A DNA stretch of 62,573 bases from Cyanosarcina radialis HA8281-LM2. Lineage in GTDB: Bacteria; Cyanobacteriota; Cyanobacteriia; Cyanobacteriales; CCAP-1448. Where the stretch lies: contig JAHHHA010000035.1 in NCBI GenBank assembly GCA_019359615.1, positions 1 to 62,573 of the forward strand, written 5' to 3'. The position numbers and the translations under genes were made by a program. The notes under the pieces are model-generated. The model made no database searches, was not told the origin of the DNA, and worked only from the letters and a program-made list of their open reading frames with translations. Shown one piece after another: positions 1 through 62,573 of this stretch. Positions within the stretch are counted from its first letter, which is position 1. The number at the start of each line of letters is the position of its first letter.

Positions 1-251
1 TGACCTCCGATTCGTTCTCCTCTCCTGCTGCTGTCAGTTAGTCCTGTCTTCATTCCCTGTCTATCTCTCCACAGTAGATGATTGTTGTTGTTCTCATTCT
101 TTCCTCTATTTAATGAATTCTCCCTACTTAAAAAGGGGGGGAGTTGCGGCGAGGTTCCCTCGTCATGTAGCTGACACCAAGGAGGGGGAAGCTCTCAAAG
201 TCCCCCTTTTTAAGGGGGATTTAGGGTGAGAGCAAAAAGCGCGATCGCTAC

Positions 252-2363
252 TTATCCATTTGGCGGTTTAGGCTGACGATTTTGCAGGTTCGCCAATAAC
301 TCAGGCGGTACTACTGGAGGAAGCTCTATCTGCGGTACATTTGTCTCCCCATTAGGTTCGGCAGCAGCTACCGATGGCGGCTTGCCGTTGCGATTTTGAT
401 TCCACAGCAACATCGTCAGCAATCCATCTACTAAACCGTTGCTGCCACCATTACCGCTAACTAAAACATCCGGGATTAAACGCACCTGGCGATCGCCGAT
501 AATCTGCATTAGTTGCATGGCAGTGTAACCTTGCTCTCCCAAAGCTTCTACCCCAGCGCGATAGGTTTCAGCTTTGGCATTACCAGTAGCCCGAATCCCT
601 TCAGCTTCGGCACCAGCTTTCAGCTTGGTAGACTCAGCCTCACCAGTGGCTTGCTTGATTTGGGCGTTAGCTTTCAACTCTGCCATCTTGACGCTTTGTT
701 CCGATTTCACCATCTCTTGTTGGATGTCGGCTAAAGCCGTTTCCCGCACCAGTTGCTGGCGCTGGGTTTGAGCTAGCTGTTGCACTTCATACGTTTTCCG
801 CTGCTCTTCGGCAATTTTGCGCTCGGTTTGAGTTTGCATCAATTGCGCTGGCGGTTCGATATCGCCAATTAAAGTATCGATCGCCTGTACGTCGTAACTG
901 CGTAAAGCGGTTTTGATATACTCAGCCGCCTCCGATTGGCGTTCGCTGCGGGCGCTCAAGAAGTCCAGTACGGTATAGTCTTGGGCCGAATTGCGGAAAT
1001 AGTTGCCGATAGTTGGCTCTAATACGTGGTCTACCAAATTCTGCATCGAGCCGACGCGAGAAATCACCTTGGGAGCATCCAACGCACCGACATGGATGAT
1101 TTGAGCGATCTCTAAATCGAAGGCAAACCCATCTCTAGAACGCACGGTGAGCGAAGACAGTTTGTTGTCGTAATTATGCCTTTCAGTGCGCCCCGACCAG
1201 TTGAGGACGATATTAGTAGTGGGTACTAATTCGACCTTCATGATCCGCGTGTTGAGCGGGTGTTTGCCGGGGTAAAGGGGTTCTACCCATACGCCCTTGT
1301 CTCCCGACTTGACTAAATTGCCATGGGTAAAAGCCACACCGCTGACATCTTGTTGGGCACTGCCTACGAACGAAATTACCACGCCTACATAGCCTATAGG
1401 GATTTCGGTCATTGGCACTTGTTCGACATTGACAAACCAAGGATTGAGGTTCCAAGAACCAGAAAGCAAGATCTGCTCTTGCAAGCCCCTCTGTCCGCCG
1501 CCATTGGTGAATTTCTGACCGTTTTGGAAGTTATCGTGTCCCGGAACGATCGGCCCGGCGATCGCACCAGCGGGAATGGGAGCGCCGTCTAGGGTGGTGA
1601 CGATGCCTACTTTATCCGATGCTACTGTATGCACCCGCAACAATTCGGCTCTCATGTCATTTTTGGTGGCATTCTCGGCAGTAATCACCTTGAATAAAGC
1701 CGTGTTAATCCGGTAAGTACCAGCAGTTAGAAAGCCCAATTGCCGACCTTTTTCTCCCCCTGAGAGCAAGAATTTTCGCGCATCTTGGAAATTGTCGCAC
1801 TCGACCACTTTCCCCAAAATTCTTTCTGGAGGAATGGATGTGCCATCGGCGGCTACCAGCAAAGCGATTTCGCTTTGAGGCACTACAGTTACGGATTCTT
1901 TGCGGATGGCATACTGCCAAGGCCAATAACCCCAGTGCCAACCTGGTGCTAAGGTATCGGCTTGATATCCAGCTTCACCTTTGAGGGCAATCAAACGCCC
2001 TGGCGGTAGACCTTTACCCGTGACGGTAAATTTCTTGACGACAATACCTACTTCCCGTTCGCCGATCACTACTAAGCCGCCAAAGAATAGCGGCAAAAAG
2101 ATGACTAAACCGCCCACTACAATAATCGGAATTAATGGTATTTCTGCTCGTTGGACGATCGCTCGCTCTGCGACTGCATCCGATTTGGCTTCGGCTGCCA
2201 TTGCCGTCGCTGCGGTGTTTGACCCTTGGTCGGCTTTTACTAAAGTTGGATTAACCGCTTGGATGCCACCTGCGATCGCCATCGAAGCTACTGCGGACGA
2301 GGCGAGTTGCAGCACTCTTCGAGACAGTCGCGACGACTGCCGCACATTTATGAAACTGTTCAT
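252..2363 (-). CDS. Flotillin-like SPFH/band-7 membrane protein with a long C-terminal coiled-coil (YqiK/FloA family)
   Basis: 703-aa ORF. It has an N-terminal TM segment, an SPFH-like core (…KVELVPTTNIVLNWSGRTE…SLTVRSRDGFAFDLEIAQIIHV…) and a Gln/Ala/Glu-rich coiled-coil tail typical of flotillins. Confidence 0.8.
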   Translation of the reverse strand: MNSFINVRQSSRLSRRVLQLASSAVASMAIAGGIQAVNPTLVKADQGSNTAATAMAAEAKSDAVAERAIVQRAEIPLIPIIVVGGLVIFLPLFFGGLVVIGEREVGIVVKKFTVTGKGLPPGRLIALKGEAGYQADTLAPGWHWGYWPWQYAIRKESVTVVPQSEIALLVAADGTSIPPERILGKVVECDNFQDARKFLLSGGEKGRQLGFLTAGTYRINTALFKVITAENATKNDMRAELLRVHTVASDKVGIVTTLDGAPIPAGAIAGPIVPGHDNFQNGQKFTNGGGQRGLQEQILLSGSWNLNPWFVNVEQVPMTEIPIGYVGVVISFVGSAQQDVSGVAFTHGNLVKSGDKGVWVEPLYPGKHPLNTRIMKVELVPTTNIVLNWSGRTERHNYDNKLSSLTVRSRDGFAFDLEIAQIIHVGALDAPKVISRVGSMQNLVDHVLEPTIGNYFRNSAQDYTVLDFLSARSERQSEAAEYIKTALRSYDVQAIDTLIGDIEPPAQLMQTQTERKIAEEQRKTYEVQQLAQTQRQQLVRETALADIQQEMVKSEQSVKMAELKANAQIKQATGEAESTKLKAGAEAEGIRATGNAKAETYRAGVEALGEQGYTAMQLMQIIGDRQVRLIPDVLVSGNGGSNGLVDGLLTMLLWNQNRNGKPPSVAAAEPNGETNVPQIELPPVVPPELLANLQNRQPKPPNG

Positions 2364-2523
2364 ATTTCCTATCGGGGATAGTTGACAAATTCCCCCTCTT
2401 TATCTACAATCGCTAACCTAACATTTCCCCAATTAGTTAGCCAAATTCTTAATCTTTCCTTCCAACAGGGCGATCGCCAAGCGTCTATAGAAGAGGCGCT
2501 CTCTCGCAAATGAGATCTTCAAA

Positions 2524-2922
2524 GTGAGGCGATTGCGATCGATAATTAGCTCTGAAACCCTCAGAAATCGACTTATAGTGGCTCAATTACCAGATGAAAC
2601 CATAGTTGCTGTTCTCAACTTGCAGCAACAATTGCTGACCATTATGAATCAAGCAACAGCTACAGAATTCTTGATTCTAGAACAGTACGGGGAGACAGAG
2701 GCAACATTAATAGACCTAGACCAGCTTCAGAATATTAACGAACGAGCAGATACTTATTATTCAAGGTTCTACACCCTTTTGCGCCAGATTGTAAAAGCTC
2801 AACCAAAAGCTAATACTGCTATGCTAGATTTATTAGCTCGTTCTATTGAAGAGGCGGAGCTTACTGTAGATGCCCTAAACGCTAGCATTCAGGAAATCAA
2901 ACAGGACTGGAATATATTATGA
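2524..2922 (+). CDS. Hypothetical protein (132 aa), first gene of an overlapping two-gene unit
   Basis: Clean ORF with no recognisable motif. Its 3' end overlaps the next ORF by ATGA, suggesting translational coupling. Confidence 0.45.
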   Translation: MRRLRSIISSETLRNRLIVAQLPDETIVAVLNLQQQLLTIMNQATATEFLILEQYGETEATLIDLDQLQNINERADTYYSRFYTLLRQIVKAQPKANTAMLDLLARSIEEAELTVDALNASIQEIKQDWNIL

Positions 2923-3113
2923 AAGATAATCCAAATCTTCCCGATCTTAAAAAAGTTAAAGAAAGAGCAGCAGAAATCGAGAAAATATGCAAACGGGCAG
3001 ATGCAAATATATTAATTTTAGACGACATCATTGCCCAATTAGATGAGGATATTCGTTCTTCGCCTGTTTATCAATATAGATTGAAGCGAGCCAAGCAGTT
3101 ACTAAGTAACTGA
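2919..3113 (+). CDS. Hypothetical small protein (64 aa), charged and helical
   Basis: ORF start overlaps the stop of the upstream ORF (ATGA). No recognisable family. Confidence 0.35.
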   Translation: MKDNPNLPDLKKVKERAAEIEKICKRADANILILDDIIAQLDEDIRSSPVYQYRLKRAKQLLSN

Positions 3114-3380
3114 GCAAATTTTCAAAAATTTATAGCGAGTCTAAATTATTTGTAAACTTTTTAATCTTCCCTTCTAAGGGGCGATCGCTTTGGCTGGAGT
3201 TAGGGAAGCATCGCGTTAAGATTCATTGCGATCGCGGCCCTTTTTAAACTGAAGAGCGAGAATTAGCTCTTGACTAGATCGCATATCTAGTGTTTGACTA
3301 AGATAATCATCAAGTAAACACGCTAGATGTTGTCTGATAGCCGGATAGAGCAGCAGGAATGCGCCAAGTCCAGATAATAG

Positions 3381-3947
3381 ATGGCAGGCGATCGCATTGG
3401 TATTGAATCTATGGTGGCACAGTTAGAAAGTCGGGCTTTGAATTCATCGGTTCCCCTACCTTATACGGTGGAAGGATCGATCCAAGTTTTTACCTGCTCC
3501 CACCGCAGCTTTTTTACCAACGTTATGGCCCAAGCCCTGAGAATTTCCGGGCAAGGAACGCGGGTACTAGTGGTGCAGTTTCTCAAAGGAGGAATTCATC
3601 AAGGGCACGAACATCCGGTGCGATTGGGACTTAACCTCGATTGGCTGCGCTGCAACCTCCCTCGGTGTATCGATACTCCTCAACTCGATGCCGCAGAAAC
3701 CGATGCTTTGCTGCAACTTTGGCAACATACTCAAAAAACGGTTCTAGAGGGGCAATACTCTCTGGTAGTGCTAGATGAAGTCAGTTTAGCGATTAACTTT
3801 GGTTTGCTGCCGGAAAAAGAAGTTTTAGCTTTTCTGGAAAAACGCCCCTCAGATGTCGATATCATCTTAACCGGGCCCGATATGCCACCAGCTATTCTCG
3901 ATGTTGCCGATCAAATTACAGAAATTCGACGCGATCGCTCTTCGTGA
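3381..3947 (+). CDS. CobA/CobO/BtuR-like corrinoid adenosyltransferase homolog with a degenerate Walker A
   Basis: The 188-aa protein aligns by eye to the BtuR/CobA family. VFTCSHRSFF…VLVVQFLKGG matches VFTGNGKGKTTAA…VGVVQFIKG. LVVLDEVSLAINFGLLPEKEV…DIILTGPDMPPAILDVADQITEIR matches VVLDELTYMVAYDYLPLEEV…VIITGRGCHRDILDLADTVSELR. The GKGKT P-loop is replaced by CSHRSF. Confidence 0.65.
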   Translation: MAGDRIGIESMVAQLESRALNSSVPLPYTVEGSIQVFTCSHRSFFTNVMAQALRISGQGTRVLVVQFLKGGIHQGHEHPVRLGLNLDWLRCNLPRCIDTPQLDAAETDALLQLWQHTQKTVLEGQYSLVVLDEVSLAINFGLLPEKEVLAFLEKRPSDVDIILTGPDMPPAILDVADQITEIRRDRSS

Positions 3948-3998
3948 GGGCGAGAGGGGAGATGGGGAGAGAAAGCAATGAACAATCAACCATGAACG

Positions 3999-4598
3999 AT
4001 GATCGAGAACGATAAATGGATCGCTCAAATGGCACAGCAGGGAATGATTTCTCCCTTTGAGCCAAATTTAGTCCGTAAATATCAGGCAGATCCGAACTCA
4101 CCCGTTCGTCCTGTAATCAGCTACGGCCTTTCTTCCTATGGCTACGATATCCGCCTGTCGCCGAAAGAATTTCGCATTTTTCGCCACATTCCTGGAACTG
4201 TAGTCGATCCGAAAAACTTTAATCCTCAAAATCTCGAACCGACTTCGCTGCATACCGACGATAGCGGTAGTTACTTTATCCTTCCGGCTCATTCCTATGG
4301 GCTAGGAGTGGCACTGGAAAGGTTACAAGTTCCAGATAATATTACGGTTATCTGTATCGGCAAAAGCTCGTATGCCCGTTGTGGAATAATTGCCAATCTA
4401 ACTCCCGCCGAAGCAGCATGGCGCGGCCATTTGACTTTAGAATTTTCTAATTCTTCTAGTGCTGATTGTCGAATTTATGCTTCGGAAGGTGTAGTGCAAT
4501 TGCTGTTTTTTGAAGGCGAACCCTGTGCGATCAGTTACGAAACCCGCCAGGGGAAATATCAAGATCAGGCAGAAATTGTTACCTTGGCTAGAGTTTGA
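3999..4598 (+). CDS. dcd: dCTP deaminase
   Basis: 199-aa ORF with the dCTP deaminase/dUTPase fold signature (…ISYGLSSYGYDIRL…SYFILPAHSYGLGVALERLQVP…TLEFSNSS…). Confidence 0.85.
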   Translation: MIENDKWIAQMAQQGMISPFEPNLVRKYQADPNSPVRPVISYGLSSYGYDIRLSPKEFRIFRHIPGTVVDPKNFNPQNLEPTSLHTDDSGSYFILPAHSYGLGVALERLQVPDNITVICIGKSSYARCGIIANLTPAEAAWRGHLTLEFSNSSSADCRIYASEGVVQLLFFEGEPCAISYETRQGKYQDQAEIVTLARV

Positions 4599-4988
4599 GA
4601 GGAATTTATGCTTCGGAAGGTGTAGTGCAATGGCTATTTTTGAAGGCGAACCCCGTGCGATCGGTTACGAAACCCGCCAGGGGAAATATCAAGATCGGGC
4701 AGAAATTGTTACCTTGGCTAGAGTTTGAGAGGAATTTATGCTTCGGAAGGTGTAGTGCAATGGCTATTTTTTGAAGGCGAACCCCGTGCGATCGGTTACG
4801 AAACCCGCCAGGGGAAATATCAAGATCGGGCAGAAATTGTTACCTTGGCTAGAGTTTGAGAGGAATTTATGCTTCGGAAGGTGTAGTGCAATGGCTATTT
4901 TTTGAAGGCGAACCCCGTGCGATCGGTTACGAAACCCGCCAGGGGAAATATCGAGATCGAGCCGAAATCGCCACCTTGGCTAGAGTTT
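4469..4988. repeat. Four tandem copies of a ~130-bp unit: the authentic 3' end of dcd plus three downstream copies
   Basis: The unit gaggaatttatgcttcggaaggtgtagtgcaatggctatttttgaaggcgaaccccgtgcgatcggttacgaaacccgccaggggaaatatcaagatcgggcagaaattgttaccttggctagagtttga is read directly at about 4469-4598, 4599-4728, 4729-4859 and 4860-4988. The last copy is the most diverged. Confidence 0.9.
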
Positions 4989-5021
4989 AGTGCGATCGCA
5001 CGGGTGGTGATGTTGGTGGTG

Positions 5022-5078
5022 CGGATTGACACCGTGTAGAGACGCAAGATCTCACGTCTCTACATTATCGAACGTGGA
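5022..5078. repeat. REP-like palindromic element (gtagagacg-N10-cgtctctac with conserved flanks ttgacaccgtg…)
   Basis: Inverted repeat GTAGAGACG/CGTCTCTAC is directly visible. The flank gcggattgacaccgtg is shared with copies near 8440 and 8935. Confidence 0.7.
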
Positions 5079-5079
5079 G

Positions 5080-7899
5080 TTAATTCACCCTGGCGCGGAA
5101 ACGCACAAAACCGTAGGAATTATATGGACTGGGTGGGTAGGTATTTCCTGTAGAGGCAGGTAAAGATGTAGCTCCTTCAACTACTTTGACGACTACAGCA
5201 CCATTGGTATTTGCCGCCTGTCCCGATGATGTGACGTTACCAGAATTATCGAACTTTTTGCAGACGGTAGGCGTAGTGGCATCGCCCGCAGCATAAGAGC
5301 GCCCAGCATCGGCATCAGATGCATTCGTCAACAAGCTGTTAGGAGCAGTTGGTAAAGCAGAGCTATTTAAAGCTAAACCAATACCTGAATTAGCGTTATA
5401 TGTATTGGCGACAAATGTTTGATTGGTTGGGACTAAATCGCAAACTGTGATATTTTTGGCTGTTGTTATTGTATTCAGGAAGTAGATCGTGTACTCAACT
5501 ACATCACCTGGTTTGACATTTCCACCACTAATTGCCCCTCGCAAATAAGTATTTTTAGTAGCAGGCCAATTAGCATGATCGTCATCTGTAGTGCCACTAT
5601 CGTTAACAAATACGTTTAAGGGAGTGTTATCGTTGGGATTTTTGGCACTGTCGCCATTAATTGCTGTGATGCGTTTGACTAAGAGTAATTTGGGTTGCAG
5701 AACGATGTTCAAGGCATAATCTTCTACTTCCCCATAGCTACCGCCGCCTGTAGGATTACTGGCAGTCATAGGAGTTTGATTCAAACGCAACCGAACGTAG
5801 GTTTGCCCATTAGTCAGTCCGCTCAAACCCGTCCAGTTGAGAGTGACATTACCATTAGTACCATTAGTAATAGTTTGAGCCACTCCTTCGCTGGCTTCAA
5901 ATTTGCCATTCCTATTAAAGTCAATCCAACCGACTAAGTAAGCGTTTTGACCCGTAGTATTATTAACTTTCACGGATACGCTGTAGCTGGTACTAGTGGT
6001 TGGTAAAGGATTAAAGCTGCTGACTGCATCTTCATCGTCAGTACCAGTCGTATCGTCACCATTAGCATTGGTGTTAGGGTTGCCATCTGTTTCTTTATCG
6101 GTAGCAACTGTACCTAAGTAAAGGTTATTCCTCAAAATGTGGCTGGCAGCGCTTCCTCCAGTGGCAATATCTTTATTGGTGCCATAGGTGTCTGGAGCAT
6201 CACCAAAGTCAGTATCATCTCCATCGATCAGAATGACTGGAGTTTGGGCAACTGTAAACTTGCCATAAACATAAGTATCGATATATCTGCCGTTGCCAAA
6301 AGAGTTACTATTATCTCCAAAACCTCCACCACTACCTGTTATTCCCCAAGTATGCGTGCCTCCTAACGTCCCGCTGGGAAGAGTAGTGGTCGCTCCTGAA
6401 GGATTGCTCAACCCGGTTTTATCGTCCCAGTAAACTTCTGTTTGAGAAGTGGCTGCACCCGATATGGCTTTATTGATAGTCAACCCAAAAGTAGTCGGTC
6501 CGCTATTTTCCACATCACCCGCAATAAAGTGATATTCTCCCACAATCGCTTGCAATCTTGCTTGATACGTTCCAACTGGAAGGTTAGTTCCGAGATTGGT
6601 TTTCCCATTCCAAAACACGGTCACTTCATTATTGGCATTAGTCTGACCTTTAAGAAACACATCCCCAGACCCATAAATGCCATCGGGGTTAAAACCATTG
6701 TTTGGATCGGCATCATTATCCACATCGATGATAATGGCGTAAGTTCCAGTAGCGTTGGTGGTGAATTTAAAGTTGCCGCTATCTTGTACTCCTGTGGTTA
6801 CTGATGGTGTAATGGTATTATCGACTCCTTGGTTATCTTCAAATCTAAAGTTTTGAATCGTCACCACACTCGCCGCCGATGGCTCTGGGTTTACAGTAGC
6901 TGGATAGCTGAGATATTGTCTGTATTTAGGAGAGACGCTGTTACCAGAAATGGGTACGCTCAAACCTGCGACCGGATTACCAGCAGCATTAGGAGAGTCA
7001 ACTCCTAATTGATTGGCAACCAGTTCGTAGACATATCCGCCAAAATCGTTTAGGTTTAATTGCCAGATATAATTAGTTCCTGGAAATCCGCCTGGAACTC
7101 GAATATAAAGATTGGCATCGGTAGTGTTATCAAAATCATCTGCATTCAAGCCCCAAAGAAACGACCAAAGCCGCCCACTATTGGTCGTAGGATTGGGTGC
7201 CGTGCTGGTATTAGGGGTAACGGAAACATCGAATTGCCGAAAAACGGTGTTTATGTCTGTAAGGCCTGAATTTCTGTTATATAATCTAATTTCATAAACG
7301 CCAGCTTGAGCGGCAGTATGTTGGATACGTCTGCCTCCCCCGTTGGTGCTGGTATCAATATTAGTTAACTGAGCGTATGTACTACAATTAGTGTTGTTGG
7401 CACTAGTTCCAAAACTACCTTGCGATCTATAGTTGGTGGCGTTAGTGGCTGCTGCACCAGCTTGTCCGAAAACTAACGTTCCAGATGCAGGTGGATAACT
7501 AGATCGGGTTCCAGAAAAATCTGCTAGATCGGAACCGACATAATAAATATCTACTTCCCAATCATCCCCAAAAGCGGTACCGCAAGCTGAAACATTAATT
7601 ACTTCTCCGGCTGACTGAATATCTACATAGATGGGTCGGTTGATTCTAGTCAGACCGACAGCACTGATATTTTCATAGGGAGAATCATATTCAAACAAAG
7701 CTTGAAAGGGATCTCCAAGCTGATAGCTGCCTTCAGCCGCAGCCGGTAACGCTACGCCCAGAACCACTAGGGCGCTCAAACTAGTTTTAGCAACGATTCT
7801 AGTCAGCAAAGATGCGATCGCACAATAAGTTTTAGGAGTTCCTTTGCTATTGGCTGAGGGTTGAAGGGATGAATTTTTGTGGAATTGAAATATTGACAT
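5080..7899 (-). CDS. Large secreted Asn/Thr/Gly-rich surface protein with a GEVED domain and a C-terminal DUF11-like repeat
   Basis: 939 aa with an N-terminal signal peptide (…LVVLGVALPAAAEG). The GEVED motif (…SYGEVEDYALNIV) is present. The C-terminal DUF11-like segment is (…VKPGDVVEYTIYFLNT…NITVCDLVP…). Composition is low-complexity N/T/G. Confidence 0.65.
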   Translation of the reverse strand: MSIFQFHKNSSLQPSANSKGTPKTYCAIASLLTRIVAKTSLSALVVLGVALPAAAEGSYQLGDPFQALFEYDSPYENISAVGLTRINRPIYVDIQSAGEVINVSACGTAFGDDWEVDIYYVGSDLADFSGTRSSYPPASGTLVFGQAGAAATNATNYRSQGSFGTSANNTNCSTYAQLTNIDTSTNGGGRRIQHTAAQAGVYEIRLYNRNSGLTDINTVFRQFDVSVTPNTSTAPNPTTNSGRLWSFLWGLNADDFDNTTDANLYIRVPGGFPGTNYIWQLNLNDFGGYVYELVANQLGVDSPNAAGNPVAGLSVPISGNSVSPKYRQYLSYPATVNPEPSAASVVTIQNFRFEDNQGVDNTITPSVTTGVQDSGNFKFTTNATGTYAIIIDVDNDADPNNGFNPDGIYGSGDVFLKGQTNANNEVTVFWNGKTNLGTNLPVGTYQARLQAIVGEYHFIAGDVENSGPTTFGLTINKAISGAATSQTEVYWDDKTGLSNPSGATTTLPSGTLGGTHTWGITGSGGGFGDNSNSFGNGRYIDTYVYGKFTVAQTPVILIDGDDTDFGDAPDTYGTNKDIATGGSAASHILRNNLYLGTVATDKETDGNPNTNANGDDTTGTDDEDAVSSFNPLPTTSTSYSVSVKVNNTTGQNAYLVGWIDFNRNGKFEASEGVAQTITNGTNGNVTLNWTGLSGLTNGQTYVRLRLNQTPMTASNPTGGGSYGEVEDYALNIVLQPKLLLVKRITAINGDSAKNPNDNTPLNVFVNDSGTTDDDHANWPATKNTYLRGAISGGNVKPGDVVEYTIYFLNTITTAKNITVCDLVPTNQTFVANTYNANSGIGLALNSSALPTAPNSLLTNASDADAGRSYAAGDATTPTVCKKFDNSGNVTSSGQAANTNGAVVVKVVEGATSLPASTGNTYPPSPYNSYGFVRFRARVN

Positions 7900-8176
7900 A
7901 GGATTTAACTTAATTTAGCGATCGCAAGTACATAGGTGCTAGAAACCACCCGAAATCCGTCAGCAATTGTGGTAAAAGCTTAGAAACCAAGGTTTTTGTA
8001 TAGGTGCGTATATATCCTAAAAAGTAATTTAAGCGATCGCGCTTGCCCTTCACATCCATATATTTGCGGAATCCTCTGAGCGTTTTGTTTAGTTTTTGGG
8101 GTTTTCACGGATGCAGTATCGGATGTGGGGGTGGTTTAGGAATAGGAGATCGATCTGGTGGGCGATCGACATCCTG

Positions 8177-8202
8177 GGAGACGTTGCATGCAACGTCTCT
8201 AC
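8177..8202. repeat. REP-like palindrome (ggagacgttgcatgcaacgtctctac) overlapping the stop codon of the RAYT gene
   Basis: The hairpin sequence is directly visible. It is the same family as the copies at 8459-8486, 8956-8982 and 27956-27980. Confidence 0.8.
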
Positions 8203-8798
8203 ATCCATAAATTTGTCGGGTTATTTTTATCTGATTCCCATTTGGCTGGGTTGTCGATGATATATTGTCGAATTCGATCTAAGGAACCATCTGCACGGAT
8301 AATATGTTCGTAGAATCGGGTTTGCCAACCAAAATCGCCGCGATCGTTTTTCCGACACCAATGGGTAACGGCAGATTTATACGATCGCACAATTGCACCC
8401 AAAGATTTGGCATTGGGGGAAATGTCAGACATAGATTGACACCGTGCGGATTGACGTTGTAGAGACGTTGCATGCAACGTCTCTACATGGGGTGTAGGCA
8501 CAGACGATAATTCTGCTGGGCGATCGATAACAATAATGCCATGGACGTGGTTCGGCATAACGACCCAGGTATCTATATGTATGTAATTAAAATGCCCTGG
8601 AATATCGACCCAAAATTGTTGGGCAATTTTGCCAATTAGCGATAGTTGCATCTGACTGGCGATAATTTCGCCGAAAAAATGTTGGCGATCGCGGGTGCAG
8701 ATGGTAACGAAATACCAACCATTCGCGGCATAATCGCGATCGGGTAATCTGGTCGATTCTATCCGGTATTTGCCTTGATACCGTGGTGCCGTTGTCAT
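8199..8798 (-). CDS. REP-associated tyrosine transposase (RAYT, IS200/IS605 Y1-HuH family)
   Basis: 199 aa. It has an HuH motif (VMPNHVHGII) and the conserved RAYT N-terminal region (YFVTICTRDRQHFFG). A C-terminal Y-containing region is present (RSYKSAVT…GWQTRFYEHIIR). The gene is flanked on both sides by REP-like palindromes and also contains one. Confidence 0.8.
   Translation of the reverse strand: MTTAPRYQGKYRIESTRLPDRDYAANGWYFVTICTRDRQHFFGEIIASQMQLSLIGKIAQQFWVDIPGHFNYIHIDTWVVMPNHVHGIIVIDRPAELSSVPTPHVETLHATSLQRQSARCQSMSDISPNAKSLGAIVRSYKSAVTHWCRKNDRGDFGWQTRFYEHIIRADGSLDRIRQYIIDNPAKWESDKNNPTNLWM
8436..8515. repeat. REP-like element inside the RAYT coding region (core gtagagacgttgcatgcaacgtctctac at 8459-8486)
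   Basis: Perfect 9-bp inverted repeats around ttgcatgcaa. The insertion is in-frame and is translated as …PHVETLHATSLQ… within the RAYT ORF. Confidence 0.8.
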
Positions 8799-8929
8799 GG
8801 CGAGCGTTTATCTGTTGTGTGAATTGACGTTGCTTTCATTGTTCCCAGTGCGATCGCCTAAATTAATCTAGCGATCTTTAGGTATTAAGGTTGGCGGATA
8901 GATTCGGTTAGCGATCGGGCGACATATAT

Positions 8930-9005
8930 ATTGACACCAGATCGATCGACGTTGTGCAGAGACTTGCATACAACGTCTCTACGTGGGGCGTGGCCATAGA
9001 CGATA
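8930..9005. repeat. REP-like element upstream of RAYT (core gcagagacttgcatacaacgtctctac at 8956-8982)
   Basis: The palindrome and the shared flanks (ttgacacc…gacgttgt…acgtggggcgtggccatagacgat) resemble the 8436-8515 copy. Confidence 0.75.
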
Positions 9006-9498
9006 TATGGGCGCGGGCAATCCAGACAACAGATTTGGGCGATTGCTTCTACTGATGGCAAAGATCTAAATTATTGCCCTCGGTTTTCAACTTCATTAAA
9101 TGCACTCCGCATCAGTATTTACACGGGCAAAAACGATTAAAAAGCCAACTAAAAGCAGTGTTTACACCGTTAAAATATCGCGATCGCTTGCATATTATTA
9201 AACCATGAAAGCTTTTAATTCCCTAATAAATCAAGGATTTGAAGCGCGTAAACCCACCGTTAACTCTCATGAATTACGCTATTTTGCTTAACCAATTAGA
9301 GATGTTTAGCGGACGATAAACCACTAGACTAAATGTCATTTTAGAGATGAGGAGTTGGAATTAGTAAATAAATCAAGTATGAAGACTGTCTATATTTTAT
9401 AGGGCAGAAATCCTCGGTTGATAACGATCGATTCTCCCTCAAACAAGTCCAGATCTATTTAGCAGATTAATTCAGTAAATCAAGGAAATTGCATCTCA

Positions 9499-11232
9499 AT
9501 GAAGAACGTCCGCAAAATTCAAATGTACAAGCCCCTCGTCGCCGCTGCCCTAATCGTTGGTGGTACCCTACAACTAGCCGCCCCAGCCCTAGCCGATGGC
9601 ACTGCCGCTGGTACGACTATCAGCAACACCGCTACCGCGACCTATGACGATCCAGATGGCAACACGATTAACGCTACCTCTAACAAAGTTGACATCAAAG
9701 TCGCAGAAGTAGCAGGTATCGATGTCAGTTCTAATAACACTCCTACTGGTGCTGCACCTGGCGGTACGATTGACTATGACTTTGTGGTTACTAACACCGG
9801 TAACGACCCCACAAAAATTGTCCTGCCTAGCACTGCTAGCGTCAGCGGTCCCGGTACTGTAACTAGCGTTATCATTTCTACCGATGCCACCTTTGGTAAT
9901 GGTGACGACCAAGTAATTACCGGTCCCTACACCACACCTTCAGTCGCAGCTGGCGAAAAAGTCTACGTCCGAGTGGTGGTGACAGTCAACGCAGGAGCTT
10001 CAACTGGAACAGCGATTAGCGTAGAATACGGTAAATCTGCCACCCCTGCTAGTACCAACCAAGATTACGTCGCTAACGGCGCGCTAGATGCTAAAACTCA
10101 AGATAACTTAGATACCGATGGTGTCGCTGGTGAAGTCAATGGCGCTCCCGTCAACGGCGTGCGCGAAGATAGTGCTGTCTCGGCCACCAACGTCGCCGAC
10201 GCACCAGGCGTATTAAACGGCCCGAATACTCAACCAGGAGCTACAGGTGCAGACAGTACCACCAGAACTGACTTTACCAATAAAACGACCTCAGTTCCAG
10301 CAGGTACTTCACCAACCACGACGATCGATCCGACTGCGATTACCTTTACCAACACCATCCAGAATACAGGTAACGGTTCTAATCCTTTTACCGTCGTTCC
10401 CACTACAGCTACAGGCATTTTAGTCGCTGGTGGCAACTTGCCAGATGGCACTAAAGTCACCATTAAAGATCCTGTCGCCAACAAAACTGCTGAATACACC
10501 TGGAATCAGGCGACTGGCACGTTCACGATTAAGGCTGGCGATACCCCGGTTGTCATCACCATTGCATCGGGTGGCACGGCTAACTATGAAGTAATAGTCG
10601 ATCTACCTACCGGCACCGACCTATCGACCAAACTGACTACCCCCGGCGATTTCAACACTGCTGTTGGTGGCTTCCCCGTACCGATTGCCGCTTACATTGA
10701 AGATGCTACTCCTGGATTCCAAGGCACTGAAGTCAACAACATCACGACCGATCGCCTCTACACTGGCTACATGGCGATGTACAAAGAGGCTCAAATTCTC
10801 GGTGCTGATAACACCACGGTCGAACAAACCTGGACTACAGATACTACCCTGTTGACCGCTAAGGCTCGCCCGAACTACTACATTCAATACCGGATTTCTT
10901 ACAAGAATATCTCGGTAGCTGTCCCATCGGGTAGCAACAGCATCGGCTTGACAGCAACAGGCTTCGCGATTACTGAAGACGGTTTGACTGCACCCAACAA
11001 CTGGGCAAAAGACAACGACACCAATAGCAAAATCGATACCAGTAGCGTGTTGGGTTCGGCTAGCGGTGCTGGCACGATCTCTTACTTCAACAACGCTCCA
11101 GCGGTTGCAGGCACCGACCAAAATGGCGATGGCACTGCCGCTAATGAAGTGACCAAGTACGTCAATACTGTGGGCGATGTGGCTCCTAATGCCGCTACGG
11201 GGACCTTCACCTTCAAGCGCAAGATCAACTAG
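9499..11232 (+). CDS. Secreted Thr-rich surface protein with DUF11 ('conserved repeat domain') repeats
   Basis: 577 aa with a signal peptide (…LQLAAPALADG). The DUF11-like pattern is …TATATYDDPDGNTINATSNKVDIKVAEVAGIDVSS…GGTIDYDFVVTNTGNDPTKIVLP…. Confidence 0.65.
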   Translation: MKNVRKIQMYKPLVAAALIVGGTLQLAAPALADGTAAGTTISNTATATYDDPDGNTINATSNKVDIKVAEVAGIDVSSNNTPTGAAPGGTIDYDFVVTNTGNDPTKIVLPSTASVSGPGTVTSVIISTDATFGNGDDQVITGPYTTPSVAAGEKVYVRVVVTVNAGASTGTAISVEYGKSATPASTNQDYVANGALDAKTQDNLDTDGVAGEVNGAPVNGVREDSAVSATNVADAPGVLNGPNTQPGATGADSTTRTDFTNKTTSVPAGTSPTTTIDPTAITFTNTIQNTGNGSNPFTVVPTTATGILVAGGNLPDGTKVTIKDPVANKTAEYTWNQATGTFTIKAGDTPVVITIASGGTANYEVIVDLPTGTDLSTKLTTPGDFNTAVGGFPVPIAAYIEDATPGFQGTEVNNITTDRLYTGYMAMYKEAQILGADNTTVEQTWTTDTTLLTAKARPNYYIQYRISYKNISVAVPSGSNSIGLTATGFAITEDGLTAPNNWAKDNDTNSKIDTSSVLGSASGAGTISYFNNAPAVAGTDQNGDGTAANEVTKYVNTVGDVAPNAATGTFTFKRKIN

Positions 11233-11247
11233 AACGACTTAGGGCAA

Positions 11248-11285
11248 GAGAGAGGAGCAATTCCTCTCTCCAACCCTTTCCGTAT
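11248..11285 (+). terminator. Candidate intrinsic terminator after the 577-aa DUF11 gene
   Basis: The stem gagagagga…tcctctctc is followed by a weak T-rich run (caaccctttccgtatttct). Confidence 0.35.
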
Positions 11286-11523
11286 TTCTACTGAAAACCT
11301 CGATCGGCAGTTAATTAAAAACAGTATTTACCTCATTTAGATATAGCAACGGGATACATATTATTGAATCATAGATGTTTCCCAGCCCATCGATCGAGTG
11401 ACTACCTCATCAAACATTGCCGATAATCTAACCTGATTTGCTCGATCGAATTGAGATTTTTGGCTGATGAAATCTCACTGCATGAAGCTTACGTCAATTA
11501 CATTAAAACTTTGGAGAGGAAAG

Positions 11524-12069
11524 ATGAAACGCTCTTATATTGCTGGAATCAGTGCTTTAGCTGTTTTGGGTGTTATCCCTTTTGCGGCTCAAATGCCTGG
11601 TATCGCTAACTTGCAAGTTAACAATCTCATCGCTCAAAATAACCAAAATAAACCCCAAGTTCAATTAACCCTCAGCGCTGACAAGAAACTAGTCCAAAAT
11701 AACCAAACATCTTGGCAAGCTTTGCAAGGCAGCGTCGTCGTTCATCCTGGAGATGTAATTCGTTATAACTTAGTCGGTCAAAACCAAGGTGGCCGCCCAG
11801 CTAAAAATGTGGTATTTACTCAACCAATTCCTAAAGGCACGGTTTACGTTCTCAATTCTGCTACTAACAACACCACCAAAGTTAGCTTCAGTATTGATGG
11901 TGGCAAGACTTTTGTAGCTAACCCTACTATTCAAGTGAAATTGGCTAACGGTAAAGTCGAAACTCGTCCCGCTCCTGCCGAACAATATTCCTTCGTTCGT
12001 TGGGATGTCAAGCAAGCTATTAACCCTAAATCTACCGTCAAAGTTTCCTATCAAGTTAAAGTTCGCTAA
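11524..12069 (+). CDS. Small secreted DUF11-like protein (~181 aa from the likely start at 11524)
   Basis: The ORF opens at 11467, but ggagaggaaagATG at 11524 gives an RBS plus a signal peptide (MKRSYIAGISALAVLGVIPFAAQ). The DUF11-like motif is …VHPGDVIRYNLVGQNQGGRPAKNVVFTQPIPKGTVYV…. Confidence 0.55.
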   Translation: MKRSYIAGISALAVLGVIPFAAQMPGIANLQVNNLIAQNNQNKPQVQLTLSADKKLVQNNQTSWQALQGSVVVHPGDVIRYNLVGQNQGGRPAKNVVFTQPIPKGTVYVLNSATNNTTKVSFSIDGGKTFVANPTIQVKLANGKVETRPAPAEQYSFVRWDVKQAINPKSTVKVSYQVKVR

Positions 12070-12211
12070 AAGTCGATCGCTCCAATTGCCAGGGGTTCAA
12101 ACCTCTGGCTAATATTTAAAGTCGGTTCGTAGAAGTTAAAAAAATAATTGAGTAATTTCTTGTGGGATAGGCATCTTGCCTGTCCCACAAGACGATCTCA
12201 ACTAAAATATT

Positions 12212-14644
12212 ATGAATAAAAGATCTAAGGCGATTAATTATAAAGCATATATTCAACTATTATTAGCTGTTGGATTTTCTGGAGTAAATTTACAGGCATA
12301 TGCGCCAGCGATGGCAAAATCTTCATCGCAATGCCAAATCCAAATCCCTTTAACAAATACAGCCAGTTATAGCTATTTATCTGATGATGAGATAATTCAA
12401 GGGTTTTCGCCAACCGTAAATGCTAGTTTTTCCCTGGAAAATCCTTCTCAAATTGTAGCTACAGGCATCAAAAATGATAGTAATAATCTAGTATTGGGTT
12501 CTGCTATCGGTTCCCTTAACGACGAACTGCTCGAATTAGGTTTTACTCCGGCTGAAGCTACTAAGAGTTCGGTAGCAGTAACGATCGCTTGGAATAAATT
12601 ACCAGAGAACCCTACTATTAACGAAATTGGTAATGCTACTAAGACCGCGATTCTTGAGACACTACCAGGTAAAAGCGATGCCGTTAACAGCCTCAATAGC
12701 TCGGCAGAACAAATTCCATTAGAACTAACTATTCGGAGTTTTGAGCGCACTTTATTACTAGCAGGATTAACTCGTCAAGAAGTAGAACGAGTATATACCA
12801 AGGTCAGTCCTACCCAAAAGTCCAACGAGGCTTGGGAAGCAATGTCGCAAGCACTACCTGAAAAAGCTGAAGTGATTGCTCGAACCCAACAAATGTGGAA
12901 TGCAGAATTAGAAAATATCCGTAAGGGGGTCAAATCTCGGATTCAAGAAGGAAATGAAATTGCTTTTACTTTTCAGGTTAATAACCCCAGCAATCTAGCA
13001 TCCCCTTTACAAATTCCTAGTGCTAGCACGATCCAACAAAAATGGCTTCAGGGTCCCGGAACTGTTAGCGGAGTTAAATATCAAATCGTGCAGGGCGATA
13101 ATACTGCTAGTTTAGAAACAACGGTGACTGAGGCCACCGACCTGACGCTGCCAGCAAATGGCAAAGCGATCGTCAAAGTCATGGTAAAAGTAGGGAAAAT
13201 TCCTACCGCTGGTGCTGCGATTACGGTGAAATTTAGCAACAACTGTACTGGAGATACAGTACAGGAAACCGTCGTCAGTTCGCCACCCCTAGCTGCTGCC
13301 CTGACCGATCCTTCTGGTAAAATTACTAGTTGCACGGGTGGAGTCTTACCCGATTACAACGGCTTCAGCGTCGGTTTGTACGAACCAGATCCCAACGATC
13401 TTACTGGGGGAATTAGAGGTGCTGTTAACCTCACGGGAACAGAAGTGCCAGATATTCCTGGCAACAACCGCCCAGCAGGTTTAGCCCCCAATACTGAAAA
13501 TAGTAATCCCTTCTTTTTAACTAATAGCGATAAGGGGCGCTACAGCTTCTTACTAGATAAAAGTAAAGGTCAGCTTGTTGAAGGTCGCAGCTATATTTTA
13601 TTAGTCAATCCACCCCAAGATTCTAATTACGGTCAGCGGCGGGTTCGTTTAGTCATCGGTCAGACGCAAACCAATGGAGAAGGTAGACAAGTAGTTAAAT
13701 ACACCGCTACGGCATTGGATGGATTACCGATTAGCATCGTCACCAATACTGGCGATCCGATTCCCCAAGATGGCAGGCAAACTGAAGGACAGTTTGGCAC
13801 TTTTGTCGAAGCCGGAGAAATCGTCATCGAAGATGCAGACAGACAAGGCTTGAGTATCGCCACGATCTCGATCGGTACTAGTGTATGCGAAGCTGCTGAT
13901 ATTCAGATTACCAAAACAGGCGATCGCGCGGCCGCCGAACCTGGAGATACAGTTATCTATCGTCTCGCTATTAGAAACTTAACTAACGCTGACATCAATA
14001 AAGTTGCAGTCACCGATATTTTACCCTTCGGTTTCCGGTTAGTTAATGATTCCGTGCGGGCGGAAATTGGTTCTCAGTCAGTACCGATTACCACTACTCA
14101 AAATGGTTCAAACGTTACTTTCCAAGCTGCCGGAGTGACATTGCCAGCTAATGGAGTAATGAACGTCGCTTATGCAGTTGTCCTCACTCCCGATGCGATT
14201 CGCGGTAATGGCGAAAATATTGCCAACGTTAACGGCCAGCGGGTTGATAATCTATTACCTGTAAAAGATGGTCCGGCAATTTATAAGTTACGCATTCGTC
14301 CAGGAATTCTGACGGATACAGGTACGATTATCGGGCGGGTTTTTGTCGATAAAAACTTTGATGGCGAACAGCAACCTGGCGAACCAGGAGTTCCCAATGC
14401 TGTAGTTCTCATGGATGATGGCAACCGAATTGTTACCGATCCAAACGGTCTATTTTCTGTTGCTAACGTTTTACCAGGTTATCGCACTGGCGTATTAGAT
14501 CTTACGAGTTTACCTGGTTACACTCTGGCTCCTAATCTCTATTTCAGCGAACGCAACAGCCAATCTCGACTAGTACACCTAGAACCAGGTGGTTTGGTGC
14601 GGATGAACTTTGGCGTTACACCTGCATCTAAAGAGGGTAAGTAA
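12212..14644 (+). CDS. Large secreted protein with a DUF11 domain and a C-terminal SdrD B-like (Cna-B-type) domain
   Basis: 810 aa. The DUF11 motif is …DIQITKTGDRAAAEPGDTVIYRLAIRNLTNADINKVAVTDILPFGFRLV… The SdrD-B-like motif is …IIGRVFVDKNFDGEQQPGEPGVPNAVVLMDDGNRIVTDPNGLFSV…. Confidence 0.65.
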   Translation: MNKRSKAINYKAYIQLLLAVGFSGVNLQAYAPAMAKSSSQCQIQIPLTNTASYSYLSDDEIIQGFSPTVNASFSLENPSQIVATGIKNDSNNLVLGSAIGSLNDELLELGFTPAEATKSSVAVTIAWNKLPENPTINEIGNATKTAILETLPGKSDAVNSLNSSAEQIPLELTIRSFERTLLLAGLTRQEVERVYTKVSPTQKSNEAWEAMSQALPEKAEVIARTQQMWNAELENIRKGVKSRIQEGNEIAFTFQVNNPSNLASPLQIPSASTIQQKWLQGPGTVSGVKYQIVQGDNTASLETTVTEATDLTLPANGKAIVKVMVKVGKIPTAGAAITVKFSNNCTGDTVQETVVSSPPLAAALTDPSGKITSCTGGVLPDYNGFSVGLYEPDPNDLTGGIRGAVNLTGTEVPDIPGNNRPAGLAPNTENSNPFFLTNSDKGRYSFLLDKSKGQLVEGRSYILLVNPPQDSNYGQRRVRLVIGQTQTNGEGRQVVKYTATALDGLPISIVTNTGDPIPQDGRQTEGQFGTFVEAGEIVIEDADRQGLSIATISIGTSVCEAADIQITKTGDRAAAEPGDTVIYRLAIRNLTNADINKVAVTDILPFGFRLVNDSVRAEIGSQSVPITTTQNGSNVTFQAAGVTLPANGVMNVAYAVVLTPDAIRGNGENIANVNGQRVDNLLPVKDGPAIYKLRIRPGILTDTGTIIGRVFVDKNFDGEQQPGEPGVPNAVVLMDDGNRIVTDPNGLFSVANVLPGYRTGVLDLTSLPGYTLAPNLYFSERNSQSRLVHLEPGGLVRMNFGVTPASKEGK

Positions 14645-14682
14645 GCGATCGCAATTTGAAACCAGAGGCAATATATTCTGGT

Positions 14683-14944
14683 CTACCGTGTATATATAAG
14701 TTATCGGTCTGAAGTTTGGCCTTTTAGATCCCCCTAAATCCCCCTTAAAAAGCGGATGCGCTGTGCGGAGGTTCCCTCCGCATACAAGCGCACCAAGCAG
14801 CGGATGCAAGCGCGGCGAGGTTCCCTCGCCATGCAGCTTGCACCAAGCAGGGGGACTTTGAGAGCGTCCCCCCTTTTTAAGGGGGGGCTAGGGGGGATCT
14901 GCGAGGGATTCAGCATCAAAACTAAAGATGTGTATACACGGTAG
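14683..14944. mobile_element. MITE-like element (~262 bp) with terminal inverted repeats ctaccgtgtatatata / tgtgtatacacggtag
   Basis: The TIRs are read directly. The interior carries nested perfect hairpins (tgcggaggttccctccgca, ggcgaggttccctcgcc) and ccccctttttaaggggg stems. The flanking duplication is attctgg(t)/attctgg(g). Confidence 0.6.
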
Positions 14945-15348
14945 ATTCTGGGTAGGGGCATGGGACAGCTAAAGTAGGCTACAGTTCGACAAGCTCACCG
15001 CAAGTCCCGCAAGAATTACCCAATTATTTTTTTAACTTCCATATATTGACTAAAAATCCGTTCTTTTCAGAACGATCGATTATTTTTGTTCTGCGGCAAT
15101 AGCAAGACTTAGTAAATTCCCATAACGCAGTCGATCGCTTTTAAAGCATTGCCTTAGAAAGACTATATCTCCTCTCAGTAAATTTACAGATATTTGGTAG
15201 GGAACTTTAGCTTACCTATTTTTTTTTGCGTGCGTTTACGGTTTCTGCCAACCCTTTAAAAATTTTAGATTAGAAACTGTAAAACTAACTACATTAAGAC
15301 TTTTAGCTGAGATGTTTGCAGTAGTTTTACCGATGAGGCTTATGAATA

Positions 15349-18300
15349 TTGATTGATATAAAAGTAGTATTAGTTAGAGACATTAATCCAGTGAAAAGCT
15401 ATTTTAAAAACGCCCAATTATTAGTTTTGATTGCTGTTTTGACCACAGTGAAAATACTGATTTTGGGTGAAGTTGCCAAAGCGAATCAGGAAAATACACC
15501 GATATCGACAGCTACTTCGTCATCTTTGGTAGCAGAACAGAACAATCTGAATCTGGACGTGCCAGCAAGTGCTGTTGGCGATCGCCCATTAGTTCCAGTT
15601 ACTACAAGTCAGACGCTAATTGCTGAAGAGACTTCGCCTTCGCCAAATACTGGAGATGCTCTAAATCCTAATCAAAATCAAACAAATACTGTTGCTCCTG
15701 AAGCTACTACAGATAACTCTAATAATACTGTCGCTCCTGAAGTTACTACAGATAACTCTAATAATACTGCTACTCCCGAAGCTACTACTAATAACTCTAA
15801 TAATACTGTCGCTCCTGAAGTTACTACAGATAACTCTAATAATACTGCTGTTCCCGAAGTTACTACAGATAACTCTACTCAACCAGAAACAACTCAACCT
15901 AGCAATCCTGTAAATAATACTGATGTCAAAATCCTAGCACCTACAACTGACACAGTTTTAGATATTCCATCTTCCAGTGTGATTCTGCAATACCCAGAGG
16001 GGGCAAAAATAGAACTGCGAGTAAATGGAAAAGTAGTTGATGATTCGTTAATCGGACGCACCGAAACAGATGCTACTACTAAATTAGTTACCCAAACCTG
16101 GTATGGCGTTTCTTTTAAAGAAGGAGAAAACACCCTCACCGCTCAAGCTCAAATTAACGGTGTTGCTGGCAATTTGGCGACATTAAAAGTCATGGTGCGA
16201 GGAGACGTTCAGCAAATTACTGTAGAGTCTGCCGAACAAAGAATTCCAGCCGATGGCCGATCGACTGCTACCATTCAAGGACAATTATTAGATGCCAACG
16301 GCAATCGTTCCAACCGGGATGCCGTGGTGACTTTAAGCGCCAGTAGCGGAGAATTCGTCGGTGCCGATTTAAATACTGACGAACCAGGATTTCAAGTTCA
16401 AGCGCGTCAAGGACAATTTACGGTCAAATTGCGATCGAATTTGAATGCCGAAACCGTGAGAATTAGAGCGGGACTTGGCAGTTTAGAAGCTTTTAACCAA
16501 GTAGAATTTGAAACTGCTTTGCGCCCTAGCATTGCCACTGGCGTAGTAGACATTCGCTTGGGTGCGAGAGGCACAGATTATTACGGTAGCCTGCGAGATT
16601 TCTTGCCACCAGATGGAGATAACAGCACTCAATTAGACGTGCGTTCGGCAGTATTCGCTACTGGAAAAGTAGGCGATTGGTTGTTTACTGGGGCTTACAA
16701 TAGCGATCGCTCCATCAACCAAGATTGCAGCGGCAATACTGGATTATCCCAAAATGTAGAAAATTGCGACCAGTATCCCGTATATGGCGATAGTTCTACC
16801 AGCGAGAGATTGGCCAGGTCGCAAGATAGCGTGTTTTTGAGATTCGAGCGCAACCGCGATTATTTCATGTGGGGCGACTACGATACTAAAGAATTCGCCA
16901 CGCGATCGCAACAATTCACCGCCATTAGCCGCCAACTGCACGGTTTCAAAGGCAACTACAACTTTGGCAACTTGCAAGTTACTGGCTTTTATGGCGATAA
17001 CGTTCAAGGTTTTCAGCGCGATACTATTGCTCCCGACGGTACCAGCGGCTATTATTTCCTATCTAAAAGGTTACTGGTTACAGGTAGCGAAGAAGTTTAC
17101 ATCGAGTTAGAAGAACTCAATCGTCCGGGAACGGTAATAGAGCGCCAACGACTCAATCGCGGTGCTGATTACGATATCGACTACGATCGCGGTACTATAT
17201 TATTTCGCGAGCCGATCTTGAGAACCGATGTCTCTCCTGAAGGTACGGTTTTAGTCAGACGAATCGTTACTACTTATCAATTTGAAGATAAGGATAATAC
17301 AGCTAATATCTTCGCTGGCAGATTGCAATACAATTTCTCTCGCCAACAAGACCGCGAAAGTTGGATTGGGGCTACCTACTTTAAGGAAAACCAAGGCAAT
17401 CGCAACTTTGAACTTTACGGTGCCGATGCTTTCGTCTCTTTGGGGACAAAAGGCAGTCTAATCGCTGAATACGCCCATTCTACCCACAATTCCGACCTGA
17501 TGGGAGAGGTTTCTGGTTCTGCTTATCGACTAGAAGCCCAAGGACAAATTATTGATGGCGTTCAAGGTCGGGCTTATTTCCGTTCGGCCGATGCTGGTTT
17601 TGCTAACAATGCTACCGTCAGCTTCGTTCCAGGGCAAACCCGTTACGGGGCTGAACTGACGGCTAGACTTTCTGATACTACTAACTTCCGAGTCGGATAC
17701 GATCGCGAAAATAACTTTGGTGTTGCCCCTCGTCCTTTAGATACCTTTGAAGATCTCTTCAATCGGGGTAGTTCTGCCGTTCCCGGTAGCAAGGTAGATA
17801 ACTCCCTCACTACCATCACCGCTGGAGTGCAACAGCGGATTGGTAAATCTACCGTCGATGTAGACTTCATCCATCGCCAGCGGGAAGATCGTCAACCTAA
17901 CAATCCTACCAGCGATACCTCGAACCAGTTGCGATCGCGGGTGAATATTCCAATTACCGATAACCTGACATTTCGGGCCCAAAACGAACTCAACCTTTCT
18001 AAAGACCAAGATATCGCTTATCCCGATCGCACGATCGTCGGTTTGAACTGGCAAGCCTATCCTGGTATCAACATCGCTTTGAACCATCAATTCTTCACCA
18101 GCCAAGAAGAAGGCTCTGGCAATAATTCTATTACTAGCTTGGATATCACGGGCGAACGCAAAATTTGGGACAATACCACGATTAAAGCGCGTTACTCGGT
18201 TATCAACGGGTTTGATGGTTTAACCGGACAAGGGGCCATCGGTTTGAACCACCAGTGGGTAATCGCCCCAGGATTGCGGATGGATTTAGCTTACGAACAC

Positions 18301-19179
18301 ATCTTCGGCGACATCTTTAATCGCACTGGTGCTGGCAAGCAATTCGCGCAACCTTTTGCCCCCGGACAAAGTGCTTCCTCTATCGGCGTAGAAAGCGGCG
18401 ATAGCTATAGCGTCGGTTTGGAATACACCGACAACCCCAATTTTAAAGCCAGCGCCCGCTTCCAGCATCGCACCTCTTCTGGAGGTAGCAATACAGTGAT
18501 TTCTGCCTCGGCTGCTGGTAAGATTTCTCCAGCCTTGACAGCCCTGGCAAGCTATCAACAAGCCAACTCTGCCAACCAAACCCTGAGAGGTTTAGGAGAT
18601 ACAGCTAACCTCAAAGTCGGTTTGGCCTACCGCGATCCTAATGACGATCGCTTTAACGCTCTGTTACGTTATGAATATCGCAAAAACCCTTCGACCATTC
18701 CTAACACTATCTTGTTCGGCAGCGGTACGGGATATGAAGATCATACCTTCGCGGCGGAAGCCATTTATGCCCCCAACTGGCGATGGGAGTTTTATGGCAA
18801 ATACGCCCTGCGTACCAGCACTACTTTCTTAGCTGAAGATTACGTCGGCAAAAGTACGACTTCTTTAGCGCAATTGCGGGCTACTTATCGGCTCAATTCC
18901 AAAATGGATTTAGTCGGAGAAGGGCGGTTTATCAACCAACCGACTACTGGCTATTCTGAAACGGGATTAGTGTTAGAAGCTGGTTACTATATCACTCCTA
19001 ATTTACGTTTATCTGCTGGCTACGTTTTTGGGAGTGCTGACGATCGCGATTTCGGCGGCAGCAGAACGGCTGGCGGTCCGTATATCGGTTTGACAGTCAA
19101 GGTCAACGAGTTGTTTGGCTTTGGCTTGCAAAAGGTGGCTCCACCTCAACAGCAAGAATCTGAAGTAAGTAATAAGTAA
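15349..19179 (+). CDS. Giant surface/outer-membrane protein: N-terminal Thr/Asn 11-aa tandem repeats, Big_1 (invasin-like) Ig domains, and a ~700-aa C-terminal predicted beta-barrel
   Basis: 1276 aa. The repeats read TVAPEATTDNSNN / TVAPEVTTDNSNN. The Big_1-like segment is (…QITVESAEQRIPADGRSTATIQGQLLDANGNRSNRDAVVTLSASSGEF…). The C-terminal half has alternating aromatic/polar strands ending …GPYIGLTVKVNELFGFGL. The true start may be downstream of 15349. Confidence 0.55.
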   Translation: MIDIKVVLVRDINPVKSYFKNAQLLVLIAVLTTVKILILGEVAKANQENTPISTATSSSLVAEQNNLNLDVPASAVGDRPLVPVTTSQTLIAEETSPSPNTGDALNPNQNQTNTVAPEATTDNSNNTVAPEVTTDNSNNTATPEATTNNSNNTVAPEVTTDNSNNTAVPEVTTDNSTQPETTQPSNPVNNTDVKILAPTTDTVLDIPSSSVILQYPEGAKIELRVNGKVVDDSLIGRTETDATTKLVTQTWYGVSFKEGENTLTAQAQINGVAGNLATLKVMVRGDVQQITVESAEQRIPADGRSTATIQGQLLDANGNRSNRDAVVTLSASSGEFVGADLNTDEPGFQVQARQGQFTVKLRSNLNAETVRIRAGLGSLEAFNQVEFETALRPSIATGVVDIRLGARGTDYYGSLRDFLPPDGDNSTQLDVRSAVFATGKVGDWLFTGAYNSDRSINQDCSGNTGLSQNVENCDQYPVYGDSSTSERLARSQDSVFLRFERNRDYFMWGDYDTKEFATRSQQFTAISRQLHGFKGNYNFGNLQVTGFYGDNVQGFQRDTIAPDGTSGYYFLSKRLLVTGSEEVYIELEELNRPGTVIERQRLNRGADYDIDYDRGTILFREPILRTDVSPEGTVLVRRIVTTYQFEDKDNTANIFAGRLQYNFSRQQDRESWIGATYFKENQGNRNFELYGADAFVSLGTKGSLIAEYAHSTHNSDLMGEVSGSAYRLEAQGQIIDGVQGRAYFRSADAGFANNATVSFVPGQTRYGAELTARLSDTTNFRVGYDRENNFGVAPRPLDTFEDLFNRGSSAVPGSKVDNSLTTITAGVQQRIGKSTVDVDFIHRQREDRQPNNPTSDTSNQLRSRVNIPITDNLTFRAQNELNLSKDQDIAYPDRTIVGLNWQAYPGINIALNHQFFTSQEEGSGNNSITSLDITGERKIWDNTTIKARYSVINGFDGLTGQGAIGLNHQWVIAPGLRMDLAYEHIFGDIFNRTGAGKQFAQPFAPGQSASSIGVESGDSYSVGLEYTDNPNFKASARFQHRTSSGGSNTVISASAAGKISPALTALASYQQANSANQTLRGLGDTANLKVGLAYRDPNDDRFNALLRYEYRKNPSTIPNTILFGSGTGYEDHTFAAEAIYAPNWRWEFYGKYALRTSTTFLAEDYVGKSTTSLAQLRATYRLNSKMDLVGEGRFINQPTTGYSETGLVLEAGYYITPNLRLSAGYVFGSADDRDFGGSRTAGGPYIGLTVKVNELFGFGLQKVAPPQQQESEVSNK
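15691..15885 (+). repeat. Six tandem 33-bp in-frame repeats within the 1276-aa gene (ACTGTCGCTCCTGAAGTTACTACAGATAACTCTAATAAT)
   Basis: Directly visible near-perfect tandem units encoding T(V/A)APE(A/V)TTDNSNN. Confidence 0.85.
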
Positions 19180-19199
19180 TAAGTAATAGGTAATTAATT

Positions 19200-19424
19200 A
19201 TGTTTAAACCGAAAATAACAACCACTAAATCGTTTGATTGGAAGCAGCTAGCACCTCGAACCAAGGCTGAAAAAGAAAAATTTGTTTGGGCATTAGTTAT
19301 TACTTGCTGCGTGCCATTTATCGCTCAGCAAGCAGATGCTAGCACTTCTGCAAAAGTAGAAGCAAAACAATTGCCACTACAACTAACAATTAATAGTGGT
19401 ATAGCCAGTCTAAATCATTCATGA
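19200..19424 (+). pseudogene. Truncated paralog: N-terminal (signal-peptide) fragment of the downstream beta-helix gene
   Basis: The 74-aa ORF …KAEKEKFVWALVITCCVPFIAQQADASTSAKVEAKQLPLQLTINSG matches the N-terminus of the 19715-21358 product (…SKREKLILALVITCCLPLIAPPADAVTPVKAEAEKLLLQVTVNS). It is followed immediately by a MITE-like element. Confidence 0.4.
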
Positions 19425-19506
19425 AATTGCGATCTAGCCGTCCTGGCTGTCCCACAGGTAGGCAGGAAAGCCATTAGTGTCAAGTTAACAGTCAAAACCT
19501 TTATCC

Positions 19507-19627
19507 GTCAGGGGTTGAAAACCCCTGCCTCAAAGCTAAAGTCCTCGCTCAGAGGACTAAATATAGTCACGCTTAGTCCATTTTAATGGACTTGTGCTAT
19601 TAGCCAGAGGTTTTGAACCTCTGGCGG
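19507..19627. repeat. MITE-like nested-hairpin repeat (gtcaggggttgaaaacccctgcc … gaggactaa … ccagaggttttgaacctctggcgg)
   Basis: A near-copy lies at 50243-50376. Single-hairpin relatives lie at ~12090-12115 and ~23715-23740. Confidence 0.65.
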
Positions 19628-19714
19628 TTGGCGCTGAAGATCGAGGTACAGCAATGGCTCTAGCCCTAATCAAAAATCAAACAGTTAAAAAATATTCATA
19701 ACTTAGAATCGGAT

Positions 19715-21358
19715 ATGTTTAGGCACAAAAGAAGAATCGCTATCAAAACTAGAAAACTATTTTACCTGCTTTCGCGATCGGAGTCCAAGAGAGAAAAACT
19801 GATTTTAGCGTTAGTTATTACTTGCTGTCTCCCATTGATAGCGCCACCAGCAGATGCCGTTACTCCAGTAAAAGCAGAAGCTGAAAAGTTACTGCTGCAA
19901 GTTACAGTTAATAGCGATCGCGATGGCAATATTGAACCAGATGACGCTCTCACTTTACGCGAAGCCATTGAAATTGTTAATGGCACCTTACCTCTAGACC
20001 GTCTGAGCGCCACCGAAAAACAGTATGTCAAGAAATTGCCGTGTAATGGCTCTATTAAAGATTGCGTTCGCTCTCAAATTAAATTCGATCTACCAGCCGA
20101 TCGAACTACTATTCAACTAACCAATATTTTGCCACCTCTTGCTACTGCCAAATTAGTAGTTGATGGCACCAGTCAACCTGGTTATCGCCGAGATCCTCTT
20201 GTGGGAATTACCCCAGCCAAAAACGCTGATGTGTTTCGCGGATTAACAGTAGTTGCAGATGGCGTGACCATTAGAGGTTTGAGCTTATACGGGTTTACGG
20301 GCAAGCATACCGCCACCGAATCGACTCCAGCAGCAGATATTTTTATTTCTCATCGCCTGCCACCACCAGATACAACCGAACAAAAACCCCCTGCGGATAA
20401 TTTCCCTTTTTATAACAGCAATATTCCTCCCCAAGAAGTAGTAATTGAAAATAATTGGTTAGGAATAAAGCCTGATGGCGGCGTTCCTCAAAATCGTTCT
20501 GCATTTGGAGTTTATGTATTTAATAGTTTGGGAACTACGATCGCAGATAATTTAATTAGCAATCACGATGGTAGCGCCATCATTACTTCAGTCAGAGCCG
20601 AAAATTTAAAAGTTACCAAAAATGTCATTACCAAAAATGGCCTAGCTGGAATGCCAGATGCTATTCGCTTAGAAGGCAAAATTGCTGGCTCTCAAATTAG
20701 CGAAAACATCATTGCCGACAATGACGGCAGCGCAATTTTCTTATTTAAACCCGATGGTGCGGTAGAAATTGCCAACAACCAAATTGAATTTAACGGAGTT
20801 CGTTTGCGTCGGGCGGCTATTTACTTAATGGGAAACAACCATAAAGTAATTAACAATGAAATTAGCGACCAAACTGCGGCTGGTGTAGTGGTAGCAGCTT
20901 ATCCTCAAAGCGATCGCAATTTCATTCAAACCAATCGATTTACCAACATAGCCGGACTCAGTATCGACCTGAATACGCAGCACAATGTCGATGCGATCGA
21001 TTACCAGCAAGGAGACGGCCCTAACCCCAAAAGAAACTCGCCCAACCGCCGTCGAGATACAGGTAATGCTGCCATTAATGCCCCTGAGTTTCTAGCCAGA
21101 GAATTTTTTACGATCGATGGCAAAGTTAATTTAGATGGCGTTGCCGATCCTGGTTCTCAAATCGAGATTTATCGCACTAGCGGCAACAAATCAGATTACA
21201 ACTCTTTGAGCGAATTACTAACAGTAGTTCAAACTGACGAACGGGGCAAATTTAGTGCCACTTTAACCGATCTGCAACTGGGAGATCGAGTTAGTGCGAT
21301 CGCTACCCATCCCCAATACGGCACCTCGGAACCTGCGATAGAGTCAGCGATTCGGTAA
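19715..21358 (+). CDS. Secreted right-handed parallel beta-helix repeat protein
   Basis: 547 aa with a signal peptide. Repeated beta-helix rungs are (…NHDGSAIITSVRAENLKVTKNVITKNGLAGMPDAIRLEGKIAGSQISENIIADNDGSAIFLFK…NNQIEFNG…). Confidence 0.6.
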   Translation: MFRHKRRIAIKTRKLFYLLSRSESKREKLILALVITCCLPLIAPPADAVTPVKAEAEKLLLQVTVNSDRDGNIEPDDALTLREAIEIVNGTLPLDRLSATEKQYVKKLPCNGSIKDCVRSQIKFDLPADRTTIQLTNILPPLATAKLVVDGTSQPGYRRDPLVGITPAKNADVFRGLTVVADGVTIRGLSLYGFTGKHTATESTPAADIFISHRLPPPDTTEQKPPADNFPFYNSNIPPQEVVIENNWLGIKPDGGVPQNRSAFGVYVFNSLGTTIADNLISNHDGSAIITSVRAENLKVTKNVITKNGLAGMPDAIRLEGKIAGSQISENIIADNDGSAIFLFKPDGAVEIANNQIEFNGVRLRRAAIYLMGNNHKVINNEISDQTAAGVVVAAYPQSDRNFIQTNRFTNIAGLSIDLNTQHNVDAIDYQQGDGPNPKRNSPNRRRDTGNAAINAPEFLAREFFTIDGKVNLDGVADPGSQIEIYRTSGNKSDYNSLSELLTVVQTDERGKFSATLTDLQLGDRVSAIATHPQYGTSEPAIESAIR

Positions 21359-21449
21359 ATGTAAGTACCTAGCACGGTCTGCCCTCATCCCCAACCCTTC
21401 TCCCAAGAAGAGGGAGAAGGGGGAAATTCAAAGCCCCTCCCCTTGCAGG

Positions 21450-21665
21450 CTACCGTGTATACATAAGTCCCCCAGAGCTTTGCTAGACGCGGCTTGCCCT
21501 CATCCCCCAACCCCTTCTCCCCAGGGAGAAGGGGAGCCAGAGTCAAGCCAGTTTCCAGTTCAGTCGCCAGCAATTCTCCATGACCAATTCAGGCGGTTAG
21601 AGTCTTTCGTCCCTCTCCCGTGGGAGAGGGATTTAGGGTGAGGGCGAGATGTGTATACACCGTAG
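21450..21665. mobile_element. Second MITE-like element with the same TIRs (ctaccgtgtataca / gtgtatacaccgtag), inserted into a ccccttgcagg hairpin repeat
   Basis: The TIRs are read directly. An 11-bp direct duplication ccccttgcagg flanks both ends. The interior differs from the 14683-14944 copy and carries the hairpins ccccttctccccagggagaagggg and ccctctcccgtgggagaggg. Confidence 0.55.
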
Positions 21666-21734
21666 CCCCTTGCAGGGGAGGGGTTTGGGGAGAGGTCAAA
21701 GTGTATTGCATCCAACTGAGAATTGCTATATGGA

Positions 21735-22157
21735 TCAAGTTTGACGATCGATCCATCCTTTATACAGTTTTTGAATTACCTTGAGAACAGCGTGATGACC
21801 AGGCTTAGAGGAACTAGTAGTTGGATCTAGGAGTTGCAAGCGGTTCAAAAGTTTAGCTTCCTCAGTAGCCACATCGCCATCGCTATAGATTAAGGCGCTC
21901 ATAGAATCGATCAAGCGCTGATAATCTTCCATACTAGGGCGATCGCCTAAATATTCTTGCATCCATTCATAACATTTAGTTGGTTGCACGGGGACGAGTT
22001 CGTACAACAACGGTTGAATTTCTGGATCTTCAGCAACTCCCTTTTCTTTAGCTACCCGTTGGAGATATTCCCTTTCCTCCGGCTGAATTTTGCCGTCAAT
22101 CCAGGCAGCACCAATTAAAATTCTCAGCAGTTGTTTGACACTAGTATTAGCTTCCAT
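21735..22157 (-). CDS. TerB-like (tellurite-resistance TerB fold) conserved hypothetical protein
   Basis: 140 aa. The motif …LRILIGAAWIDGKIQPEEREYLQRVAKE…LIDSMSALIYSDGDVATEEAKLLNRL resembles TerB/DjlA-N domains. Confidence 0.45.
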   Translation of the reverse strand: MEANTSVKQLLRILIGAAWIDGKIQPEEREYLQRVAKEKGVAEDPEIQPLLYELVPVQPTKCYEWMQEYLGDRPSMEDYQRLIDSMSALIYSDGDVATEEAKLLNRLQLLDPTTSSSKPGHHAVLKVIQKLYKGWIDRQT

Positions 22158-22306
22158 ATTTTCTTAAAAATGTTTTGGAGGAGAAACAGTCAAAGCCATC
22201 ATAAGCTGATGTCATCTATTTTGCCAGTTGCAGGGGAGCGGGGCAGAGGGGCAAAGGGGCAGAGGGGCAGAGGAGAGTTTTTAACTCCACACTTAACACT
22301 CCACAC

Positions 22307-23635
22307 TTAACACTTCTTCAGCCTCACCATAAAAAAGCCATCCATCTGATGTTGGTGAGGCCAAACTTTAATCCAGCCATCTGGAGAGGTAAAAGCAGCA
22401 GCGGGGAAATTTGCAGGCGGCGGTTCGATTTGCCACTGGGGAGAATTATCGAGAAGCGATCGCACTACTGCTTCATTTTCTAGCGGATTGACGGTGCAAG
22501 TAGCGTATACCAAAATACCTCCTGGTTTCACCCAGGTAGCTACCCGCTGTAAAAGTTGTTGTTGCAGAGTTGCCAGTTCTTTAACTTTCTCTGGTGTTTG
22601 TCGCCAACGAGCATCAGCGCGACGGTGCAAAGTGCCCAAGCCAGAACAAGGAGCGTCGAGCAAAACGCGATCGACCGTACTGGGAAATTTAGCCTCTCGG
22701 CTATCGCCAGTCAAGATTTTAATGGAGTGCAGGTTTAATCTGTGGGCGTTTTCGTCAAGTTTTTTGAGGCGAGAAGCTTTGGCATCGCACGCCCAGATCT
22801 GCCCTTTGTCGCCCATTAGTTCGGCAATATGAGTGGTTTTTCCACCAGGTGCAGCACAAGCATCAATTATGACTTCGCCAGGTTGCGGATCGAGCAAGTA
22901 AGTTACTAGTTGGGCGCTACTATCTTGAACCGTCCACCAACCAGCGCTGAATCCCGGTAAGTTTTGAATCGCGCCGATATTTCCCGTCAATCTCAAGGCT
23001 TGGGGTAAATCAGGAACATTACTGATAGAAATTCCTGCCGCTTTCATAGCGTTTGCTACTGTTTCTACGTCAGTCTGTAAGGGGTTTACTCGCAGATCGA
23101 TCGCTGGGGATTGATTCATCCAGATACACAGTTGTTCGGTGGCGGCAAAACCTAATTGTTCTAACCAAGTTTGAATTATCCAGTCGGGAAAGCTATGCAA
23201 TACACCCAGACGTTCGATGGGGTTTTCGATCGATTCTAGGGGATCGGGTGATAGGCGAAGGTATTGCCGCAATAAACCATTAACAAACCCCGTTAATCCA
23301 GAAAATCCGTTTGCTTTGGCTAATTCAACGGTGGAATTAACTGCCATGGCATCGGGAATGTTGAGATAGCGCAGTTGATATAAACCCAGATGGAGAATGA
23401 GGCGGAGTTGTGGCGATTGTTGGCTGGCTTTCTTTTTTGCCAGTCGATCGATTAAAGCATCGAGCGATCGCTTTCTTCTGGTGCAACCATAAACTAATTC
23501 CGTCACTAAAGAGCGATCGGCATTGTTCGAGGTACTGGAATTCAACGCTCGATCTAGAGCTATATCAGCAAATGCTCCTTGGTGAATTGAGGAGAGCGCG
23601 ATCGAAGCTAGTTGCAGAGAGTTTTTAATTATCAA
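22307..23635 (-). CDS. rsmB: 16S rRNA (cytosine967-C5)-methyltransferase
   Basis: 442 aa. The N-terminal NusB-like region and the NOL1/NOP2/Sun methyltransferase core (…DACAAPGGKTTHIAELMGDKGQIWACDAKASRLKKL…LLDAPCSGLGT…) are present. Confidence 0.9.
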   Translation of the reverse strand: MIIKNSLQLASIALSSIHQGAFADIALDRALNSSTSNNADRSLVTELVYGCTRRKRSLDALIDRLAKKKASQQSPQLRLILHLGLYQLRYLNIPDAMAVNSTVELAKANGFSGLTGFVNGLLRQYLRLSPDPLESIENPIERLGVLHSFPDWIIQTWLEQLGFAATEQLCIWMNQSPAIDLRVNPLQTDVETVANAMKAAGISISNVPDLPQALRLTGNIGAIQNLPGFSAGWWTVQDSSAQLVTYLLDPQPGEVIIDACAAPGGKTTHIAELMGDKGQIWACDAKASRLKKLDENAHRLNLHSIKILTGDSREAKFPSTVDRVLLDAPCSGLGTLHRRADARWRQTPEKVKELATLQQQLLQRVATWVKPGGILVYATCTVNPLENEAVVRSLLDNSPQWQIEPPPANFPAAAFTSPDGWIKVWPHQHQMDGFFMVRLKKC

Positions 23636-23907
23636 GTTTCAATTTAACGATCGAAGTGCTAGTTATTCTCTAGCTTGCCATAGCATTGAGAGCGCGATCG
23701 AGCCTTCTTCAGCCCGTTAGTCCGCCAGGGGTTGAAAGCCCCCGACAGTGCATCGTTCTTGAGAGGAGCGACGATGATGTCCGTTATTTTTTGTCTTTGG
23801 CACGATCTTAAACCTCGATCGCGTATAGCCTAGAGGTATCTTGTCACTCGTTAAATTCCTGTAAAGACGCGGGATCTCGCGTCTCTACAACTCCTAAACT
23901 TCTGATT

Positions 23908-24324
23908 ATGGAACGCGGTTTAATTTGGTTACCTCTACTGGCACTTTTTATTTGGCTAACTTGGTCCGGTTGGAATGAGTATCAAAAAGTCGAAGCTTAT
24001 CGGCGCTGGGCATCTCAGTTTGAAAAAGCCAAGTACGATATCTATGCGGTTTTGGGCCAAAAAGGTAATGATATTACTTGGGGAAAACCCAGTCGTAAAG
24101 GGCCGGTAGACCTAGAAACTTTTTCCCTCAAAGATGTGAGGTCGATCGCCTTGCTGGTAGATAATAGCCCTGTCGATCTCGAAGTACCACCCGATCGAGG
24201 CCGCACGATTTACCTAGAATTTCTCTTCTTTGATGCAGCTAAATCGGTGAAAATTCCCTTTACAGAAATCGCGCTCGCCGTCGATTGGACTAAGTTTTTA
24301 CAGCAAGAATTGCCAAGAGTTTGA
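23908..24324 (+). CDS. Hypothetical membrane-anchored protein. Its 3' end is the source of two downstream duplicated fragments
   Basis: 138 aa with an N-terminal TM segment (LIWLPLLALFIWLTWSGW). The C-terminal …PVDLEVPPDRGRTIYLEFLFFDAAKSVKIPFTEIALA… recurs at ~25140-25215 and 25895-26045. Confidence 0.5.
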   Translation: MERGLIWLPLLALFIWLTWSGWNEYQKVEAYRRWASQFEKAKYDIYAVLGQKGNDITWGKPSRKGPVDLETFSLKDVRSIALLVDNSPVDLEVPPDRGRTIYLEFLFFDAAKSVKIPFTEIALAVDWTKFLQQELPRV

Positions 24325-24511
24325 TGAGCGATCGCTATAACTTAAAAGGGAGCGAGTTAACGTTCTCGATCGCCAGGTGCTAGTAACTTCTCGGACGCAA
24401 CGAATAATCTCTATACGATCGGTATGCAACGGGATTGTTAGACCGTAGCTCGCAGATCTCTCACAGATCGCCTATGATAAATGCGTTCTCGTATGTCTGG
24501 GAGTTTCAACC

Positions 24512-24730
24512 ATGTCTCTCGCTGAGTTAATTCCTTTGGTCAACAATCTGAGCCAGTCAGACAAATTATCACTCTTCAAACTCCTAGCCACGCAAATTCC
24601 AGACGCTGAACTAGAAGCCATCTTTTCTGCATCAGAGTATCCGGTTTGGTCGCCTTACGACGCAACGGAAGCTGCCAACATTCTGATGCAGATGATTCGG
24701 GATGACCGAGAGACATCTACTCATGTCTAG
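24512..24730 (+). CDS. Small protein (72 aa), upstream partner translationally coupled to a retropepsin-like protease
   Basis: Its stop overlaps the start of the next gene (ATGTCTAG). Confidence 0.45.
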   Translation: MSLAELIPLVNNLSQSDKLSLFKLLATQIPDAELEAIFSASEYPVWSPYDATEAANILMQMIRDDRETSTHV

Positions 24731-25115
24731 TACGATCGAATTTCCCTTTGCTGACGATGAAGCATTACCCACGATTCCCATCGCTTTGAGTTATGCAGAC
24801 TTTTCAGTTTCGGCGAATGCACTGCTAGATACTGGATCTACAGTCAATTTATTACCTTATGACATCGGGCTACAATTGGGCGCAATTTGGGAGGAGCAAA
24901 CTGTTCGCTTGCCATTGGCTGGAAATCTTGCCAAGGTTGAAGCACGGGGTTTATTTGTGCGCGTTCAAATTGGGAATTTGGAACCAGTTCGCTTAGCATT
25001 TGCCTGGGCAAATGCTTCTCAGGTGCCCTTAATCCTTGGGCAAACAAACTTCTTTCGAGAATTTGATGTCTGTTTTCAGAGCTCGCGACGTACGATCGAA
25101 ATTATCCGCTTCTAA
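24723..25115 (+). CDS. Retropepsin-like (clan AA) single-domain aspartic protease
   Basis: The catalytic D-T-G-S motif lies in …SANALLDTGSTVNLLPYDIGLQLGA…, and the size (~130 aa) is typical of bacterial retropepsin-like proteins. The likely start is MSSTIEF at 24723; the ORF opens at 24702. Confidence 0.55.
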   Translation: MSSTIEFPFADDEALPTIPIALSYADFSVSANALLDTGSTVNLLPYDIGLQLGAIWEEQTVRLPLAGNLAKVEARGLFVRVQIGNLEPVRLAFAWANASQVPLILGQTNFFREFDVCFQSSRRTIEIIRF

Positions 25116-25139
25116 TAACCGTCGATTTAATTTGAGCGA

Positions 25140-25215
25140 TCGCTTTACTAGTAGACGATCGCTCTATCGATCTGGAAGCGCCACCCGATCGAGGTCGCAC
25201 TATCTGTATTGTTAG
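25140..25215. repeat. Truncated duplicate (~76 bp) of the 3' end of gene 23908-24324
   Basis: The sequence …gacgatcgctctatcgatctggaagcgccacccgatcgaggtcgcactatctg… matches 24165-24225. Confidence 0.7.
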
Positions 25216-25589
25216 ACCGTGTTGATTTTGCGGAGTTCGACACGACCACCTGCAAAAATCTGCATCGTTAGCCGATACCCTTCCATCAATGACATTCCAA
25301 CAAGCAGTTCTGAATCAGCCTCGTCAACTGGAATGGTTAACAAGGCCTCATCCCAAATAACAACCGCTTCGTAAACGTTGAAAACACACTCGCTGCCGTC
25401 TCCGAGAATTGCCCGTCCTCGCCTTTTCCATGTCAGGTTTAGCTCATCAATCAGATCGGGAGGTAACGAAAGCCAACCATTGAATCCCGTATCGACGATC
25501 GCATCTTGCGTCGAGACTTTGCCATCAGCATGGCGAATTGAGAGCGGAATAATCGGTTCAAACTCGACATTAACAAACCCAGTAATCAT
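25212..25589 (-). CDS. Retropepsin-like (clan AA) aspartic protease, second paralog
   Basis: The D-T-G motif lies in …QDAIVDTGFNGWLSLPPDLIDELNL… The start MITGF at 25589 overlaps the upstream gene's stop as TATGA. The ORF as called extends further upstream but has no RBS or homology support. Confidence 0.55.
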   Translation of the reverse strand: MITGFVNVEFEPIIPLSIRHADGKVSTQDAIVDTGFNGWLSLPPDLIDELNLTWKRRGRAILGDGSECVFNVYEAVVIWDEALLTIPVDEADSELLVGMSLMEGYRLTMQIFAGGRVELRKINTV

Positions 25590-25858
25590 AAATTTTTGGG
25601 GGTGCGTCCGCCAAAACGACGAACGTGGCGAGAACCGATGCGAACGATCCAGATTTGAGCATCGGGGTGGCGGGCTTCGAGGCGATCGCAAGCTGCAATT
25701 TCGCTCTTATCGACTTCAAAATCTCCGGTTTCGATGTCGATCGCCACAATTTTACCTCGATCGCCCTCTTCAACTTGAGGACGCACCTGAGTTTCATAAA
25801 TCTCGTCGCCGCGTCGAGCAAATTCTTCTTTGCTGTAACGGGGTTGTCGAACTGTCAT
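25586..25858 (-). CDS. Small protein (90 aa), translationally coupled upstream partner of the second retropepsin-like protease
   Basis: Its stop overlaps the protease ATG. It is charged and hydrophilic (…GKIVAIDIETGDFEVDKSEIAACDRLEARHPDAQIWIVRIG…). Confidence 0.45.
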   Translation of the reverse strand: MTVRQPRYSKEEFARRGDEIYETQVRPQVEEGDRGKIVAIDIETGDFEVDKSEIAACDRLEARHPDAQIWIVRIGSRHVRRFGGRTPKNL

Positions 25859-25894
25859 CAGCCTGACCTCGTTTCAACGATTGTCCCTTCATTT

Positions 25895-26045
25895 TAATTT
25901 GAGCGATCGCTTTGCTAGTAGACGATCGCCCTGTCGCTCTCGAAGCATCACCCGATCGAGGTCGCACGATCTGCCTAGAATTTCTCTTTTTCGATGCAGC
26001 TAAATCGGTAAAAATTCCCTTTCCAGAAATTGCGATCGCACTATT
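25895..26045. repeat. Second duplicate (~150 bp) of the 3' end of gene 23908-24324
   Basis: It encodes …VDDRPVALEASPDRGRTICLEFLFFDAAKSVKIPFPEIAIA…, which matches …VDNSPVDLEVPPDRGRTIYLEFLFFDAAKSVKIPFTEIALA…. Confidence 0.75.
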
Positions 26046-26292
26046 TCAAGATCTTCTGGTCGGCTGCACTAGGGTCATTGCTGTCGGCAGGCTTTTGGGA
26101 GTTGTTAGACTTGCTTCCAAACCACCAAGTTGCGACCCCAACAAGTAGGATCAGTACGAGACACGTCGCCCACCACGGTGGGTCGCCCGGTTCCATTCCT
26201 CCGCATCGAGGACAGATCGGAGCATTGTCGGCGACGGGAGAGTAGCCGCAATGCCTGCATTTCCCAATTCCCATCAGAAATTGACCTCCCAT
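26041..26292 (-). CDS. Small zinc-ribbon plus single-TM protein (83 aa)
   Basis: It has CxxC…CPRC pairs (…GKCRHCGYSPVADNAPICPRCGG…) followed by a hydrophobic helix. Confidence 0.35.
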   Translation of the reverse strand: MGGQFLMGIGKCRHCGYSPVADNAPICPRCGGMEPGDPPWWATCLVLILLVGVATWWFGSKSNNSQKPADSNDPSAADQKILK

Positions 26293-26416
26293 TGCTGCCC
26301 AGAACCGAGTTAAGCCGCTGCGTTTCCAGTTTTTAGCAGATAGTGCAAGTATACTATTCGCAGTCGATTTAATATCCTAAATTAGATGATTAGCCCGATC
26401 GCCAATTACCTATTTC

Positions 26417-26929
26417 TCATTCCAAAGGTAGTGACGTTGAAGCTTTAATTTCATTTAAAACAATACTGGTGCGAATTCTGTCTACACCTGGAAGGCGGGT
26501 AATCTTTTCAGAGAGTAACTTTTCTAAGTGCTGGTGGCTGGGAACGACTACTTTTAATAAGTAGTCAAACTCCCCGCTGAGATGGTGGCATTCTAAGACT
26601 TCTGGCAACTCCTTGACTTGGCAGCAGAATTGCCCGACGCACTCCGGTTGATGGTGCGCCAGCGTTACCTGGGCAAAACATAGCAGATCTAAACCCAAAG
26701 CTTCTCGCTTTACCAGAGTGACGTAGCGATCGATCGCCCCGCTGGCTTCTAACTTCTTCAGTCTTTTTTGCAATCCCGGTGGCGAAAGATTGACATGACG
26801 CGCTAATTCCGTGCTGGTGATGCGACCGTTCTCTTGCAGCAGGGATAAAAGGTGTCGATCGATCTCATCTAGATAGTGAAGCTGCTTCGAGTTCTCGGCA
26901 ACTGGCTTCACCTTGAGGGTTTTTGGCAT
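26417..26929 (-). CDS. Lrp/AsnC-family transcriptional regulator
   Basis: The HTH is (…ITSTELARHVNLSPPGLQKRLKKLEASGAI…) and an RAM/AsnC_trans C-terminal domain is present. The gene is divergent from the HPPD gene. Confidence 0.85.
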   Translation of the reverse strand: MPKTLKVKPVAENSKQLHYLDEIDRHLLSLLQENGRITSTELARHVNLSPPGLQKRLKKLEASGAIDRYVTLVKREALGLDLLCFAQVTLAHHQPECVGQFCCQVKELPEVLECHHLSGEFDYLLKVVVPSHQHLEKLLSEKITRLPGVDRIRTSIVLNEIKASTSLPLE

Positions 26930-27376
26930 TGGCGGTCCGATCTCTGGAGAATTATAGAGATATCTTAGGTTAATTATGTATACCAGATCGAGGATTTTTA
27001 TTAACTATTGTAACTTGTCGGTCTATAAAAATTATTTTTATAATCTAAACAGGTACTTTTAGTTAAAAAACAAAACTATTAAGTTTTGTGTACTAGAAGA
27101 CAGACCTGGCTCCCCAGCCAGCCATAAAACAGTGTGGAGTTCGAGCGACCTCTCCCCCCTGCCCCCCTCTCCTGCAAGGGGAGGGGGGAGGAGCGAAATC
27201 TCTAGGTCTTTAAGCCCCTCCCCTCGTAGGGTAGGGGTTTGGGGAGAGGTCTATTTTGAGCCGATCGAACTCACTATAAAACCGTGTGGAGTTTGACTTC
27301 ATCTTCCCAACTTCATTAGACGCAAGATCTCGCATTTCTACCTCGGCCCCAAGGGTGGCGAACAGGAAACATTACC

Positions 27377-28594
27377 ATGAACAATTCAAAACAATTGGTT
27401 TCAAGCCTCCCCTTGTCAGGCGAAGCCAATCCAACATCCGAAATTAGATCCCCCCTACCCCCCTTAAAAAGGGGGGCAAGCCAAAATTCCAAATCGATCG
27501 ACTTTTGCCCGATTAACAAATTCGATCACTTAGAGTTCTACGTTGGCAACGCCAAACAGTCAGCGATCTTTTATTCTCAGTGTTTTGGATTCGCGATCGC
27601 GGCTTACCAAGGCTTAGAAACGGGCAGTCGGGAAATTGCCTCCTATGTAATGGAACAAGGCGATATTCGCTTCGTTTTAAGTACCGCCCTCAGTCCAGAT
27701 AGCCCGATCGCTCGCAGCGTCCTTCAACATGGCGATCGCGCGGCCGTTATTGCTTTTGAAGTTCCAGATGCTGTCGTCGCCTACAAAGAGACAACAGCGA
27801 GAGGTGCAGTAGGTGCGATCGCTCCGACAGAAACCGAAGATGGATATGGAATATTCCGCTATTCTGCCATTCAAGGGTATGGCGACACCCTAATTAAATT
27901 CGTCGATCGCAGCGATTACCAAGGTGCATTTGCCCCCGGTTTCCAACGCCGCAATGTAGAGACGTTGCATGCAACGTCTCAGGGGTTGGGATTAAAGGCG
28001 ATCGATCACGTAGTCGGCAACGTGGATTGGGGAGATATGGATCGATGGGTGAAGTTTTTCGCCGAAACCATGGGATTCGAGCTATTAGTGCATTTTGACG
28101 ATCGCGCCATTTCCACCGAGTATTCGGCTTTGATGTCGAAGGTAATGAAAAACAGCACGGGGTCGATCAAACTGCCGATCAACGAACCAGCTACAGGCAA
28201 GAGGCGATCGCAGATCGAAGAGTATCTCGAATACAATCGCGGTCCTGGAGTGCAACACGTCGCCCTGTCTACCGACAACATTATCGAAACGGTAACTAAA
28301 TTAAGAGCGGCAGGAATGGAGTTTCTGCACGCACCAAAAACCTATTATGAAGACTTAGCCGCGCGGGTGGGGCATATTGACGAACCGATCGAGAAATTAG
28401 CAGAACTGGGAATTTTAGTCGATCGAGATTCTGAAGGCTACTTGCTGCAAATCTTTACTCAACCCGTGCAAGATCGTCCCACCTTGTTCTTTGAAGTCAT
28501 CGAACGCCACGGAGCGCAGGGTTTTGGCGAGGGTAATTTTAAAGCCTTGTTTGAAGCGATCGAGCGAGAGCAAGCGTTGCGAGGCAATCTTTGA
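27377..28594 (+). CDS. hppD: 4-hydroxyphenylpyruvate dioxygenase
   Basis: 405 aa with two VOC/glyoxalase-like modules (FDHLEFYVGNAKQSAIFYSQCFGF…; …GVQHVALSTDNIIETV…; …FFEVIERHGAQGFGEGNFKALFEAIEREQ). The N-terminal ~45 aa overlap a dispersed repeat, so the true start is uncertain. An in-frame REP-like palindrome lies at 27956-27980. Confidence 0.85.
   Translation: MNNSKQLVSSLPLSGEANPTSEIRSPLPPLKRGASQNSKSIDFCPINKFDHLEFYVGNAKQSAIFYSQCFGFAIAAYQGLETGSREIASYVMEQGDIRFVLSTALSPDSPIARSVLQHGDRAAVIAFEVPDAVVAYKETTARGAVGAIAPTETEDGYGIFRYSAIQGYGDTLIKFVDRSDYQGAFAPGFQRRNVETLHATSQGLGLKAIDHVVGNVDWGDMDRWVKFFAETMGFELLVHFDDRAISTEYSALMSKVMKNSTGSIKLPINEPATGKRRSQIEEYLEYNRGPGVQHVALSTDNIIETVTKLRAAGMEFLHAPKTYYEDLAARVGHIDEPIEKLAELGILVDRDSEGYLLQIFTQPVQDRPTLFFEVIERHGAQGFGEGNFKALFEAIEREQALRGNL
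27956..27980. repeat. REP-like palindrome (gtagagacgttgcatgcaacgtctc) inserted in-frame inside the HPPD coding sequence
   Basis: The sequence is directly visible. It is translated as …RRNVETLHATSQG… between the two VOC modules. Confidence 0.8.
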
Positions 28595-28609
28595 GAAGGA
28601 GAAGCTATG

Positions 28610-28765
28610 GCGGTTGAAACCGCTGCTATACAAACAAAGTCCGCCTGCGCGGACTTCAAGGCCACGATCGACGTAGGTTGGGTTGAGCGATAGCGAAACC
28701 CAACATTCCAAGAGTGTTGGGTTTCACTCCGTTCAACCCAACCTACAACCTTCTTAAACTCCTAT
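28610..28765. repeat. Compound hairpin repeat between hppD and hmgA (gcggttgaaaccgc; gtccgcctgcgcggac; gaaacccaacattccaagagtgttgggtttc; caacccaacctaca)
   Basis: Related copies of the gttgggtttc…caacccaacctaca module lie at 51598-51645 and 52069-52108. Confidence 0.6.
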
Positions 28766-29921
28766 GACTTATTACTACAAGTTGGGCAAGATTCCCCACA
28801 AAAGGCACACTCAATTTCGTCAACCTGACGGCTCTTTGTATCACGAAGAGTTGATGGGAATTCATGGGTTTTCGGGAGTTCAATCGCTGCTGTATCATTT
28901 GCATCCCCCGACTCAGGTGGAGAAAATTTGGTTGCATGGCAAAGTCGATCTTCCCTATGCGGAAGATGGATTGCTGCATCCCCGTCACTTCCGCACGGCG
29001 AAGGTAGAAACTCAAGGTGATGCGATCGCTTCCCGTATTCCTTTGATGGCTAACTCAGATCTCAGTATTGCGATCGCTCGTCCCACTGCCCCGATGTTTT
29101 ACTGGTATCGGTTTGCCCATGGCGACGAAGTTATTTTTATCCACGAAGGTAGTGGAGTTTTAGAAAGTCAGTACGGCATTCTGCGCTATCGAGTGGGGGA
29201 TTATTTAGTCATTCCTACGGGCATAATGTGGCGGATTCTGCCAGATGAAGGAGTCGAACAGCGGATGTTGGTAGTGGAAGCTAACGGGCATATCGAACCG
29301 CCAGAACGCTATCTCAATCGCTACGGGCAGTTTTTGGAACATTCCCCTTACAGCGAACGGGATATTCGCCCGCCAGATGAGTTAGTTACCCATGACGAAG
29401 TGGGAGAGTTTGAAGTCCGGGTGAAAGCGCGAAACAGGATCACCAGCTACCTCTATCGCCACCATCCCCTAGATGTAATCGGCTGGGACGGGCATCTTTG
29501 GCCGTTTGCCTTCAATATCGAGGATTTTGAAGCGATTACCGGGCGAATTCACCAACCACCGCCAGTCCATCAGACTTTTAACGGCCCTGGCTTCGTGATT
29601 TGCTCTTTTGTACCTCGAATGTTCGATTATCATCCCTTGTCGATTCCAGCCCCTTATAACCACTCCAACGTCGATTCGGATGAGGTGATTTACTACGTCG
29701 AAGGTCGCTTTATGTCGCGCAAAGGGATCGATCGCGCTTCGATTACCGTCCATCCTAACGGCCTGCCTCACGGCCCCCATCCTGGAATGTACGAAGGTTC
29801 GATCGGCAAGGAAAAAACTGACGAACTTGCGGTCATGATTGACACTTTTCGTCCTCTGAAGCTCACTAAACACGCTGTGGATTTCGAGGACAAAGATTAC
29901 CCCTATAGTTGGCTTTCTTGA
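28764..29921 (+). CDS. hmgA: Homogentisate 1,2-dioxygenase
   Basis: 385 aa with a cupin-type HGO-like sequence (MTYYYKLGKIPHKRHTQF…ELMGIHGFSG…). Its location immediately downstream of HPPD supports a tyrosine-catabolism operon. Confidence 0.7.
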   Translation: MTYYYKLGKIPHKRHTQFRQPDGSLYHEELMGIHGFSGVQSLLYHLHPPTQVEKIWLHGKVDLPYAEDGLLHPRHFRTAKVETQGDAIASRIPLMANSDLSIAIARPTAPMFYWYRFAHGDEVIFIHEGSGVLESQYGILRYRVGDYLVIPTGIMWRILPDEGVEQRMLVVEANGHIEPPERYLNRYGQFLEHSPYSERDIRPPDELVTHDEVGEFEVRVKARNRITSYLYRHHPLDVIGWDGHLWPFAFNIEDFEAITGRIHQPPPVHQTFNGPGFVICSFVPRMFDYHPLSIPAPYNHSNVDSDEVIYYVEGRFMSRKGIDRASITVHPNGLPHGPHPGMYEGSIGKEKTDELAVMIDTFRPLKLTKHAVDFEDKDYPYSWLS

Positions 29922-30131
29922 ATAAAAACCACAGATAAACACAGATGTAGACGCGATAGCGGCTTCCCGCAGGGTACACAGATGATTTCGATCGATTATT
30001 GGTTGTGTAGGAGGTCTATGAACTCCCTTCTTGTGGGATAGCCCTCTGGGCTGTCCATTTGGGGCAGGCAGGATGCCTACCCCACAAGAGCAGATAGATA
30101 AACCGAAATGATATTAAACATGGAGTAGTTT

Positions 30132-31070
30132 ATGACTCAAGTTCTCAAATCAAATCCTAACAGTTTGACGATTTCTTCGCGAATTGAGGAACGGTGGCAG
30201 CGGGGCGAATTAACTAGCGCCCAAGTCGATGAGTTTCAAGACTTTTTGGCTGAGGTCGATCGCCAGTTTTTGCAGCACCGGATTATTACTAATAATGCCT
30301 ACACTCGTTGGTTTAAAGAAGGCAAAGCTACCGATGAAGAACTGAAGCATTTTATCAAGCAATTTTCGGTGTTTTCTAACCAGTTTTTAATTGCTGCTCT
30401 GTTGAAAACTATCAACTCGCCTACGCTGAAACAGTCCCGCGCCAGTCGAGAGATTTTGTTGAACGAATTGGGCGTAATCTACCGTCAAGCCAATGGATCG
30501 AGTAGCAATGGTTCCACTCAAACCGAAGAAGAAAAAGATCGATCGGGCGATCCAGAATTAGTCAGCACCGAAGGCACTGTCGATGGTGGAATTTGTCGGT
30601 TTCGAGCGGCTCATTTTGAATGGTTAATTGGCGTAGCCGAAGGCTTGGGACTGCATTACGAAGATATCGGCAAACGCCAGCACGGAAGCCCGACCACATT
30701 ACATTTTTGCGACGAGTTGCAGCGGCTTTACGGCAGTGACGATCCGGCGATCGCAGAAGGTGCTAGTTTTGCCGTGGAAAATTGGGCGGCGGCAGGTTTT
30801 TGGCAAGAGTTAGAAGATGGATTGCACGAAATTAAGCGATCGCGACACCCGCAGTTACATTTAGCCTTCTTTACCTGGCACAACCGCGTCGAAGCCCAAC
30901 ACGCGGGACACACGTTAGAAGAATTGGAGGAGGTTTACTTTCACCCCGATTTCGATCGCGCTAAATTCTTCCAAGGAGGACGAGAAATCCTCGAAGCGGT
31001 TGCCGTTTTTTGGGATGGACTCAATCGCGATCGAGATATAGGCGCTAACGGGCAGGACGTTCAAAGCTGA
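30132..31070 (+). CDS. Haem-oxygenase-like fold / iron-containing redox enzyme family protein (TenA/PqqC-like), hypothetical
   Basis: 312 aa, all-helical, with His/Glu-containing helices (…FRAAHFEWLIGVAEGLGLHYEDI…FAVENWAAAGFWQELEDGLHEIKR…HLAFFTWHNRVEAQHAGHTLEE…). Confidence 0.4.
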   Translation: MTQVLKSNPNSLTISSRIEERWQRGELTSAQVDEFQDFLAEVDRQFLQHRIITNNAYTRWFKEGKATDEELKHFIKQFSVFSNQFLIAALLKTINSPTLKQSRASREILLNELGVIYRQANGSSSNGSTQTEEEKDRSGDPELVSTEGTVDGGICRFRAAHFEWLIGVAEGLGLHYEDIGKRQHGSPTTLHFCDELQRLYGSDDPAIAEGASFAVENWAAAGFWQELEDGLHEIKRSRHPQLHLAFFTWHNRVEAQHAGHTLEELEEVYFHPDFDRAKFFQGGREILEAVAVFWDGLNRDRDIGANGQDVQS

Positions 31071-31369
31071 TTTTGGAATTCTTCTAGCAAATCCATCAAT
31101 TTCACCTGGCCTTGCATGGGCAACAGGTCAGCTAGGGGAACTTCCTTTTTACCGCCACCGATTTTAATCGGTATACCCTGAAGGATTTGCAGCAGTCCGT
31201 CTTCCGTCAAAGATTTATCTTCTAATAAAGGGTAGAGTTTCTCTGCCAAGATGGTGTGCAGGTGAGCGTCCTTGAGATAAAGATGCCATTTAGCCACATC
31301 GATGTAGATATTTTCGCCAATTTCAGCGGCTAGTTCTTCAATGATTTGACTGGTATTTCGGTTAGCCAT
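31061..31369 (-). CDS. Conserved cyanobacterial hypothetical protein (102 aa)
   Basis: Clean ORF ending just before the microsatellite/REP intergenic region. No recognisable motif. Confidence 0.45.
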   Translation of the reverse strand: MANRNTSQIIEELAAEIGENIYIDVAKWHLYLKDAHLHTILAEKLYPLLEDKSLTEDGLLQILQGIPIKIGGGKKEVPLADLLPMQGQVKLMDLLEEFQNQL

Positions 31370-31461
31370 GGGAGCCTCAACGAAGTCAGGAGTCAGAAGT
31401 CAGAAGTCAGAAGTAGGTGGTTGAAACCAAGATTTATGCACCCCTTCAACCACAATTCGCC

Positions 31462-31731
31462 TCAAGACGGGGGCTTTAAATCCCCTGATTTTTGGTAAGA
31501 ATAATTTGCCAGGGCAAAAACGTACGCGGCATGAGCCAATAAAATTACTGCCCATCCTCCTGTGACCCAAATAGCCCAAGGCCATGTAGCATTCTGAAAG
31601 TTGTGAAAAAACCACAAGCCCGAATTACAGCAAGCAAAAGCGGCTACATGGGTAGCAAAGTTCATTCGATCGTCCAAACGACGGTAATCAGGATCGGAGC
31701 GATCGGGTTTTCGAGGCCAGCGAGGAGGCAT
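31462..31731 (-). CDS. Small 2-TM membrane protein (89 aa)
   Basis: It has two hydrophobic helices (…HVAAFACCNSGLWFF…WAIWVTGGWAVILLAHAAYVFALA…) with aromatic flanks. Confidence 0.35.
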   Translation of the reverse strand: MPPRWPRKPDRSDPDYRRLDDRMNFATHVAAFACCNSGLWFFHNFQNATWPWAIWVTGGWAVILLAHAAYVFALANYSYQKSGDLKPPS

Positions 31732-31765
31732 AAGCAGGACAAATTAGAAGTTCAGAAGTTCAGGA

Positions 31766-31794
31766 GGTAGAGACGTTGCAGGCAACGTCTTTAC
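31766..31794. repeat. REP-like palindrome (ggtagagacgttgcaggcaacgtctttac) flanked by AGAAGT(T)C hexamer microsatellites
   Basis: Directly visible. The hexamer runs lie at 31383-31414, 31746-31765 and 31837-31860. Confidence 0.7.
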
Positions 31795-31921
31795 AGGAGT
31801 TCAAGAGTAGGGGCGCAAAGCATTGCGCCCGCATTTGAAGTTCAGAATTCAGAAGTCAAAAAAATCAAAGGCTCGAATGTACGAGGTTTTAACTCAATTC
31901 TAGCTAAGGTCAGGAAATAAG

Positions 31922-33040
31922 TTAGGCATTGTGACGTTCTAATGCCAACTGCAACAGTCGATCGACTAATTCAGGAAAAGCAATCCCAGTCGCCGCCCAT
32001 AGTTGGGGATACATACTGGTGGCGGTAAATCCGGGTAAGGTATTGATTTCGTTAATTAAAACTTCGCCCGTCGATTCAACGTAGAAGAAATCTACTCGCG
32101 CTAAACCAGCAGCATCAACCGCAGCGAAGGCTTGCAGCGCCATATCTTGAATTTTACTCGCGATCGCCTCTGGTACTTGGGCGGGAATGAATAAATCGGC
32201 TTGGCCTTCGGTGTATTTCGTTTCGTAGTCGTAGAAGTCGCTTTTAAAGGTGATTTCGCCCACCACTGAGGCTTGAGGACTATCGTTGCCTAAAATGGCA
32301 CATTCTAATTCTCGCGCCACTACGCCCGCTTCGACAATTAGGCGGCGATCGTAACTGGCGGCGCTATCGAGTCCGGCTTCTAATTCTGCCCGCGATCGCA
32401 CTTTAACAATCCCCACCGACGAACCTAAATTAGCGGGCTTGACAAAACAGGGATACCCTAAATTGGCTTCAATTTCGTCGCACAATTTGGGAAAAACGCA
32501 AGGATTCGACCAAACTTGAGAACGATTGACGGGGATGTATTTGACTTGGGGCAAACCTGCTTGGGCAAAAGCCATCTTCATGGCAATCTTATCCATGCCC
32601 ATCGCCGAACCCAAGACCCCAGAACCGACAAATGGCACTTGCATCAATTTCAGCAGTCCTTGCACCGTGCCATCTTCGCCGTTAGGTCCGTGCAAGATGG
32701 GAAACCATACATCCACATCGGCGGCTTGGGGTGGAGATTCCCAGCGGCTCAGAGATGGAGACTGAGAGGTTGCCAGTTGACCAGAATCTGAGGTAGCTAG
32801 CGGTTGAGGATCGGTGGCAGAAATTGCTGCTTGGGGTGGCTTGCCAGACTCTAGTACCTGTTGTGGAATGTTACCAGCTTGCCAGCGTCCATCTTTATGG
32901 ATGTAGAAAGGTAGAAGTTCGTACTTGCTGCCGTTGCCGTTGGCACTCAGGGCGCGAGCGATCGCCCTGGCCGAACTTATCGAAACTTCATGCTCTCCCG
33001 AACAACCACCAAATAGCAGCCCTACTCTTAATTTCGTCAT
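31922..33040 (-). CDS. ddl: D-alanine--D-alanine ligase
   Basis: The motifs are …[24 protein letters not shown]… plus the ATP-grasp C-terminus (…[25 protein letters not shown]…). The likely start is MTKLRVGL at 33040, with an RBS gaggcaggaaacATG; the ORF extends to 33082. It has an unusual ~40-aa Ser/Gln/Pro-rich insertion (…[41 protein letters not shown]…). Confidence 0.85.
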
Positions 33041-33151
33041 GTTTCCTGCCTCGATCGCTCCTCTTCGCTGATAGCGTACCACAACTCGATCGGATCTAGC
33101 TTGTCGGTATGATTTAGTAAAAGCACTTCTTTAAGTCCAAAAGTAATATAA

Positions 33152-34354
33152 ATGACCTCAGTTAATACTGGCAATCATAAAAAAGCCAGAGCCATCAAAC
33201 CTTCCAGCCGCCGCCCAGCCAAAGAACTTTGCAGCGAGTGCGGGCTGTGCGATACATATTACATCCATTACGTCAAAGAAGCTTGTGCCTTCTTAAACCA
33301 ACAGGTTGCCGAACTAGAAGCCGAAGCCCACGGCAGGAGTCGCAACTTAGATAATCCCGACGATTGGTACTTTGGGGTTCGTCAAGAGATGATGGCGGCG
33401 CGGAAAATTCAGCCGATCGAGGGGGCGCAGTGGACGGGAATTGTCAGTACGATCGCTATAGAAATGCTCGATCGCGGTTTGGTTGAGGGCGTAGTTTGCG
33501 TCCAAAACACCAAAGAAGACAGGTTTCAACCAATGCCGATTATCGCTCGAACTCCAGAAGAAGTGCTAGCGGCGCGAGTCAATAAGCCCACTCTATCGCC
33601 CAACCTTTCGGTATTAGAACAAGTCGAGCGATCGGGCATGAAGCGGCTGTTAGTTATCGGTGTCGGTTGCCAGATTCAAGCCTTGCGAACTGTAGAAAAA
33701 CAATTGGGTTTAGAAAAGCTGTACGTTTTGGGGACTCCCTGCGTCGATAACGTCACCCGTGCGGGGTTGCAAAAATTCTTAGAAACCACCAGCCGATCGC
33801 CCGATACCGTCGTCCATTACGAGTTCATGCAAGACTTTCGAGTTCACTTCAAACACGAAGATGGCTCGACTGAAACCGTGCCTTTTTTTGGCTTGAAAAC
33901 GAACCAACTTAAAGATGTGTTTGCTCCTTCCTGCATGAGTTGCTTTGACTACGTAAACTCCCTAGCCGATTTAGTCGTCGGCTACATGGGTGCGCCCTTT
34001 GGCTGGCAGTGGATCGTCGTCCGCAACGACACGGGACGAGAAATGTTGGATTTAGTGCGCGATCGCATTGAAACCCAGCCTGTAATGTCAAAAGGCGATC
34101 GCCATCAAGCCGTGCAGCAAAGCATCCCCGCTTACGACAAAGCCGTTACTTTACCGATGTGGGCGGCCAAATTGATGGGTGTAGTTATCGAAAAAATCGG
34201 TCCTAAAGGTTTAGAGTATGCCCGATTTTCGATCGACTCCCATTTCACCCGCAATTACCTCTACGTCAAGCGCCACCATCCAGAAAAGCTAGACGCTCAC
34301 GTGCCAGAATATGCCAAGCGGATTGTCGGACAGTATCAACTACCTGCTAAGTAG
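33152..34354 (+). CDS. FrhB-family (coenzyme F420 hydrogenase beta-subunit-like) Fe-S flavoprotein; candidate ferredoxin-dependent divinyl reductase BciB / HCAR-type enzyme
   Basis: 400 aa. It has an N-terminal Cys cluster (CSECGLCDTYYIHYVKEACAF) and the FrhB core (…LLVIGVGCQIQALR…LYVLGTPCVDN…). Confidence 0.6.
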   Translation: MTSVNTGNHKKARAIKPSSRRPAKELCSECGLCDTYYIHYVKEACAFLNQQVAELEAEAHGRSRNLDNPDDWYFGVRQEMMAARKIQPIEGAQWTGIVSTIAIEMLDRGLVEGVVCVQNTKEDRFQPMPIIARTPEEVLAARVNKPTLSPNLSVLEQVERSGMKRLLVIGVGCQIQALRTVEKQLGLEKLYVLGTPCVDNVTRAGLQKFLETTSRSPDTVVHYEFMQDFRVHFKHEDGSTETVPFFGLKTNQLKDVFAPSCMSCFDYVNSLADLVVGYMGAPFGWQWIVVRNDTGREMLDLVRDRIETQPVMSKGDRHQAVQQSIPAYDKAVTLPMWAAKLMGVVIEKIGPKGLEYARFSIDSHFTRNYLYVKRHHPEKLDAHVPEYAKRIVGQYQLPAK

Positions 34355-34364
34355 ACGAGCGAAA

Positions 34365-34399
34365 CAATTCGCAATTCGCAATGGGCAATTCGCAATTAA
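34365..34399. repeat. (AATTCGC)n heptamer microsatellite
   Basis: The sequence caattcgcaattcgcaatgggcaattcgcaatt is directly visible. Other runs lie at 34936-34961 and 54451-54476. Confidence 0.85.
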
Positions 34400-34989
34400 T
34401 TTTCTGAATTTGGCAAGTATTCAGAATCTAACAACTGTTCGGCGGTGTAAGGACAACTTAAGGGAAAGGTTTCTAGCGGGAGATCGGTTTCATCGGCTGT
34501 TTGAAGGCGAGCGTTATCATAGCACTCCGCCAATACCTCTTGCAGGTAAGGGACTAAGCTAGGTGAATCCTTCAAGTCATCGTTAACGCGCCGACGATGT
34601 TCCCGAATGCTGCCTCGCCAACTACCACTACGGCTATATAGTTGATATTCCCACTTGAGAAGATGAAGCAGAATTACCACCAAATTACTTTTGAGGCTTT
34701 TCCGCTCCCGTCTTGACATATCTTCAATTTCTTCGATTAAGTTTGCCCAATCGACAGCAGCGTAGTTTTGGTGGCGGAGTTGTTCGGCTGTAGTCTCAAC
34801 CCAACGCACGAAATCAACTTCATAGAGACTTTTTTGGCTGGTTTGCAATTCGGCTGCCACGATCCGGTGTCCTCTATAGAGGCTTAATGGTATATAGGAT
34901 AGCGCGGCGGTTTGGCGATCGCCAAAACAATTATCAATTCGCAATTTGCAATTCGCAATTAAATACAATAAATCGAGGAACATCAACAA
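34396..34989 (-). CDS. DUF29-family protein
   Basis: The DUF29 signature is …LYEVDFVRWVETTAEQLRHQNYAAVDWANLIEEIEDMSRRERKSLKSNLVVILLHLLKWEYQ… The 5' end runs into the AATTCGC repeat, so the true start is uncertain. Confidence 0.6.
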   Translation of the reverse strand: MLMFLDLLYLIANCKLRIDNCFGDRQTAALSYIPLSLYRGHRIVAAELQTSQKSLYEVDFVRWVETTAEQLRHQNYAAVDWANLIEEIEDMSRRERKSLKSNLVVILLHLLKWEYQLYSRSGSWRGSIREHRRRVNDDLKDSPSLVPYLQEVLAECYDNARLQTADETDLPLETFPLSCPYTAEQLLDSEYLPNSEN

Positions 34990-35193
34990 CAGCTTTTACA
35001 AGCTAAGGAAATACTCGAAAACGAAAAATGAGGAGTACATTGTAGATCGATTGCGAGATCCCTACAGTTGTCGAGATGGGAAGGAACTGGTATTTTTATA
35101 TTTTGCCGATCGCACCCTTGCGCCCTTTGAAACCCAGAGCGATCGCTGAGGACTTGCTACAATGCAGACAGCAGCTTTTCAAAGAGTCTAGCC

Positions 35194-35457
35194 ATGCAAG
35201 AAATTGAAGTGATGGGGTCGATCGACGATCGAGGACAACTATTGCTGCTACAACCCCTTAACCTGGGTCAGCACGCCAAGGTGCGCGTGCGGATTACTCT
35301 TCTGGATGAAGACATCGAGCCAGATGTAGGATCGACGTTCGATCCAGAGACAGATGACAAAGCCAAAATTCTGGCAGACCTGAAAGAATCTTTGCGTCAG
35401 GCAGAAGCCGGACAAACCTACCCGCTTTCTGAACTATGGAATGGGATTGATGTCTGA
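35194..35457 (+). CDS. Hypothetical small acidic protein (87 aa)
   Basis: Clean ORF directly upstream of the 279-aa ORF, separated by a 12-bp gap. Confidence 0.35.
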   Translation: MQEIEVMGSIDDRGQLLLLQPLNLGQHAKVRVRITLLDEDIEPDVGSTFDPETDDKAKILADLKESLRQAEAGQTYPLSELWNGIDV

Positions 35458-35469
35458 CGGTTAGCCGAG

Positions 35470-36309
35470 ATGGAAACTATAGAAAGCCGGATCTTGCAAT
35501 ACCTCGATCGCCTACAAGATATCGATTATTTGGCTGCAATTGTCAACTCAGTATCTTTGGCAGAATTAAACAATATTATCGACGAGCTTTTGCGATCGGA
35601 GAATGACGAAATAGTCAGTTTAACTTGTCTCTTCATTCGAGATTTAGTGCTGCTTGGCTCTCGACATAGCGATTGCGATCGGTTTGTGCAAAGTTACTCA
35701 AAGTCTTCGATAGTCAAAACTCTCGAACAGCTTATTTTTTCTAACAATTATTTTATTCGCATCCAAGCAGTTTATACATTGGGGAAGACTAACACCTATA
35801 GCAGCGTTTCAGTGTTGAATCAAGCGTTTAACGAATTGCGGGATAGTAACCCAATTCTATTACCGAGGCTAATGGGTGAGATGGGTTGGCTCGGAACTGA
35901 GAATTTTTGGGAACTGCTTGACTCGATGATAAACAGTAATTTTTACATGACTCGATGGGCAGTTATCGACGCACTATCAGAGTTTATTGGCGATGATGCA
36001 CGGGCGCAAGACGAGTTATTTCAAGATAAATTTAGGTGTATCGATCGATTACGACGAGACTCAAATATGCTCGTTCAGATAGAGGCAGAGTATGAGTATC
36101 AATTGCTAAAGTTTCGTAGAGAAGCAGACAATCTAACCAAAGCAGAGCGCCGAAAGAAACGAAAAGAGATAGAACGAAAATATAAACCAGCACTTTGCTT
36201 TTCTCAGGTATCGATCGCATTCAGAAATCACTTATACAACAACGGACTCAAGCAATATTCTGTGGATGAACTTGAAGCCTTTGCTGCAAAGATGGCTCAA
36301 CTGTGTTAG
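35470..36309 (+). CDS. Hypothetical alpha-helical (HEAT/ARM-like) protein, 279 aa
   Basis: Helical repeat-like composition with no catalytic motif recognised. Confidence 0.4.
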   Translation: METIESRILQYLDRLQDIDYLAAIVNSVSLAELNNIIDELLRSENDEIVSLTCLFIRDLVLLGSRHSDCDRFVQSYSKSSIVKTLEQLIFSNNYFIRIQAVYTLGKTNTYSSVSVLNQAFNELRDSNPILLPRLMGEMGWLGTENFWELLDSMINSNFYMTRWAVIDALSEFIGDDARAQDELFQDKFRCIDRLRRDSNMLVQIEAEYEYQLLKFRREADNLTKAERRKKRKEIERKYKPALCFSQVSIAFRNHLYNNGLKQYSVDELEAFAAKMAQLC

Positions 36310-36355
36310 CTTGCCTACTCACATTTTTCTCAACTGCTTTCAAGAACTAGACATT

Positions 36356-36730
36356 CTATGTCAAGCGACGCGAGCCTTTGCCTCGATTGCAATCAAAACA
36401 TAGCGACTGCAAGTTATTGAGACAATTTTTTCCACCTTTGTAAAAGGGAATAATATGGTCAACTTCTAGCTGAATTTGTTGAGAACTACGACCGCAGAAA
36501 ACACATTTATAACCATCTCTATGTAAAACTGATACGCGAGTTGACGGCGAAATATAGCGCGATCGCTTCTCTTTTTGCTGTTTGGTTTGAGATAGAGATT
36601 TGGTAGCAACAGACTTTCTAGTCTTTGGCTTTTTTGGTCGATCGGGTTTTTGACTGTTATGCCGCTCGATCAGATCCCGAATCACGCCTCGCACTAGTTT
36701 TTGTAGAGGATTAGGAGGCTTTCTTGTCAT
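36356..36730 (-). CDS. HNH endonuclease
   Basis: The HNH motif is …HRDGYKCVFCGRSSQQIQLEVDHIIPFYKGGKNCLNNLQSLCFDCNRGKG, preceded by a basic N-terminal region. Confidence 0.75.
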   Translation of the reverse strand: MTRKPPNPLQKLVRGVIRDLIERHNSQKPDRPKKPKTRKSVATKSLSQTKQQKEKRSRYISPSTRVSVLHRDGYKCVFCGRSSQQIQLEVDHIIPFYKGGKNCLNNLQSLCFDCNRGKGSRRLT

Positions 36731-37143
36731 TATTTGCCAAAAAGCTTACTCAAGCCGTAAGCTGCCAATCCAACAACTGCACCAGCAACTGCAACAGGAG
36801 CCATACCAATAGCAACCGCAGTTCCTCCTACTGCTAAACCCATACCACCAACTACGGCTGAAACACCTGCACCTGCTGCTGCTCCACCTGCCATTGCACC
36901 TAAAGCTGTAGCATCTCCTTCTTCTATTGCCTTCTTAGCACCATAAATGGCTGAACCAGCAACAGCCCCAGCGACAGCAACAGGAGCCGCGCCGATCGCT
37001 ACTCCTCCAAAGCTGCCAACTAATCCCATACCGCCGACTGTTGCTGCAACTCCAGTCCCAGCAGCGGTTCCGCCTACAACTAGGGATGTACCTTCTACTT
37101 TATCCTTAAATTCTTCATTGTCTTGTGCCATATTTTTATTCAT
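36730..37143 (-). CDS. Gly/Ala-rich glycine-zipper membrane protein with an internal duplication, translationally coupled to the HNH gene
   Basis: 137 aa with two similar halves (…GTAAGTGVAATVGGMGLVGSFGGVAIGAAPVAVAGAVAGSAIYGAKK… and …GAAAGAGVSAVVGGMGLAVGGTAVAIGMAPVAVAGAVVGLAAYGLSK…). Its stop TAA shares the A with the HNH ATG (TAATG). Confidence 0.45.
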   Translation of the reverse strand: MNKNMAQDNEEFKDKVEGTSLVVGGTAAGTGVAATVGGMGLVGSFGGVAIGAAPVAVAGAVAGSAIYGAKKAIEEGDATALGAMAGGAAAGAGVSAVVGGMGLAVGGTAVAIGMAPVAVAGAVVGLAAYGLSKLFGK

Positions 37144-37371
37144 TAAGATGGTTCACCTTACCTAATTATTCCCAAAGCTTGGCGGCGATCGCCAGTCGAA
37201 AATTATAAAAGAGGTTGATAAATGATAAAAGCGCTCGCTAATCGCTAAAACTATAACTGCTCTGACAAACGCTTAACAAACTCTTTTGGGCAATCTTCAG
37301 TTCGATCTGCCGCCAGCACTATCTATGGTTTTAAGCGAGATAAAATGAGGAGGATACAACCATAGCCTAGT

Positions 37372-37683
37372 TTGACGATGACACCAAAAGAAGAACTGAT
37401 TCAAGCCATTGAGCGATCGTCAGACGAAACTGTAGATGCGCTCTTAAAAGTGCTAAAAACATTACAACTGCAGCGATCGCCTGAATTCATGCCTTCAAAT
37501 CAATGTCAAGTAGAGGGAGTGTCTAAAAGACTGTACCACAAGCAAGGTATTTTAGTTATTGAAACTGGTAGCTTGAAGGATTTTGACATCAATAAATTTA
37601 TTGGCGATCTCAGAGAGGAGCGCATTCAAGACCAGATCGAACAAGAGATTTCATCCGATTGGGAAACGATGTTGCAGTCTTAG
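37372..37683 (+). CDS. Hypothetical protein (103 aa)
   Basis: Clean ORF with no motif recognised. Confidence 0.35.
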   Translation: MTMTPKEELIQAIERSSDETVDALLKVLKTLQLQRSPEFMPSNQCQVEGVSKRLYHKQGILVIETGSLKDFDINKFIGDLREERIQDQIEQEISSDWETMLQS

Positions 37684-37755
37684 TTCAGATACCTGAATAA
37701 AACTATCCTCGTGCCATCATAGAGACATCCTGCGCCGCTCGATCGAGGAATAGCT

Positions 37756-38382
37756 ATGTATGCAGTCATTTCACGAGAAAAAATCCAACTGCCACCCGGT
37801 ACGGTGGTGCGAATGCCCGGTTCTTGGCAAGATTATTGCGCCCTGCGGGACAGTCGCGGCGATGGCTCCATCCCTCGAATTAAATATCGAGATGGAGAGA
37901 TTTTACTCATGAGTCCCATGCCCCGCCACGGTAGGGAAGCTCATTTACTGGCTGGAATTGTAGAAATCCTGTTAGATAGCGAAAATCGCAATTACGAAGC
38001 CTTCACCCCAATTACCATAGACAGTCCCGAATCTAGGGGCATCGAACCGGATTATTGCTTCTATATCGACAATTGGCAGGCAGCCGTGGGCAAAGACCGA
38101 ATCGACTGGCAAACCGATCCGCCTCCCGATTTGGTAATTGAAATCGACGTGACAACTTACACCGCTGCTGAAGATTATCTTCCCTATCGCGTCCCAGAGG
38201 TGTGGTTGTTCAAAAAAAATCGCCTGTCGATCCATCAACTAGAAAACGATCGATACGTCCTGCAAGAAACCAGTCAATTTTTCCCCAACTTCGATTTAAA
38301 AGCGATCGCCTCTGAATGTCTAAAAGTAGCAGCAGAACGGGGAACGGGAGTAGCTTTGCGAGAATTGCGATCTAATTTTTAG
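37756..38382 (+). CDS. Uma2-family (DUF820) PD-(D/E)XK-like putative endonuclease
   Basis: It has the typical Uma2 layout (…YRDGEILLMSPMPRHGREAHLLAGIVEILL…EPDYCFYI…PPDLVIEIDVTTY…RVPEVWLF…). Confidence 0.75.
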   Translation: MYAVISREKIQLPPGTVVRMPGSWQDYCALRDSRGDGSIPRIKYRDGEILLMSPMPRHGREAHLLAGIVEILLDSENRNYEAFTPITIDSPESRGIEPDYCFYIDNWQAAVGKDRIDWQTDPPPDLVIEIDVTTYTAAEDYLPYRVPEVWLFKKNRLSIHQLENDRYVLQETSQFFPNFDLKAIASECLKVAAERGTGVALRELRSNF

Positions 38383-38439
38383 TAGCTTAATTGATGCTAG
38401 ATTATTATATATCTCTGACCGTTGGTTTAACTCAATAAA

Positions 38440-38712
38440 ATGGAAGTGACCCGTTTATCTAAAAAAGGAAAAGTTATCATTCCTAAAGCTTTGCGGATTG
38501 CTCGTAACTGGGAAGCAGGTCAAGAACTGATTGCTATCGATGTTGGGGATGGTATTCTTCTCAAACCCAAAAATCCTCTTCCAGAGACTACATTATCCCA
38601 GGTAACAGAATGTTTAAAAACTGGAGAGAAATCAAAGAATTTAGACGAACTAGAAGATGAGATTTGCCGAGGCTCAATGGAGCAGTGTGACGATCGCAGT
38701 CGCTCAAAATGA
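38440..38712 (+). CDS. AbrB/MazE/SpoVT-family antitoxin-like DNA-binding protein
   Basis: The SpoVT_AbrB N-terminus is MEVTRLSKKGKVIIPKALRIARNWEAGQELIAIDVGDGILLKP. No intact toxin gene follows it. Confidence 0.55.
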   Translation: MEVTRLSKKGKVIIPKALRIARNWEAGQELIAIDVGDGILLKPKNPLPETTLSQVTECLKTGEKSKNLDELEDEICRGSMEQCDDRSRSK

Positions 38713-38909
38713 GATTGATGGTATGAGAACGGTCGGGATTTTGCTGATGGACTTCACTTAGTACAAAGTCAAAACTATTCTGCCTTATACACATTCGATA
38801 CTAAAGTTTATTAACAGAGTCGAAGAAATAACTGACCGCGAAATTCGCACCTTCAGATATTTACTCGCAACCGCGATCTATAAAATCTTGCAATTAGGAC
38901 TCGTGTTAG

Positions 38910-39026
38910 TTAGGCTAACAAGACGATCGCCAATAAAAAACCAGCAATTGTCAAACTAGATTCCACAAACATCCTAGCGGCGCTCTTTTCAGATAAGATT
39001 TCAACTTGAGTTACTTGAGTTTTCAT
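38910..39026 (-). CDS. Candidate small membrane protein (38 aa) not in the ORF track
   Basis: Translation of the minus strand gives MKTQVTQVEILSEKSAARMFVESSLTIAGFLLAIVLLA. A strong RBS (ctcggaggtataaaccATG) precedes it and a C-terminal TM helix follows. Read directly from the sequence. Confidence 0.3.
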   Translation of the reverse strand: MKTQVTQVEILSEKSAARMFVESSLTIAGFLLAIVLLA

Positions 39027-39121
39027 GGTTTATACCTCCGAGGGAGCTAATGAATGCTCTCCTGTGGGAAGATACAAGCACTCTCGATCGGATTCCGCAA
39101 ACTTCGGCCAGATTTTTGCGA

Positions 39122-40405
39122 TTAAATTTTAGCCACGCCCACAGCCTCGATCGCAGCTTCCAGAGCGATGGCGATATGAGTCCAATGGGTTCCCCCTTGG
39201 CAAAACACGATATAAGGTTCCCGCAACGGGCCGTCGGCAGAAAACTCAGAGGTACTGCCATCGATAAACGTGCCCCCAGCCATTACCAGTTGGCTGTCGT
39301 AACCGGGCATCGGTGCTGGTATGGGATCTAGATAGGAACCGACAGGAGAGTGTTGTTGAATCGCCCTACAGAAGGCAATCAGCTTCTCTTTGGAACCTAA
39401 CTTAATCCCTTGAATCGGATCTCGGCGGGTCGCCATCGGCAAGGGATTGACTGGATAGCCCAATTCTTGAAATACATACCCCACCAAATGATTCCCTTTC
39501 ATCGCTTCTCCTACCATTTGCGGGGCGAGGAAGAGTCCCTGAAACAGCAGCCGATTTTGGTCGAAGGTTGCCCCTCCCGTGCTGCCAATTCCTGGCGCTG
39601 TCAAACGGCAAGCAGCAGCTTCTACTAACTCAGACTTCCCAGCAATGTAACCGCCAGCGGTAGCGATCGTCCCCCCAGGATTTTTTATTAAGGAACCAGC
39701 GATCAGATCTGCCCCAACCTCCGTCGGTTCTCTGGTCTCGACAAACTCCCCGTAGCAGTTATCGACGAAGCAAATAGTTTGAGGATTTTGTTGTTTGACG
39801 ATCGCGACGATCTTCTCGATCTCGGCGATGGAAAGGCTAGAACGCCAAGCATAACCGCAAGAGCGCTGAATGTGAACTAGACGAGTATTATCTCTGACTG
39901 CTTGCCCTAGTGCCTGCCAATCGATAGTTCCCTCTGGAGTAAGAGACAATTGGCGGTAACTAATGCCAAAATCTATCAAGGAGCCTTGCCCCTCTCCCCG
40001 CAAGCCGATGACTTCTTCTAAGGTATCGTAGGGAGAACCAGCAACGGCTAGCATTTCATCGCCTGGACGCAGAACGCCAAATAAAGCACAAGCGATCGCA
40101 TGAGTTCCTGAAACGAATTGCACGCGCACGGCAGCGGCTTCTGCCCCGACGACCTCAGCAAATACTCGATCTAGCGTTTCTCGCCCCAAGTCGTTGTGAC
40201 CGTAACCCGTCACGCTGGCAAAGTGGTGAACTCCTACTCGCTGGTGGCGAAAAGCATTTAAGACTTTTCTCAGATTTTGCTTGACCTGAGCGTCAATTCC
40301 AGAAAAGATGGGAGAGAGTGCTTTTTCTGCTGCTTCTAGCAGTTTTAAGCTGTTCATTAACGTTTCTAACGCGGTTAATCCGATCGATTTATAGACCATA
40401 CGCAT
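39122..40405 (-). CDS. Aluminium-resistance-protein family / Cys-Met-metabolism PLP-dependent enzyme (YnbB-like)
   Basis: 427 aa. The motif …HFASVTGYGHNDLGRETLDRVFAEVVGAEAAAVRVQFVSGTHAIACALFGVLRPGDEMLAVAGSPYDTLEEVIG… matches the Met_gamma_lyase/aluminium-resistance family. Confidence 0.75.
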   Translation of the reverse strand: MRMVYKSIGLTALETLMNSLKLLEAAEKALSPIFSGIDAQVKQNLRKVLNAFRHQRVGVHHFASVTGYGHNDLGRETLDRVFAEVVGAEAAAVRVQFVSGTHAIACALFGVLRPGDEMLAVAGSPYDTLEEVIGLRGEGQGSLIDFGISYRQLSLTPEGTIDWQALGQAVRDNTRLVHIQRSCGYAWRSSLSIAEIEKIVAIVKQQNPQTICFVDNCYGEFVETREPTEVGADLIAGSLIKNPGGTIATAGGYIAGKSELVEAAACRLTAPGIGSTGGATFDQNRLLFQGLFLAPQMVGEAMKGNHLVGYVFQELGYPVNPLPMATRRDPIQGIKLGSKEKLIAFCRAIQQHSPVGSYLDPIPAPMPGYDSQLVMAGGTFIDGSTSEFSADGPLREPYIVFCQGGTHWTHIAIALEAAIEAVGVAKI

Positions 40406-40419
40406 TTTAAGGTTAGTGC

Positions 40420-41253
40420 ATGACTGTTACCACCTCAACTGAACGTCCCCTCCTGTGGCACATCGTTATCTACTTAGCTGTCATCCATCTGATGGCGCTT
40501 TTTGCCTTTCTACCCGGTAACTTTAGTTGGACAGCAATCGGTGTTGCTGTCTTTTTGCATTGGGTGACTGGCGGTTTAGGGATTACTCTGGGATGGCATC
40601 GTTTAGCGACTCACCGCAGTTTTCAGACTCCCAAGTGGCTAGAATACTTTCTAGTTTTCTGCGGCGCACTATCATGTCAGGGAGGTGTAATTCATTGGGT
40701 GGGTCTGCATCGCCAGCATCATTTATATTCCGATCGCACTCCCGATCCCCACGATTCCCACGAGGGTTTTTGGTGGAGCCATATGGGCTGGATGTTGCGC
40801 GAGGTAGAAGATAACACAGTAATTGCTAAACTAACTAAAGATATTGGTAACGACCCAGTTTATCAATTTCTGCAAAATTACTTTATCCCCATCCAAGTGG
40901 TTTTTGGGCTTCTCCTCTGGTGGTGGGGCGGCTGGTCGATGGTCGTTTGGGCCATATTTGTCCGCCTAGTAGCCGTGTTCCATTGCACTTGGTTGGTCAA
41001 CAGCGCTACCCATTTGTTCGGCTATCGTACCTATGAATCGAGCGATCGCTCTACTAATTGTTGGTGGGTGGCTTTACTAACTTACGGCGAAGGCTGGCAC
41101 AACAACCACCATGCTTATCAATATTCTGCTCGTCACGGCATGAAATGGTGGGAAATCGACCTAACTTGGATGACTATTCAATTACTCCAACTGCTAGGTT
41201 TGGCGAAAAATGTCAAGCTGGCAGGTAAGGAAGAAAGCGTACCTACTCAATAA
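40420..41253 (+). CDS. desC: Acyl-lipid delta-9 fatty acid desaturase
   Basis: 277-aa membrane desaturase with three His boxes (HRLATHRSF; HRQHH; GWHNNHHAYQYSARHG). Confidence 0.85.
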   Translation: MTVTTSTERPLLWHIVIYLAVIHLMALFAFLPGNFSWTAIGVAVFLHWVTGGLGITLGWHRLATHRSFQTPKWLEYFLVFCGALSCQGGVIHWVGLHRQHHLYSDRTPDPHDSHEGFWWSHMGWMLREVEDNTVIAKLTKDIGNDPVYQFLQNYFIPIQVVFGLLLWWWGGWSMVVWAIFVRLVAVFHCTWLVNSATHLFGYRTYESSDRSTNCWWVALLTYGEGWHNNHHAYQYSARHGMKWWEIDLTWMTIQLLQLLGLAKNVKLAGKEESVPTQ

Positions 41254-41280
41254 AGTAGAAGCTTAATAGTTAACCATTTT

Positions 41281-41309
41281 ATAGAGACGTAGCCGTGCTG
41301 CGTCTCTAT
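41281..41309. repeat. REP-like palindrome variant (atagagacgtagccgtgctgcgtctctat)
   Basis: Directly visible inverted repeat just downstream of desC and upstream of the Rpn-family gene. Confidence 0.6.
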
Positions 41310-41411
41310 AATTTTTTAGGGGTTGAAATTCCTACTCCATCCAGGAGTTATACCAATTGATACCATTTCGATCCGATCGCTCTTTCCACTAGCGCGATCG
41401 CATCCTTGAAC

Positions 41412-42317
41412 TTAACTATTCTCCTCTTCGGACTGAACCTGAAGTTGCTGGAGATGTTCGATCGTCAGTCCCGTGACTTCAGCGATCGTCTCTAAGGGAA
41501 TCTGCTTGCGAAGGAGATTGAGGGCGATCTCCTGTCTTTCCTCTTCTCGTCCTTTCTCAATCCCCATTTCTTCTATAGAAGTGACGTAAGGCATCTGTCT
41601 CTCCCGTTCGTACTGCTCCAGTTCGTCCCGAAAAGCCTGCTTTAGTCCTGTCGGTAACTCCAACATCCAATCGATAAATCGGAATAAATTCAGTATATCT
41701 TCTCGACTATAACCTTGCTCGTACAACCGTTTGGTCAGCCTGAACTTCCACTCCTTCCTGGCTGAAGCATTATTTCTGGTTTCCTTGGTCTTCAAATGTG
41801 CCATTACCGCGATCGCAAAGGGATTTCTACTAGCCTCTAACTGCTCCCAGCGCCTCTCATAATCCAGCAACTTGATGATAGGAAATTCAAACTGGACGCA
41901 ACATCCCCACAACTCGTCTCGCCACGGCTGCGGTCGCCAAGTTTCCCGTTCGTCACCCAGAATCGCCAAACTAACAACAGGCCGGTCGTACCGATCTCGC
42001 AAACGATAGTAGTAAACAAACATCCGTTCGCTAAAGTTACTCTCTTCCTGACTTTGAATTTCGATGTGAATCAGAACCCAAGTTTCCTCGCCGTTAAGCT
42101 TCCAAACCTTGACCAACTTATCGGCCAAGCGTTTGCCTAATTCTGCATCCCGCACCACCTGCTGCAATTCTGTATCGAGAAATTCATAACCCCGATTCCA
42201 GTCAACCTCAGCATGGATCTGGGGAAAGAAGAATTGCAAAAAATCCTGAAAATAAGCTTCGAGAATATCTTTCCAGGGGGAGTCAAATTCATCGCGTACT
42301 TCGGTCATTGCTGTCAC
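41412..42317 (-). CDS. Rpn/YhgA-like recombination-promoting nuclease / putative transposase with a C-terminal DUF4351
   Basis: The conserved N-terminus is (…DSPWKDILEAYFQDFLQFFFPQIHAEVDWNRGYEFLDTELQQV…) and the C-terminal DUF4351-like segment is (…LLRKQIPLETIAEVTGLTIEHLQQL…). Confidence 0.75.
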   Translation of the reverse strand: MTAMTEVRDEFDSPWKDILEAYFQDFLQFFFPQIHAEVDWNRGYEFLDTELQQVVRDAELGKRLADKLVKVWKLNGEETWVLIHIEIQSQEESNFSERMFVYYYRLRDRYDRPVVSLAILGDERETWRPQPWRDELWGCCVQFEFPIIKLLDYERRWEQLEASRNPFAIAVMAHLKTKETRNNASARKEWKFRLTKRLYEQGYSREDILNLFRFIDWMLELPTGLKQAFRDELEQYERERQMPYVTSIEEMGIEKGREEERQEIALNLLRKQIPLETIAEVTGLTIEHLQQLQVQSEEENS

Positions 42318-42490
42318 AGGAAAATTATCGCTTTACTCTAGCAAGCAATTTTAGTGTTATCGATTGATAGAAAGGATGCGATCGCCCTCTGTTCCGATTT
42401 CTTAGTTGCGAAAAATGTAACCTGTGAAATATCTATAGCAAAAATCTGTCATCCTAATTAGTGGGTACTTTTAACCGTGGAGAGGTGGAG

Positions 42491-43798
42491 ATGAACCGAT
42501 ACTGGCTCAAGTTAGCAGGAATAAGTGCAGTAGCGGCAACTATCCTTTTACTATATTGGTTAATCCCGCATCTGCCGAAGATCGCCAGCGCCGATCGCTT
42601 TACCCCAGAAACGATCGCTACCTCTCCCTCAACGCCATCAGACGTATCTTCACCGACAACTGCACCTCAGATTGGTAAGGTCAACGAAAAACTTGTGGCT
42701 GCTAATACTAATTTTGGATTCAAACTATTTTCTCAAATTCGCCAACAAGAGGGCAAAAAGAATGTTTTTGTCTCGCCTACCAGCATCGCGATCGCTCTTT
42801 CTATGACTTACAACGGGGCGGCGGGTGAAACTCAAAGCGACATGGCAAAAGCTTTAGAGTTGCAAGGAATTAGCTTAGCAGAAGTCAACCGAGGCAATAA
42901 GGAAATTAAAGCCTTGCTAGAAAATCCTGACTCTGGAATTCAACTGGCGATCGCTAACTCTTTGTGGACGAAGAAAGAAATTGCTTTTAAACCGGAATTT
43001 ATTCAACAAAATCAAGAATTTTATCGAGCAAAAGTTACGGATTTAGACTTTAAAGATCCCAACGTAAAAGATATTATTAATAATTGGGTAAAAGAAAGCA
43101 CTAAAGGCAAGATCGATCGAATTGTTGAAGAAATCAAACCCGATGATGTCCTGTTTCTAATTAATGCCATCCACTTTAAAGGTAATTGGGCGCGAAAATT
43201 CGATTCCAGTCAAACTGCTAATTATCCCTTTTATCTACTCGATGGCAAGTCGAAGCAACATCCGATGATGTCTCAATCGGGTAAATATAAATACTTCGAG
43301 AATGAAAGTTTTCAGGCAGTTAGTTTGCCCTACGACAAGGAAAGATTTAGTTTTTACATCTTTCTACCTAAAAAATCCACCACTTTAGATGCTTTCTCCC
43401 AGCAGTTAACAGCCCAAAACTGGGAAGCTTGGATGAAAAAATTTAGGCAGCGAGAAGGATCGATTCGGATACCGCGCTTTAAACTAGAATATGAAAATGA
43501 ATTGGCATCCACGCTCAAAGCTTTGGGAATGCGATCGGCTTTCGAGCCAGGTAAAGCCAATTTTTCCCAGATGACGGCTGAATCCGTATTTATTTCTCAG
43601 GTAAAACACAAAACTTTTGTCGAAGTTAACGAAGAAGGAACCGAAGCCGCCGCTTCTACCTCTGTCGGTATTAGTATTACCTCTGCACCTGTAGAAGAGC
43701 CTTTTAACTTAGTTGTCGATCGCCCTTTCTTCTGCGCTATTCGAGACGATCGAACTGGAACGATCTTGTTTATGGGATCGATCGTCGAACCCAATTAA
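42491..43798 (+). CDS. Serpin-family protease inhibitor, secreted or membrane-anchored
   Basis: The N-terminal hydrophobic segment is followed by a serpin core (…FVSPTSIAIALSMTYNGAAGETQSDMAKAL…NAIHFKGNWARKF…), a reactive-centre-loop-like segment (…EEGTEAAASTSVGISITSAP…) and a C-terminus (…FFCAIRDDRTGTILFMGSIVEP). The start was chosen at MNRYWLK with RBS gtggagaggtggagATG; the ORF opens at 42461. Confidence 0.85.
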   Translation: MNRYWLKLAGISAVAATILLLYWLIPHLPKIASADRFTPETIATSPSTPSDVSSPTTAPQIGKVNEKLVAANTNFGFKLFSQIRQQEGKKNVFVSPTSIAIALSMTYNGAAGETQSDMAKALELQGISLAEVNRGNKEIKALLENPDSGIQLAIANSLWTKKEIAFKPEFIQQNQEFYRAKVTDLDFKDPNVKDIINNWVKESTKGKIDRIVEEIKPDDVLFLINAIHFKGNWARKFDSSQTANYPFYLLDGKSKQHPMMSQSGKYKYFENESFQAVSLPYDKERFSFYIFLPKKSTTLDAFSQQLTAQNWEAWMKKFRQREGSIRIPRFKLEYENELASTLKALGMRSAFEPGKANFSQMTAESVFISQVKHKTFVEVNEEGTEAAASTSVGISITSAPVEEPFNLVVDRPFFCAIRDDRTGTILFMGSIVEPN

Positions 43799-43828
43799 GC
43801 GGTTCCAGTTCCACATTTAGCAACCCCA

Positions 43829-44773
43829 TCAGCCGATCGCAGCTAAATTTTGAGTTGCTAGTTGTTGATTTTTTTGTTCGCGATCGTTTAATTTTTGCAG
43901 AAAATCTTGGGTTAACTGCACGAACGATTTAGCCCCTGTTGACTGAGGATTGCTCAAAACTACTGGCATAAAACTATCAAAAGCTTTTGCTACCGCAATA
44001 TCGAGGGGAATTTGGGTTTTAAAGATTTTTTCGATATCGAAATCTTGAGCGATTCTCTGCATTACTTTCCGATGATACATCCCCGTTCCAGTAATAAAGT
44101 TGCCAGACATGGTGAAAACAATTCCTAGCATTTCTACTGCCAATCCACCTTCAGATTCGTGAATTCTTTTTAATTCATCAATTCGTCTCTTTAGTAATTG
44201 AACCCCAATTACAGATAAAGGTTCTGGCTTCATCGGCAGCAGGTAATAATCGCTAGCAAACAAGCCACTGCGAGTCATGAGATTGTAACCAGGGGCACAA
44301 TCTAAAATGATAAAATCGTAATCATCAATTACTGGTTTTAATATCCCAGTTATCAAATTTCTCTCAAATCGATTCCAAACAAATTGAAAGTCTAGCTTGT
44401 CAAAAGCAAAGGCTTCTTCATGTAGCATCTCAGCCACTACAAATTCATCATATAATTCGATATCACCAGGTAACAAATCGAAGTTTTTTACTTGACAGAT
44501 CGAGTAATGAATAGCATCTTTAATATTAATTGAATTGGAATTGTTAATTTGAAAAGTCTGTTCGAGCAGTTGTTTCAAAGTCCGTTTTTCTTTTCGATGT
44601 TTGGCAAATACGTTAGGAGACATCAATCCTAGAGTGGCGCTAATTTGCGTATCTAAGTCAAATACTAAAACTCGCTTGCCATAATCTTTGGCTAAAGCAG
44701 CAGCTAAGTTAACGCTGAGAGTGGTTTTGCCGACACCACCTTTCATATTGGCAGTAGCGATTACATATGCCAT
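43829..44773 (-). CDS. ParA/MinD-family P-loop ATPase with a ~60-aa C-terminal extension, apparently orphan
   Basis: The deviant Walker A with signature lysine is (…ATANMKGGVGKTTLSVNLAAALA…). There is no ParB-like partner in either direction. Confidence 0.75.
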   Translation of the reverse strand: MAYVIATANMKGGVGKTTLSVNLAAALAKDYGKRVLVFDLDTQISATLGLMSPNVFAKHRKEKRTLKQLLEQTFQINNSNSINIKDAIHYSICQVKNFDLLPGDIELYDEFVVAEMLHEEAFAFDKLDFQFVWNRFERNLITGILKPVIDDYDFIILDCAPGYNLMTRSGLFASDYYLLPMKPEPLSVIGVQLLKRRIDELKRIHESEGGLAVEMLGIVFTMSGNFITGTGMYHRKVMQRIAQDFDIEKIFKTQIPLDIAVAKAFDSFMPVVLSNPQSTGAKSFVQLTQDFLQKLNDREQKNQQLATQNLAAIG

Positions 44774-44994
44774 TACTTAATTCCTCTATAGTCGATCGCT
44801 GGAGTCAATTAGTTCTAGATAGAGACAATAGCTTATATCAGATAATTAAGATCGATTTGGTATAATTAGTTTCAATTTTCCAAAAATCTTAACGATCCAG
44901 AGGTAGCCGCGAACGGTAAAAAACATGACCGCTTAACTAAATCCTGGGTTATATTGGCGATCGTAACGGTAGAGAAGAATAACCAACAAAAACT

Positions 44995-45552
44995 ATGGCA
45001 AATCAAGGGCTAATACTTTGGCTCACGGGACTGAGCGGTTCGGGAAAAACCACCATAGCGAAAGGGATAGGGCAAGAACTTCAAGCACGCTCTTGTATGG
45101 TTGAAGTTTTAGATGGTGATGTCGTCAGAACTAATCTTTCTAAAGGTTTGGGTTTTAGCCGAGAAGATCGAAATACCAACATCCGTCGAATTGGTTTTGT
45201 CGCCCATCTTCTCAGTCGCAACGGCGTTATCGCTATTGTCGCTGCCATCAGTCCCTATCGCGCTGCCAGAGATGAAGTTAGAAACATGGCAGGCAAATTT
45301 ATTGAGGTTTATGTTAACGCTCCCTTGGCAGTTTGCGAGCAGCGAGATCTCAAAGGGCTGTATGCGATGGCCAGAGCAGGGGAACTCAGAGCCTTCACGG
45401 GGATTGACGATCCTTATGAAGAACCCCTCAATCCCGAAATAGTTTGCTATACCGCCGAAGAAACTGCCGAAGAGAGTATTGCTAAGATCCTTGCCGAACT
45501 AGAACGACAAGATTACATTCCACCCAAGCCAGAAATAGAGTACGCGATTTGA
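44995..45552 (+). CDS. cysC: Adenylylsulfate (APS) kinase
   Basis: 185 aa (…[20 protein letters not shown]…[35 protein letters not shown]…). Confidence 0.9.
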
Positions 45553-45640
45553 GGAGATGGGGAGATGGGGAGATGGGGAGATGGGGAGATGGGGAGATGG
45601 GGAGATGGGGAGATGGGGAGACAAGTTAGCAGAGGTGAAT
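45553..45640. repeat. (GAGATGGG)n octamer microsatellite, ~9 units, immediately after the cysC stop
   Basis: Directly visible. It is followed by (CCCTATG)n and (ATTCATA)-type heptamer runs at 45660-45730. Confidence 0.9.
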
Positions 45641-45704
45641 TTGCAACTTTGAACTCCTACCCTATGCCCTATGCCCTATGCCCTATGACCCCTTTCATAA
45701 TTCA

Positions 45705-47204
45705 TCATTCATAATTCATAACTCTGAACTCCTCTCCTTCTGACTTTTGGCTTTTGCTCTCAAGACTACAAAAGCTAACGATAATTGCTACCATCAGCCA
45801 CCAGACTGTATTGGCAGCGGGGCGATACCACACGGTATCGACTAAGCCGTGACCGAGCAAGGCTAACATACCAGCGATCGCAGCGATTAACCACAGACCT
45901 TCTCGGTTTTCTCTCGCTCTTAAGCGAGTAAACTGCTGCCATCCCCGATGAAAAGTGACGGCTAACAGCCACAAGAAACAACTCAATCCGACCAAACCAG
46001 TTTCCACCAAGATTTCTAAGGGGACAGAATAAGCGCCCAAAGCAGTGTAGGCAGGACTGATTTGATATATAGGGTAAATCCGGTTGAAGGCGTTGTTGCC
46101 AGGGCCGATACCGATAATCGGACGATCGCGGATCATCTCCAATACGCCCGCCCAAACGTTGATCCGGAAATTGTTGCTGCTGTTGGCTCTGTTAGCAAAG
46201 ATACTGAAAACGCGATCGCGGAACGGTTCGACTAACAGCAGTCCCAAAATTACTACTAGAGCGAAAGTCCCTAGAGACAAAGGTAAGAACCAAGTCCGCC
46301 ACCATGGGCGTGAAGACTCAGAACTCAGGGCAAACTCCCGACTTTGAAACCGGGAGTTTGTCCAACCGTCATCGGCAGTTTCCGTCTCAGAGCCGAGTTT
46401 TTCCCACCACAAATAAAGCAGCACCAGAAAGGTGCAAATCAGAATTGCTAGCCCAATAAAACCGCCGCGACTGTCGGTAAAAACTAAGCAGGCAGTGTTG
46501 GTAACGAAGATGGTTAATGCTAAAGCTTTAGGCAGCCAAAAACGCCACACGAACAAAGCTGCAATTGACAGCGCGATCGCAGGTAACAAATACGCTGCTA
46601 GTAAGTTGGGATTGCCTAAGAAACTGTAAGCGCGGGTAGCATTTCCCTGAGTCGATTCTGGATCGCTCCAAGTAGCCAGGGGCGGCACTTTAAAAAACCA
46701 CTGCCTGATCCCTTCGACACTGACAATCAAGGAGATGTGTAAGTAGAAAGCGATTAACCAAGAACGAACTCTAGGCGATCGCAACATTCGCGCCATCAAA
46801 GCAAAAAACAGCAAATATAAAGTGAGCTTGCCCAAGCCGAGGGCTGCTTCTTTTTTGACCGGAGACAAAGCCGTGGCGATGACAGAAATCCACCAATAGA
46901 GCAAAACCAGCAAGTGGATCGGAGTGACAGATTTAGTATCGTCTGAGAGCGTCACCAGCACCCAATAGACAGCAGCAGCCCCCAAGAAGAAAATTCCCAA
47001 GGTAGTGTTGTTCTCAGGACTAAAAGGCGCTAAGCCAAACACCAGAGTCATTAACACCGCTCCTATTGGCTCTACCGATTTCATCAACCAGCTACCGGAA
47101 CGCCATGCTTGCAACGAACCGACCAATCGGTAGACGTAGCTATGAACTCGCCATTGCTCCAGAGGCAGTTCTGACAGGGTAAATTGTTGCCAAATTGAAT
47201 TCAT
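45705..47204 (-). CDS. ictB: IctB-like membrane protein (O-antigen-ligase-domain family)
   Basis: The N-terminus MNSIWQQFTLSELPLEQWRVHSYVYRLVGSLQAWRSGSWLM… and downstream segments (…TPIHLLVLLYWWISVIATALSPVKKEAALGLGKLTLYLLFFALMARMLRSPRVRS…; …NNFRINVWAGVLEMIRDRPIIGIGPGNNAFN…) closely resemble Synechococcus IctB as recalled. The start was chosen at MNSIWQQ (47204); the ORF opens at 47228. Confidence 0.8.
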   Translation of the reverse strand: MNSIWQQFTLSELPLEQWRVHSYVYRLVGSLQAWRSGSWLMKSVEPIGAVLMTLVFGLAPFSPENNTTLGIFFLGAAAVYWVLVTLSDDTKSVTPIHLLVLLYWWISVIATALSPVKKEAALGLGKLTLYLLFFALMARMLRSPRVRSWLIAFYLHISLIVSVEGIRQWFFKVPPLATWSDPESTQGNATRAYSFLGNPNLLAAYLLPAIALSIAALFVWRFWLPKALALTIFVTNTACLVFTDSRGGFIGLAILICTFLVLLYLWWEKLGSETETADDGWTNSRFQSREFALSSESSRPWWRTWFLPLSLGTFALVVILGLLLVEPFRDRVFSIFANRANSSNNFRINVWAGVLEMIRDRPIIGIGPGNNAFNRIYPIYQISPAYTALGAYSVPLEILVETGLVGLSCFLWLLAVTFHRGWQQFTRLRARENREGLWLIAAIAGMLALLGHGLVDTVWYRPAANTVWWLMVAIIVSFCSLESKSQKSEGEEFRVMNYE

Positions 47205-47408
47205 CGATCGAATCAGAATACAGAACACAGAATACAGAATAAGCCATTAGTTAAGTAATAAGTAATAGGTAAGTAAGTAACACTCTATGCCCGATGCCCC
47301 ATACCCCATGCCCTATATCCGAAATTTTGAGAGTGTTAAGAATTACTCCACTTCCTGACGATCGAGGTCAAAATAACTCATATAGCAACTTGGAGATCCC
47401 CTAGCTCT

Positions 47409-50039
47409 ATGCAGCCGATTCGTACATTTAACGTCTCTCCTTCTCTACCGTCCCAAATCGAGCCTCTGCGGAAGCTGGCCTACAACTTGCAGTGGGATTG
47501 GAACGTGGAAGCCAAAGAGCTATTTCGCCGCCTCGATCGCGATTTGTGGGAATCGAGCCGCCACAACCCCGTCTTGATGCTCGGAACCATTAGCCAAGCA
47601 CGCCTTCAGGAAGTAGCAGAGGACGAAGGGTTTTTGGCCCATATGGATCGAGCCATTCGCCTGTTGGAGGAATACCTGCAAAATCGCACCTGGTATCGCC
47701 GCCACCGAAGTCAGAAGTCAGAAGTCAGAAGTCAGGAGTCAGAAGTCAAAAGTCAAAAGTCAAAAGTCAAAAGCCAGGAGCCAGAAAGCTCTCAGGAGTG
47801 TTTTGCCTACTTCTGTGCCGAATTTGGTTTAGTTGACTGCTTGCCGATCTATTCAGGGGGATTGGGCGTGCTAGCTGGCGATCACCTCAAAGCTGCCAGC
47901 GACTTAGGGCTACCTTTAGTAGCTGTCGGTTTGCTATATCAAGAAGGCTACTTCGCTCAATATCTCAACGCCGATGGCTGGCAGCAAGAACGCTACCCGA
48001 TCAACGACTTTTATAATATGCCCTTGCAGCTAGAACGTCAGCCCGACGGTACGGAACTGCGCATTGAAGTCGATTACCCAGAAAGAAAAGTCTACGCGCG
48101 AGTTTGGCGGGTTCAGGTGGGAACCGTACCGCTTTACCTGCTAGATACCAATATCGAACCGAATAACTCCTACGACCACGACATCACCGACGAACTCTAT
48201 GGCGGCGACCTCGATATGCGAATTCACCAGGAAATGATGCTGGGAATCGGCGGCGTGAGGATGTTGCAGGCTTTGGGATACAAACCGACGGTCTATCATT
48301 TGAATGAAGGTCACTCTGGATTTTTGATTTTAGAACGCATCCGGATGTTAATTGAGGAAGAAGGACTAACATTTGCCCAAGCAAAAGAATTGGCCCGATC
48401 GACTCAAGTTTTTACCACCCATACCCCAGTTTCAGCCGGATTCGATTTGTTTGCCCCCGACCAGGCAGTGCATTATTTGGGGCGCTATGCCGAGATTTTT
48501 GGTCTGTCGCGAGAAGAGTTTTTGGGATTGGGGAGAGAAAACACGGGCGATTTTTCCTCACCTTTCAGCATGGCGGCTTTGGCTCTGAAAACTTCAAGCT
48601 TTGTCAATGGGGTGGCTAAACTTCACGGTGAAGTGTCGCGGCAGATGTTTTGCGGTCTGTGGCCAGAGTTTCCCCTCGAAGAAGTGCCAATTACTTCTAT
48701 TACTAATGGGGTACACGCTCGCAGTTGCACGGCCAGATCGACTCAAGAGTTATACGATCGCTACCTCGGGCCCGATTGGTCGGAAAAAGGGGCCGAAGAT
48801 CCTTTGTGGGAGCGGGTCTACTCGATTCCCGATGAAGAATGGTGGCGCAATCACGATCGCTGTCGATCGGAACTCGTGGTGTTTGCCAGAGAAAGGTTGG
48901 TGAAGCACCTGCGGGGCCGGGGTGCGAGTCCGCCTGAAATCGCTCAAGCTGAAGAAGTCTTAGATCCAGGGGTCTTGACTATTGGTTTTGCTCGGCGGTT
49001 TGCTACTTATAAGCGGGCAACTTTGTTCTTGCGCGATCGCGATCGCATTCAAAAGATTTTGTCAGGCGACAAACATCGGCGGGTGCAGTTCGTTATTGCG
49101 GGCAAGGCGCACCCGAAAGATATTCCAGGGAAAGAATTGATCCGCGATCTCGCCCACTTCATGCAAAAAGATGGTATGAGCCATCACGTGGTATTTCTCC
49201 CCGACTACGATATCCACGTAGCCCGATTGATGGTGGCCGGTTGCGACGTTTGGCTCAACACTCCTCGCCGTCCCCGCGAAGCTTCTGGAACCAGCGGGAT
49301 GAAAGCTGCCATAAATGGGTTGCCCAATTTGAGCATTCTCGATGGTTGGTGGGATGAAGCCGATTACGTTCGCACTGGTTGGGCTATAGGACACCGAGAA
49401 GAGTACCAAGATCTCAACTACCAAGACGACGTAGAAGCTAATGCCTTGTATGAATTACTAGAACAAGAGATCGTCCCTTTGTTTTACCAGCGGGATACTG
49501 AAGGACTGCCTCGCAAGTGGATTGCCAAAATGAAGGACGCTTTGCGGTTAAACGGTCCTAACTTTAATACCGCTAGGATGGTGAAAGAATATGCCACGCG
49601 GGCTTATTTTCCGGCGAGCGATCGCTATCGGACGATGACGGCTGACGCTTGCCAGCCAGCTAAAGAGTTAGCCAGTTGGAAGGCCAAAGCATTCGAGCGT
49701 TGGTATAACATCAAGATTGAATCAGTTGAAGTTGATGCCCCAGCGGAAATTCAGGTCGATCGAACCTTAGGGGTTAAAGCTTGTATTCACCTGGCAGGAC
49801 TTACCCCAGATGACGTTCTCGTCGAACTCTACCAAGGTCCAGTTAGCACTGACGGGCAAATTACCAATGCTACTACAGCAGTTATGGAAGAGGTCGCCCA
49901 AGACGGACAAAATCGCCACATTTACACTGCCGATATTGTCTATCATGCTTCTGGTTTGCAAGGGCTGACTCTCAGAATCTTGCCAAAACACGAAAATCTA
50001 AGCAATCCTTACGAGTTAGGATTGATTCGCTGGGCTTAA
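47409..50039 (+). CDS. glgP: Alpha-glucan phosphorylase (GlgP/GT35-family) carrying an in-frame hexanucleotide-repeat insertion
   Basis: 876 aa with conserved blocks (…YFCAEFGLVDCLPIYSGGLGVLAGDHLKAASDLGLPLVAVGLLYQEGYF…; …FARRFATYKRATL…; …KAHPKD…; …TSGMKAA…). The Ser/Gln/Lys/Glu-rich insert …SQKSEVRSQESEVKSQKSKVKSQEPESSQ… is encoded by the (AGTCAGA/AGTCAAA)n run. Confidence 0.85.
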   Translation: MQPIRTFNVSPSLPSQIEPLRKLAYNLQWDWNVEAKELFRRLDRDLWESSRHNPVLMLGTISQARLQEVAEDEGFLAHMDRAIRLLEEYLQNRTWYRRHRSQKSEVRSQESEVKSQKSKVKSQEPESSQECFAYFCAEFGLVDCLPIYSGGLGVLAGDHLKAASDLGLPLVAVGLLYQEGYFAQYLNADGWQQERYPINDFYNMPLQLERQPDGTELRIEVDYPERKVYARVWRVQVGTVPLYLLDTNIEPNNSYDHDITDELYGGDLDMRIHQEMMLGIGGVRMLQALGYKPTVYHLNEGHSGFLILERIRMLIEEEGLTFAQAKELARSTQVFTTHTPVSAGFDLFAPDQAVHYLGRYAEIFGLSREEFLGLGRENTGDFSSPFSMAALALKTSSFVNGVAKLHGEVSRQMFCGLWPEFPLEEVPITSITNGVHARSCTARSTQELYDRYLGPDWSEKGAEDPLWERVYSIPDEEWWRNHDRCRSELVVFARERLVKHLRGRGASPPEIAQAEEVLDPGVLTIGFARRFATYKRATLFLRDRDRIQKILSGDKHRRVQFVIAGKAHPKDIPGKELIRDLAHFMQKDGMSHHVVFLPDYDIHVARLMVAGCDVWLNTPRRPREASGTSGMKAAINGLPNLSILDGWWDEADYVRTGWAIGHREEYQDLNYQDDVEANALYELLEQEIVPLFYQRDTEGLPRKWIAKMKDALRLNGPNFNTARMVKEYATRAYFPASDRYRTMTADACQPAKELASWKAKAFERWYNIKIESVEVDAPAEIQVDRTLGVKACIHLAGLTPDDVLVELYQGPVSTDGQITNATTAVMEEVAQDGQNRHIYTADIVYHASGLQGLTLRILPKHENLSNPYELGLIRWA
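47706..47790 (+). repeat. (AGAAGTC)-type hexamer microsatellite, ~13 units, in-frame within glgP
   Basis: The sequence aagtcagaagtcagaagtcagaagtcaggagtcagaagtcaaaagtcaaaagtcaaaagtcaaaagccaggagccagaaagc is directly visible. Confidence 0.9.
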
Positions 50040-50242
50040 GGAAGTGTGGAGTGCTGTAGGAAGTGTGGAGTGTGAAGTGTGAAGTGTTGAGTGTTGAGTA
50101 TGGAGGCTAACAGTGCTGGCACGCAGAACTGAACGGGACTTACGCCCAACAAGGGACGATCGGCCGTTGGTAGGGGCGCAAGGCATTCATTGGTGTCAAC
50201 TTAGAGCTAAAGCCGTTGTTGCACTATGGACTTCAGCCACAA

Positions 50243-50376
50243 CCGCCAAGGGTTCAAAACCCCACAGCTTAAGCCCAAGTACATTGAAATGGATTAAGAA
50301 ACTGAATTTCCCGAAAGTCATCGAGTCCTCTTTAGAGGACTTTAGCTATGAGACAGGGGTTTTCAACCCCTGGCGG
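50243..50376. repeat. MITE-like nested-hairpin repeat, paralog of 19507-19627
   Basis: The sequence ccaagggttcaaaaccccacag…gagtcctctttagaggactt…gacaggggttttcaacccctggcgg has the same architecture as the 19.5-kb copy. Confidence 0.6.
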
Positions 50377-50438
50377 ATCGTGCTTTTGACCGTTAACTTG
50401 ACACTTATTCAAAGCATTGCGCCCCTACTAGATATGGG

Positions 50439-51575
50439 TTGCTCGTGAAGGGCGATCGCTCCGAACCACCCTTCAACCCTCAGCTATCAGAGAGGACTTC
50501 TTGGCTGGGTACAGTTTTGGCGGTGCAAGCCAATTACTATCGCGTCCGACTGGATGAGGATGGACAACTCCGAACTCCGTTGGCGCAGCCTGCGCTCGGC
50601 GCATATTCCGAACTCCGAACTCTGCTTTGCACTCGCCGCGCTCGATTGAAAAAAATCGGCCAGCAGGCAATAGTCGGCGATCGCGTGGAGGTGGTGGAGC
50701 CAGATTGGGCTGGCGGTAGAGGTGCGATCGCTAGCGTTTTGGAACGCCAAAGCGAACTCGATCGTCCTCCAATTGCTAATGTCAACCAAATATTACTGGT
50801 ATTTGCTCTAGCCGAACCTACTCTAGAACCTTACCAGTTGAGTCGATTTCTGGTGAAAGCTGAATCTACGGGATTGGAGGTATGTTTGGGACTCAATAAA
50901 AGCGATCTGATTAGTAAAAAGGAACAAAAAAAATGGCGCGATCGCTTGCGAGGGTGGGGCTACGAGCCAATATTATTTAGCGTCTCTCAAAGCAGCGGCT
51001 TAACTAAAATCCGCCGTCAGTTGCGCGGCAAAATTACTGTGATGGCAGGGATGTCGGGGGTGGGAAAATCGAGTTTAATCAATCATCTCATTCCTGGGAG
51101 CGATCTGCGGGTAGGAGAAGTATCGGGAAAACTCAACCGAGGCCGCCACACTACCCGACACGTCGAACTGTTTGAGTTACCTGGTGGCGGTTTATTGGCA
51201 GATACTCCTGGTTTCAATCAGCCAGAACTCGACTCTTTGCCAGAAGAGTTAGTAAATTATTTTCCGGAAGCTAGGCAGCGATTAGCTGCTGGCAGTTGTC
51301 AGTTTAGTAATTGCCTCCATCGAGACGAACCTAACTGTGCAGTTAGGGGAGATTGGGAGCGATACCAGCACTATCTAGATTTTCTGGAGGTAGCGATCGA
51401 GCGAAGCGATCGATTGCAGCAACAAGCTAACCCCGAATCGACTTTGAAGTTAAAAACTAAAGGCGGCAAGAAACAATACGAACCTAAGTTGGAAGTGAAA
51501 AAATACCGCCGAGTTTCCCGTCGCACTCAACAACAAGAGTTGCAGCAGTTATATCGAGAAACGGATTTAGAATAG
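50439..51575 (+). CDS. rsgA: Ribosome small-subunit-dependent GTPase A
   Basis: It has an OB-fold N-terminus, a circularly permuted GTPase (…LGLNKSDLI…GMSGVGKSSLINHL…DTPGF…) and a C-terminal zinc finger (…CQFSNCLHRDEPNCAV…). Confidence 0.85.
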   Translation: MLVKGDRSEPPFNPQLSERTSWLGTVLAVQANYYRVRLDEDGQLRTPLAQPALGAYSELRTLLCTRRARLKKIGQQAIVGDRVEVVEPDWAGGRGAIASVLERQSELDRPPIANVNQILLVFALAEPTLEPYQLSRFLVKAESTGLEVCLGLNKSDLISKKEQKKWRDRLRGWGYEPILFSVSQSSGLTKIRRQLRGKITVMAGMSGVGKSSLINHLIPGSDLRVGEVSGKLNRGRHTTRHVELFELPGGGLLADTPGFNQPELDSLPEELVNYFPEARQRLAAGSCQFSNCLHRDEPNCAVRGDWERYQHYLDFLEVAIERSDRLQQQANPESTLKLKTKGGKKQYEPKLEVKKYRRVSRRTQQQELQQLYRETDLE

Positions 51576-52150
51576 GTGGTCGCGATTGCTCGGCTAGAGT
51601 GTTGGAAAAGGTAGGTTGGGTCTAGCTCTGCGAAACCCAACACCAAAGCCAAACCCAAGACCATATGACAAAATAGCAGCCAAGCGATCGCCCTTAATGT
51701 GAGTCTCGAACGAAGGCGCAACAACGGGAAGGGCAAAAGAAAGCTACGTTTTCTTAGGAGATTTACAAACATGGTTTCATGCTCCCAAAATCGCCGCTGC
51801 CAAATAGCTTGTTCTCCTTTGCTAATTCTCGATCGATTGGGAAAATGTTGGTATTCAGCAGGGCAATGACGGCTAAATTCGCTTTTGATGAGTCGCCAAC
51901 GGCTGGAGAAATTAGCATCGTCAGGTGGTAGAGTCCAAATGCAGGGGAAATGGTCTGTAAGAGAGACGATCGCATCGATGGTGAAGGGATGACGCGCTTT
52001 GACGCTGCCGAAAGCTTGACGGAGTAAATCTATGGTGTGGGGATTTGAAAATAGGGTCTTGTTCCCTATGTTGATGTTGGGTTTCGTTCCTCAACCCAAC
52101 CTACAAGATCCGCGATCGCACTTCGCAGCTAGCATAGAAGCAGAAAAGAA

Positions 52151-52429
52151 ATGCAAGTTGCAAAAAATGGTGGGGGAAAAGTCCTGATGACGATTAAAGA
52201 TCTTTTAATTGTAGAAATTGAGTCAACGCCGGACTCTCTTCTAGCAGAGACTCTTGACTTCTTGCGCTTTTTAAAAGTGAAACACAGCCAAGAACCACCG
52301 ACTACTTCTGAAACTCAGCGAGGATCGACGGCTCAAGATTTATTAGAGTTTGCGGGTAGTTGGTCGGGCGACGATATTAGAGAATGCCTTCAACTCGCTC
52401 GTGACAGTCGTTTGCCGTTGGAATTGTAG
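52151..52429 (+). CDS. VapB-like antitoxin (92 aa)
   Basis: Small ORF ending 2 bp before the PIN-domain gene. Confidence 0.5.
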   Translation: MQVAKNGGGKVLMTIKDLLIVEIESTPDSLLAETLDFLRFLKVKHSQEPPTTSETQRGSTAQDLLEFAGSWSGDDIRECLQLARDSRLPLEL

Positions 52430-52431
52430 AC

Positions 52432-52875
52432 GTGTATTTACTTGATACTAATCACTGCACGTTTTTAATTGAGGGCGAACCAAATGTAGTCGAACATTTG
52501 CGGAGTTTAGGTCAAACTCAGATCGCCACCAGTGCAATTGTCGCTGGCGAACTTCGGTTCATGGCTCGAAACTCTCAACATCAAACCGCCAATCTCATCA
52601 AGATCGGGACATTTCTTCAGAGAATTGATGTTTATCCCGTCGATCGATCGACAGCAGAGATCTATGGAGATTTTAAGTCAGAAATCATCAAAGAATTCGG
52701 ACCTATCGAAAAAGCAAGGCGTAAAACTACCAAACTGACAGACATTGGGATTGGTGAGAATGACCTATGGATAGCAGCTACAGCTATACGTCATTCCCTA
52801 ACTCTGGTTTCCACCGATCGCGATTTCGAGCGGATGCGTCAAGTCAAAGAGTTTTCCCTGGAATCTTGGCTATGA
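52432..52875 (+). CDS. PIN-domain VapC-like toxin
   Basis: It has MYLLDTNHCTFLIEG… acidic residues at the expected positions (…ATSAIVAGEL…; …IGENDLWIAATAIRHSLTLVSTDRDF…). Confidence 0.7.
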   Translation: MYLLDTNHCTFLIEGEPNVVEHLRSLGQTQIATSAIVAGELRFMARNSQHQTANLIKIGTFLQRIDVYPVDRSTAEIYGDFKSEIIKEFGPIEKARRKTTKLTDIGIGENDLWIAATAIRHSLTLVSTDRDFERMRQVKEFSLESWL

Positions 52876-52995
52876 ACTACCCATTTTCGTCAGATCCGTA
52901 CTTTGTTTGTATTTCTGTGCGTTCTCTGGGACTGGAGCGATCGTTAAAAATTAAATGCTATCTTACAGAGAATTAGTATTACTCTGTAGTATTGA

Positions 52996-54021
52996 GTGTC
53001 AATTCGTAAGCAAATGAGCGTTTTAGTTACTGGGGCTGCTGGTTTTATTGGTTTTCACGTTGCCAAATATCTCCTCGATCGAGGCGATGAAGTTATTGGA
53101 ATTGATAGTTTAAACGATTATTACGATGTTAATTTAAAGCTCTCTCGCTTAGCTTGCCTCCAAGAGCATCCGCGTTTTCAGTTTCATAAATTAGATTTAG
53201 CCGATCGCCAAGAAATACTAAGTTTATCCGATCGCATTCGTTCGGTAAAAGTCATACACTTAGCGGCTCAAGTTGGGGTACGCTATTCGCTCAAAAATCC
53301 TTACGCTTATGTAGATAGCAACTTAGAAGGATTTATGAATATTCTGGAGAGTTGCCGTCGCTGGCAAGTGGAACATTTAGTATTTGCTTCTTCTAGTTCG
53401 GTTTATGGGGCTAATACCAAAATGCCTTTTTCAGTTCACGATAATGTCGATCATCCTTTGAGTTTTTATGCTGCTACTAAAAAAGCTAACGAATTGATGG
53501 CTCATACTTACAGCCATTTGTATGAAATGCCGATTACTGGATTGCGTTTTTTTACCGTATACGGTCCTTGGGGCAGACCGGATATGGCCATGTTTTTATT
53601 TACTAAAGCTATTTTTGAAGACCGACCGATCGATGTATTTAATTATGGTAAAATGCGCCGAGATTTTACTTATATAGATGACATTGTAGAAGGGGTAGTT
53701 CGCGTCCTCGATCGCGTACCAGAATCTAACTCTAATTGGTCGGGCGATCGGCCCGATCCAGCCACTAGCAAAGCGCCTTATCGAATTTATAATATCGGTA
53801 ACAATCAGGCAGTAGAGTTAGGAAGATTTATTGAAGTTTTAGAAAACTGCGTCGGCAAAAAATTACAGAAGAATTTTCTCCCACTTCAACTGGGAGATGT
53901 GCTTGAAACTTATGCCGATATTGACGATCTAGAACGAGATGTTGACTTTAAACCTCAAATTTCTATTGAAGAGGGAATCCCTCGATTTGTAGAATGGTAT
54001 CGCAATTATTACAAATTGTAA
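52996..54021 (+). CDS. NAD-dependent epimerase/dehydratase (UDP-glucuronate 4-epimerase-like)
   Basis: The SDR Rossmann N-terminus is [42 protein letters not shown]. The catalytic YxxxK lies in …[16 protein letters not shown]… The start may be at 53014. Confidence 0.85.
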
Positions 54022-54837
54022 AGTTTGGATAAAAATGTCATCTGAAAGTGGAGAAAATCGGTATGCTTAGAGAGCATCAAATTTTCTGCATAAATCTTCT
54101 TCTGGATGACGCAAAAATACTCAATGTATTAAAAAATGAATTTTTAAGTGCGATCGAGAACGGCTAAAATTATGCCGTTACTATTAAGAGTTCGATCGAA
54201 CTCAACTGCGATCGCCATTCATTTTTAATTGTCGCGTCTTTTACCTCCTCACCTAGTCCCACACTCACAGGTTAAATACCGAATAGAAAACTCAAAAAGC
54301 TTTGGCTAGATTTGAAATCTTAGCTTGATTTCTGCCGTGACGTAATAGCCATCAAGCAATTGCTATGAGGTTCGATCGACTCAAAAGTTATATAGGGATA
54401 GGACAGTAAGAGGATATTTATGAATGCCCAAATATTGACTAAAACAATTGCCAATTCGCAATTCGCAATTCGCAATGTTTATCGTGCTACTGGTAATCGT
54501 GTAAGTCCGGCGGGCGACCTAGCAGTAGGCGTAGCGTGCTGGAGGCATTTATTGTCAACTGGTAATGCGAATTGGCTTTGACACACCAAAAATAATAAGT
54601 GTTAAGCTGTTAAACAGCTTAAGACGTACCAAAATTTATATCCAGAGAGTCATTGACAAGTCAAAAAAACAGCTTTTGACTTCCAATTTGGTATTACATA
54701 TTACCTCCAATGACTAAAATTTGATTTCCAGCATCTAAACTGATTTATGGTCGATCGACCTGTATTTTCGGTATTTTCAAAGCCCTAGATTTAACTACGG
54801 GATTTTCATCATTCATCCTTCATCCTTCATAATTCAG

Positions 54838-57800
54838 ATGACTAACTCCCCCAGGAACGATCGAGAACCAGAATCTGTGGTTTTACCTTTAGGGCAACGC
54901 CTGAAAAAGATTTGCTTGCATCCCATCACTATTACCGCAGGCACGGTGTTACTAATAGGAACTATAGGGGGAGGAATCGCCCTTTGGGTATGGATCGATC
55001 GGCAATTAGCGCCCTTGCTGCAAAAAGAATTGACTAAAACCTTAAACAGGCCAGTGCAAGTGGGTGAATTAGAAGGATTGTCCTTGAATGGCAAATTGCG
55101 GTTCGGTCCTTCAGAAATTCCTGCAACTTCTACCGATTCAGATCGCGCTTCAGTTAAAGCTGTGGAGGTAACATTTAATCCTCTTCAACTAGTATGGAAT
55201 CGGACGTTAGAGTTAGACGTTGCTTTAATCGAACCGGATATTTATCTCGAACAAGATCCCGACAAACGTTGGGTAGCAACTAAAATTCAGCGGCAAACAG
55301 GTGGAGGCGGATTTATTAAAACTGACTTGCAAGTAATTAGGGCAGAGCGAGGAAATTTGGCGTTAGTGCCTTTACCTAAAGAAGGACAACCGAAGCTTCC
55401 GGTTGGACTCAAGCAAGTAAATGGTAATGCCCGCTTGCTAGAAGAAGGTCAACTAATTAATTTCGATTTAACGGGTTTACCTGCGAATGGCGGCAATCTC
55501 AAAGTTAAAGGAGAAGCCCGTCCATCTACAGAAGAAATAAATGTAGCAGTTGCCGGACAAAAACTGCCAGCACCAGATATCGGCAGGTTGATTAGACTGC
55601 AAGGTGTGAGCATTTTAGCAGGGCAAGCCGAAGGTAATTTAACCTTACAATTGCGGCCTAAGATGCCGACATTAATATCGGGAACTACTCGACTGGAGAA
55701 TTCTATTTTTGAAATCGCTGAAGTTCCCCAATTGTTTACGAGATCGACGGGAAACTTAAGCTTTAAAGGTACAGAAGTTGGATTTGAAGATGTCACTACC
55801 ACTTATGGGCAAATTCCCGGAAGAGTAAGCGGGACGATCGATCCTAAAACTGGTTTCAATATCTCGGCTAGAACTTCGCCTGTAGAATTACCAAGGGCGC
55901 TCCAAACTTTAAATTTAAAGCTGCCCGTAGCTGCCAGCGGTCAACTGCAAGCAGACATTCGATTGACTGGCGACATCGAAGATCCGATTTTGTTAGGGAC
56001 AGTTGTTACCACTAAACCTGCTAAGGTCGATCGCTTAAATTTTCGCTCTCTAAGAAGCAACTTTCAACTGATAGACAATCGGCTTTCAATTACGGGTTTT
56101 CGCGCTCAACCGACGCTAGGCGGTTCGATTGCTGGGGTAGGACAAGTCAATTTGGGAAGAAAACCCAGCACGATTTTCAACCTGCAAGCTGAAAATCTAC
56201 CTGGTGATGCACTTGCCAATCTTTATGGTGCTAAACCGCCAATCAAAATTGGGGCAGTAGGGGGCAAAGCCCAGGTTTTTGGCCCTGAAGGTAATTTACA
56301 AACAGCTATCCAATTTTCTGCACCGCAAGCTACCTATCCGGCTACGGGAATAGTCGTCGTCACTCCAAAAAATGAAATCGTTTTTCCCGAAGCCACTTTG
56401 CAAGTCGGCAGCGGTGTAGTTAAAGGTCAAGGGCAAATTGCTAACAATCGCTGGCTAGCTTCTTTGCAAACAGCTAACGTACCCGGTCAAAGTTTAGCAC
56501 CGCTATTAGACAATAAAGTTCCGCCGATTTTTCAAGGGTTAATATCTGGTAATTTCAACCTTGCAGGTAATTTAAATACTTCCGGACAATCATCTCTTCA
56601 AGCTACCGGAGCGGGACAGTTGCAGTATTCTGAAGGTAGAGTTACCGCCTCTAATTTACGAATTGCTAACGATCGCTGGCAAGGTAATTTCACTGCTAAC
56701 AGCTTACCGATTAGTCGTCTTGCGCCCGATATCCCGTCCAATTTTCAAGGGGGAACAATTGCTGGAAATTTCAACTTATCGGGTAAGCTGACGGCTTTTA
56801 AACCAGAGACTTTGCAAGGAAACGGCGAGGGCAGGATCGCTTTTCCCAATGGCGCGGTTCAGGCGGCAAATTTGCAATTCAACGACGGTCGCTGGCGGGG
56901 TAATTTTACCACTCAACGTCTGCCGATCTCTCGGCTAGCTGACGATGTTCCTGCTAATTTTGGCATCGGAGTAATTGCTGGTAGGTTTAACTTATCTGGT
57001 AGCTTAGCTAAGGTCAATGCTAGTAATATTCAAGGTAGTGGGGCAGGAGTTGTTAATTTCCCTGACGGTCGGATTGCCACTAATAATTTAAGGTTGGATA
57101 GCGGTAATTGGCGGGGAAATTTTGGCATTAACCAATTAGCGATCGCTCGCTTAGCTCCTGAAACTCCTGCTAATTTTAAAGTGGGTCAGATCTCTGGTAA
57201 TTTCAACATAGCTGGCAACGTTGAATCGCTAACTCCAGAAAACTTAACTGGAATCGGAACGGGAGTAGTTAGTTTTCCCGACGGAACGATAAATGCTTCG
57301 ACCTTACAATTTAATAACGGTCAATGGAACGGTAACTTTGCGATCGATCGCCTCAAACTCGCTCGCTTAGCCCCAGAAACTCCTCCCAACTTTAAACCAG
57401 GACTGCTATCGGGTAATTTCAATTTAGCAGGCACTACCGAATCTCTCGCTCCCGAAAATCTAAGAGGAAATGGTAGTGGTAGAATTAGTTTTTCTGACGG
57501 TACTATTAATGCTTCTACTCTGCAATTTAATAACGGTCAGTGGAATGGTAACTTTGCGATCGATCGCCTCAAACTCGCTCGTTTAGCACCCGAAACTCCG
57601 CCCAACTTTAAGCCAGGATTGCTATCGGGAAATTTCAATTTAGCAGGGACTACAGAATCTCTCGCTCCCGAAAATCTGAGAGGAAATGGTAGTGGTAGAA
57701 TTAGTTTTTCCGACGGTATTATTAATGCTTCAACGCTGCAATTTAATAACGGTCAGTGGAACGGTAACTTTGCGATCGATCGTCTCAAACTCGCCCGATT

Positions 57801-60800
57801 AGCACCCGAAACCCCCCCCAACTTTAAGCCGGGCCTGTTAACGGGTAATTTCAATTTAGCAGGGACTACAGAATCTCTCACTCCGGAAGATTTGAGAGGA
57901 AATGGAACGGGAAGAATTAGTTTTACCGATGGGACGATAAATGCTAACGCTTTACGATTTAATAACGGTCAGTGGAACGGTAATTTTGCGATCGATAACC
58001 TGAAAGTTGGCCGCTTAGCACCCGAAACCCCCCCCAACTTTAAGCCGGGACTGATAACGGGAAATTTCAATTTGGCAGGGACTACTGAATCTCTCAGCCC
58101 GGAAGACTTGAGAGGAAGCGGCAGCGGCACAGTTAGTTTTACCGACGGGCTAATTAAAGCCTCAACTTTGGCATTTAATAACGGCAAATGGCAAGGAGAC
58201 TTGGCAATTGATAATTTAACTATTGCTAGACTATCTCCCGATCTTCCCCCTAGCGTTAAAGATGGAAAACTCACCGGAAATTTCGATTTATCTGGTAGCC
58301 TAGCGTCGTTCAAACCGGAAACTTTAGAAGGCCAAGGTAAGGGCACACTCAATGTTTTAGGAGGAACGATCGCGGCCTCAACGTTGGTATTCAACAACGG
58401 TCGCTGGCAAGGTAATTTAACTGCTGACAATCTGAATTTAGAAAACCTCGCTAAACTGGCTCCAACTAACGGCGATCTACCGTTAAAAGGTAACTTGAAT
58501 GCTACCGTCAATGCTGGCGGCAGTCTGGCTGACTTCGATCCTCAAACGATTCAGCTAGCAGGAAATCTGCGATTAGAAGATTTAGTAATTCAAAATTTAG
58601 CTTTCGATCCAGTTCTGCAAGGACAAGTAAAAGTCGCTCCCAAACAGGGAGTAAACTTACAACTAGCAGGAGTGCAAGACCGAATTGAATTAGCCCTCGC
58701 GCCGAATTATCGTCCGCTGTCGTTTTTAGTCAAATTAGATGAAGCTAGTGCGGTCGGAAAAAGTCAAGGCGATCGCTTGCTAGTTAGCACTCAAAATATT
58801 CCCCTCAACCTGTTAACTAGTTTTGCCCCCTTACCAGAGCCAATTGCCTCCAGACCGATTGGGGGCAATCTGTCGGGCGATTTTGATATTAACTTAGCCA
58901 ATCTCAATATTAGTGGTACTAATGTCGCGATCGCCAAACCATCGATCGGTACTCTCGTAGGAGATTCATTAACTGGCAATTTTAGCTACACGGGTAAAAC
59001 CGCCACCTTTAATGACATCGCGTTTCAAAAAGGCCAGAGTCGGTACTTACTCGGTGGCAGCGTCAACCTGGCAGGTAACGATCCGCAATTTCAAGCTAAA
59101 CTCGAAATTCCCCAAGGACGAATTCAAGATGTCCTCACCGCCTTGCAAATATCGGAATTGGCAGACCTGACGGGCGGTTTCGGCAACCGCGATCCCGGCA
59201 GTGCCTCTGACATTCCCACTATCACCGCTGGCATCCCTGAGGCCTCCTTATTAGAGCAAATCAGGCGGCTAGCAGAAATTGAAGTCGGCCTGCAACAACA
59301 ACGCCAGCGTCGCCAAACCGCCCTAATTCCAGAATTGAGAGATTTATCGGGCAATTTCTCCGGCGAGATTAGTGTAGCTGGTTCCTTAAAACAGGGAATT
59401 AACGCTAACTTTAACCTCCAAGGGCAAGAATGGAAATGGCAGCGTTATCAAGCCGATCGCATTATCGCTCAAGGAAGTTTTGCCGACGGCATCTTAACTT
59501 TACTGCCACTGCGAATTAGCTCCAACGATAGTCTGTTTGCCTTCTCTGGCACCATCGGAGGTGAAGAACAATCGGGTCAAGTGCAGATCCAAAACCTGCC
59601 AGCAGAAAACATCACCAGCTTTGTCAACCTCCCCTTAGACTTGACTGGCAAACTCAACGGAACTGCTACTTTATCGGGTAGTATTACCAATCCTCAAGCT
59701 AGAGGCGAGATCGATTTAGCACGAGGAACCCTCAACCAGACCCCCTTGCAGTCAGCCCAAGGCAGTTTCAACTATGCCGACTCGCGGTTAGATTTTTCTA
59801 GTACGGCGATCGTTACTGGTACCGATCCGATTCAAATTACTGGTAGCTTCCCTTATCAATTGCCCTTTGCTTCCGTACCGCCCAGTAGCGACCAATTAAC
59901 ATTAGATGTCAACGTAGCCAACCAAGGGCTAGCTTTATTAAATCTCGTCAGTAGCGGCCAAGTAAACTGGGTTGACGGCCAAGGCCGAGTCGATCTAGCC
60001 GTGCGGGGTAACATCGATCGAGAAACCGGGGAAATCCAACAATTAGTGGCTCAAGGAGTGGCGACAGTAGATGGCGCTACCATTAGCTCCCAAGCCCTAC
60101 AGGATGCCCCTTTAACCGAAGTGACAGGCAAAATCTTATTCGACCTCGATCGCGTCCAAGTGGAAAGCTTGCAGGGCAAATTCAGCGACGGTCAGATCCT
60201 AGTGGCTGGGTCGATTCCAATTTTTGAACCCCTTGCCACCGACAACCCTTTGACTGTCACCCTCGATCGATTAGCCCTCAATATCAAAGGGCGCTACAAC
60301 GGCGGGGCGAACGGCAAGGTAACAGTTACAGGCTCGGTACTCGAACCCGCCATTGGTGGCGAAATCGAGCTAGCTAACGGTCAAATCTTACTAGAAGAAG
60401 AAGCAGAAGCTAGTACCGCTCCCGAACCAGTGTCGGTCAAGGATGTGCGCACCAAACAAGCCGAGGCGGCACAGACAGAAGCAGAAGCGAGCCGCGTCGG
60501 ATTTAACAATCTCAAACTGACATTGGGGAGAGACGTGCAAATTACCCGCCCGCCAATTTTAAACTTTTTGGCTACAGGCGACATTACGATTAACGGCACT
60601 TTGGACGATATTCGCCCTGAAGGTAAAGTCGAGTTAAAGCGGGGTCAAGTCAATCTGTTTACGACTCAATTCCGCTTGGATCGGGGCTATCCCCAGACAG
60701 CCACGTTTAGAAGCGCTGGCGGCCTCACCCCTTACCTCGATGTCAGGCTAGTAGCTACAGTGCCAGAAACGACTCGCAGCCGGGTACTGAACGATCCATT

Positions 60801-61326
60801 TTTATCGGCCGAGATTAGCGATGCGCCCACCAATTACTTAGGCTCTTTACGCACCGTGCGGATTCAAGCCAGAGTTACTGGCTCGGCCGATAGGCTCAAC
60901 GAAAACCTGGAATTAACCAGCAATCCCCCCCGCAGCGAAACAGAAATCGTCGCCTTACTAGGCGGAGGTTTCGTCGAAACTCTAGGTCGAGGAGAAACCA
61001 CTTTAGGCTTAGCCAATCTCGCAGGCTCGGCACTGTTGGGTAACATTCAAAATGCGATCGGGGATGCTATAGGGTTGAGCGAATTTCGCTTGTTCCCTAC
61101 AGTCGTCACTAGCGAAAGGCGGGGAAGTTCGACTTTAGGGTTCGGTGCTGAAGCTGGGGTCGATATTACCGACAAACTCTCGGCCTCTATCCTGACAATT
61201 CTCAACGCCGATCAGCTACCTCAATACAGCATTCGCTATCGGGTGAACGATGAAGTGTTATTGCGGGGTTCGACCGATTTCTCTGGCGATACGCGGGCAG
61301 TAGTGGAATATGAAAGCAGATTTTAG
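54838..61326 (+). CDS. tamB: Giant TamB-like translocation/assembly-module protein (N-terminal signal-anchor, long beta-rich repeat region, C-terminal DUF490)
   Basis: 2162 aa. The N-terminal TM is (…ITITAGTVLLIGTIGGGIALWVWI…). About 12 consecutive ~73-aa repeats are present. The DUF490-like C-terminus is (…LGGGFVETLGRGETTLGLANLAGSALLGN…LSEFRLFPTVV…YSIRYRVNDEVLLRGSTDFSGDTRAVVEYESRF). Confidence 0.75.
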   Translation: MTNSPRNDREPESVVLPLGQRLKKICLHPITITAGTVLLIGTIGGGIALWVWIDRQLAPLLQKELTKTLNRPVQVGELEGLSLNGKLRFGPSEIPATSTDSDRASVKAVEVTFNPLQLVWNRTLELDVALIEPDIYLEQDPDKRWVATKIQRQTGGGGFIKTDLQVIRAERGNLALVPLPKEGQPKLPVGLKQVNGNARLLEEGQLINFDLTGLPANGGNLKVKGEARPSTEEINVAVAGQKLPAPDIGRLIRLQGVSILAGQAEGNLTLQLRPKMPTLISGTTRLENSIFEIAEVPQLFTRSTGNLSFKGTEVGFEDVTTTYGQIPGRVSGTIDPKTGFNISARTSPVELPRALQTLNLKLPVAASGQLQADIRLTGDIEDPILLGTVVTTKPAKVDRLNFRSLRSNFQLIDNRLSITGFRAQPTLGGSIAGVGQVNLGRKPSTIFNLQAENLPGDALANLYGAKPPIKIGAVGGKAQVFGPEGNLQTAIQFSAPQATYPATGIVVVTPKNEIVFPEATLQVGSGVVKGQGQIANNRWLASLQTANVPGQSLAPLLDNKVPPIFQGLISGNFNLAGNLNTSGQSSLQATGAGQLQYSEGRVTASNLRIANDRWQGNFTANSLPISRLAPDIPSNFQGGTIAGNFNLSGKLTAFKPETLQGNGEGRIAFPNGAVQAANLQFNDGRWRGNFTTQRLPISRLADDVPANFGIGVIAGRFNLSGSLAKVNASNIQGSGAGVVNFPDGRIATNNLRLDSGNWRGNFGINQLAIARLAPETPANFKVGQISGNFNIAGNVESLTPENLTGIGTGVVSFPDGTINASTLQFNNGQWNGNFAIDRLKLARLAPETPPNFKPGLLSGNFNLAGTTESLAPENLRGNGSGRISFSDGTINASTLQFNNGQWNGNFAIDRLKLARLAPETPPNFKPGLLSGNFNLAGTTESLAPENLRGNGSGRISFSDGIINASTLQFNNGQWNGNFAIDRLKLARLAPETPPNFKPGLLTGNFNLAGTTESLTPEDLRGNGTGRISFTDGTINANALRFNNGQWNGNFAIDNLKVGRLAPETPPNFKPGLITGNFNLAGTTESLSPEDLRGSGSGTVSFTDGLIKASTLAFNNGKWQGDLAIDNLTIARLSPDLPPSVKDGKLTGNFDLSGSLASFKPETLEGQGKGTLNVLGGTIAASTLVFNNGRWQGNLTADNLNLENLAKLAPTNGDLPLKGNLNATVNAGGSLADFDPQTIQLAGNLRLEDLVIQNLAFDPVLQGQVKVAPKQGVNLQLAGVQDRIELALAPNYRPLSFLVKLDEASAVGKSQGDRLLVSTQNIPLNLLTSFAPLPEPIASRPIGGNLSGDFDINLANLNISGTNVAIAKPSIGTLVGDSLTGNFSYTGKTATFNDIAFQKGQSRYLLGGSVNLAGNDPQFQAKLEIPQGRIQDVLTALQISELADLTGGFGNRDPGSASDIPTITAGIPEASLLEQIRRLAEIEVGLQQQRQRRQTALIPELRDLSGNFSGEISVAGSLKQGINANFNLQGQEWKWQRYQADRIIAQGSFADGILTLLPLRISSNDSLFAFSGTIGGEEQSGQVQIQNLPAENITSFVNLPLDLTGKLNGTATLSGSITNPQARGEIDLARGTLNQTPLQSAQGSFNYADSRLDFSSTAIVTGTDPIQITGSFPYQLPFASVPPSSDQLTLDVNVANQGLALLNLVSSGQVNWVDGQGRVDLAVRGNIDRETGEIQQLVAQGVATVDGATISSQALQDAPLTEVTGKILFDLDRVQVESLQGKFSDGQILVAGSIPIFEPLATDNPLTVTLDRLALNIKGRYNGGANGKVTVTGSVLEPAIGGEIELANGQILLEEEAEASTAPEPVSVKDVRTKQAEAAQTEAEASRVGFNNLKLTLGRDVQITRPPILNFLATGDITINGTLDDIRPEGKVELKRGQVNLFTTQFRLDRGYPQTATFRSAGGLTPYLDVRLVATVPETTRSRVLNDPFLSAEISDAPTNYLGSLRTVRIQARVTGSADRLNENLELTSNPPRSETEIVALLGGGFVETLGRGETTLGLANLAGSALLGNIQNAIGDAIGLSEFRLFPTVVTSERRGSSTLGFGAEAGVDITDKLSASILTILNADQLPQYSIRYRVNDEVLLRGSTDFSGDTRAVVEYESRF
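57290..58200 (+). repeat. Five near-identical in-frame 219-bp tandem repeats within tamB (unit …INASTLQFNNGQWNGNFAIDRLKLARLAPETPPNFKPGLLSGNFNLAGTTESLAPENLRGNGSGRISFSDGT)
   Basis: Nearly perfect DNA-level repeats are visible at 57290-57730, with diverging copies on both sides. The amino-acid repeat period is 73. Confidence 0.85.
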
Positions 61327-61670
61327 GATCGATCGTAGTCCTCAATAATGTCTTGCAGGTCTGCGGCAGCAACATCATCTCGATCGGACTTTGTATAGAG
61401 CGTTAGAAGCAAAATTGAGGTTGTAGTCTTGAGATAATAGATGAGTCTATAGCCACCGCTTTTTCCTTTTTGAATGTCAGTATTTCTGACACGAACTTTG
61501 AATACTGGGTAGCCAAGATCGGGGATTCGATCGCCAGGTGTTTCACCGCTTTCTAGTCGATCGAGGATTGGCTGAAGATCTTCAAGAATGTTACGGTATT
61601 TCTTTTTAAGCGTTCTAATATTGCGAGTGAAGGTAGGTAAAGCGACGATCGTAACCCTTGAATCACTCAT
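61323..61670 (-). CDS. RelE/ParE-superfamily-like toxin (putative)
   Basis: 115 aa. The motif …KGKSGGYRLIYYL… resembles the RelE/ParE-type 'GxYRxIY' signature. Its start overlaps the end of the upstream small ORF. Confidence 0.5.
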   Translation of the reverse strand: MSDSRVTIVALPTFTRNIRTLKKKYRNILEDLQPILDRLESGETPGDRIPDLGYPVFKVRVRNTDIQKGKSGGYRLIYYLKTTTSILLLTLYTKSDRDDVAAADLQDIIEDYDRS

Positions 61671-61902
61671 TTTTTAGTTCTTCCCAAAGTCGATCGACTG
61701 GCATTCCTTGTTCGGTCATTGCCTCATGCCATGCTTGCCGAAAATCGCTCAAAACTTGTTCTTTGGGAGTGTCATCAGACAAATTTAAGGTATTTGCTTT
61801 CTGGGTGCGAAATTCTAGGAACTCTATAAAATCGGCGACTTGACGGAGGCGCTCGTCGGGGAACGTGTCAAGTTTTTGTTTGAGGATTTCGCGAAGGCTC
61901 AT
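61663..61902 (-). CDS. Putative antitoxin (79 aa) paired with the RelE/ParE-like toxin
   Basis: A small ORF overlapping the toxin start by 8 bp. It is acidic and helical. Confidence 0.45.
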   Translation of the reverse strand: MSLREILKQKLDTFPDERLRQVADFIEFLEFRTQKANTLNLSDDTPKEQVLSDFRQAWHEAMTEQGMPVDRLWEELKNE

Positions 61903-62036
61903 AGGGCTAAGTTATTGAGGTCACAATGTCTATTATCGTTTGTTTCTCTGCTTCAGCGACATACGCCAGATCCGCTCTTATTGCTATAGACGAATCGGAA
62001 AATGCGCGTTATCGCCAACATCTCGATCGCGAGTGT

Positions 62037-62399
62037 TTAGCTCGAACTACCCACGCTGCTAATTTCTTTAACCGCCAGCATCAAGGAGTCGATCGTCAGC
62101 CTGAGAGAACCTAACGAGATCATGCCCCAAATTGTCCCCCAAACAAGATGTTGCCCGCTTAAAAGGGCGATCGCCATTGCTCCTGCTAAGAAGGCAAAGC
62201 CATATACCAATACGGTTTCGGCAACAGCAGCCGCTATGACTATTAATCGTTTTTTTCCGTTGGAAGTGTTTTTAGAGAAACTTCTGGCTATAAGGATGGC
62301 CGAGACTGAGCCGCCAATTACGGCTGAGGCGATCGCAATTTGCGAATTATTGCCCGTACTGCTGCCACCATAGAAAAACCCTAGCAAAGCTCCAGACAT
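62037..62399 (-). CDS. Hypothetical multi-TM membrane protein (120 aa)
   Basis: Three hydrophobic segments with no recognisable family. Confidence 0.3.
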   Translation of the reverse strand: MSGALLGFFYGGSSTGNNSQIAIASAVIGGSVSAILIARSFSKNTSNGKKRLIVIAAAVAETVLVYGFAFLAGAMAIALLSGQHLVWGTIWGMISLGSLRLTIDSLMLAVKEISSVGSSS

Positions 62400-62573
62400 C
62401 GCTCCAGAAATTGTCCTCGCTACATTCTCTACTCGTTTATTTTTGTTACTAGTGCAGCGTGGCGAAAATAAGTGACCAGCTTAAGCGGGTTCGGGAAACC
62501 CCTGAAATTTCCAGACAAAAGGTTTAGCCAAAGTGCGGTTGAAGTAGTCAATAAAATCAAGAATCTTCTGCGT

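What the first reader, a model, noticed from the sequence alone, without database searches (positions are those of the whole stretch)
5080..21358. Accessory locus of DUF11/GEVED/SdrD-B surface proteins plus a 1276-aa Big_1 + C-terminal beta-barrel protein: candidate novel surface-fibre/adhesin export system
Five secreted repeat proteins are clustered within ~16 kb:
- 5080-7899 carries GEVED plus DUF11.
- 9499-11232 and 11524-12069 carry DUF11.
- 12212-14644 carries DUF11 plus an SdrD-B-like Cna-B fold.
- 15349-19179 has N-terminal 11-aa tandem repeats, invasin-type Ig (Big_1-like) domains and a ~700-aa C-terminal region with beta-barrel-like alternating aromatic strands.

The last protein has the domain order opposite to intimin/invasin 'inverse autotransporters', with the Ig passenger N-terminal and the barrel C-terminal. 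A beta-helix protein (19715-21358) and its duplicated fragment follow. All ORFs have signal peptides.

I do not know of a described system that pairs DUF11 fibre-like proteins with such a dedicated outer-membrane barrel protein. The arrangement resembles a major subunit, minor subunit, tip adhesin and outer-membrane assembly component.
Basis: partly seen in the sequence, partly recalled or inferred. Interest (0 to 1): 0.8.

Follow-up and report, generated by a model that had tools for sequence, protein, structure and literature searches.

The report
CLIPPER-protein and giant outer-membrane barrel operon
This cyanobacterial locus is one copy of a gene cluster found in several bacterial phyla, with no function assigned in the papers I could search, that pairs isopeptide-type (DUF11/CLIPPER) surface proteins with a dedicated, predicted ~38-strand outer-membrane barrel and may be an undescribed way of building surface fibres.

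Summary
Six genes with signal-peptide-like N-termini lie at 5080-21358:
- E: GEVED plus CLIPPER (the new name for DUF11).
- G: only weakly CLIPPER-like.
- H: CLIPPER.
- I: CLIPPER plus SdrD_B.
- J: 13-aa repeats, two Ig domains and a barrel.
- K: beta-helix.

AlphaFold2 models J's C-terminal ~880 residues as an outer-membrane beta-barrel of about 38 strands (pTM 0.75). A highly conserved beta-sandwich is inserted after the first 6-7 strands. No solved structure is close.

The adjacency is not chance. G-H-I-J keep the same order and strand in nearly all of 80 cyanobacterial genomes. In Smithella, Wallbacteria and Acinetobacter the I-type module (CLIPPER-SdrD_B) is fused, colinearly, to a J-type Ig-barrel. 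In Proteobacteria, giant CLIPPER adhesins ending in that module sit directly upstream of J homologues, often with an OmpA-type protein.

The best reading is an outer-membrane-anchored CLIPPER fibre/adhesin system, with J as dedicated pore and anchor; export itself is unproven. The Anabaena orthologue All3289 is uncharacterised. 38-strand barrels with invasin-D3 Ig domains had been noted computationally, but I found no description of the pairing.

A stronger reading, with the subunits joining like pilins, fits conserved terminal motifs but is untested.

The parts
5080..7899 (-). E: 939-aa secreted protein. It has a large N-terminal region, a GEVED domain (aa 654-731) and a C-terminal CLIPPER-like domain ending ...YGFVRFRARVN. 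Candidate adhesive or distal component. It is inverted and upstream here, but downstream of J on the same strand in most relatives.
   Evidence: Pfam GEVED E 1.4e-16. TIGR01451 24.7 bits. E-type ORF in 32 loci, median +3.9 kb from the J start on the + strand. In the C-terminal domain K is conserved 32/33 and the D of 'CD' 33/33.
8199..8798 (-). F: REP-associated tyrosine transposase (RAYT), flanked by REP-like palindromes GAGACGTTGCATGCAACGTCTC (5039-5065, 8178-8204, 8462-8488, 8958-8984). Not part of the system. Plausibly linked to the local inversion of E.
   Evidence: NCBIfam NF047646 E 3.8e-16 and Pfam Y1_Tnp. Repeats.
9499..11232 (+). G: 577-aa secreted protein (orthologues mostly ~850 aa). 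It has an invariant ~50-aa N-terminal motif right after the signal peptide (aa 33-83, nt 9595-9747: GTxAGxxISNTATATYxDP...SNxVxVxVAEV). Its C-terminal CLIPPER-like domain ends ...TFTFKRKIN-COOH. Candidate repeating subunit.
   Evidence: ORF. G-type family found in 63 loci directly upstream of H. The motif HMM hits the extreme N-termini of at least 20 fused CLIPPER-barrel proteins of other phyla. Conservation. Only weak CLIPPER_2 and profile matches.
11524..12069 (+). H: ~180-aa secreted single-CLIPPER-domain protein (the ORF can be read from 11467). It ends ...VSYQVKVR. The acidic residue of the CLIPPER 'xTDxLP' motif is replaced by Gln.
   Evidence: TIGR01451 38.2 bits. Present in 64 loci. 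The Smithella 172-aa neighbour is an orthologue (E 1.3e-29). Q conserved 63/64.
12212..14644 (+). I: 810-aa secreted protein. It has a variable N-terminal half, then a conserved C-terminal module of CLIPPER (aa ~563-676, nt 13898-14239) plus an SdrD_B/CnaB-like domain (aa ~695-805, nt 14294-14626). This module is the one found fused or adjacent to J-type barrels in other phyla. Candidate base or anchoring subunit.
   Evidence: Pfam DUF11 38.8 bits, SdrD_B 22.5 bits. In 71 loci, just upstream of J. K568, D602 and N669 are invariant in every orthologue with a residue at those positions (68, 68 and 70 of 71 sequences). The I-module matches near the C-terminus of proteobacterial adhesins with E 5e-13 to 6e-31.
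14730..14895 (.). MITE-like inverted repeat (33-nt arms, 100 nt apart) inside the unusually long 704-nt I-J spacer. Probably an insertion; not part of the system.
   Evidence: In other genomes I's stop and J's start are close or overlapping.
15349..19179 (+). J: 1276-aa outer-membrane protein (a GTG at 15391 is a plausible true start). In order:
- signal peptide;
- Thr/Pro/Asn-rich 13-aa repeats (15685-15877);
- two Ig-like domains (aa ~190-385, nt 15916-16503);
- a predicted ~38-strand beta-barrel (aa ~394-1253, nt 16528-19107);
- a tail ending ...NELFGF plus 18 aa.

Orthologue of Anabaena PCC 7120 All3289.
17008..17232 (+). Plug-like beta-sandwich insert of J (aa 554-628). It sits in a periplasmic-side turn after the first 6-7 barrel strands. 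It is the most conserved segment of the family across phyla (GxSGxYxL...GSExV...RxxDYxIDYxxGxIxF).
   Evidence: DSSP strands 175-249 of model 2, pLDDT ~70-86. Dense invariant columns in A1 and near-invariant columns in A2. The same motif occurs in the Smithella protein.
19257..19396 (+). Degenerate duplicate (70% identical) of the 5' part of K (19775-19914).
19715..21358 (+). K: 547-aa secreted right-handed beta-helix (NosD-like) protein with a C-terminal Ig-like domain. Orthologues (~726 aa) carry an additional C-terminal OmpA-type peptidoglycan-binding domain that is missing here.
   Evidence: Pfam Beta_helix E 7.7e-13. K family in 24 loci, directly downstream of J. The window matches only HMM positions 24-556. 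The K C-terminal HMM region matches the OmpA proteins downstream of proteobacterial barrels.

Best explanation
The locus encodes an envelope-anchored surface-fibre/adhesin system built from CLIPPER (DUF11) proteins and a dedicated giant outer-membrane barrel.

**Proposed steps**
1. Inferred from N-terminal sequences: all components cross the inner membrane by Sec.
2. Inferred from the structure prediction: J inserts into the outer membrane as a ~38-strand barrel whose lumen is gated by a conserved plug-like beta-sandwich. Its two Ig domains sit at the barrel's N-terminus.
3. The I-J partnership is shown by fusion and synteny; the binding mode is inferred. The CLIPPER-SdrD_B module at the C-terminus of I is J's cognate partner. 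It docks on J's Ig and plug region and stays at the periplasmic face.
4. Inferred: the rest of I passes through the barrel to the surface. I+J would then behave as a split version of the single-chain 'passenger-CLIPPER-SdrD_B-Ig-barrel' proteins of other phyla. This resembles an autotransporter or a two-partner pair, but with an unrelated and much larger barrel.
5. Inferred: G, H and E are further CLIPPER-type components displayed through or on the same platform, with the GEVED-bearing E as the likely adhesive end.
6. Inferred: where it keeps its OmpA domain, K ties the complex to peptidoglycan. That domain is lost in this genome.
For: **Conserved synteny**
- G-H-I-J keep the same order and strand in essentially every one of 80 cyanobacterial loci that has an upstream flank. 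Family counts: J 78, I 71, H 64, G-type 63. K follows J in 24 loci and an E-type protein in 32.
- The cluster lies on a Synechococcus NIES-970 plasmid, with I's stop overlapping J's start.

**Gene fusion**
- Among the 150 best representatives of the barrel family, 60 carry the I-type SdrD_B domain and 51 the I-type CLIPPER domain on the same chain. The order is always CLIPPER-SdrD_B-(Ig)-barrel.

**Other phyla**
- Smithella has an E-like 1017-aa protein, an H orthologue, a G-like 627-aa protein and then the fused 2460-aa protein.
It abuts the barrel gene, overlapping its start in three of the four loci. In Lysobacter an OmpA domain follows the module on the adhesin itself. In L085 and L086 a separate OmpA protein follows the barrel.
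- Acinetobacter haemolyticus plasmid p4 carries small DUF11 genes, a fused DUF11-barrel, an OmpA gene and another DUF11 gene.

**Barrel**
- AF2 with a diverse alignment gives pLDDT 78.4 and pTM 0.75. DSSP shows 6-7 strands, an insert, then 32 strands.

**Surface-adhesin character of the partners**
- CLIPPER is a stalk domain of Gram-negative fibrillar adhesins, with an intramolecular isopeptide bond (PMC12617251).
- The corresponding K/D/N residues are invariant in I orthologues.
- E carries GEVED, a domain of CshA-type adhesins (PMC10952558).

**Export signals**
- All six proteins have signal-peptide-like N-termini.
Against: - There are no experimental data. The only literature mention of the orthologue All3289 is a remark that its C-terminus 'might form an OM anchor'.
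- I had no model coordinates, so barrel closure, lumen size and the position of the insert (inside the lumen or hanging in the periplasm) are not verified.
- The strand count is 38, or 39 if the first strand counts. That leaves the side on which the Ig domains sit unresolved.
- J is 53-70% identical across cyanobacterial orders. That is more conserved than I would expect for an adhesin, which suits a housekeeping envelope role.
- Some homologues stand alone without CLIPPER neighbours (Sphingomonas).
- G's CLIPPER assignment is weak.
Confidence: 0.55

Rival explanations
1. A true pilus assembled by strand complementation, on chaperone-usher logic and without a sortase.
- The C-terminal CLIPPER-like domains of E, G and H stop just before the final Asn-bearing strand of a complete CLIPPER domain.
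- The invariant N-terminal strand of G and I ('I-x-N-x-A-x-A-x-Y') supplies that strand in trans.
- For G and E, which keep the Lys and the acidic residue, the join might be locked by an intermolecular Lys-Asn isopeptide, as in SpyTag/SpyCatcher.
- E has an acceptor only and would be the tip. G has both and would be the shaft. I has a donor only plus the docking module, and would be the terminator and anchor.
- J would be the usher-like pore with a plug.

For: - G's N-terminal motif is invariant: I, N, A, T, A, Y, D and P are each 34/34 in the G sequences that carry the motif (34 of 47).
- Its HMM hits almost only the first 20-100 residues of fused CLIPPER-barrel proteins and of the Smithella G-like protein, not internal repeats.
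- I orthologues start with a similar 'xNQA(S/T)YTYTD' motif.
- G, E and H all end exactly on a conserved strand...TFTFQRKVN (N in 46/58)...YGFIRFRxKV[KN] and ...YQTQVR.
- By inspection, that strand corresponds to I's 'LPANGVMNVAYAVVL'. In I it is followed by the N669 strand.
- The G and E acceptor domains keep the Lys (30/30 of the sequences with a residue at that position, and 32/33) and the acid (E 47/47 with D 43/47, and D 33/33). H has Gln in 63/64.
- The insert after the first 6-7 strands recalls the usher plug, which from memory lies between beta6 and beta7 in PapC and FimD.
Against: - No Usher, PapC_N/C or PapD-like chaperone family hit in any protein.
- hhalign could not place G's N-terminal strand on I's last strand (E 0.31).
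- The correspondence of the terminal strands rests on my manual alignment.
- No multimer prediction was possible.
- The proteobacterial versions often have only one giant adhesin plus the barrel. Polymerisation is therefore not needed for the family as a whole.
Confidence: 0.25
2. A structural envelope complex rather than an export system. J would be a large outer-membrane protein or porin. The CLIPPER proteins would stay in the periplasm or on the inner face of the outer membrane and, with the OmpA-type partner, brace the outer membrane to the cell wall. This would be analogous to the chlamydial outer-membrane complex (OmcB is a DUF11 protein) or to Deinococcus SlpA.
For: - J is highly conserved, at 53-70% identity across cyanobacterial orders.
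- OmpA-type peptidoglycan-binding domains recur in the system: K orthologues, the Lysobacter adhesin, and the proteins downstream of proteobacterial and Acinetobacter barrels.
- Best Foldseek hit is the OM-cell-wall connector SlpA.
- A Smithella homologue gives a weak Chlam_OMP6 hit.
Against: - Fused homologues carry 1000-2500 residues of CLIPPER/SdrD_B stalk N-terminal to the barrel. By my estimate that is too long for a periplasm.
- GEVED and CLIPPER are documented in extracellular fibrillar adhesins.
- The window's K has lost the OmpA domain while the rest is intact.
Confidence: 0.15
3. J is a TonB-dependent receptor or nutrient porin, as many database records name it. The neighbouring CLIPPER proteins would be unrelated, or merely substrate-capturing surface proteins.
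For: - PGAP and UniRef call many orthologues 'TonB-dependent receptor'.
- A DUF2490 (putative porin family) match of 33 bits to the barrel region.
Against: - No Plug, TonB_dep_Rec or any NCBIfam hit.
- About 38 strands rather than 22.
- Matches to TonB-dependent receptors cover at most 378 of 897 residues at 7-11% identity, no better than porins, FhaC, TamA or ushers.
- Fusion to CLIPPER stalks and translational coupling with adhesin genes are not explained by this reading.
Confidence: 0.03

Closest known systems
Predicted 38-/40-strand outer-membrane beta-barrel superfamily (Solan et al. 2021, PMC8346858). [quoted passage not shown] 2022, PMC9388160, SI Table S3).
   Same: The architecture matches J: N-terminal invasin-D3-type Ig domains followed by a single barrel of about 38 strands, larger than the largest solved barrel (SprA, 36 strands).
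   Different: Those reports are computational listings, with no function, partners or gene context. I could not test direct sequence homology of J to the Deinococcus proteins. The link to CLIPPER proteins, the plug-like insert and the operon are not mentioned there.
Type V secretion: classical autotransporters, two-partner secretion (TpsA/TpsB), and inverse autotransporters (intimin/invasin)
   Same: - A surface passenger is coupled to an outer-membrane barrel, either on one chain or split over two adjacent genes.
- Passenger-N/barrel-C order as in classical autotransporters.
- Invasin-type Ig domains as in intimin/invasin.
   Different: - No Autotransporter, POTRA/ShlB, TPS or IAT_beta domain.
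- About 38 strands versus 12 or 16.
- An internal plug-like domain.
- Domain order opposite to intimin/invasin.
- Additional CLIPPER proteins and an OmpA-type partner.
Chaperone-usher pili (PapC/FimD ushers)
   Same: - A large barrel with a beta-sandwich inserted early in the barrel, and periplasmic N-terminal Ig-like domains.
- A gene set that can be read as tip, shaft, terminator and pore.
- Ig-fold subunits with conserved N-terminal strands.
   Different: - No sequence relationship to ushers.
- No PapD-like chaperone gene.
- 38 strands versus 24.
- Subunits are CnaA-type CLIPPER domains rather than pilin folds.
- There are no C-terminal usher domains.
Gram-negative CLIPPER/GEVED fibrillar adhesins (e.g. 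Acinetobacter silvestris B9T28_05395; Costa et al. 2025, PMC12617251; PMC10952558)
   Same: The same stalk (CLIPPER) and GEVED domains, a signal peptide, an OmpA-like anchoring element in the system, and conserved isopeptide-type K/D/N residues.
   Different: - Those papers describe single long chains and do not identify an outer-membrane partner.
- Here the domains are spread over four or five shorter proteins, each with one CLIPPER domain, next to a dedicated barrel.
Chlamydial outer-membrane complex (OmcB, a DUF11 protein, with MOMP and OmcA)
   Same: DUF11/CLIPPER protein(s) functionally associated with an outer-membrane barrel in a diderm envelope.
   Different: OmcB is cysteine-rich and disulfide cross-linked, and MOMP is a small porin. 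There is no operon or fusion relationship, and no giant barrel.

Membership tests
CLIPPER (DUF11, PF01345/TIGR01451) domain proteins | Profile hit above the curated cutoff | tested here: met
   Met for three of the four proteins:
- I: 38.8 bits against 24.6.
- H: TIGR01451 38.2 against 24.
- E: 24.7 against 24.

Not met for G, which has only CLIPPER_2 at 16.2 bits against 27.
CLIPPER (DUF11) domain proteins | Intramolecular Lys-Asn isopeptide with a catalytic Asp (K715/D748/N806 in PDB 9IFR) | tested here: inconclusive
   K568, D602 and N669 of I are invariant in every orthologue with a residue at those positions (68, 68 and 70 of 71 sequences), with similar spacing. phmmer did not align I to 9IFR, and no chemistry can be tested here.
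Fibrillar adhesin (single long chain: adhesive head, tandem stalk, anchor) | Tandem stalk repeats and a cell-surface anchor on the same chain | tested here: not met
   Each window protein has one CLIPPER-type domain and no OmpA or sortase motif. The feature is met in proteobacterial and fused homologues.
38-strand OMBB with N-terminal invasin-D3 Ig domains (PMC9388160 SI; PMC8346858) | N-terminal invasin-D3-type Ig domain(s) | tested here: met
38-strand OMBB with N-terminal invasin-D3 Ig domains | Single barrel of about 38 strands | tested here: met
   DSSP of the pTM 0.75 model shows 6-7 strands, an insert, then 32 strands. The same pattern appears in model 1. Barrel closure was not checked because no coordinates were available.
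38-strand OMBB with N-terminal invasin-D3 Ig domains | Sequence homology to the listed D. radiodurans proteins (AAF11946 etc.) | not tested
TonB-dependent receptor | N-terminal plug domain (PF07715), TonB box and 22-strand barrel (PF00593) | tested here: not met
   No Plug or TonB_dep_Rec hit in Pfam, and no NCBIfam hit at E <= 0.1. About 38 strands.
Chaperone-usher pathway | Usher (PF00577, PapC_N/C), a PapD-like chaperone, and pilins with a donor strand | tested here: not met
   No usher or chaperone family hit in any ORF of the locus. The resemblance is only in layout: an early plug-like insert and N-terminal Ig domains. The donor-strand idea is untested.
Type V secretion (Va, Vb, Ve) | Autotransporter beta-domain (12 strands), or POTRA plus a 16-strand TpsB, or IAT_beta with LysM | tested here: not met

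The most novel reading that the evidence does not exclude
The J family and its CLIPPER partners may constitute a previously unrecognised outer-membrane assembly pathway that is widespread in diderm bacteria (Cyanobacteria, Desulfobacterota, Proteobacteria including Acinetobacter, Wallbacteria, Lentisphaerae).

In this reading a plug-gated ~38-strand barrel, larger than any solved barrel, extrudes and anchors fibres whose subunits join head-to-tail. Each subunit would insert a conserved N-terminal Asn-bearing strand into the truncated C-terminal CLIPPER domain of the preceding subunit. The join might be sealed by a self-catalysed intermolecular isopeptide bond.

That would be a sortase-independent, covalently linked pilus in Gram-negative bacteria.
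Probability: 0.25. Interest if true: 0.92.

Novelty: new variant of a known kind. Interest (0 to 1): 0.72.

Why it matters
**An open question.** The two survey papers I read on CLIPPER/GEVED fibrillar adhesins in Gram-negative bacteria list OmpA-like domains as 'anchors'. In what I read of them, they name no outer-membrane partner and no route across the outer membrane.

**What this locus adds.** This locus and its relatives identify a specific outer-membrane partner that is genetically coupled and often fused. That makes the question directly testable.
- In model cyanobacteria: Anabaena PCC 7120 all3289 and the genes next to it.
- In Acinetobacter.

**If the barrel is a translocon.** It would add a new outer-membrane export and anchoring route, and a 38-strand barrel to structural biology.

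**If the subunits polymerise through a split CLIPPER domain.** It would be a new pilus-assembly chemistry, and a natural SpyTag-like system.

**For cyanobacteria.** It gives a candidate for surface fibres involved in adhesion, aggregation, sheath attachment or gliding in filamentous forms.

Tried and rejected
- **PDB sequence searches.**
  - Searches with J and with the J alignment found nothing useful.
  - phmmer of I's C-terminal module gave only a marginal hit to a fimbrial chaperone (E 0.047). I treated it as noise.
- **NCBIfam.** No model matched G or J.
- **hhalign.** Comparing G's N-terminal motif with I's CLIPPER domain was uninformative (E 0.31). The C-terminal domains of G, E and H aligned only over the core 'PGD...Y.I..N...D.P' region. 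The 'missing last strand' therefore could not be shown by profile alignment.
- **Foldseek against afdb50.** The library was not available.
- **Rfam.** Nothing found in 1-26000.
- **Promoter and terminator scans.** Counts were close to the shuffled expectation and were not used.
- **Literature searches.**
  - Searches for the Anabaena locus tags all3288-all3293 returned only a passing remark on All3289 and a predicted FurC site upstream of all3292.
  - Papers on DUF11 grappling hooks in Chloroflexota, and on a DUF11 signal peptide in Synechococcus PCC 11901, are about unrelated proteins.
- **Rejected readings.**
  - Coincidental adjacency, rejected because of synteny and fusions.
  - TonB-dependent receptor, rejected because no defining feature is present.
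  - Soluble beta-sandwich for J's C-terminus, rejected because all structural neighbours are outer-membrane barrels.

Full report
**What is in the window**

I label them as follows:
- E: 5080-7899, minus strand
- F: 8199-8798, minus strand
- G: 9499-11232
- H: 11467/11524-12069
- I: 12212-14644
- J: 15349-19179
- K: 19715-21358

The flanks are housekeeping genes. Upstream are SPFH/flotillin, CobO and a dCTP deaminase-like gene. Downstream are TerB-like and RsmB genes. The locus therefore spans about 5.0 to 21.4 kb.

Protein I is 100% identical to a protein of the MAG Cyanosarcina radialis HA8281-LM2, which identifies the source organism.

**Domain content**
- E has a solid GEVED domain and a borderline DUF11-type repeat.
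- H and I have DUF11 hits above the curated cutoffs.
- I also has a sub-threshold SdrD_B (CnaB-type) domain. Many orthologues carry a precomputed hit to it.
- G has no hit above threshold, only CLIPPER_2 at E 0.011.
- J has a sub-threshold Invasin_D3 Ig hit and a DUF2490 (putative porin) hit.
- K is a right-handed beta-helix.
- F is a REP-associated tyrosine transposase.

J's N-terminal tandem repeat has a 39-nt unit, so the repeats are 13 aa rather than 11. The 'duplicated fragment' of K lies upstream of K, at 19257-19396. All six proteins have a basic N-region, a hydrophobic core and an AxA-like site. Two cytoplasmic controls, the RAYT (F) and RsmB, do not. This is a heuristic check only.

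**J is an outer-membrane barrel**

A first AlphaFold2 model of J residues 190-1276, built with 52 close homologues, gave pLDDT 70.6. It showed two Ig domains followed by about 38-40 strands.

A second model covered residues 380-1276 and used 99 sequences, including homologues of 18-27% identity. It gave pLDDT 78.4 and pTM 0.75.

DSSP on the second model shows, in order:
- seven strands, of which the first may be a linker;
- a compact beta-rich insert at model residues 175-249, which is J 554-628;
- 32 further long strands.

Turns of 2-5 residues alternate with longer, low-confidence loops, as in outer-membrane proteins. By that alternation the insert sits in a periplasmic-side turn. This is my reading of the DSSP string, because I had no coordinates.

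The insert is the best-conserved segment of the whole family, and it is recognisable in a Smithella homologue.

**The neighbourhood is not chance**

A scan of one genome per species returned 374 relatives. I fetched 80 loci. tblastn and ORF clustering gave the following picture:
- J is present in 78 loci.
- The I family is immediately upstream in 71.
- H is upstream of that in 64.
- A G-type protein is upstream of H in 63. Usually it is about 850 aa; it is 577 aa here.
- All of these lie on J's strand.

Downstream of J, 24 loci have K and 32 have an E-type protein on the same strand. In the window E is inverted and moved upstream, next to the RAYT and REP-like palindromes.

The same five genes, all annotated 'hypothetical', sit on plasmid1 of Synechococcus sp. 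NIES-970. There I's stop overlaps J's start.

**Evidence from other phyla**

phmmer of the barrel region against 1.84 billion cluster representatives found 2377 families at E <= 1e-3. Many distant members, at 26-33% identity, are 1500-3300 aa long with the barrel at the C-terminus.

Pfam finds five or more CLIPPER domains plus SdrD_B/CarboxypepD_reg and Ig domains on the same chain in proteins from Smithella and Candidatus Wallbacteria.

Using the window's own domains as queries, 60 of the 150 best representatives contain the I-type SdrD_B domain and 51 the I-type CLIPPER domain. The order is always CLIPPER-SdrD_B-(Ig)-barrel, which is the order of I followed by J.

Gene neighbourhoods agree with this:
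- **Smithella:** an E-like 1017-aa protein, an H orthologue (E 1e-29), a 627-aa protein sharing G's N-terminus, and then the fused 2460-aa protein.
- **Devosia, Lysobacter and two loci from unnamed genomes (L085, L086):** a 2254-3181-aa CLIPPER/SdrD_B adhesin carries the I-type module near its C-terminus (E 5e-13 to 6e-31). It abuts the barrel gene, overlapping its start in three of the four loci.
- **OmpA-type partners:** in L085 and L086 a separate OmpA-domain protein follows the barrel. In Lysobacter the OmpA domain is the adhesin's own C-terminus.
- **Acinetobacter haemolyticus plasmid p4:** small DUF11 genes, a 2008-aa fused DUF11-barrel, an OmpA family protein, and another DUF11 protein.
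- **Sphingomonas:** one homologue stands alone.

K orthologues in other cyanobacteria end in an OmpA-type domain. That domain matches the proteobacterial OmpA-domain proteins that follow the barrel in L085 and L086. The window's K lacks it.

**What is known**

*CLIPPER domain.* DUF11 was renamed CLIPPER in 2025. It has a CnaA-like fold with an intramolecular Lys-Asn isopeptide (PDB 9IFR), and it is described as the stalk domain of fibrillar adhesins in Gram-negative bacteria. One example has GEVED near the N-terminus and an OmpA-like 'anchor' (PMC12617251; PMC10952558). In what I read of them, neither paper names an outer-membrane partner.

*Anabaena orthologue.* The J orthologue in Anabaena PCC 7120 is All3289. 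[quoted passage not shown]

*Giant barrels.* Solan et al. predicted a superfamily of 38- and 40-strand barrels (PMC8346858). [quoted passage not shown] That is J's architecture. The largest solved barrel is SprA, with 36 strands.

The barrel type is therefore not new as a prediction. Its function and its partnership with CLIPPER proteins are not described in anything I could search.

**Mechanism**

Synteny, translational coupling and colinear fusion show that I's CLIPPER-SdrD_B module and J's Ig-barrel work together.

Two observations point to a threaded topology. In fused proteins a passenger of 1000-2500 residues precedes this module. In Lysobacter a peptidoglycan-binding domain follows it. 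The most economical topology is therefore:
- the module and the Ig domains sit at the periplasmic face;
- the N-terminal stalk is threaded outward through the barrel;
- the complex is fixed in the outer membrane and, where an OmpA domain is present, to the wall.

This is a split autotransporter-like arrangement with an unrelated, much larger, plug-bearing barrel. It is inference; nothing here shows export.

The high conservation of J keeps a purely structural envelope role alive as a rival. The 'TonB-dependent receptor' label fails every defining feature.

**A sharper, untested idea**
- G's mature N-terminus is an invariant motif (...I-S-N-T-A-T-A-T-Y-E-D-P...S-N-T-V-T-V-T-V-A-E-V).
- An HMM of that motif hits almost exclusively the first 20-100 residues of fused CLIPPER-barrel proteins of other phyla and of the Smithella G-like protein.
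- I orthologues begin with a similar 'NQA(S/T)YTYTD' motif.
- G, E and H all terminate exactly on a conserved beta-strand. By manual comparison with I's complete CLIPPER domain, this is the strand just before the Asn-bearing last strand.
- The G and E terminal domains keep the Lys and the acidic residue, whereas H has Gln.

This pattern gives each protein a possible role:

| Protein | Donor strand | Acceptor domain | Possible role |
|---|---|---|---|
| E | no | yes | tip |
| H | no | yes, but no acidic residue | unclear |
| G | yes | yes | shaft |
| I and the fused proteins | yes | no; carries the docking module | terminator and anchor |

That is what a strand-complemented, possibly isopeptide-locked, fibre would need, with E as tip, G as shaft and I as terminator and anchor. 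It rests only on sequence patterns, and profile alignment could not confirm it.

**Verdict**

The locus is a typical cyanobacterial member of a widespread gene cluster for which I found no experimental characterisation. It lies near, but outside, type V secretion, chaperone-usher pili and the described CLIPPER adhesins.

Noticed in passing
window 4471-5033: A 131-nt unit repeated about 3.7-4 times in tandem (96% matches). It starts near the 3' end of the dCTP-deaminase-like gene (3999-4598) and ends just before E's stop. There is no Rfam match.
   Followed up: partly
window 5039-5065, 8178-8204, 8462-8488, 8958-8984: REP-like palindromes (GAGACGTTGCATGCAACGTCTCTACAT) surround the RAYT gene, and one lies inside it (8199-8798). 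One copy sits just past E's 3' end. They may have mediated the inversion and relocation of E relative to other cyanobacteria.
   Followed up: partly
loci L012, L017, L028, L031, L055 and others (about 13300-14100 in locus coordinates): A RAYT orthologue (53-64% identical over full-length matches) lies immediately downstream of J in 10-13 other cyanobacterial genomes. That is an unexpectedly conserved position for a transposase-derived gene.
   Followed up: no
window 14730-14895: A MITE-like element with 33-nt inverted arms rich in C/G runs (CCCCCTAAATCCCCCTTAAAAAGCGG...). It is inserted in the I-J spacer, which is 704 nt here but short or overlapping in relatives.
   Followed up: partly
window 19715-21358 compared with L009 13552-15762: K in this genome has lost the ~180-aa C-terminal OmpA-type peptidoglycan-binding domain present in orthologues. 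A 140-nt degenerate copy of K's 5' end lies at 19257-19396, which suggests local rearrangement.
   Followed up: yes
L054 and L080 (Symplocastrum torsivum); L033 and L060 (Leptolyngbya sp. AN10); L028 and L077: Some cyanobacterial genomes carry two copies of the J locus. The second copy often has a shortened I and no G or H match.
   Followed up: no
L087 (Synechococcus NIES-970 plasmid1) and L088 (Acinetobacter haemolyticus p4, mobilizable): The whole cluster occurs on plasmids in a unicellular marine cyanobacterium and in Acinetobacter, which suggests horizontal spread.
   Followed up: partly
window 19166-19194: A TAAGTAA heptamer is repeated about four times across J's stop codon.
   Followed up: no
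window 15349-15391: J's listed TTG start is probably too far upstream. The GTG at 15391 gives a canonical signal peptide (KSYFKNAQLLVLIAVLTTVKILILGEVAKA/NQ).
   Followed up: partly

Follow-up and report, generated by a model that had tools for sequence, protein, structure and literature searches.

The window analysed here (62,573 nt of Cyanosarcina radialis HA8281-LM2) very probably carries a REPtron of subclass 2.4 (Group 4), in which an intact gene for an HUH/Y1 nuclease-ligase is accompanied by cognate GTAG REPs that both flank it and lie within the hypervariable loop of its product. The locus is an ordinary example of its kind, as the same layout has been published before for this transposase subclass. 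TnpA_REP subclass 2.4, which corresponds to RAYT Group 4, occurs in Cyanobacteria, Bacteroidetes and other lineages (Quentin et al. 2018, PMC6006769; Bertels et al. 2017, PMC5581495), and its hallmark is the presence of in-frame REPs inside the gene, in the interval between the HuH motif and the Tyr (Quentin, Siguier, Chandler, Fichant 2018, PMC6006769). The locus comprises the following features:

8199 to 8798, minus strand: RAYT (TnpA_REP) gene encoding 199 aa from an ATG start, with profile, motif and fold support.
8178 to 8202, minus strand: 3' REP with a single foot, reading GTAGAGACGTTGCATGCAACGTCTC on the gene strand, or 5'-GTAG AGACGTTGC ATGC GCAACGTCT C.
8436 to 8515, minus strand: variable linker segment of the RAYT (residues ~96-121), which holds a REP and is disordered in the structural model.
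8459 to 8486, no strand assigned: intragenic 'double-foot' REP, a perfect 28-nt palindrome (GTAGAGACGTTGCATGCAACGTCTCTAC).
8930 to 9005, minus strand: upstream linker-like stretch of ~80 nt, 132-207 nt 5' of the ATG.

The RAYT ORF at 8199-8798 is uninterrupted over its full 199 aa and is the one RAYT copy within the 62.5 kb window. Pfam Y1_Tnp matches it with 24.3 bits (cut-off 23), a marginal hit that covers the C-terminal half only, and NCBIfam REP_Tyr_transpos (NF047646) scores 59.3 bits, which is under the equivalog cut-off of 80 and counts against the REPtron reading. The protein contains a HuH motif (H84-V-H86), W158-Q159 and a candidate catalytic tyrosine, Y179, in the sequence YIIDNP. 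The WQ and YIIDNP motifs align with W94-Q95 and YIYINP of the E. coli protein, and H84, H86, W158, Q159, Y179 and N183 all occupy invariant columns in an alignment of 31 homologs, in which the linker between HuH and the next helix differs widely in length. The closest ortholog shares 67% identity with the window's protein, and an identical protein is named 'REP element-mobilizing transposase RayT' at JGI. An AF2 model (pTM 0.70) has a confident core, with pLDDT below 50 for residues 99-127. When this model was searched with Foldseek, 4er8_A ranked first (E = 7.6e-7, TM 0.47/0.56) and IS200/IS605 TnpAs took ranks 2-30; 4er8 is also the sole PDB sequence match to the RAYT, through partial alignments.

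An earlier note on this DNA had described a RAYT that is surrounded by its cognate REPs and also contains one, and the ORF, the motifs and the palindrome positions confirm that description. The copy that it placed over the stop codon lies at 8178-8202, where the GTAG foot provides the G of the last sense codon, ATG, as well as the TAG stop itself (8199-8201). Its third, in-frame copy is the perfect palindrome at 8459-8486, which is read as V105-L113 (VETLHATSL) and recurs unchanged as a 28-mer inside the RAYT genes of four homologous loci (L012, L016, L027 and L031). The upstream copy likewise holds up, since 8930-9005 aligns with 8436-8515 over ~80 columns at ~80% identity and far past the hairpin, and tblastn also matched the linker peptide at 9012-8962. 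One indel and some mismatches make the upstream hairpin itself (8954-8982) a degenerate one, and this too counts against the REPtron reading. Across the window, the 22-nt core occurs three times exactly and once with two mismatches, compared with no occurrence in 100 shuffles, and the REP copies score as DNA hairpins with folding z-scores of -2.2 to -5.7.

In addition to the three palindromes at 8178-8202, 8459-8486 and 8954-8982, five REPs are found outside the REPtron within the 62.5 kb:

5036 to 5063, no strand assigned: dispersed REP with a different inner stem (GCAAGATCTCAC), 17 nt 3' of the stop of a GEVED-domain gene.
23861 to 23888, no strand assigned: dispersed REP (GTAAAGACGCGGGATCTCGCGTCTCTAC) that ends 19 nt 5' of an ORF starting at 23908.
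27956 to 27980, plus strand: dispersed single-foot REP with the same core as the RAYT copies, in the 4-hydroxyphenylpyruvate dioxygenase (HPPD) gene.
31767 to 31794, no strand assigned: dispersed double-foot REP with inner stem GTTGCAGGCAAC and one G-T mismatch, between convergent ORFs.
41281 to 41309, no strand assigned: diverged REP (ATAGAGACGTAGC...GCTGCGTCTCTAT) lying between convergent ORFs, with a T run after it.

The window total is thus eight copies rather than the nine or more counted earlier, and a GTTGCA-type inner stem is present in only five of the eight. Besides 8459-8486, the double-foot copies are those at 5036, 23861 and 31767. REPIN doublets, which had been expected, are absent among the eight: every copy is a singleton, a single palindrome of the double-foot or single-foot kind, with its nearest neighbour more than 250 nt away. 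These counts cover 62.5 kb, and a genome-wide REP abundance derived from them is an extrapolation. The copy in the HPPD gene is read in frame as NVETLHATS. We considered whether it represents a clean net insertion and rejected this, as the interdomain linker exceeds that of most orthologs by just 1-4 residues; a decayed version of the REP occupies the same HPPD position in the closest relative.

The intragenic REP is a family-wide feature at the DNA level. Our sample of homologous loci lists 80, of which ~11 among the matches listed are cyanobacterial. Among these matches, a perfect palindrome at the same linker site is present in 54 of 77 loci from many phyla, 34 loci have a 28-29-nt GTAG...CTAC hairpin, and the earlier notion of a one-off insertion does not survive this distribution, which agrees with the published hallmark of subclass 2.4. 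In the same matches, the outer 8 bp of the hairpin hardly vary, and the inner 6 bp do so through compensatory changes. The linker hairpin matches the immediately flanking REPs in 34 of the 77 loci listed; comparing inner stems of linker and flank, 25 of the listed loci are concordant and about five truly discordant. A perfect intragenic palindrome is lacking from 22 of the 77, and 19 of these 22 matches keep flanking palindromes. This makes the intragenic copy dispensable, and we rejected the idea that it is a requirement for having REPs.

These observations bear directly on whether the internal match is simply native conserved coding sequence with a chance likeness to the REP core, a reading to which we give almost no credence. 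In its favour, VET...S(L/T) peptides are conserved in orthologs. However, a single DNA palindrome is translated in two frames, with the unrelated peptides VETLHATSL and RDVACNVST as products; these are the only frames used by the GTAG...CTAC hairpins, and the TAG-containing third frame is never used. Moreover, among the matches listed all four bases occur at the unpaired centre of an otherwise perfect stem, the 22-nt core is the same as in the extragenic copies at 8178 and 27959, and synonymous recoding is not common among homologs. The earlier suggestion that an ortholog alignment would refute the REP reading by showing native conserved sequence, and with it mere coincidence, sets up a false choice: the VETLHATS segment is indeed conserved, but at the level of DNA, and the two frames, the compensatory inner stems and the free central loop base indicate that it is neither coincidence nor native protein. 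It is also very improbable that the REP inactivated the RAYT and left a decaying pseudogene. Such a history would fit an insertion between the two catalytic motifs and an NCBIfam score under its cut-off. Against it stand the uninterrupted ORF, the retention of every invariant family column and the same arrangement in most homologs examined among the matches listed; in addition, the REP segment is predicted to form a disordered loop between confidently modelled core elements, and published modelling places the inserted segment away from the active site (PMC6006769). Because the palindrome occupies the same site in most homologous loci and the encoded segment is modelled as a disordered loop, the gene is most likely active. 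The insertion had previously been left as either tolerated or inactivating; the intact ORF, the invariant motifs and the disordered loop uphold the former and not the latter.

A further question concerns the ~80-nt likeness between 8436-8515 and 8930-9005, which could reflect a longer MITE-like unit of hairpin plus flanks instead of a local duplication or gene conversion. We consider this unlikely, although the likeness does reach ~25 nt beyond the hairpin on both sides, the copy at 5036-5063 has the same tail as the intragenic copy (GTCAATCCGCAC), and extended hairpin-plus-tail identity between linker and upstream REP is also seen at four other loci (L016, L026, L066 and L080). On the other side, a GTCAA or GTCRAT tail stands beside REPs in only 5 and 2 of 147 palindromes (81 loci), which is no enrichment and led us to reject a general 3' tail motif as a family feature. 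A metagenome scan for the tail ACAACGTCRATC-N5-7-GGTGTCAAT gave five unrelated, non-cyanobacterial chance matches in a collection that does not include the window's contig. The shared stretch also extends into the conserved QRQ.MS codons, and an internal duplication of 15 nt is common to both copies, which points to copying of a gene segment in its present form.

Comparison of near-identical orthologous RAYT loci revealed alternative central cassettes, in each of which the inner stem of the hairpin is combined with the beginning of the next helix. One reading of these, which we put forward tentatively, is that the intragenic REP and the helix-start segment form a maintained and exchangeable specificity cassette, and that neighbouring REPs are afterwards converted to the new type where they stand. 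Such a cassette would join a copy of the substrate to its recognition determinant and would be a functional unit that is maintained rather than a passively inserted one. Under the same proposal, which we regard as possible yet short of probable, the intragenic REP would mark the 5' edge of the cassette, and near-identical strains would carry different cassettes as alleles of a single chromosomal locus. This reading is compatible with the REPtron explanation and extends it.

Several observations point in this direction. Across phyla, among the matches listed, the inner stem tracks the segment that follows it: ISPK goes with GTTGCA in 17 of 17 cases, NKFGP with GCrAAAT-like stems in 11 of 11, GGxTG with GCGAT in 7 of 8 and KWKP with GCCCAA in 3 of 3. 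In a set of 113 cyanobacterial homologs, identity outside the cassette is independent of cassette class (0.674 versus 0.679, and 0.718 versus 0.719), but identity over the first 24 post-linker residues is not (0.62 versus 0.72); in this set, class requires 27 Fitch steps on a tree of the remaining protein, where the random mean is 35.5, and pairs from different classes are up to 95% identical outside the cassette. At the DNA level, four between-class pairs show the same locus with the central patch alone replaced. The swapped patch begins inside the hairpin, directly after GTAGAGACG, and ends near the YKSAVT codons where its boundary is sharp, most clearly in L092/L093. In this pair and in L089/L091, the upstream and downstream REPs also change their inner stem while the flanks remain 83-99% identical, so that flanking REP type has switched in two of the three cassette pairs that have flanking REPs. 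By analogy, the helix start in the cassette may correspond to alpha3 of E. coli TnpA_REP, the DNA-binding helix that lies between HuH and WQ and makes contact with the stem of the REP.

Set against this, there are just four pairs, the class definitions are post hoc, L086/L088 shows no switch of its flanking REPs, and relatives without the hairpin keep flanking REPs. The three-patch pattern could have arisen through one gene-conversion tract from a near-identical paralogous REPtron, without any RAYT chemistry. The mapping onto E. coli alpha3 is approximate, as it relies on partial alignments, and the swap is not visible in the window itself, for which the best ortholog is 67% identical and no close one exists. 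Literature searches for RAYT cassette exchange or a palindrome-plus-helix swap returned nothing relevant, and those for bare GTAGAGACG returned unrelated primer matches only. If true, the cassette would explain why a REP sits at exactly that position of the gene across phyla, and nature would already have made paired, near-identical RAYT alleles with different REP types. These would be natural swap mutants from which to read the RAYT-REP recognition code, and the recognition and diversification of perfect-palindrome REPs would become directly testable.

Returning to the REPtron reading, by analogy with characterized systems the RAYT would bind the folded single-stranded hairpin together with its GTAG foot and would cleave and rejoin DNA beside it, so that REPs spread or are maintained; the intragenic copy would then be a substrate-like sequence that the protein tolerates. 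We propose that it is tolerated because it merely lengthens a peripheral loop. An Rfam scan of 7800-9400 gave two sub-threshold chance matches and nothing else, and a promoter and terminator scan found sites no more numerous than in shuffles. The locus is a clean and correctly spotted case of a published peculiarity and matters little for the window itself; the wider value lies in the relatives with the cassette swap rather than in the window locus. For annotation, the RAYT ORF should not be recorded as a disrupted transposase, and REPs that are read through in frame, as in the RAYT and HPPD genes, produce recurrent peptides (VETLHATSL, RDVACNVST) that mimic conserved motifs.

Among known systems, the IS200/IS605 TnpAs (IS608, ISDra2) share the catalytic fold and the logic of hairpin ends with the window's RAYT, but these elements are multi-copy and mobile with hairpins as subterminal ends, whereas the window has one gene copy and hairpins dispersed alone. 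REPINs (Bertels and Rainey 2011) are likewise palindromic repeats that are non-autonomous and linked to a RAYT present in single copy; a REPIN, however, consists of two inverted REPs separated by a spacer, and the eight copies here are single palindromes. The GTAG-tagged REPs of Di Nocera et al. 2013 (PMC3733652) resemble ours in their GTAG foot, in including cyanobacterial families (GTAG-12, -15 and -16) and in occurring in frame within ordinary genes, the HPPD gene being the example in the window. In that work GTAG is an unpaired tag, whereas in the window it lies inside a perfect palindrome, and REPs inside RAYT genes were not reported there. TnpA_REP biochemistry comes from E. coli, Stenotrophomonas and Marinomonas (PMC8266576, PMC3479197), and published activity assays concern Groups 2 and 3 only. 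The E. coli protein (PDB 4ER8; RAYT Group 2, subclass 2.2) shares with the window's the HUH/Y1 fold, GTAG-tagged flanking REPs and, presumably, recognition of a single-stranded hairpin. It differs in that its gene lacks an internal REP, its REPs are imperfect palindromes with a bulge that are arranged in BIMEs/REPINs, and it has a C-terminal tail that is absent here, with ~22% identity between the two proteins. The closest counterpart is subclass 2.4, for which the published description gives the motifs NH[IFV]H, WQ and YIxNNP, a median length of 194 aa and long or 'double-foot' REPs of the form 5' GT[AG]G ... C[TC]AC 3' (PMC6006769). The window's locus differs from this subclass in nothing essential: its Tyr motif is YIIDNP, with D for N of the consensus, its stop codon derives from the foot of the 3' REP, and its upstream copy shares ~80 nt with the linker. 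In all other respects compared it follows the description, with NHVH, WQ and YIIDNP motifs, 199 aa, REPs on either side of the gene, and a variable-length peripheral loop after beta3 (HuH) that holds an in-frame, double-foot REP at 8459-8486.

The 62,573-base contig of the Cyanosarcina radialis HA8281-LM2 MAG (46% G+C) carries a single copy of a REP-associated tyrosine transposase (RAYT) gene, for which the earlier note described palindromes at its stop codon, in frame within it and upstream of it. We confirmed all three palindromes in these places. Counting every variant, the window holds eight REP copies rather than the nine or more claimed, and these are single palindromes, with none of the inverted doublets (REPINs) that had been expected.

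5036-5063: REP copy
8178-8202: 3' REP; the gene strand reads GTAGAGACGTTGCATGCAACGTCTC
8199-8798, minus strand: RAYT ORF, 199 aa, uninterrupted
8459-8486: intragenic REP, a perfect 28-nt palindrome GTAGAGACGTTGCATGCAACGTCTCTAC, in frame as V105-L113
8954-8982: upstream REP, a degenerate hairpin inside 8930-9005
23861-23888: REP copy
27956-27980: REP copy within the plus-strand ORF 27377-28594; same 22-nt core, in frame (…FQRRNVETLHATSQG…; NVETLHATS)
31767-31794: REP copy
41281-41309: REP copy

The window has three exact occurrences of the 22-nt core plus one that differs at two positions, where 100 shuffles gave none, and all copies surpass shuffled sequences in DNA hairpin folding. The GTAG foot of the 3' REP (8199-8202) gives the RAYT gene the G that closes its last sense codon, ATG, together with the whole of its TAG stop. 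Similarity between the upstream and intragenic copies extends far past the hairpin: 8930-9005 aligns with 8436-8515 across ~80 columns. Both stretches contain a 15-nt internal duplication (GTCAAT CCGCAC GGTGTCAAT), and the shared sequence continues past the linker, the variable segment between HuH and the following helix, into the codons that come first after it. A tail, GTCAATCCGCAC, is common to the 5036 copy (5036-5080) and the RAYT linker/upstream stretch, and linker and upstream REPs alike in both hairpin and tail also occur in four homologous loci (L016, L026, L066 and L080), yet the tail motif is no general feature next to REPs.

A database protein of the same MAG is 100% identical to the ORF product and is named 'transposase' by NCBI and 'REP element-mobilizing transposase RayT' by JGI. 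The protein narrowly passes Pfam Y1_Tnp (24.3 bits, cut-off 23) and scores 59.3 bits with NCBIfam REP_Tyr_transpos, under the equivalog cut-off of 80. When aligned with 30 of its 6,057 homologs, it shows a well-conserved core with invariant columns at H84, H86, W158, Q159, Y179 and N183, and a segment of highly variable length directly after the HuH strand. An AlphaFold2 model built on that alignment has a confident core (pTM 0.70), and pLDDT falls below 50 at residues 99-127, exactly the REP-encoded segment and its surroundings. Among PDB structures the model is closest to 4ER8, E. coli TnpA_REP with bound REP hairpin (E = 7.6e-7), with IS200/IS605 transposases ranking after it; 4ER8 is also the sole sequence-profile match. 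The internal palindrome had been taken as either a tolerated insertion or an inactivating one. Because the ORF is uninterrupted and all invariant residues are kept, inactivation is very unlikely, and it is toleration that stands.

Among the dispersed copies, that at 27956-27980 belongs to the gene for a 4-hydroxyphenylpyruvate dioxygenase (HPPD), where it falls in the interdomain linker. Orthologs have linkers of about this length, and the closest of them (protein P0121, 87% identity) has a decayed HVETFHG at the same place, so the REP here is old and is no clean net insertion. The remaining dispersed copies are intergenic, and most occupy the gap between convergent genes or sit close outside a gene end. 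In the region 31745-31850, a second hairpin of unrelated sequence, GGGCGCAA-agca-TTGCGCCC (31811-31830), comes after the REP at 31767-31794; each of its half-sites is found singly at other places in the window. The REP and this hairpin lie between direct repeats of GAAGTTCAG, of which there are three (31747, 31755 and 31837). The HIP1 octamer GCGATCGC is present in 77 copies in the window against ~1 expected, an abundance typical of cyanobacteria; the RAYT gene itself contains several.

Most aligned RAYT sequences carry NVETLHCNVSTQ, NVETRNFASLQ or CRDVACNVST in the stretch after HuH, and these are one kind of palindrome translated with different inner stems, loops or frames. We examined the DNA of 80 homologous loci among the matches listed (77 genes analysable) from Cyanobacteria, Bacteroidota, Patescibacteria, Chlorobiota, Ignavibacteria, Kuenenia, Gammaproteobacteria, Chloroflexi and Desulfuromonas. 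Among these listed matches, 54 of the 77 genes have a perfect palindrome in the HuH-to-WQ linker whose arms are 8 bp or longer, and 34 loci have a 28-29-nt GTAG...CTAC hairpin there. These 34 hairpins hardly vary in their outer eight pairs (GTAGAGAC); variation in the inner six is fully compensatory (pair 10 is T-A or C-G in 13 hairpins each and A-T in 6), and all four bases occur at the unpaired centre. Two stop-free frames are used, VET... in 27 and RD... in 7, and the TAG-holding frame that serves at the RAYT stop is used by none. The compensatory inner pairs, the free central base and the two frames show that the intragenic element is conserved as nucleic acid and not as protein. The alignment proposed in the earlier note does show that the VETLHATS-type peptide recurs, but the reading of it as native protein sequence fails on the two frames and compensatory stems.

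The window 28-mer matches the intragenic hairpins of L012, L016, L027 and L031 at 28 of 28 positions; these loci come from a Piscirickettsiaceae MAG, a Chlorobiota MAG, a Bacteroidetes MAG and another gammaproteobacterial MAG, and the RAYT proteins concerned are merely 42-49% identical. REP-peptide patterns match 88 of the 115 closest classifiable protein homologs, and about a dozen more carry a degenerate version by eye. The intragenic REP is therefore family-wide and no private accident of the window RAYT. Near the gene ends, at a distance of up to a few hundred bases, significant matches to the linker hairpin are present in 34 of the 77 loci among the matches listed, and where both exist, intragenic and flanking inner stems are concordant in 25 loci and truly discordant in ~5. 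Flanking palindromes persist in 19 of 22 loci that lack a perfect intragenic one, so the intragenic copy is common but dispensable.

Across phyla, the hairpin inner stem tracks the class of residues after it: by our own post hoc classes, ISPK goes with GTTGCA (17/17), NKFGP with GCrAAAT-like stems (11/11), GGxTG with GCGAT (7/8) and KWKP with GCCCAA (3/3). We distinguished two classes of cassette (inner stem plus the start of the following helix) among 113 cyanobacterial homologs, A (VETLxCNVST or VETLHATSL, then FMSxISPKxGSLGAIxRS) and B (VETRNFASLQ, then SNKFxPLKxGSLQAIIHA). Class leaves identity unaffected in the N-terminal part (0.674 between, 0.679 within) and the C-terminal remainder (0.718 vs 0.719), whereas the first 24 post-linker residues are 0.62 identical between classes and 0.72 within. 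On a tree of the remaining protein the classes are scattered almost at random, needing 27 Fitch steps where random assignment needs 35.5 on average, and between-class pairs are up to 95% identical outside the cassette.

At the DNA level we compared four such pairs of loci (L086/L088, L089/L091, L092/L093 and L094/L095). Each is the same locus, with flanks 83-100% identical and a central patch completely replaced, comprising the hairpin inner stem and ~25-45 codons reaching into the next helix; in L086/L088 it spans ~180 nt, from just after GTAGAGACG inside the hairpin to near the YKSAVT codons. Flanking REPs switch in two of the three pairs that have them: in L089/L091 and L092/L093 the upstream and downstream REPs change from GT(T/A)GCAnTGC(A/T)AC to GCGAAATTTCGC at identical positions with conserved immediate flanks, those of L086/L088 show no switch, and L094/L095 lacks flanking REPs. 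The coding sequence that is replaced reaches into the HuH-to-WQ helix (133-150 in the RAYT model), which would correspond approximately to the DNA-binding helix alpha3 of E. coli TnpA_REP, which contacts the REP stem (PMC8266576). The exchange can be read as that of a linked module, 'REP plus recognition helix', or as one tract of gene conversion whose donor is a paralogous, near-identical REPtron (a RAYT gene with its cognate REP hairpins). We did not find cassette exchange described in the two papers closest to the subject or by full-text search. It is not visible in the window, where the nearest homolog of the RAYT is just 67% identical; its occurrence in relatives raises the interest of the locus somewhat and rests on only four pairs.

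Several further arrangements were seen in these loci. Tandem arrays were noted at L093:~1740-1850 and L092:~450-680 and in proteins P0003, P0037, P0076, P0090 and P0103: half-REP units form them inside the linker, e.g. (ATGTAGAGACGCGAAATTTCACAG) x4, giving (DVETRNFT)n, and L092 has a further array, of ~23-nt AAAATAATGTAAAGACGTAGCAC units, upstream of its gene. At L089:1672-1702, the large surface-protein gene upstream contains an in-frame type A REP (GCVETLHCNVSTK); L091 lacks the palindrome at the orthologous site, which is shorter there by 24 nt. In the window, the RAYT gene is closely followed on the same strand by a large gene for a GEVED-domain surface protein (5080-7899, minus), as it is in L089 and L090; the downstream gene encodes a large SdrD_B-type protein in L086, L087, L091 and L093, and has no recorded domain in L088. 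The GEVED proteins of the window and L089 are 26% identical over 353 aa (E = 5e-11), a similarity at the domain level only and too little to call the loci orthologous.

The REP-inside-RAYT arrangement is already published. TnpA_REP subclass 2.4, defined by Quentin, Siguier, Chandler and Fichant in 2018 (PMC6006769), takes in all 100 sequences of Bertels' RAYT Group 4, has the motifs NH[IFV]H, WQ and YIxNNP and a median length of 194 aa, and is hosted by Cyanobacteria, Bacteroidetes and scattered phyla. Its REPs are 'long' or 'double-foot' (5' GT[AG]G ... C[TC]AC 3'), and unique to it are in-frame REP insertions in the gene between HuH and Y, in a variable region that their model shows as an extension at the periphery; short repeats in the linker region are also mentioned there. 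Di Nocera et al. 2013 (PMC3733652) described GTAG-tagged REP families, cyanobacterial ones included, and REPs in frame inside ordinary genes, and reported none inside RAYT genes. By analogy with the biochemistry of Groups 2 and 3 and with 4ER8 (PMC8266576), the RAYT would bind the folded single-stranded REP hairpin and GTAG, with cleavage and strand transfer at the hairpin foot to follow. Every feature listed for subclass 2.4 is found in the window RAYT protein; the interpretation in the earlier note is right in kind, and the REP inside the gene is a tolerated, subclass-defining feature that has been described before.

Follow-up and report, generated by a model that had tools for sequence, protein, structure and literature searches.

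The attC sites of integron cassettes are recognized by the pairing of an R'' box (RYYYAAC) with an R' box (GTTRRRY), imperfect L''/L' arms, a variable centre and a length of about 57–141 nt, and at least two such sites within a few kb, with no IntI, define a CALIN. Toxin-antitoxin cassettes of chromosomal integrons are known to include an arrangement in which the genes are inverted and have their own promoter; to our knowledge, a retropepsin-like aspartic protease is not a described toxin class. The attC × attG route and the capture of chromosomal DNA into cassettes are, as far as we know, confined so far to laboratory assays with E. coli and Vibrio. Taxon-specific attC sites and integrons have been documented in cyanobacteria (PMC4889954, PMC8352920), and previous work has reported that IntI mediates insertion at GWT sites of the genome, that imprecise excision can carry along adjacent genomic DNA and that attC is easily lost by slippage (bioRxiv 10.1101/2022.09.11.507474).

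The window analysed here is a 62,573-nt contig from the metagenome-assembled genome Cyanosarcina radialis HA8281-LM2. It carries two modules, each encoding a small protein and a retropepsin-like aspartic protease, among three copies (R_orig, R_mid and R_third) of a segment, R, derived from the 3' part of a conserved 138-aa gene. Both modules are probably integron-type gene cassettes on the minus strand (probability about 0.6), located outside any visible integron and stranded beside the reiterated gene end. The features of the locus are as follows:

23908–24324, plus strand: intact open reading frame of the 138-aa conserved cyanobacterial gene, whose 3' part is the source of R
24143–24278, plus strand: R_orig, the R copy within the functional gene (codons ~79–124)
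24325–24360, no strand: 36-nt spacer from the gene's stop codon to where crossover is predicted in the cassette 1 attC (attC end taken from alignments)
24349–24450, minus strand: attC ("T") of cassette 1, from covariance model R1 and homology to the L084 and L085 copies
24361–25130, minus strand: cassette 1, from TTAAATCGAC (25130) to the G of the attC R' box (24361), from the DNA homology block and end comparison
24512–24730, plus strand: s1, the 72-aa small partner of protease 1 (PADLOC PDC-M52A, E 5e-9)
24723–25115, plus strand: p1, a retropepsin-like aspartic protease with LLDTGST, 130 aa counted from the ATG used by homologues (PF13650, PDC-M52B)
25131–25206, plus strand: junction TTTGAG (25131–25136) and R_mid, a truncated gene end (25137–25206, R positions 1–70)
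25208–25220, minus strand: attC stub of cassette 2, ACGGTCTAACAAT, 13 nt from the start of the site that include R'' and the stop codon of p2, with ~80 nt missing
25208–25897, minus strand: cassette 2, from TTAAAAT (25897) through s2 and p2 to the truncated attC, from DNA homology
25212–25589, minus strand: p2, a 125-aa clan AA aspartic protease of the DTGF type with IVDTGFNG (TIGR03698, below cut-off)
25586–25858, minus strand: s2, the 90-aa small partner of protease 2
25898–26039, plus strand: junction TTTGAG (25898–25903) and R_third (25904–26039, R positions 1–136)

In cassette 1, s1 and p1 overlap by 8 nt (ATGTCTAG), and the same overlap, with s1 upstream of the protease, is found in loci L084, L086 and L092; no s1 gene is called in L085, yet the block aligns there. 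The p1 protein narrowly passes the cut-off of PF13650 (Asp_protease_2; 25.7 bits against 24.3, E 1.9e-5), the N-terminus of s1 shows a weak VapB15-antitoxin-like match (E 0.024), and the two adjacent genes match both component HMMs of PADLOC PDC-M52 (s1 with A, E 5e-9; p1 with B, E 9e-45). In cassette 2, s2 and p2 overlap by 4 nt (ATGA). The p2 protein, named "clan AA aspartic protease" by both NCBI and JGI, matches TIGR03698 (clan_AA_DTGF) with E 2e-13 and 50.6 bits, under the 57.35-bit cut-off, and among 30 homologues D33 and F36-N37-G38 are invariant while T34 and G35 are at least 90% conserved. Cassette 2 has no match in PADLOC, and fold comparison of s2 gave no informative or antitoxin-like match. 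The DTG regions of p1 and p2 were aligned to each other by hhalign; sequence searches found no PDB relatives of the proteases, and the AF2 model of p2 is mostly beta, but its pLDDT of 44.6 is too poor for use. An earlier note on this DNA had described a plus-strand coupled pair with LLDTGST and a minus-strand pair with IVDTGFNG, reading them as two-gene cassettes in which a small partner is coupled to a retropepsin-like protease. Both pairs are upheld at 72 + 130 aa and 90 + 125 aa, with gene overlaps that are conserved in other loci, and the retropepsin-like identity is borne out by the PF13650 score of p1 and by the TIGR03698 match and invariant D33 of p2. The same note's view that single-domain bacterial retropepsin homologues are rare does not stand here, as searches returned 2682 relatives of p1 and 948 of p2 (the best 120 at 81–92% and 78–90% identity, respectively) and cassette 1 is already catalogued as the PADLOC candidate PDC-M52.

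Both modules are mobile and recur as discrete DNA units. The cassette 1 block (24384–25143) is 85–87% identical at the DNA level in L084, L085 and L086–L089, all unrelated contexts, with this identity seen in JSC-12, Leptothermofonsia and Nostoc sphaeroides; cassette 2 (25208–25860/25903) is 80–83.6% identical in the unrelated contexts of L078, L080 and L082, and likewise in Nostoc C117, Leptolyngbyaceae JSC-12 and Gloeocapsopsis dulcis. In contrast to this 80–87% DNA identity of the cassettes, the core neighbour gene reaches at most 76% protein identity to anything found. For both cassettes the homology extends from TTAAA(A)T to the attC GTTA, and its edges fall within a few bases of the same points in every copy, whereas the contexts all differ, so that the same cassette with G|TT crossover boundaries is seen in different surroundings. 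The cassette starts fit TTRRRY. A G precedes the start of cassette 2 in L082 and L090, giving GGTTAAAAT; in the window the base before each start is A instead of the canonical G, and the cassette 2 copies in L078 and L080 start with AT instead of TT. No conserved attC half-site precedes cassette 1 in the other loci. The array neighbours of the cassettes encode ParE/antitoxin, PIN, DUF433 + DUF5615, TumE and Uma2 proteins.

The cassette-linked element is T, an imperfect hairpin of ~92 nt that lies 3' of p2 in cassette 2 copies elsewhere; in cassette 1 copies, the window's among them, it is found upstream of s1 in antisense orientation. Its boxes, length and pairing agree with those of attC sites. 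In a 14-copy alignment, the 5' TAACAA and 3' CGTTA are invariant save one substitution in one copy, 18 pairs are 90.4% paired (25–44% with slid partners), 7 pairs show compensatory changes, and 26 cells are changed on both sides against 9.4 in shuffles, with none of 500 shuffles reaching 26. The R'' box is GTCTAAC in cassette 1 and 2 copies and varies in other cassettes (e.g., GCATAAC), while R' consists of GTTA and variable bases, the fit to RRRY being loose past GTTA. The arms are bulged and covarying, with a loop and a less constrained centre, and a constant unpaired G separates two arm segments (..GTT G CAC..), which may or may not be equivalent to the canonical extrahelical bases that impose strand choice. 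With covariance model R1, built in this analysis, the cassette loci yielded 22 sites, whereas ~0.95 Mb of control DNA from the 76 core-gene loci yielded none. The T sites of a locus are co-oriented and lie 3' of ORFs, as in L080 (eight), L084 (four) and L082 (three), each of which fits the CALIN definition. Intact T sites are also recognized by an independent attC model, the published "Cyanobacteria" sequence profile (HMM) rebuilt from the supplement of Ghaly et al. 2021 (PMC8352920), which matches T sites at full length with a best E of 6.7e-15 (cassette 1 attC: L085 E 7e-8, L084 E 2e-7; cassette 2 attC: L082 E 5e-7, L080 E 2e-6) and gave a single partial match, E 0.14, in the core-gene loci. 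It is because T is a cassette-linked, covarying hairpin that occurs in co-oriented arrays and matches this profile that the modules are interpreted as integron gene cassettes.

Within the window, the cassette 1 attC is homologous to the intact L084 and L085 copies and retains R'' GTCTAAC (24441→24435) and R' GTTAAC with its G at 24361. It is the only full match to model R1 in the window (66.4 bits, E 2e-13), but its 3' arm is degenerate with four broken pairs, and the site is judged degenerate because the published profile reaches only E 0.075. The genes of cassette 1 are inverted relative to this attC, and the cassette would therefore be driven by its own promoter. The genes of cassette 2 are co-oriented with theirs and the p2 stop codon lies inside R''; a full attC directly follows that stop in all four other cassette 2 loci examined, and the stub in the window is a 13-nt exact match to 24434–24446. 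With one scoring attC and one 13-nt stub, the window falls short of a CALIN. No recombinase domain was found in ten mid-sized ORFs of the window and no integron-type integrase in the fetched cassette loci, where the only recombinase called is XisC of the hupL element in L086; likewise, neither the window ORFs nor the fetched loci examined contain a complete integron (the tyrosine recombinase IntI, attI and Pc beside an array).

The 138-aa gene is conserved across cyanobacteria (76 + 47 orthologous loci, 52–76% identity), its product has a hydrophobic segment at the N-terminus, and it has no family match in Pfam or NCBIfam. It is retained intact to the left of the cassettes. The three copies of its end reported by the earlier note are present and far above chance in BLAST comparisons within the window: 24143–24278 and 25904–26039 are 87.5% identical over 136 nt (E 1e-44), 25126–25206 and 25893–25973 are 90% identical over 81 nt (E 3e-27), and 24143–24209 and 25137–25203 are 80.6% identical over 67 nt (E 2e-12); no fourth copy was found in the window at the DNA or protein level. 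About 18 bases to the left of R (25119–25136, 25886–25903) are common to R_mid and R_third and missing from R_orig, and a 13-nt junction, GCGATCGCTCAAA|TT in minus-strand reading, is identical beside R_mid and R_third, each joined to a cassette start. R_third stops ~45 nt short of the gene's end, at a HIP1 octamer on its right that adjoins the stop of a convergent ORF (26041–26292); another HIP1 octamer (GCGATCGC, 24326–24333) lies within the 36-nt spacer. HIP1 is common, with 78 copies in the window. R_third is considered a decaying remnant because its substitutions T119P and L123I affect residues that are invariant in 122 orthologues. The differences between R_orig and R_third are mostly synonymous (pN/pS 0.31, Fisher p 0.008), and all three pairwise R comparisons share the synonymous bias. 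R_orig has N86 and S87, whereas R_mid and R_third have the more orthologue-like D86 and R87; over the 70–136 nt compared, R_mid is nearest R_third with R_orig as the outlier, a pattern that cannot tell the candidate histories apart. None of the three copies is a recombination site; R_mid and R_third represent displaced and decaying remnants of the gene's 3' part, left by former copies or alleles, their origin being judged from this single locus. Since none of the 123 orthologous loci has extra R copies, cassette proteins or attC sites nearby, the gene end is not a general integration site.

Several other explanations bear on these observations. As the window comes from a metagenome-assembled genome, the order of the locus might be an assembly artefact, yet a Logan contig (L077) produced by a second assembler, possibly from the same reads, is 100% identical over 22289–27475 (5.2 kb), and collapse or chimerism of the R repeats is not expected because they are short (70–136 nt) and 10–20% diverged, which makes an artefact highly improbable. 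Alternatively, T might belong to the dispersed palindromic repeats (MITE- or REP-like) or act as a transcription terminator accompanying small genes, considering its position at the 3' ends of ORFs, the stable hairpin of some copies and the lack of an integrase in view. Such an identity is improbable given the full-length match to the published attC profile, the AAC/GTT boxes, the constant bulged G, the covarying arms and less constrained centre, the strict co-orientation in arrays and the coincidence of the cassette homology edges with the GTT of T; moreover, T has no U-tract and no Rfam match. A further idea, that of the earlier note, is that the ~150-bp segment is itself an attC-like or att-like site at which cassettes were serially inserted. 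The bracketing of two cassettes by three co-oriented copies, with both cassettes abutting the copies at the same position, speaks in its favour, but it corresponds to in-frame coding sequence from the 3' part of a conserved gene, shows no inverted repeats of attC-like architecture, is matched by neither attC model, does not recur elsewhere in the window and is reiterated in none of the 123 orthologous loci, while each cassette has a genuine attC of its own. The segment's role as a recombination site is thus largely refuted and very unlikely; what stands of the earlier proposal is the mobility of both cassettes, the involvement of an attC-type mechanism, operating at a separate hairpin per cassette, and more than one cassette-associated event.

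How the gene-end copies arose is less sharply constrained. They could have been produced by in situ tandem duplication, through unequal crossing-over or slippage (perhaps at the HIP1 octamers found at several breakpoints) and independently of cassette mobility, followed by cassette exchange. R_mid and R_third are spaced 767 nt apart, R_mid with its junction resembles R_third with its junction, duplication of 25207–25973 recreates the attC stub beside R position 70, and HIP1 octamers adjoin both cassette–R junctions and the right edge of R_third, with another following shortly on the gene stop. Nevertheless, a first event placing a cassette between two gene ends and an exact cassette swap would still be required, and the pN/pS of R_orig and R_third is unlike gene-versus-pseudogene decay, albeit in a weak test, so that this route appears rather unlikely. 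About equally unlikely is the import of units (gene end, spacer, attC and cassette) from different donor lineages by natural transformation and homologous integration, either Campbell-type or by homology-facilitated illegitimate recombination in the gene end, with no local integrase. The units adjoin the very gene whose fragment they carry, which indicates homology-driven targeting, and the synonymous bias of all three R pairs and the residues at positions 86 and 87 fit divergent alleles of separate donors. On the other hand, the numbers are small, the ortholog searches found no donor allele or related locus (no close relative of the source genome was found in any collection searched, the best match to the 138-aa gene being 76% identical), and the unit boundary lies exactly at the attC crossover point and the first base of the cassette, a coincidence that indicates integrase cuts at some stage.

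Under the preferred reading as integron-type cassettes, an integrase of the integron type acting in trans may have moved the cassettes between cyanobacteria and placed them at a secondary "attG"-type site of the genome, either inside the 138-aa gene or next to it. A more detailed history can be outlined tentatively, at somewhat less than even odds. A cassette would have come to adjoin position ~24135 of the gene, and a partial duplication would have restored or kept an intact gene, possibly because IntI excised a composite circle ("gene end + cassette + attC") imprecisely and the circle was re-inserted, or because such a circle was integrated through single-crossover homologous recombination. 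One round of reiteration of the unit would then have followed, through tandem duplication accompanied by cassette exchange or through a second import, after which one deletion may have extended from R_mid position 70 to position 14 of the attC of cassette 2 and another taken away the end of R_third. The cassettes would finally be fixed in place because both attC sites are now defective.

A single D-T-G motif per ~125–130-aa protein leads us to presume homodimeric activity of the proteases, which the small protein may bind and restrain or to which it may serve as a substrate, and the modules could thus act as addiction, toxin-antitoxin-like or phage-defence pairs. The assignment of two abundant, uncharacterized protease-partner families (948 and 2682 protease relatives returned) to the cyanobacterial integron cassette pool would explain why near-identical DNA occurs in distant lineages, and it offers a handle for testing the function of the pairs through toxicity, partner cleavage and phage defence. 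The locus may also be a case in nature of cassettes left behind outside an integron, their attC sites decayed. Should cassette insertion and gene-end duplication prove to be linked, the locus would illustrate how a conserved chromosomal gene can be reshaped by integron activity and yet survive; if they are not, it reflects an ordinary lineage-specific rearrangement around two mobile cassettes. The most far-reaching view is doubtful. It takes the locus for a natural fossil of cassettes that the integrase inserted at a secondary site inside a conserved gene, with duplication of the 3' part saving the gene every time, for instance through imprecise excision of a composite circle followed by re-insertion or recombination, and it sees in the protease-partner pairs a new protease-based family for addiction or defence that cyanobacterial integrons have spread; if true, it would provide field evidence for the attC × attG route and for chromosomal DNA capture into cassettes.

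Among known systems, the islands that target gene 3' ends (tRNA/tmRNA type) and bring a replacement 3' end, with their own integrase and att repeats identical or nearly so at the two ends, resemble the locus in that direct repeats of a gene 3' end bracket the insert with an intact gene on one side and tandem insertions yield reiterated copies; here, however, there is no integrase, the inserts are only 0.7–0.8 kb, the copies are 80–90% identical (10–20% diverged) and unequal in length, and the orthologous gene is not a recurrent target elsewhere. The proteases resemble the PF13650 and TIGR03698 families in size (~125–130 aa), single D-T-G motif and profile matches, with p2 under the TIGR03698 cut-off and both assignments based on sequence profiles, but their conserved coupled small partner is absent from the family definitions. 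The phage-defence candidate PDC-M52 (Payne et al. 2024, bioRxiv 10.1101/2024.01.29.577857) shares the two-gene order, with s1 and p1 matching A and B; PDC systems are predictions from "guilt by embedding", and PADLOC has no counterpart of cassette 2. The modules resemble the toxin-antitoxin cassettes found in sedentary chromosomal integrons in having two small translationally coupled genes, in the inversion of cassette 1 relative to its attC (implying its own promoter) and in the classical toxin-antitoxin pairs among the array neighbours (ParE, PIN, DUF433/DUF5615, TumE), but differ in that a retropepsin-like aspartic protease is the larger protein and neither partner has a convincing antitoxin-family match. 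Unlike CALINs, which usually have two or more attC sites, the locus has one recognizable attC and a stub, with no IntI found, and its bracketing by reiterated neighbour-gene ends is not a known feature of cassette insertion. With CALINs and genome-inserted cassettes it nevertheless shares promoterless or self-promoted ORF units of 0.7–0.8 kb, an imperfect terminal hairpin with RYYYAAC...GTTRRRY boxes that matches the published attC profile, a TTRRRY start, co-oriented arrays in other genomes and solitary copies in unrelated chromosomal contexts.

The two convergent modules of small protein plus protease, cassette 1 (s1, 24512-24730, and the p1 protease, 24723-25115, plus strand) and cassette 2 (s2, 25586-25858, and the p2 protease, 25212-25589, minus strand), recur in other genomes outside their present surroundings. 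Compared as DNA, the copies of cassette 2 in Nostoc C117, Leptolyngbyaceae JSC-12, and Gloeocapsopsis dulcis show 80-83.6% identity to the one here, and those of cassette 1 in JSC-12, Leptothermofonsia, and Nostoc sphaeroides show 85-87%; every one of these copies has an unrelated neighbourhood, and the blocks of homology end sharply. Many of the neighbourhoods consist of toxin-antitoxin genes in rows, and one is the XisC-excised hupL element. In contrast, protein identity to the adjacent 138-aa core gene nowhere exceeded 76% in the collections searched (76 + 47 loci, none syntenic). Judged by these comparisons, both cassettes are discrete mobile DNA units. In the Nostoc sphaeroides copy of cassette 1 (CP045226.1, locus L086:3707-4423), which lies within the hupL element interrupting the NiFe-hydrogenase large-subunit gene, the cassette adjoins PIN and DUF433 pairs and its attC is reduced to the first ~30 nt.

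The repeated gene-end copies, ORF pairs, and motifs described in the earlier note are all present in the window, which belongs to a metagenome-assembled genome; a contig made by a different assembler, possibly from the same reads, matches it at 100% across 5.2 kb. Read in minus-strand order, the locus comprises the following elements, with R denoting the repeated 3' part of the 138-aa gene and T a hairpin of ~92 nt:

26292 to 26041, minus strand: ORF
25904-26039: R_third, positions 136 to 1; 87.5% identical to R_orig over 136 nt, E 1e-44
25897 to 25208: junction CTCAAA|TTAAAAT, then cassette 2, ending in a 13-nt attC stub
25137-25206: R_mid, a shorter R copy, positions 70 to 1
25130 to 24361: junction CTCAAA|TTAAAT, then cassette 1, with a complete but degenerate attC and crossover at G24361|T24360
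24349-24450, minus strand: T, the attC of cassette 1, upstream of s1 and antisense; homologous to the cassette 2 tail
36-nt spacer
23908-24324: intact 138-aa gene, entered from its stop codon; its 3' part is the source of R
24143-24278: R_orig, within the 138-aa gene

In this order, each cassette therefore joins an R copy through an identical 13-nt sequence, GCGATCGCTCAAA, which corresponds to about position 24135 in the gene. A distance of 36 nt separates the outer end of the cassette 1 attC from the intact gene's stop codon. The HIP1 octamer GCGATCGC, present in 78 copies in the 62.5-kb window, occurs beside both cassette-R junctions (25136-25143 and 25903-25910), where R_third ends on the right (26032-26039), and just after the stop codon of the intact gene (24326-24333). 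The 83-aa product of the minus-strand ORF at 26041-26292 has a hydrophobic segment and an N-terminus resembling a zinc ribbon, and gives only weak family and PHROG matches; the ORF's stop codon directly adjoins R_third where that copy is truncated, at a HIP1 octamer, and the ORF is possibly one more inserted gene.

In other genomes, the cassette 2 block runs ~90 nt beyond the p2 stop codon, and in the window this tail is gone after 13 nt (25208-25220). Copies of cassette 1 elsewhere carry T in exactly the position seen here, upstream of s1 and antisense, and the ideas that the 13-nt repeat ATTGTTAGACCGT (24434-24446 and 25208-25220) is a target-site duplication and that 24349-24446 is a displaced cassette 2 tail were therefore dropped. 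Across an alignment of 14-15 T copies, the 5' TAACAA and 3' CGTTA boxes are conserved throughout, one substitution excepted, and a bulged G is constant, with compensatory changes in the arms (CCCGTT/AACGGG, CCCAAT/ATTGGG, CCCAAC/GTTGGG, CCTGGT/ACCAGG, and CAC/GTG versus CAG/CTG). The 18-pair structure has 90.4% of its cells paired, versus 25-44% after sliding the partners. Two-sided changes occur in seven pairs and in 26 cells, versus 9.4 cells in shuffles, and none of 500 shuffles reached the observed value. Integron attC sites have the architecture R'' RYYYAAC and R' GTT..., and R'' is GTCTAAC in both cassettes. The central attC region is usually described as unconstrained, so that conservation there is unexpected; a well-conserved central motif, AGAGGTTATCTGC, nevertheless occupies columns ~62-76 of alignment A5 (e.g. 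L080:7715-7730). Rfam returned no match in 23600-26500, and promoter and terminator sites predicted in the region were no more numerous than in shuffled sequence.

A covariance model built from these T copies found 22 sites in the cassette loci versus 0 in ~0.95 Mb of the 76 core-gene loci. The sites are co-oriented within each locus and lie 3' of ORFs (eight in 8.4 kb in L080, four in L084, and three in L082), while the window holds one full site, scoring 66 bits and degenerate in that four of its pairs are broken. A sequence profile rebuilt from the published 'Cyanobacteria' attC covariance model (Ghaly et al. 2021, PMC8352920, supplement 3), with the consensus GCCTAACAAGTCGCTGCAGCGGACGG...CCAAGGTTATCTGCCGCCGCTGAGCTTAGTCGTTAGGC and the central motif in the form CCAAGGTTATCTGCC, matches the same T sites over their full length (best E 6.7e-15). 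The matches include the cassette 1 site (E 7e-8 in L085 and 2e-7 in L084) and the cassette 2 site (E 5e-7 in L082 and 2e-6 in L080), versus a single partial match in the core-gene loci (E 0.14); the window T copy reaches only E 0.075. Cassette 2 starts with TTAAAAT and cassette 1 with TTAAAT, and in L082 and L090 a G precedes the cassette start, matching the G|TT crossover expectation. The genes of cassette 2 are co-oriented with their own attC, the stop codon falling within R'', and those of cassette 1 are inverted relative to theirs. Integrons are documented in cyanobacteria (PMC4889954), and on these sequence grounds we assign both modules to the integron gene cassettes. The mobile cassettes and attC-type recombination proposed earlier are thus real, whereas the repeated gene end had been the wrong sequence to regard as the recombination site: the R copies are ruled out in that role as coding sequence without a match to either attC model.

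The eight-site locus (L080:129-8336; Leptolyngbyaceae cyanobacterium JSC-12, CM001633.1 1671238-1679615) is a cassette array that begins directly after the 3' end of an RNase III gene, includes Uma2, iHKD/ParB-CE, a B_lectin-like protein, cassette 2, and a DUF433 + 131-aa gene pair, and has been entered by an IS110 element, with no integrase in view. Likewise, no integrase was found among ten candidate ORFs scanned in the window, and the plasmids of Oscillatoria PCC 7112 and Acaryochloris that carry attC matches have no annotated integron integrase in their ~9-kb flanks (~39 kb upstream on the Oscillatoria plasmid, whose gene row contains one weak attC match only). In the window, both cassettes are probably immobilised, since one attC is degenerate and the other is a stub. 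Between the cassette 1 attC and the s1 leader lies an 11-nt tandem duplication (24448-24469; GATCTGTGAGA GATCTGCGAGC, minus strand) that is absent from the L084, L085, and L086 copies. Further along, between an Lrp/AsnC regulator and a 4-hydroxyphenylpyruvate dioxygenase-like gene, a 21-nt direct repeat (ATAAAACAGTGTGGAGTTCGA / ATAAAACCGTGTGGAGTTTGA) at 27124-27296 surrounds a 23-nt inverted repeat rich in G+C (27164-27186 / 27215-27237); the whole resembles a small dispersed repeat element.

The reiteration of the gene end is peculiar to this locus among those compared: a fourth R copy is absent from the window at both the DNA and protein levels, none of 123 orthologous loci (76 + 47, genome and metagenome scans) has extra R copies, cassette proteins, or attC nearby, and a lookup of the identical protein returned nothing beyond the same locus. 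R_third is a remnant, as it carries T119P and L123I at positions invariant among 122 orthologues and lacks the final ~45 nt of the gene. R_mid matches R_third at 90% across 81 nt, counting left-flank bases common to both, and R_orig at 80.6%. R_mid and R_third have states in common against R_orig; in the first 70 nt, R_orig has 9 unique changes, R_mid 6, and R_third 2. Differences between R_orig and R_third are skewed towards synonymous sites (pN/pS 0.31, Fisher p 0.008, on small counts), a bias that hints at different alleles rather than a parent and its decayed copy. Trichormus sp. NMC-1 (L066) has the 138-aa gene twice (5210-5731 and 8001-8414): the second, near-complete copy is 2.3 kb upstream of the first, and its N-terminus is joined to part of the adjacent 1746-aa sensor kinase; with no cassettes there, a cassette-related origin was dropped in favour of segmental rearrangement or scaffold error.

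Three histories fit these data, each of which requires at least one later deletion. The integrase IntI may have inserted a cassette at a secondary site in the gene, after which imprecise excision, using another site shortly after the stop codon, would have released a composite circle of gene end, cassette, and attC that re-inserted or recombined beside an intact copy; experiments have reported such insertion at GWT sites, as well as excision that is imprecise and ready loss of attC (bioRxiv 10.1101/2022.09.11.507474). Alternatively, tandem duplication of 25207-25973 followed by cassette exchange would reproduce both the junction of the stub with R position 70 and the 767-nt spacing, or units from other lineages may have been brought in through homologous recombination in the gene end. 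A link between the reiterated gene end and integrase activity is accordingly plausible but unproven.

As the earlier note had stated, the partner and protease genes overlap (8 nt for s1/p1 and 4 nt for s2/p2), with the motifs LLDTGST in p1 and IVDTGFNG in p2. Profile searches bear out the retropepsin-like assignment, with p1 matching Pfam Asp_protease_2 narrowly over threshold and p2 matching NCBIfam TIGR03698 (clan AA, DTGF type) at E 2e-13, under the curated cut-off; public sources name p2 a clan AA aspartic protease. All 30 p2 homologues compared have D33 and F36-N37-G38, and T34 and G35 are at least 90% conserved in them; p1 and p2 are only distantly related, their DTG regions aligning at hhalign E 0.015. 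Such single-domain bacterial homologues had been called rare in the earlier note, a view contradicted by the 948 relatives returned for p2 and 2682 for p1 (and 7354 for s2). For each of p2, p1, and s2, the best 120 relatives match at 78-95% identity, and those with a name belong almost entirely to cyanobacteria of many orders. At every locus with both genes called, the partner lies 5' of the protease with the overlap unchanged. PDB sequence searches with all four proteins and a p2 profile gave no meaningful match, PHROGs gave none for any of the four, and the p2 structure model (pLDDT 44.6) was too poor for structure search.

The favoured reading is that each module would be a pair serving addiction or defence, the small protein either holding a dimeric aspartic protease in check or being processed by it. 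It is suggested by the conserved coupling, the toxin-antitoxin cassette company, the inverted, presumably self-promoted cassette 1, a weak antitoxin-like match of the s1 N-terminus, and the match of cassette 1 to both components of the PADLOC candidate PDC-M52, predicted by 'guilt by embedding' (bioRxiv 10.1101/2024.01.29.577857); a literature search for retropepsin-like proteases as toxins found nothing relevant. Integron gene cassettes of cyanobacteria are already known, and cassette 1 is already listed as a defence candidate. What is unusual is the repeated gene end, a footprint specific to this lineage.
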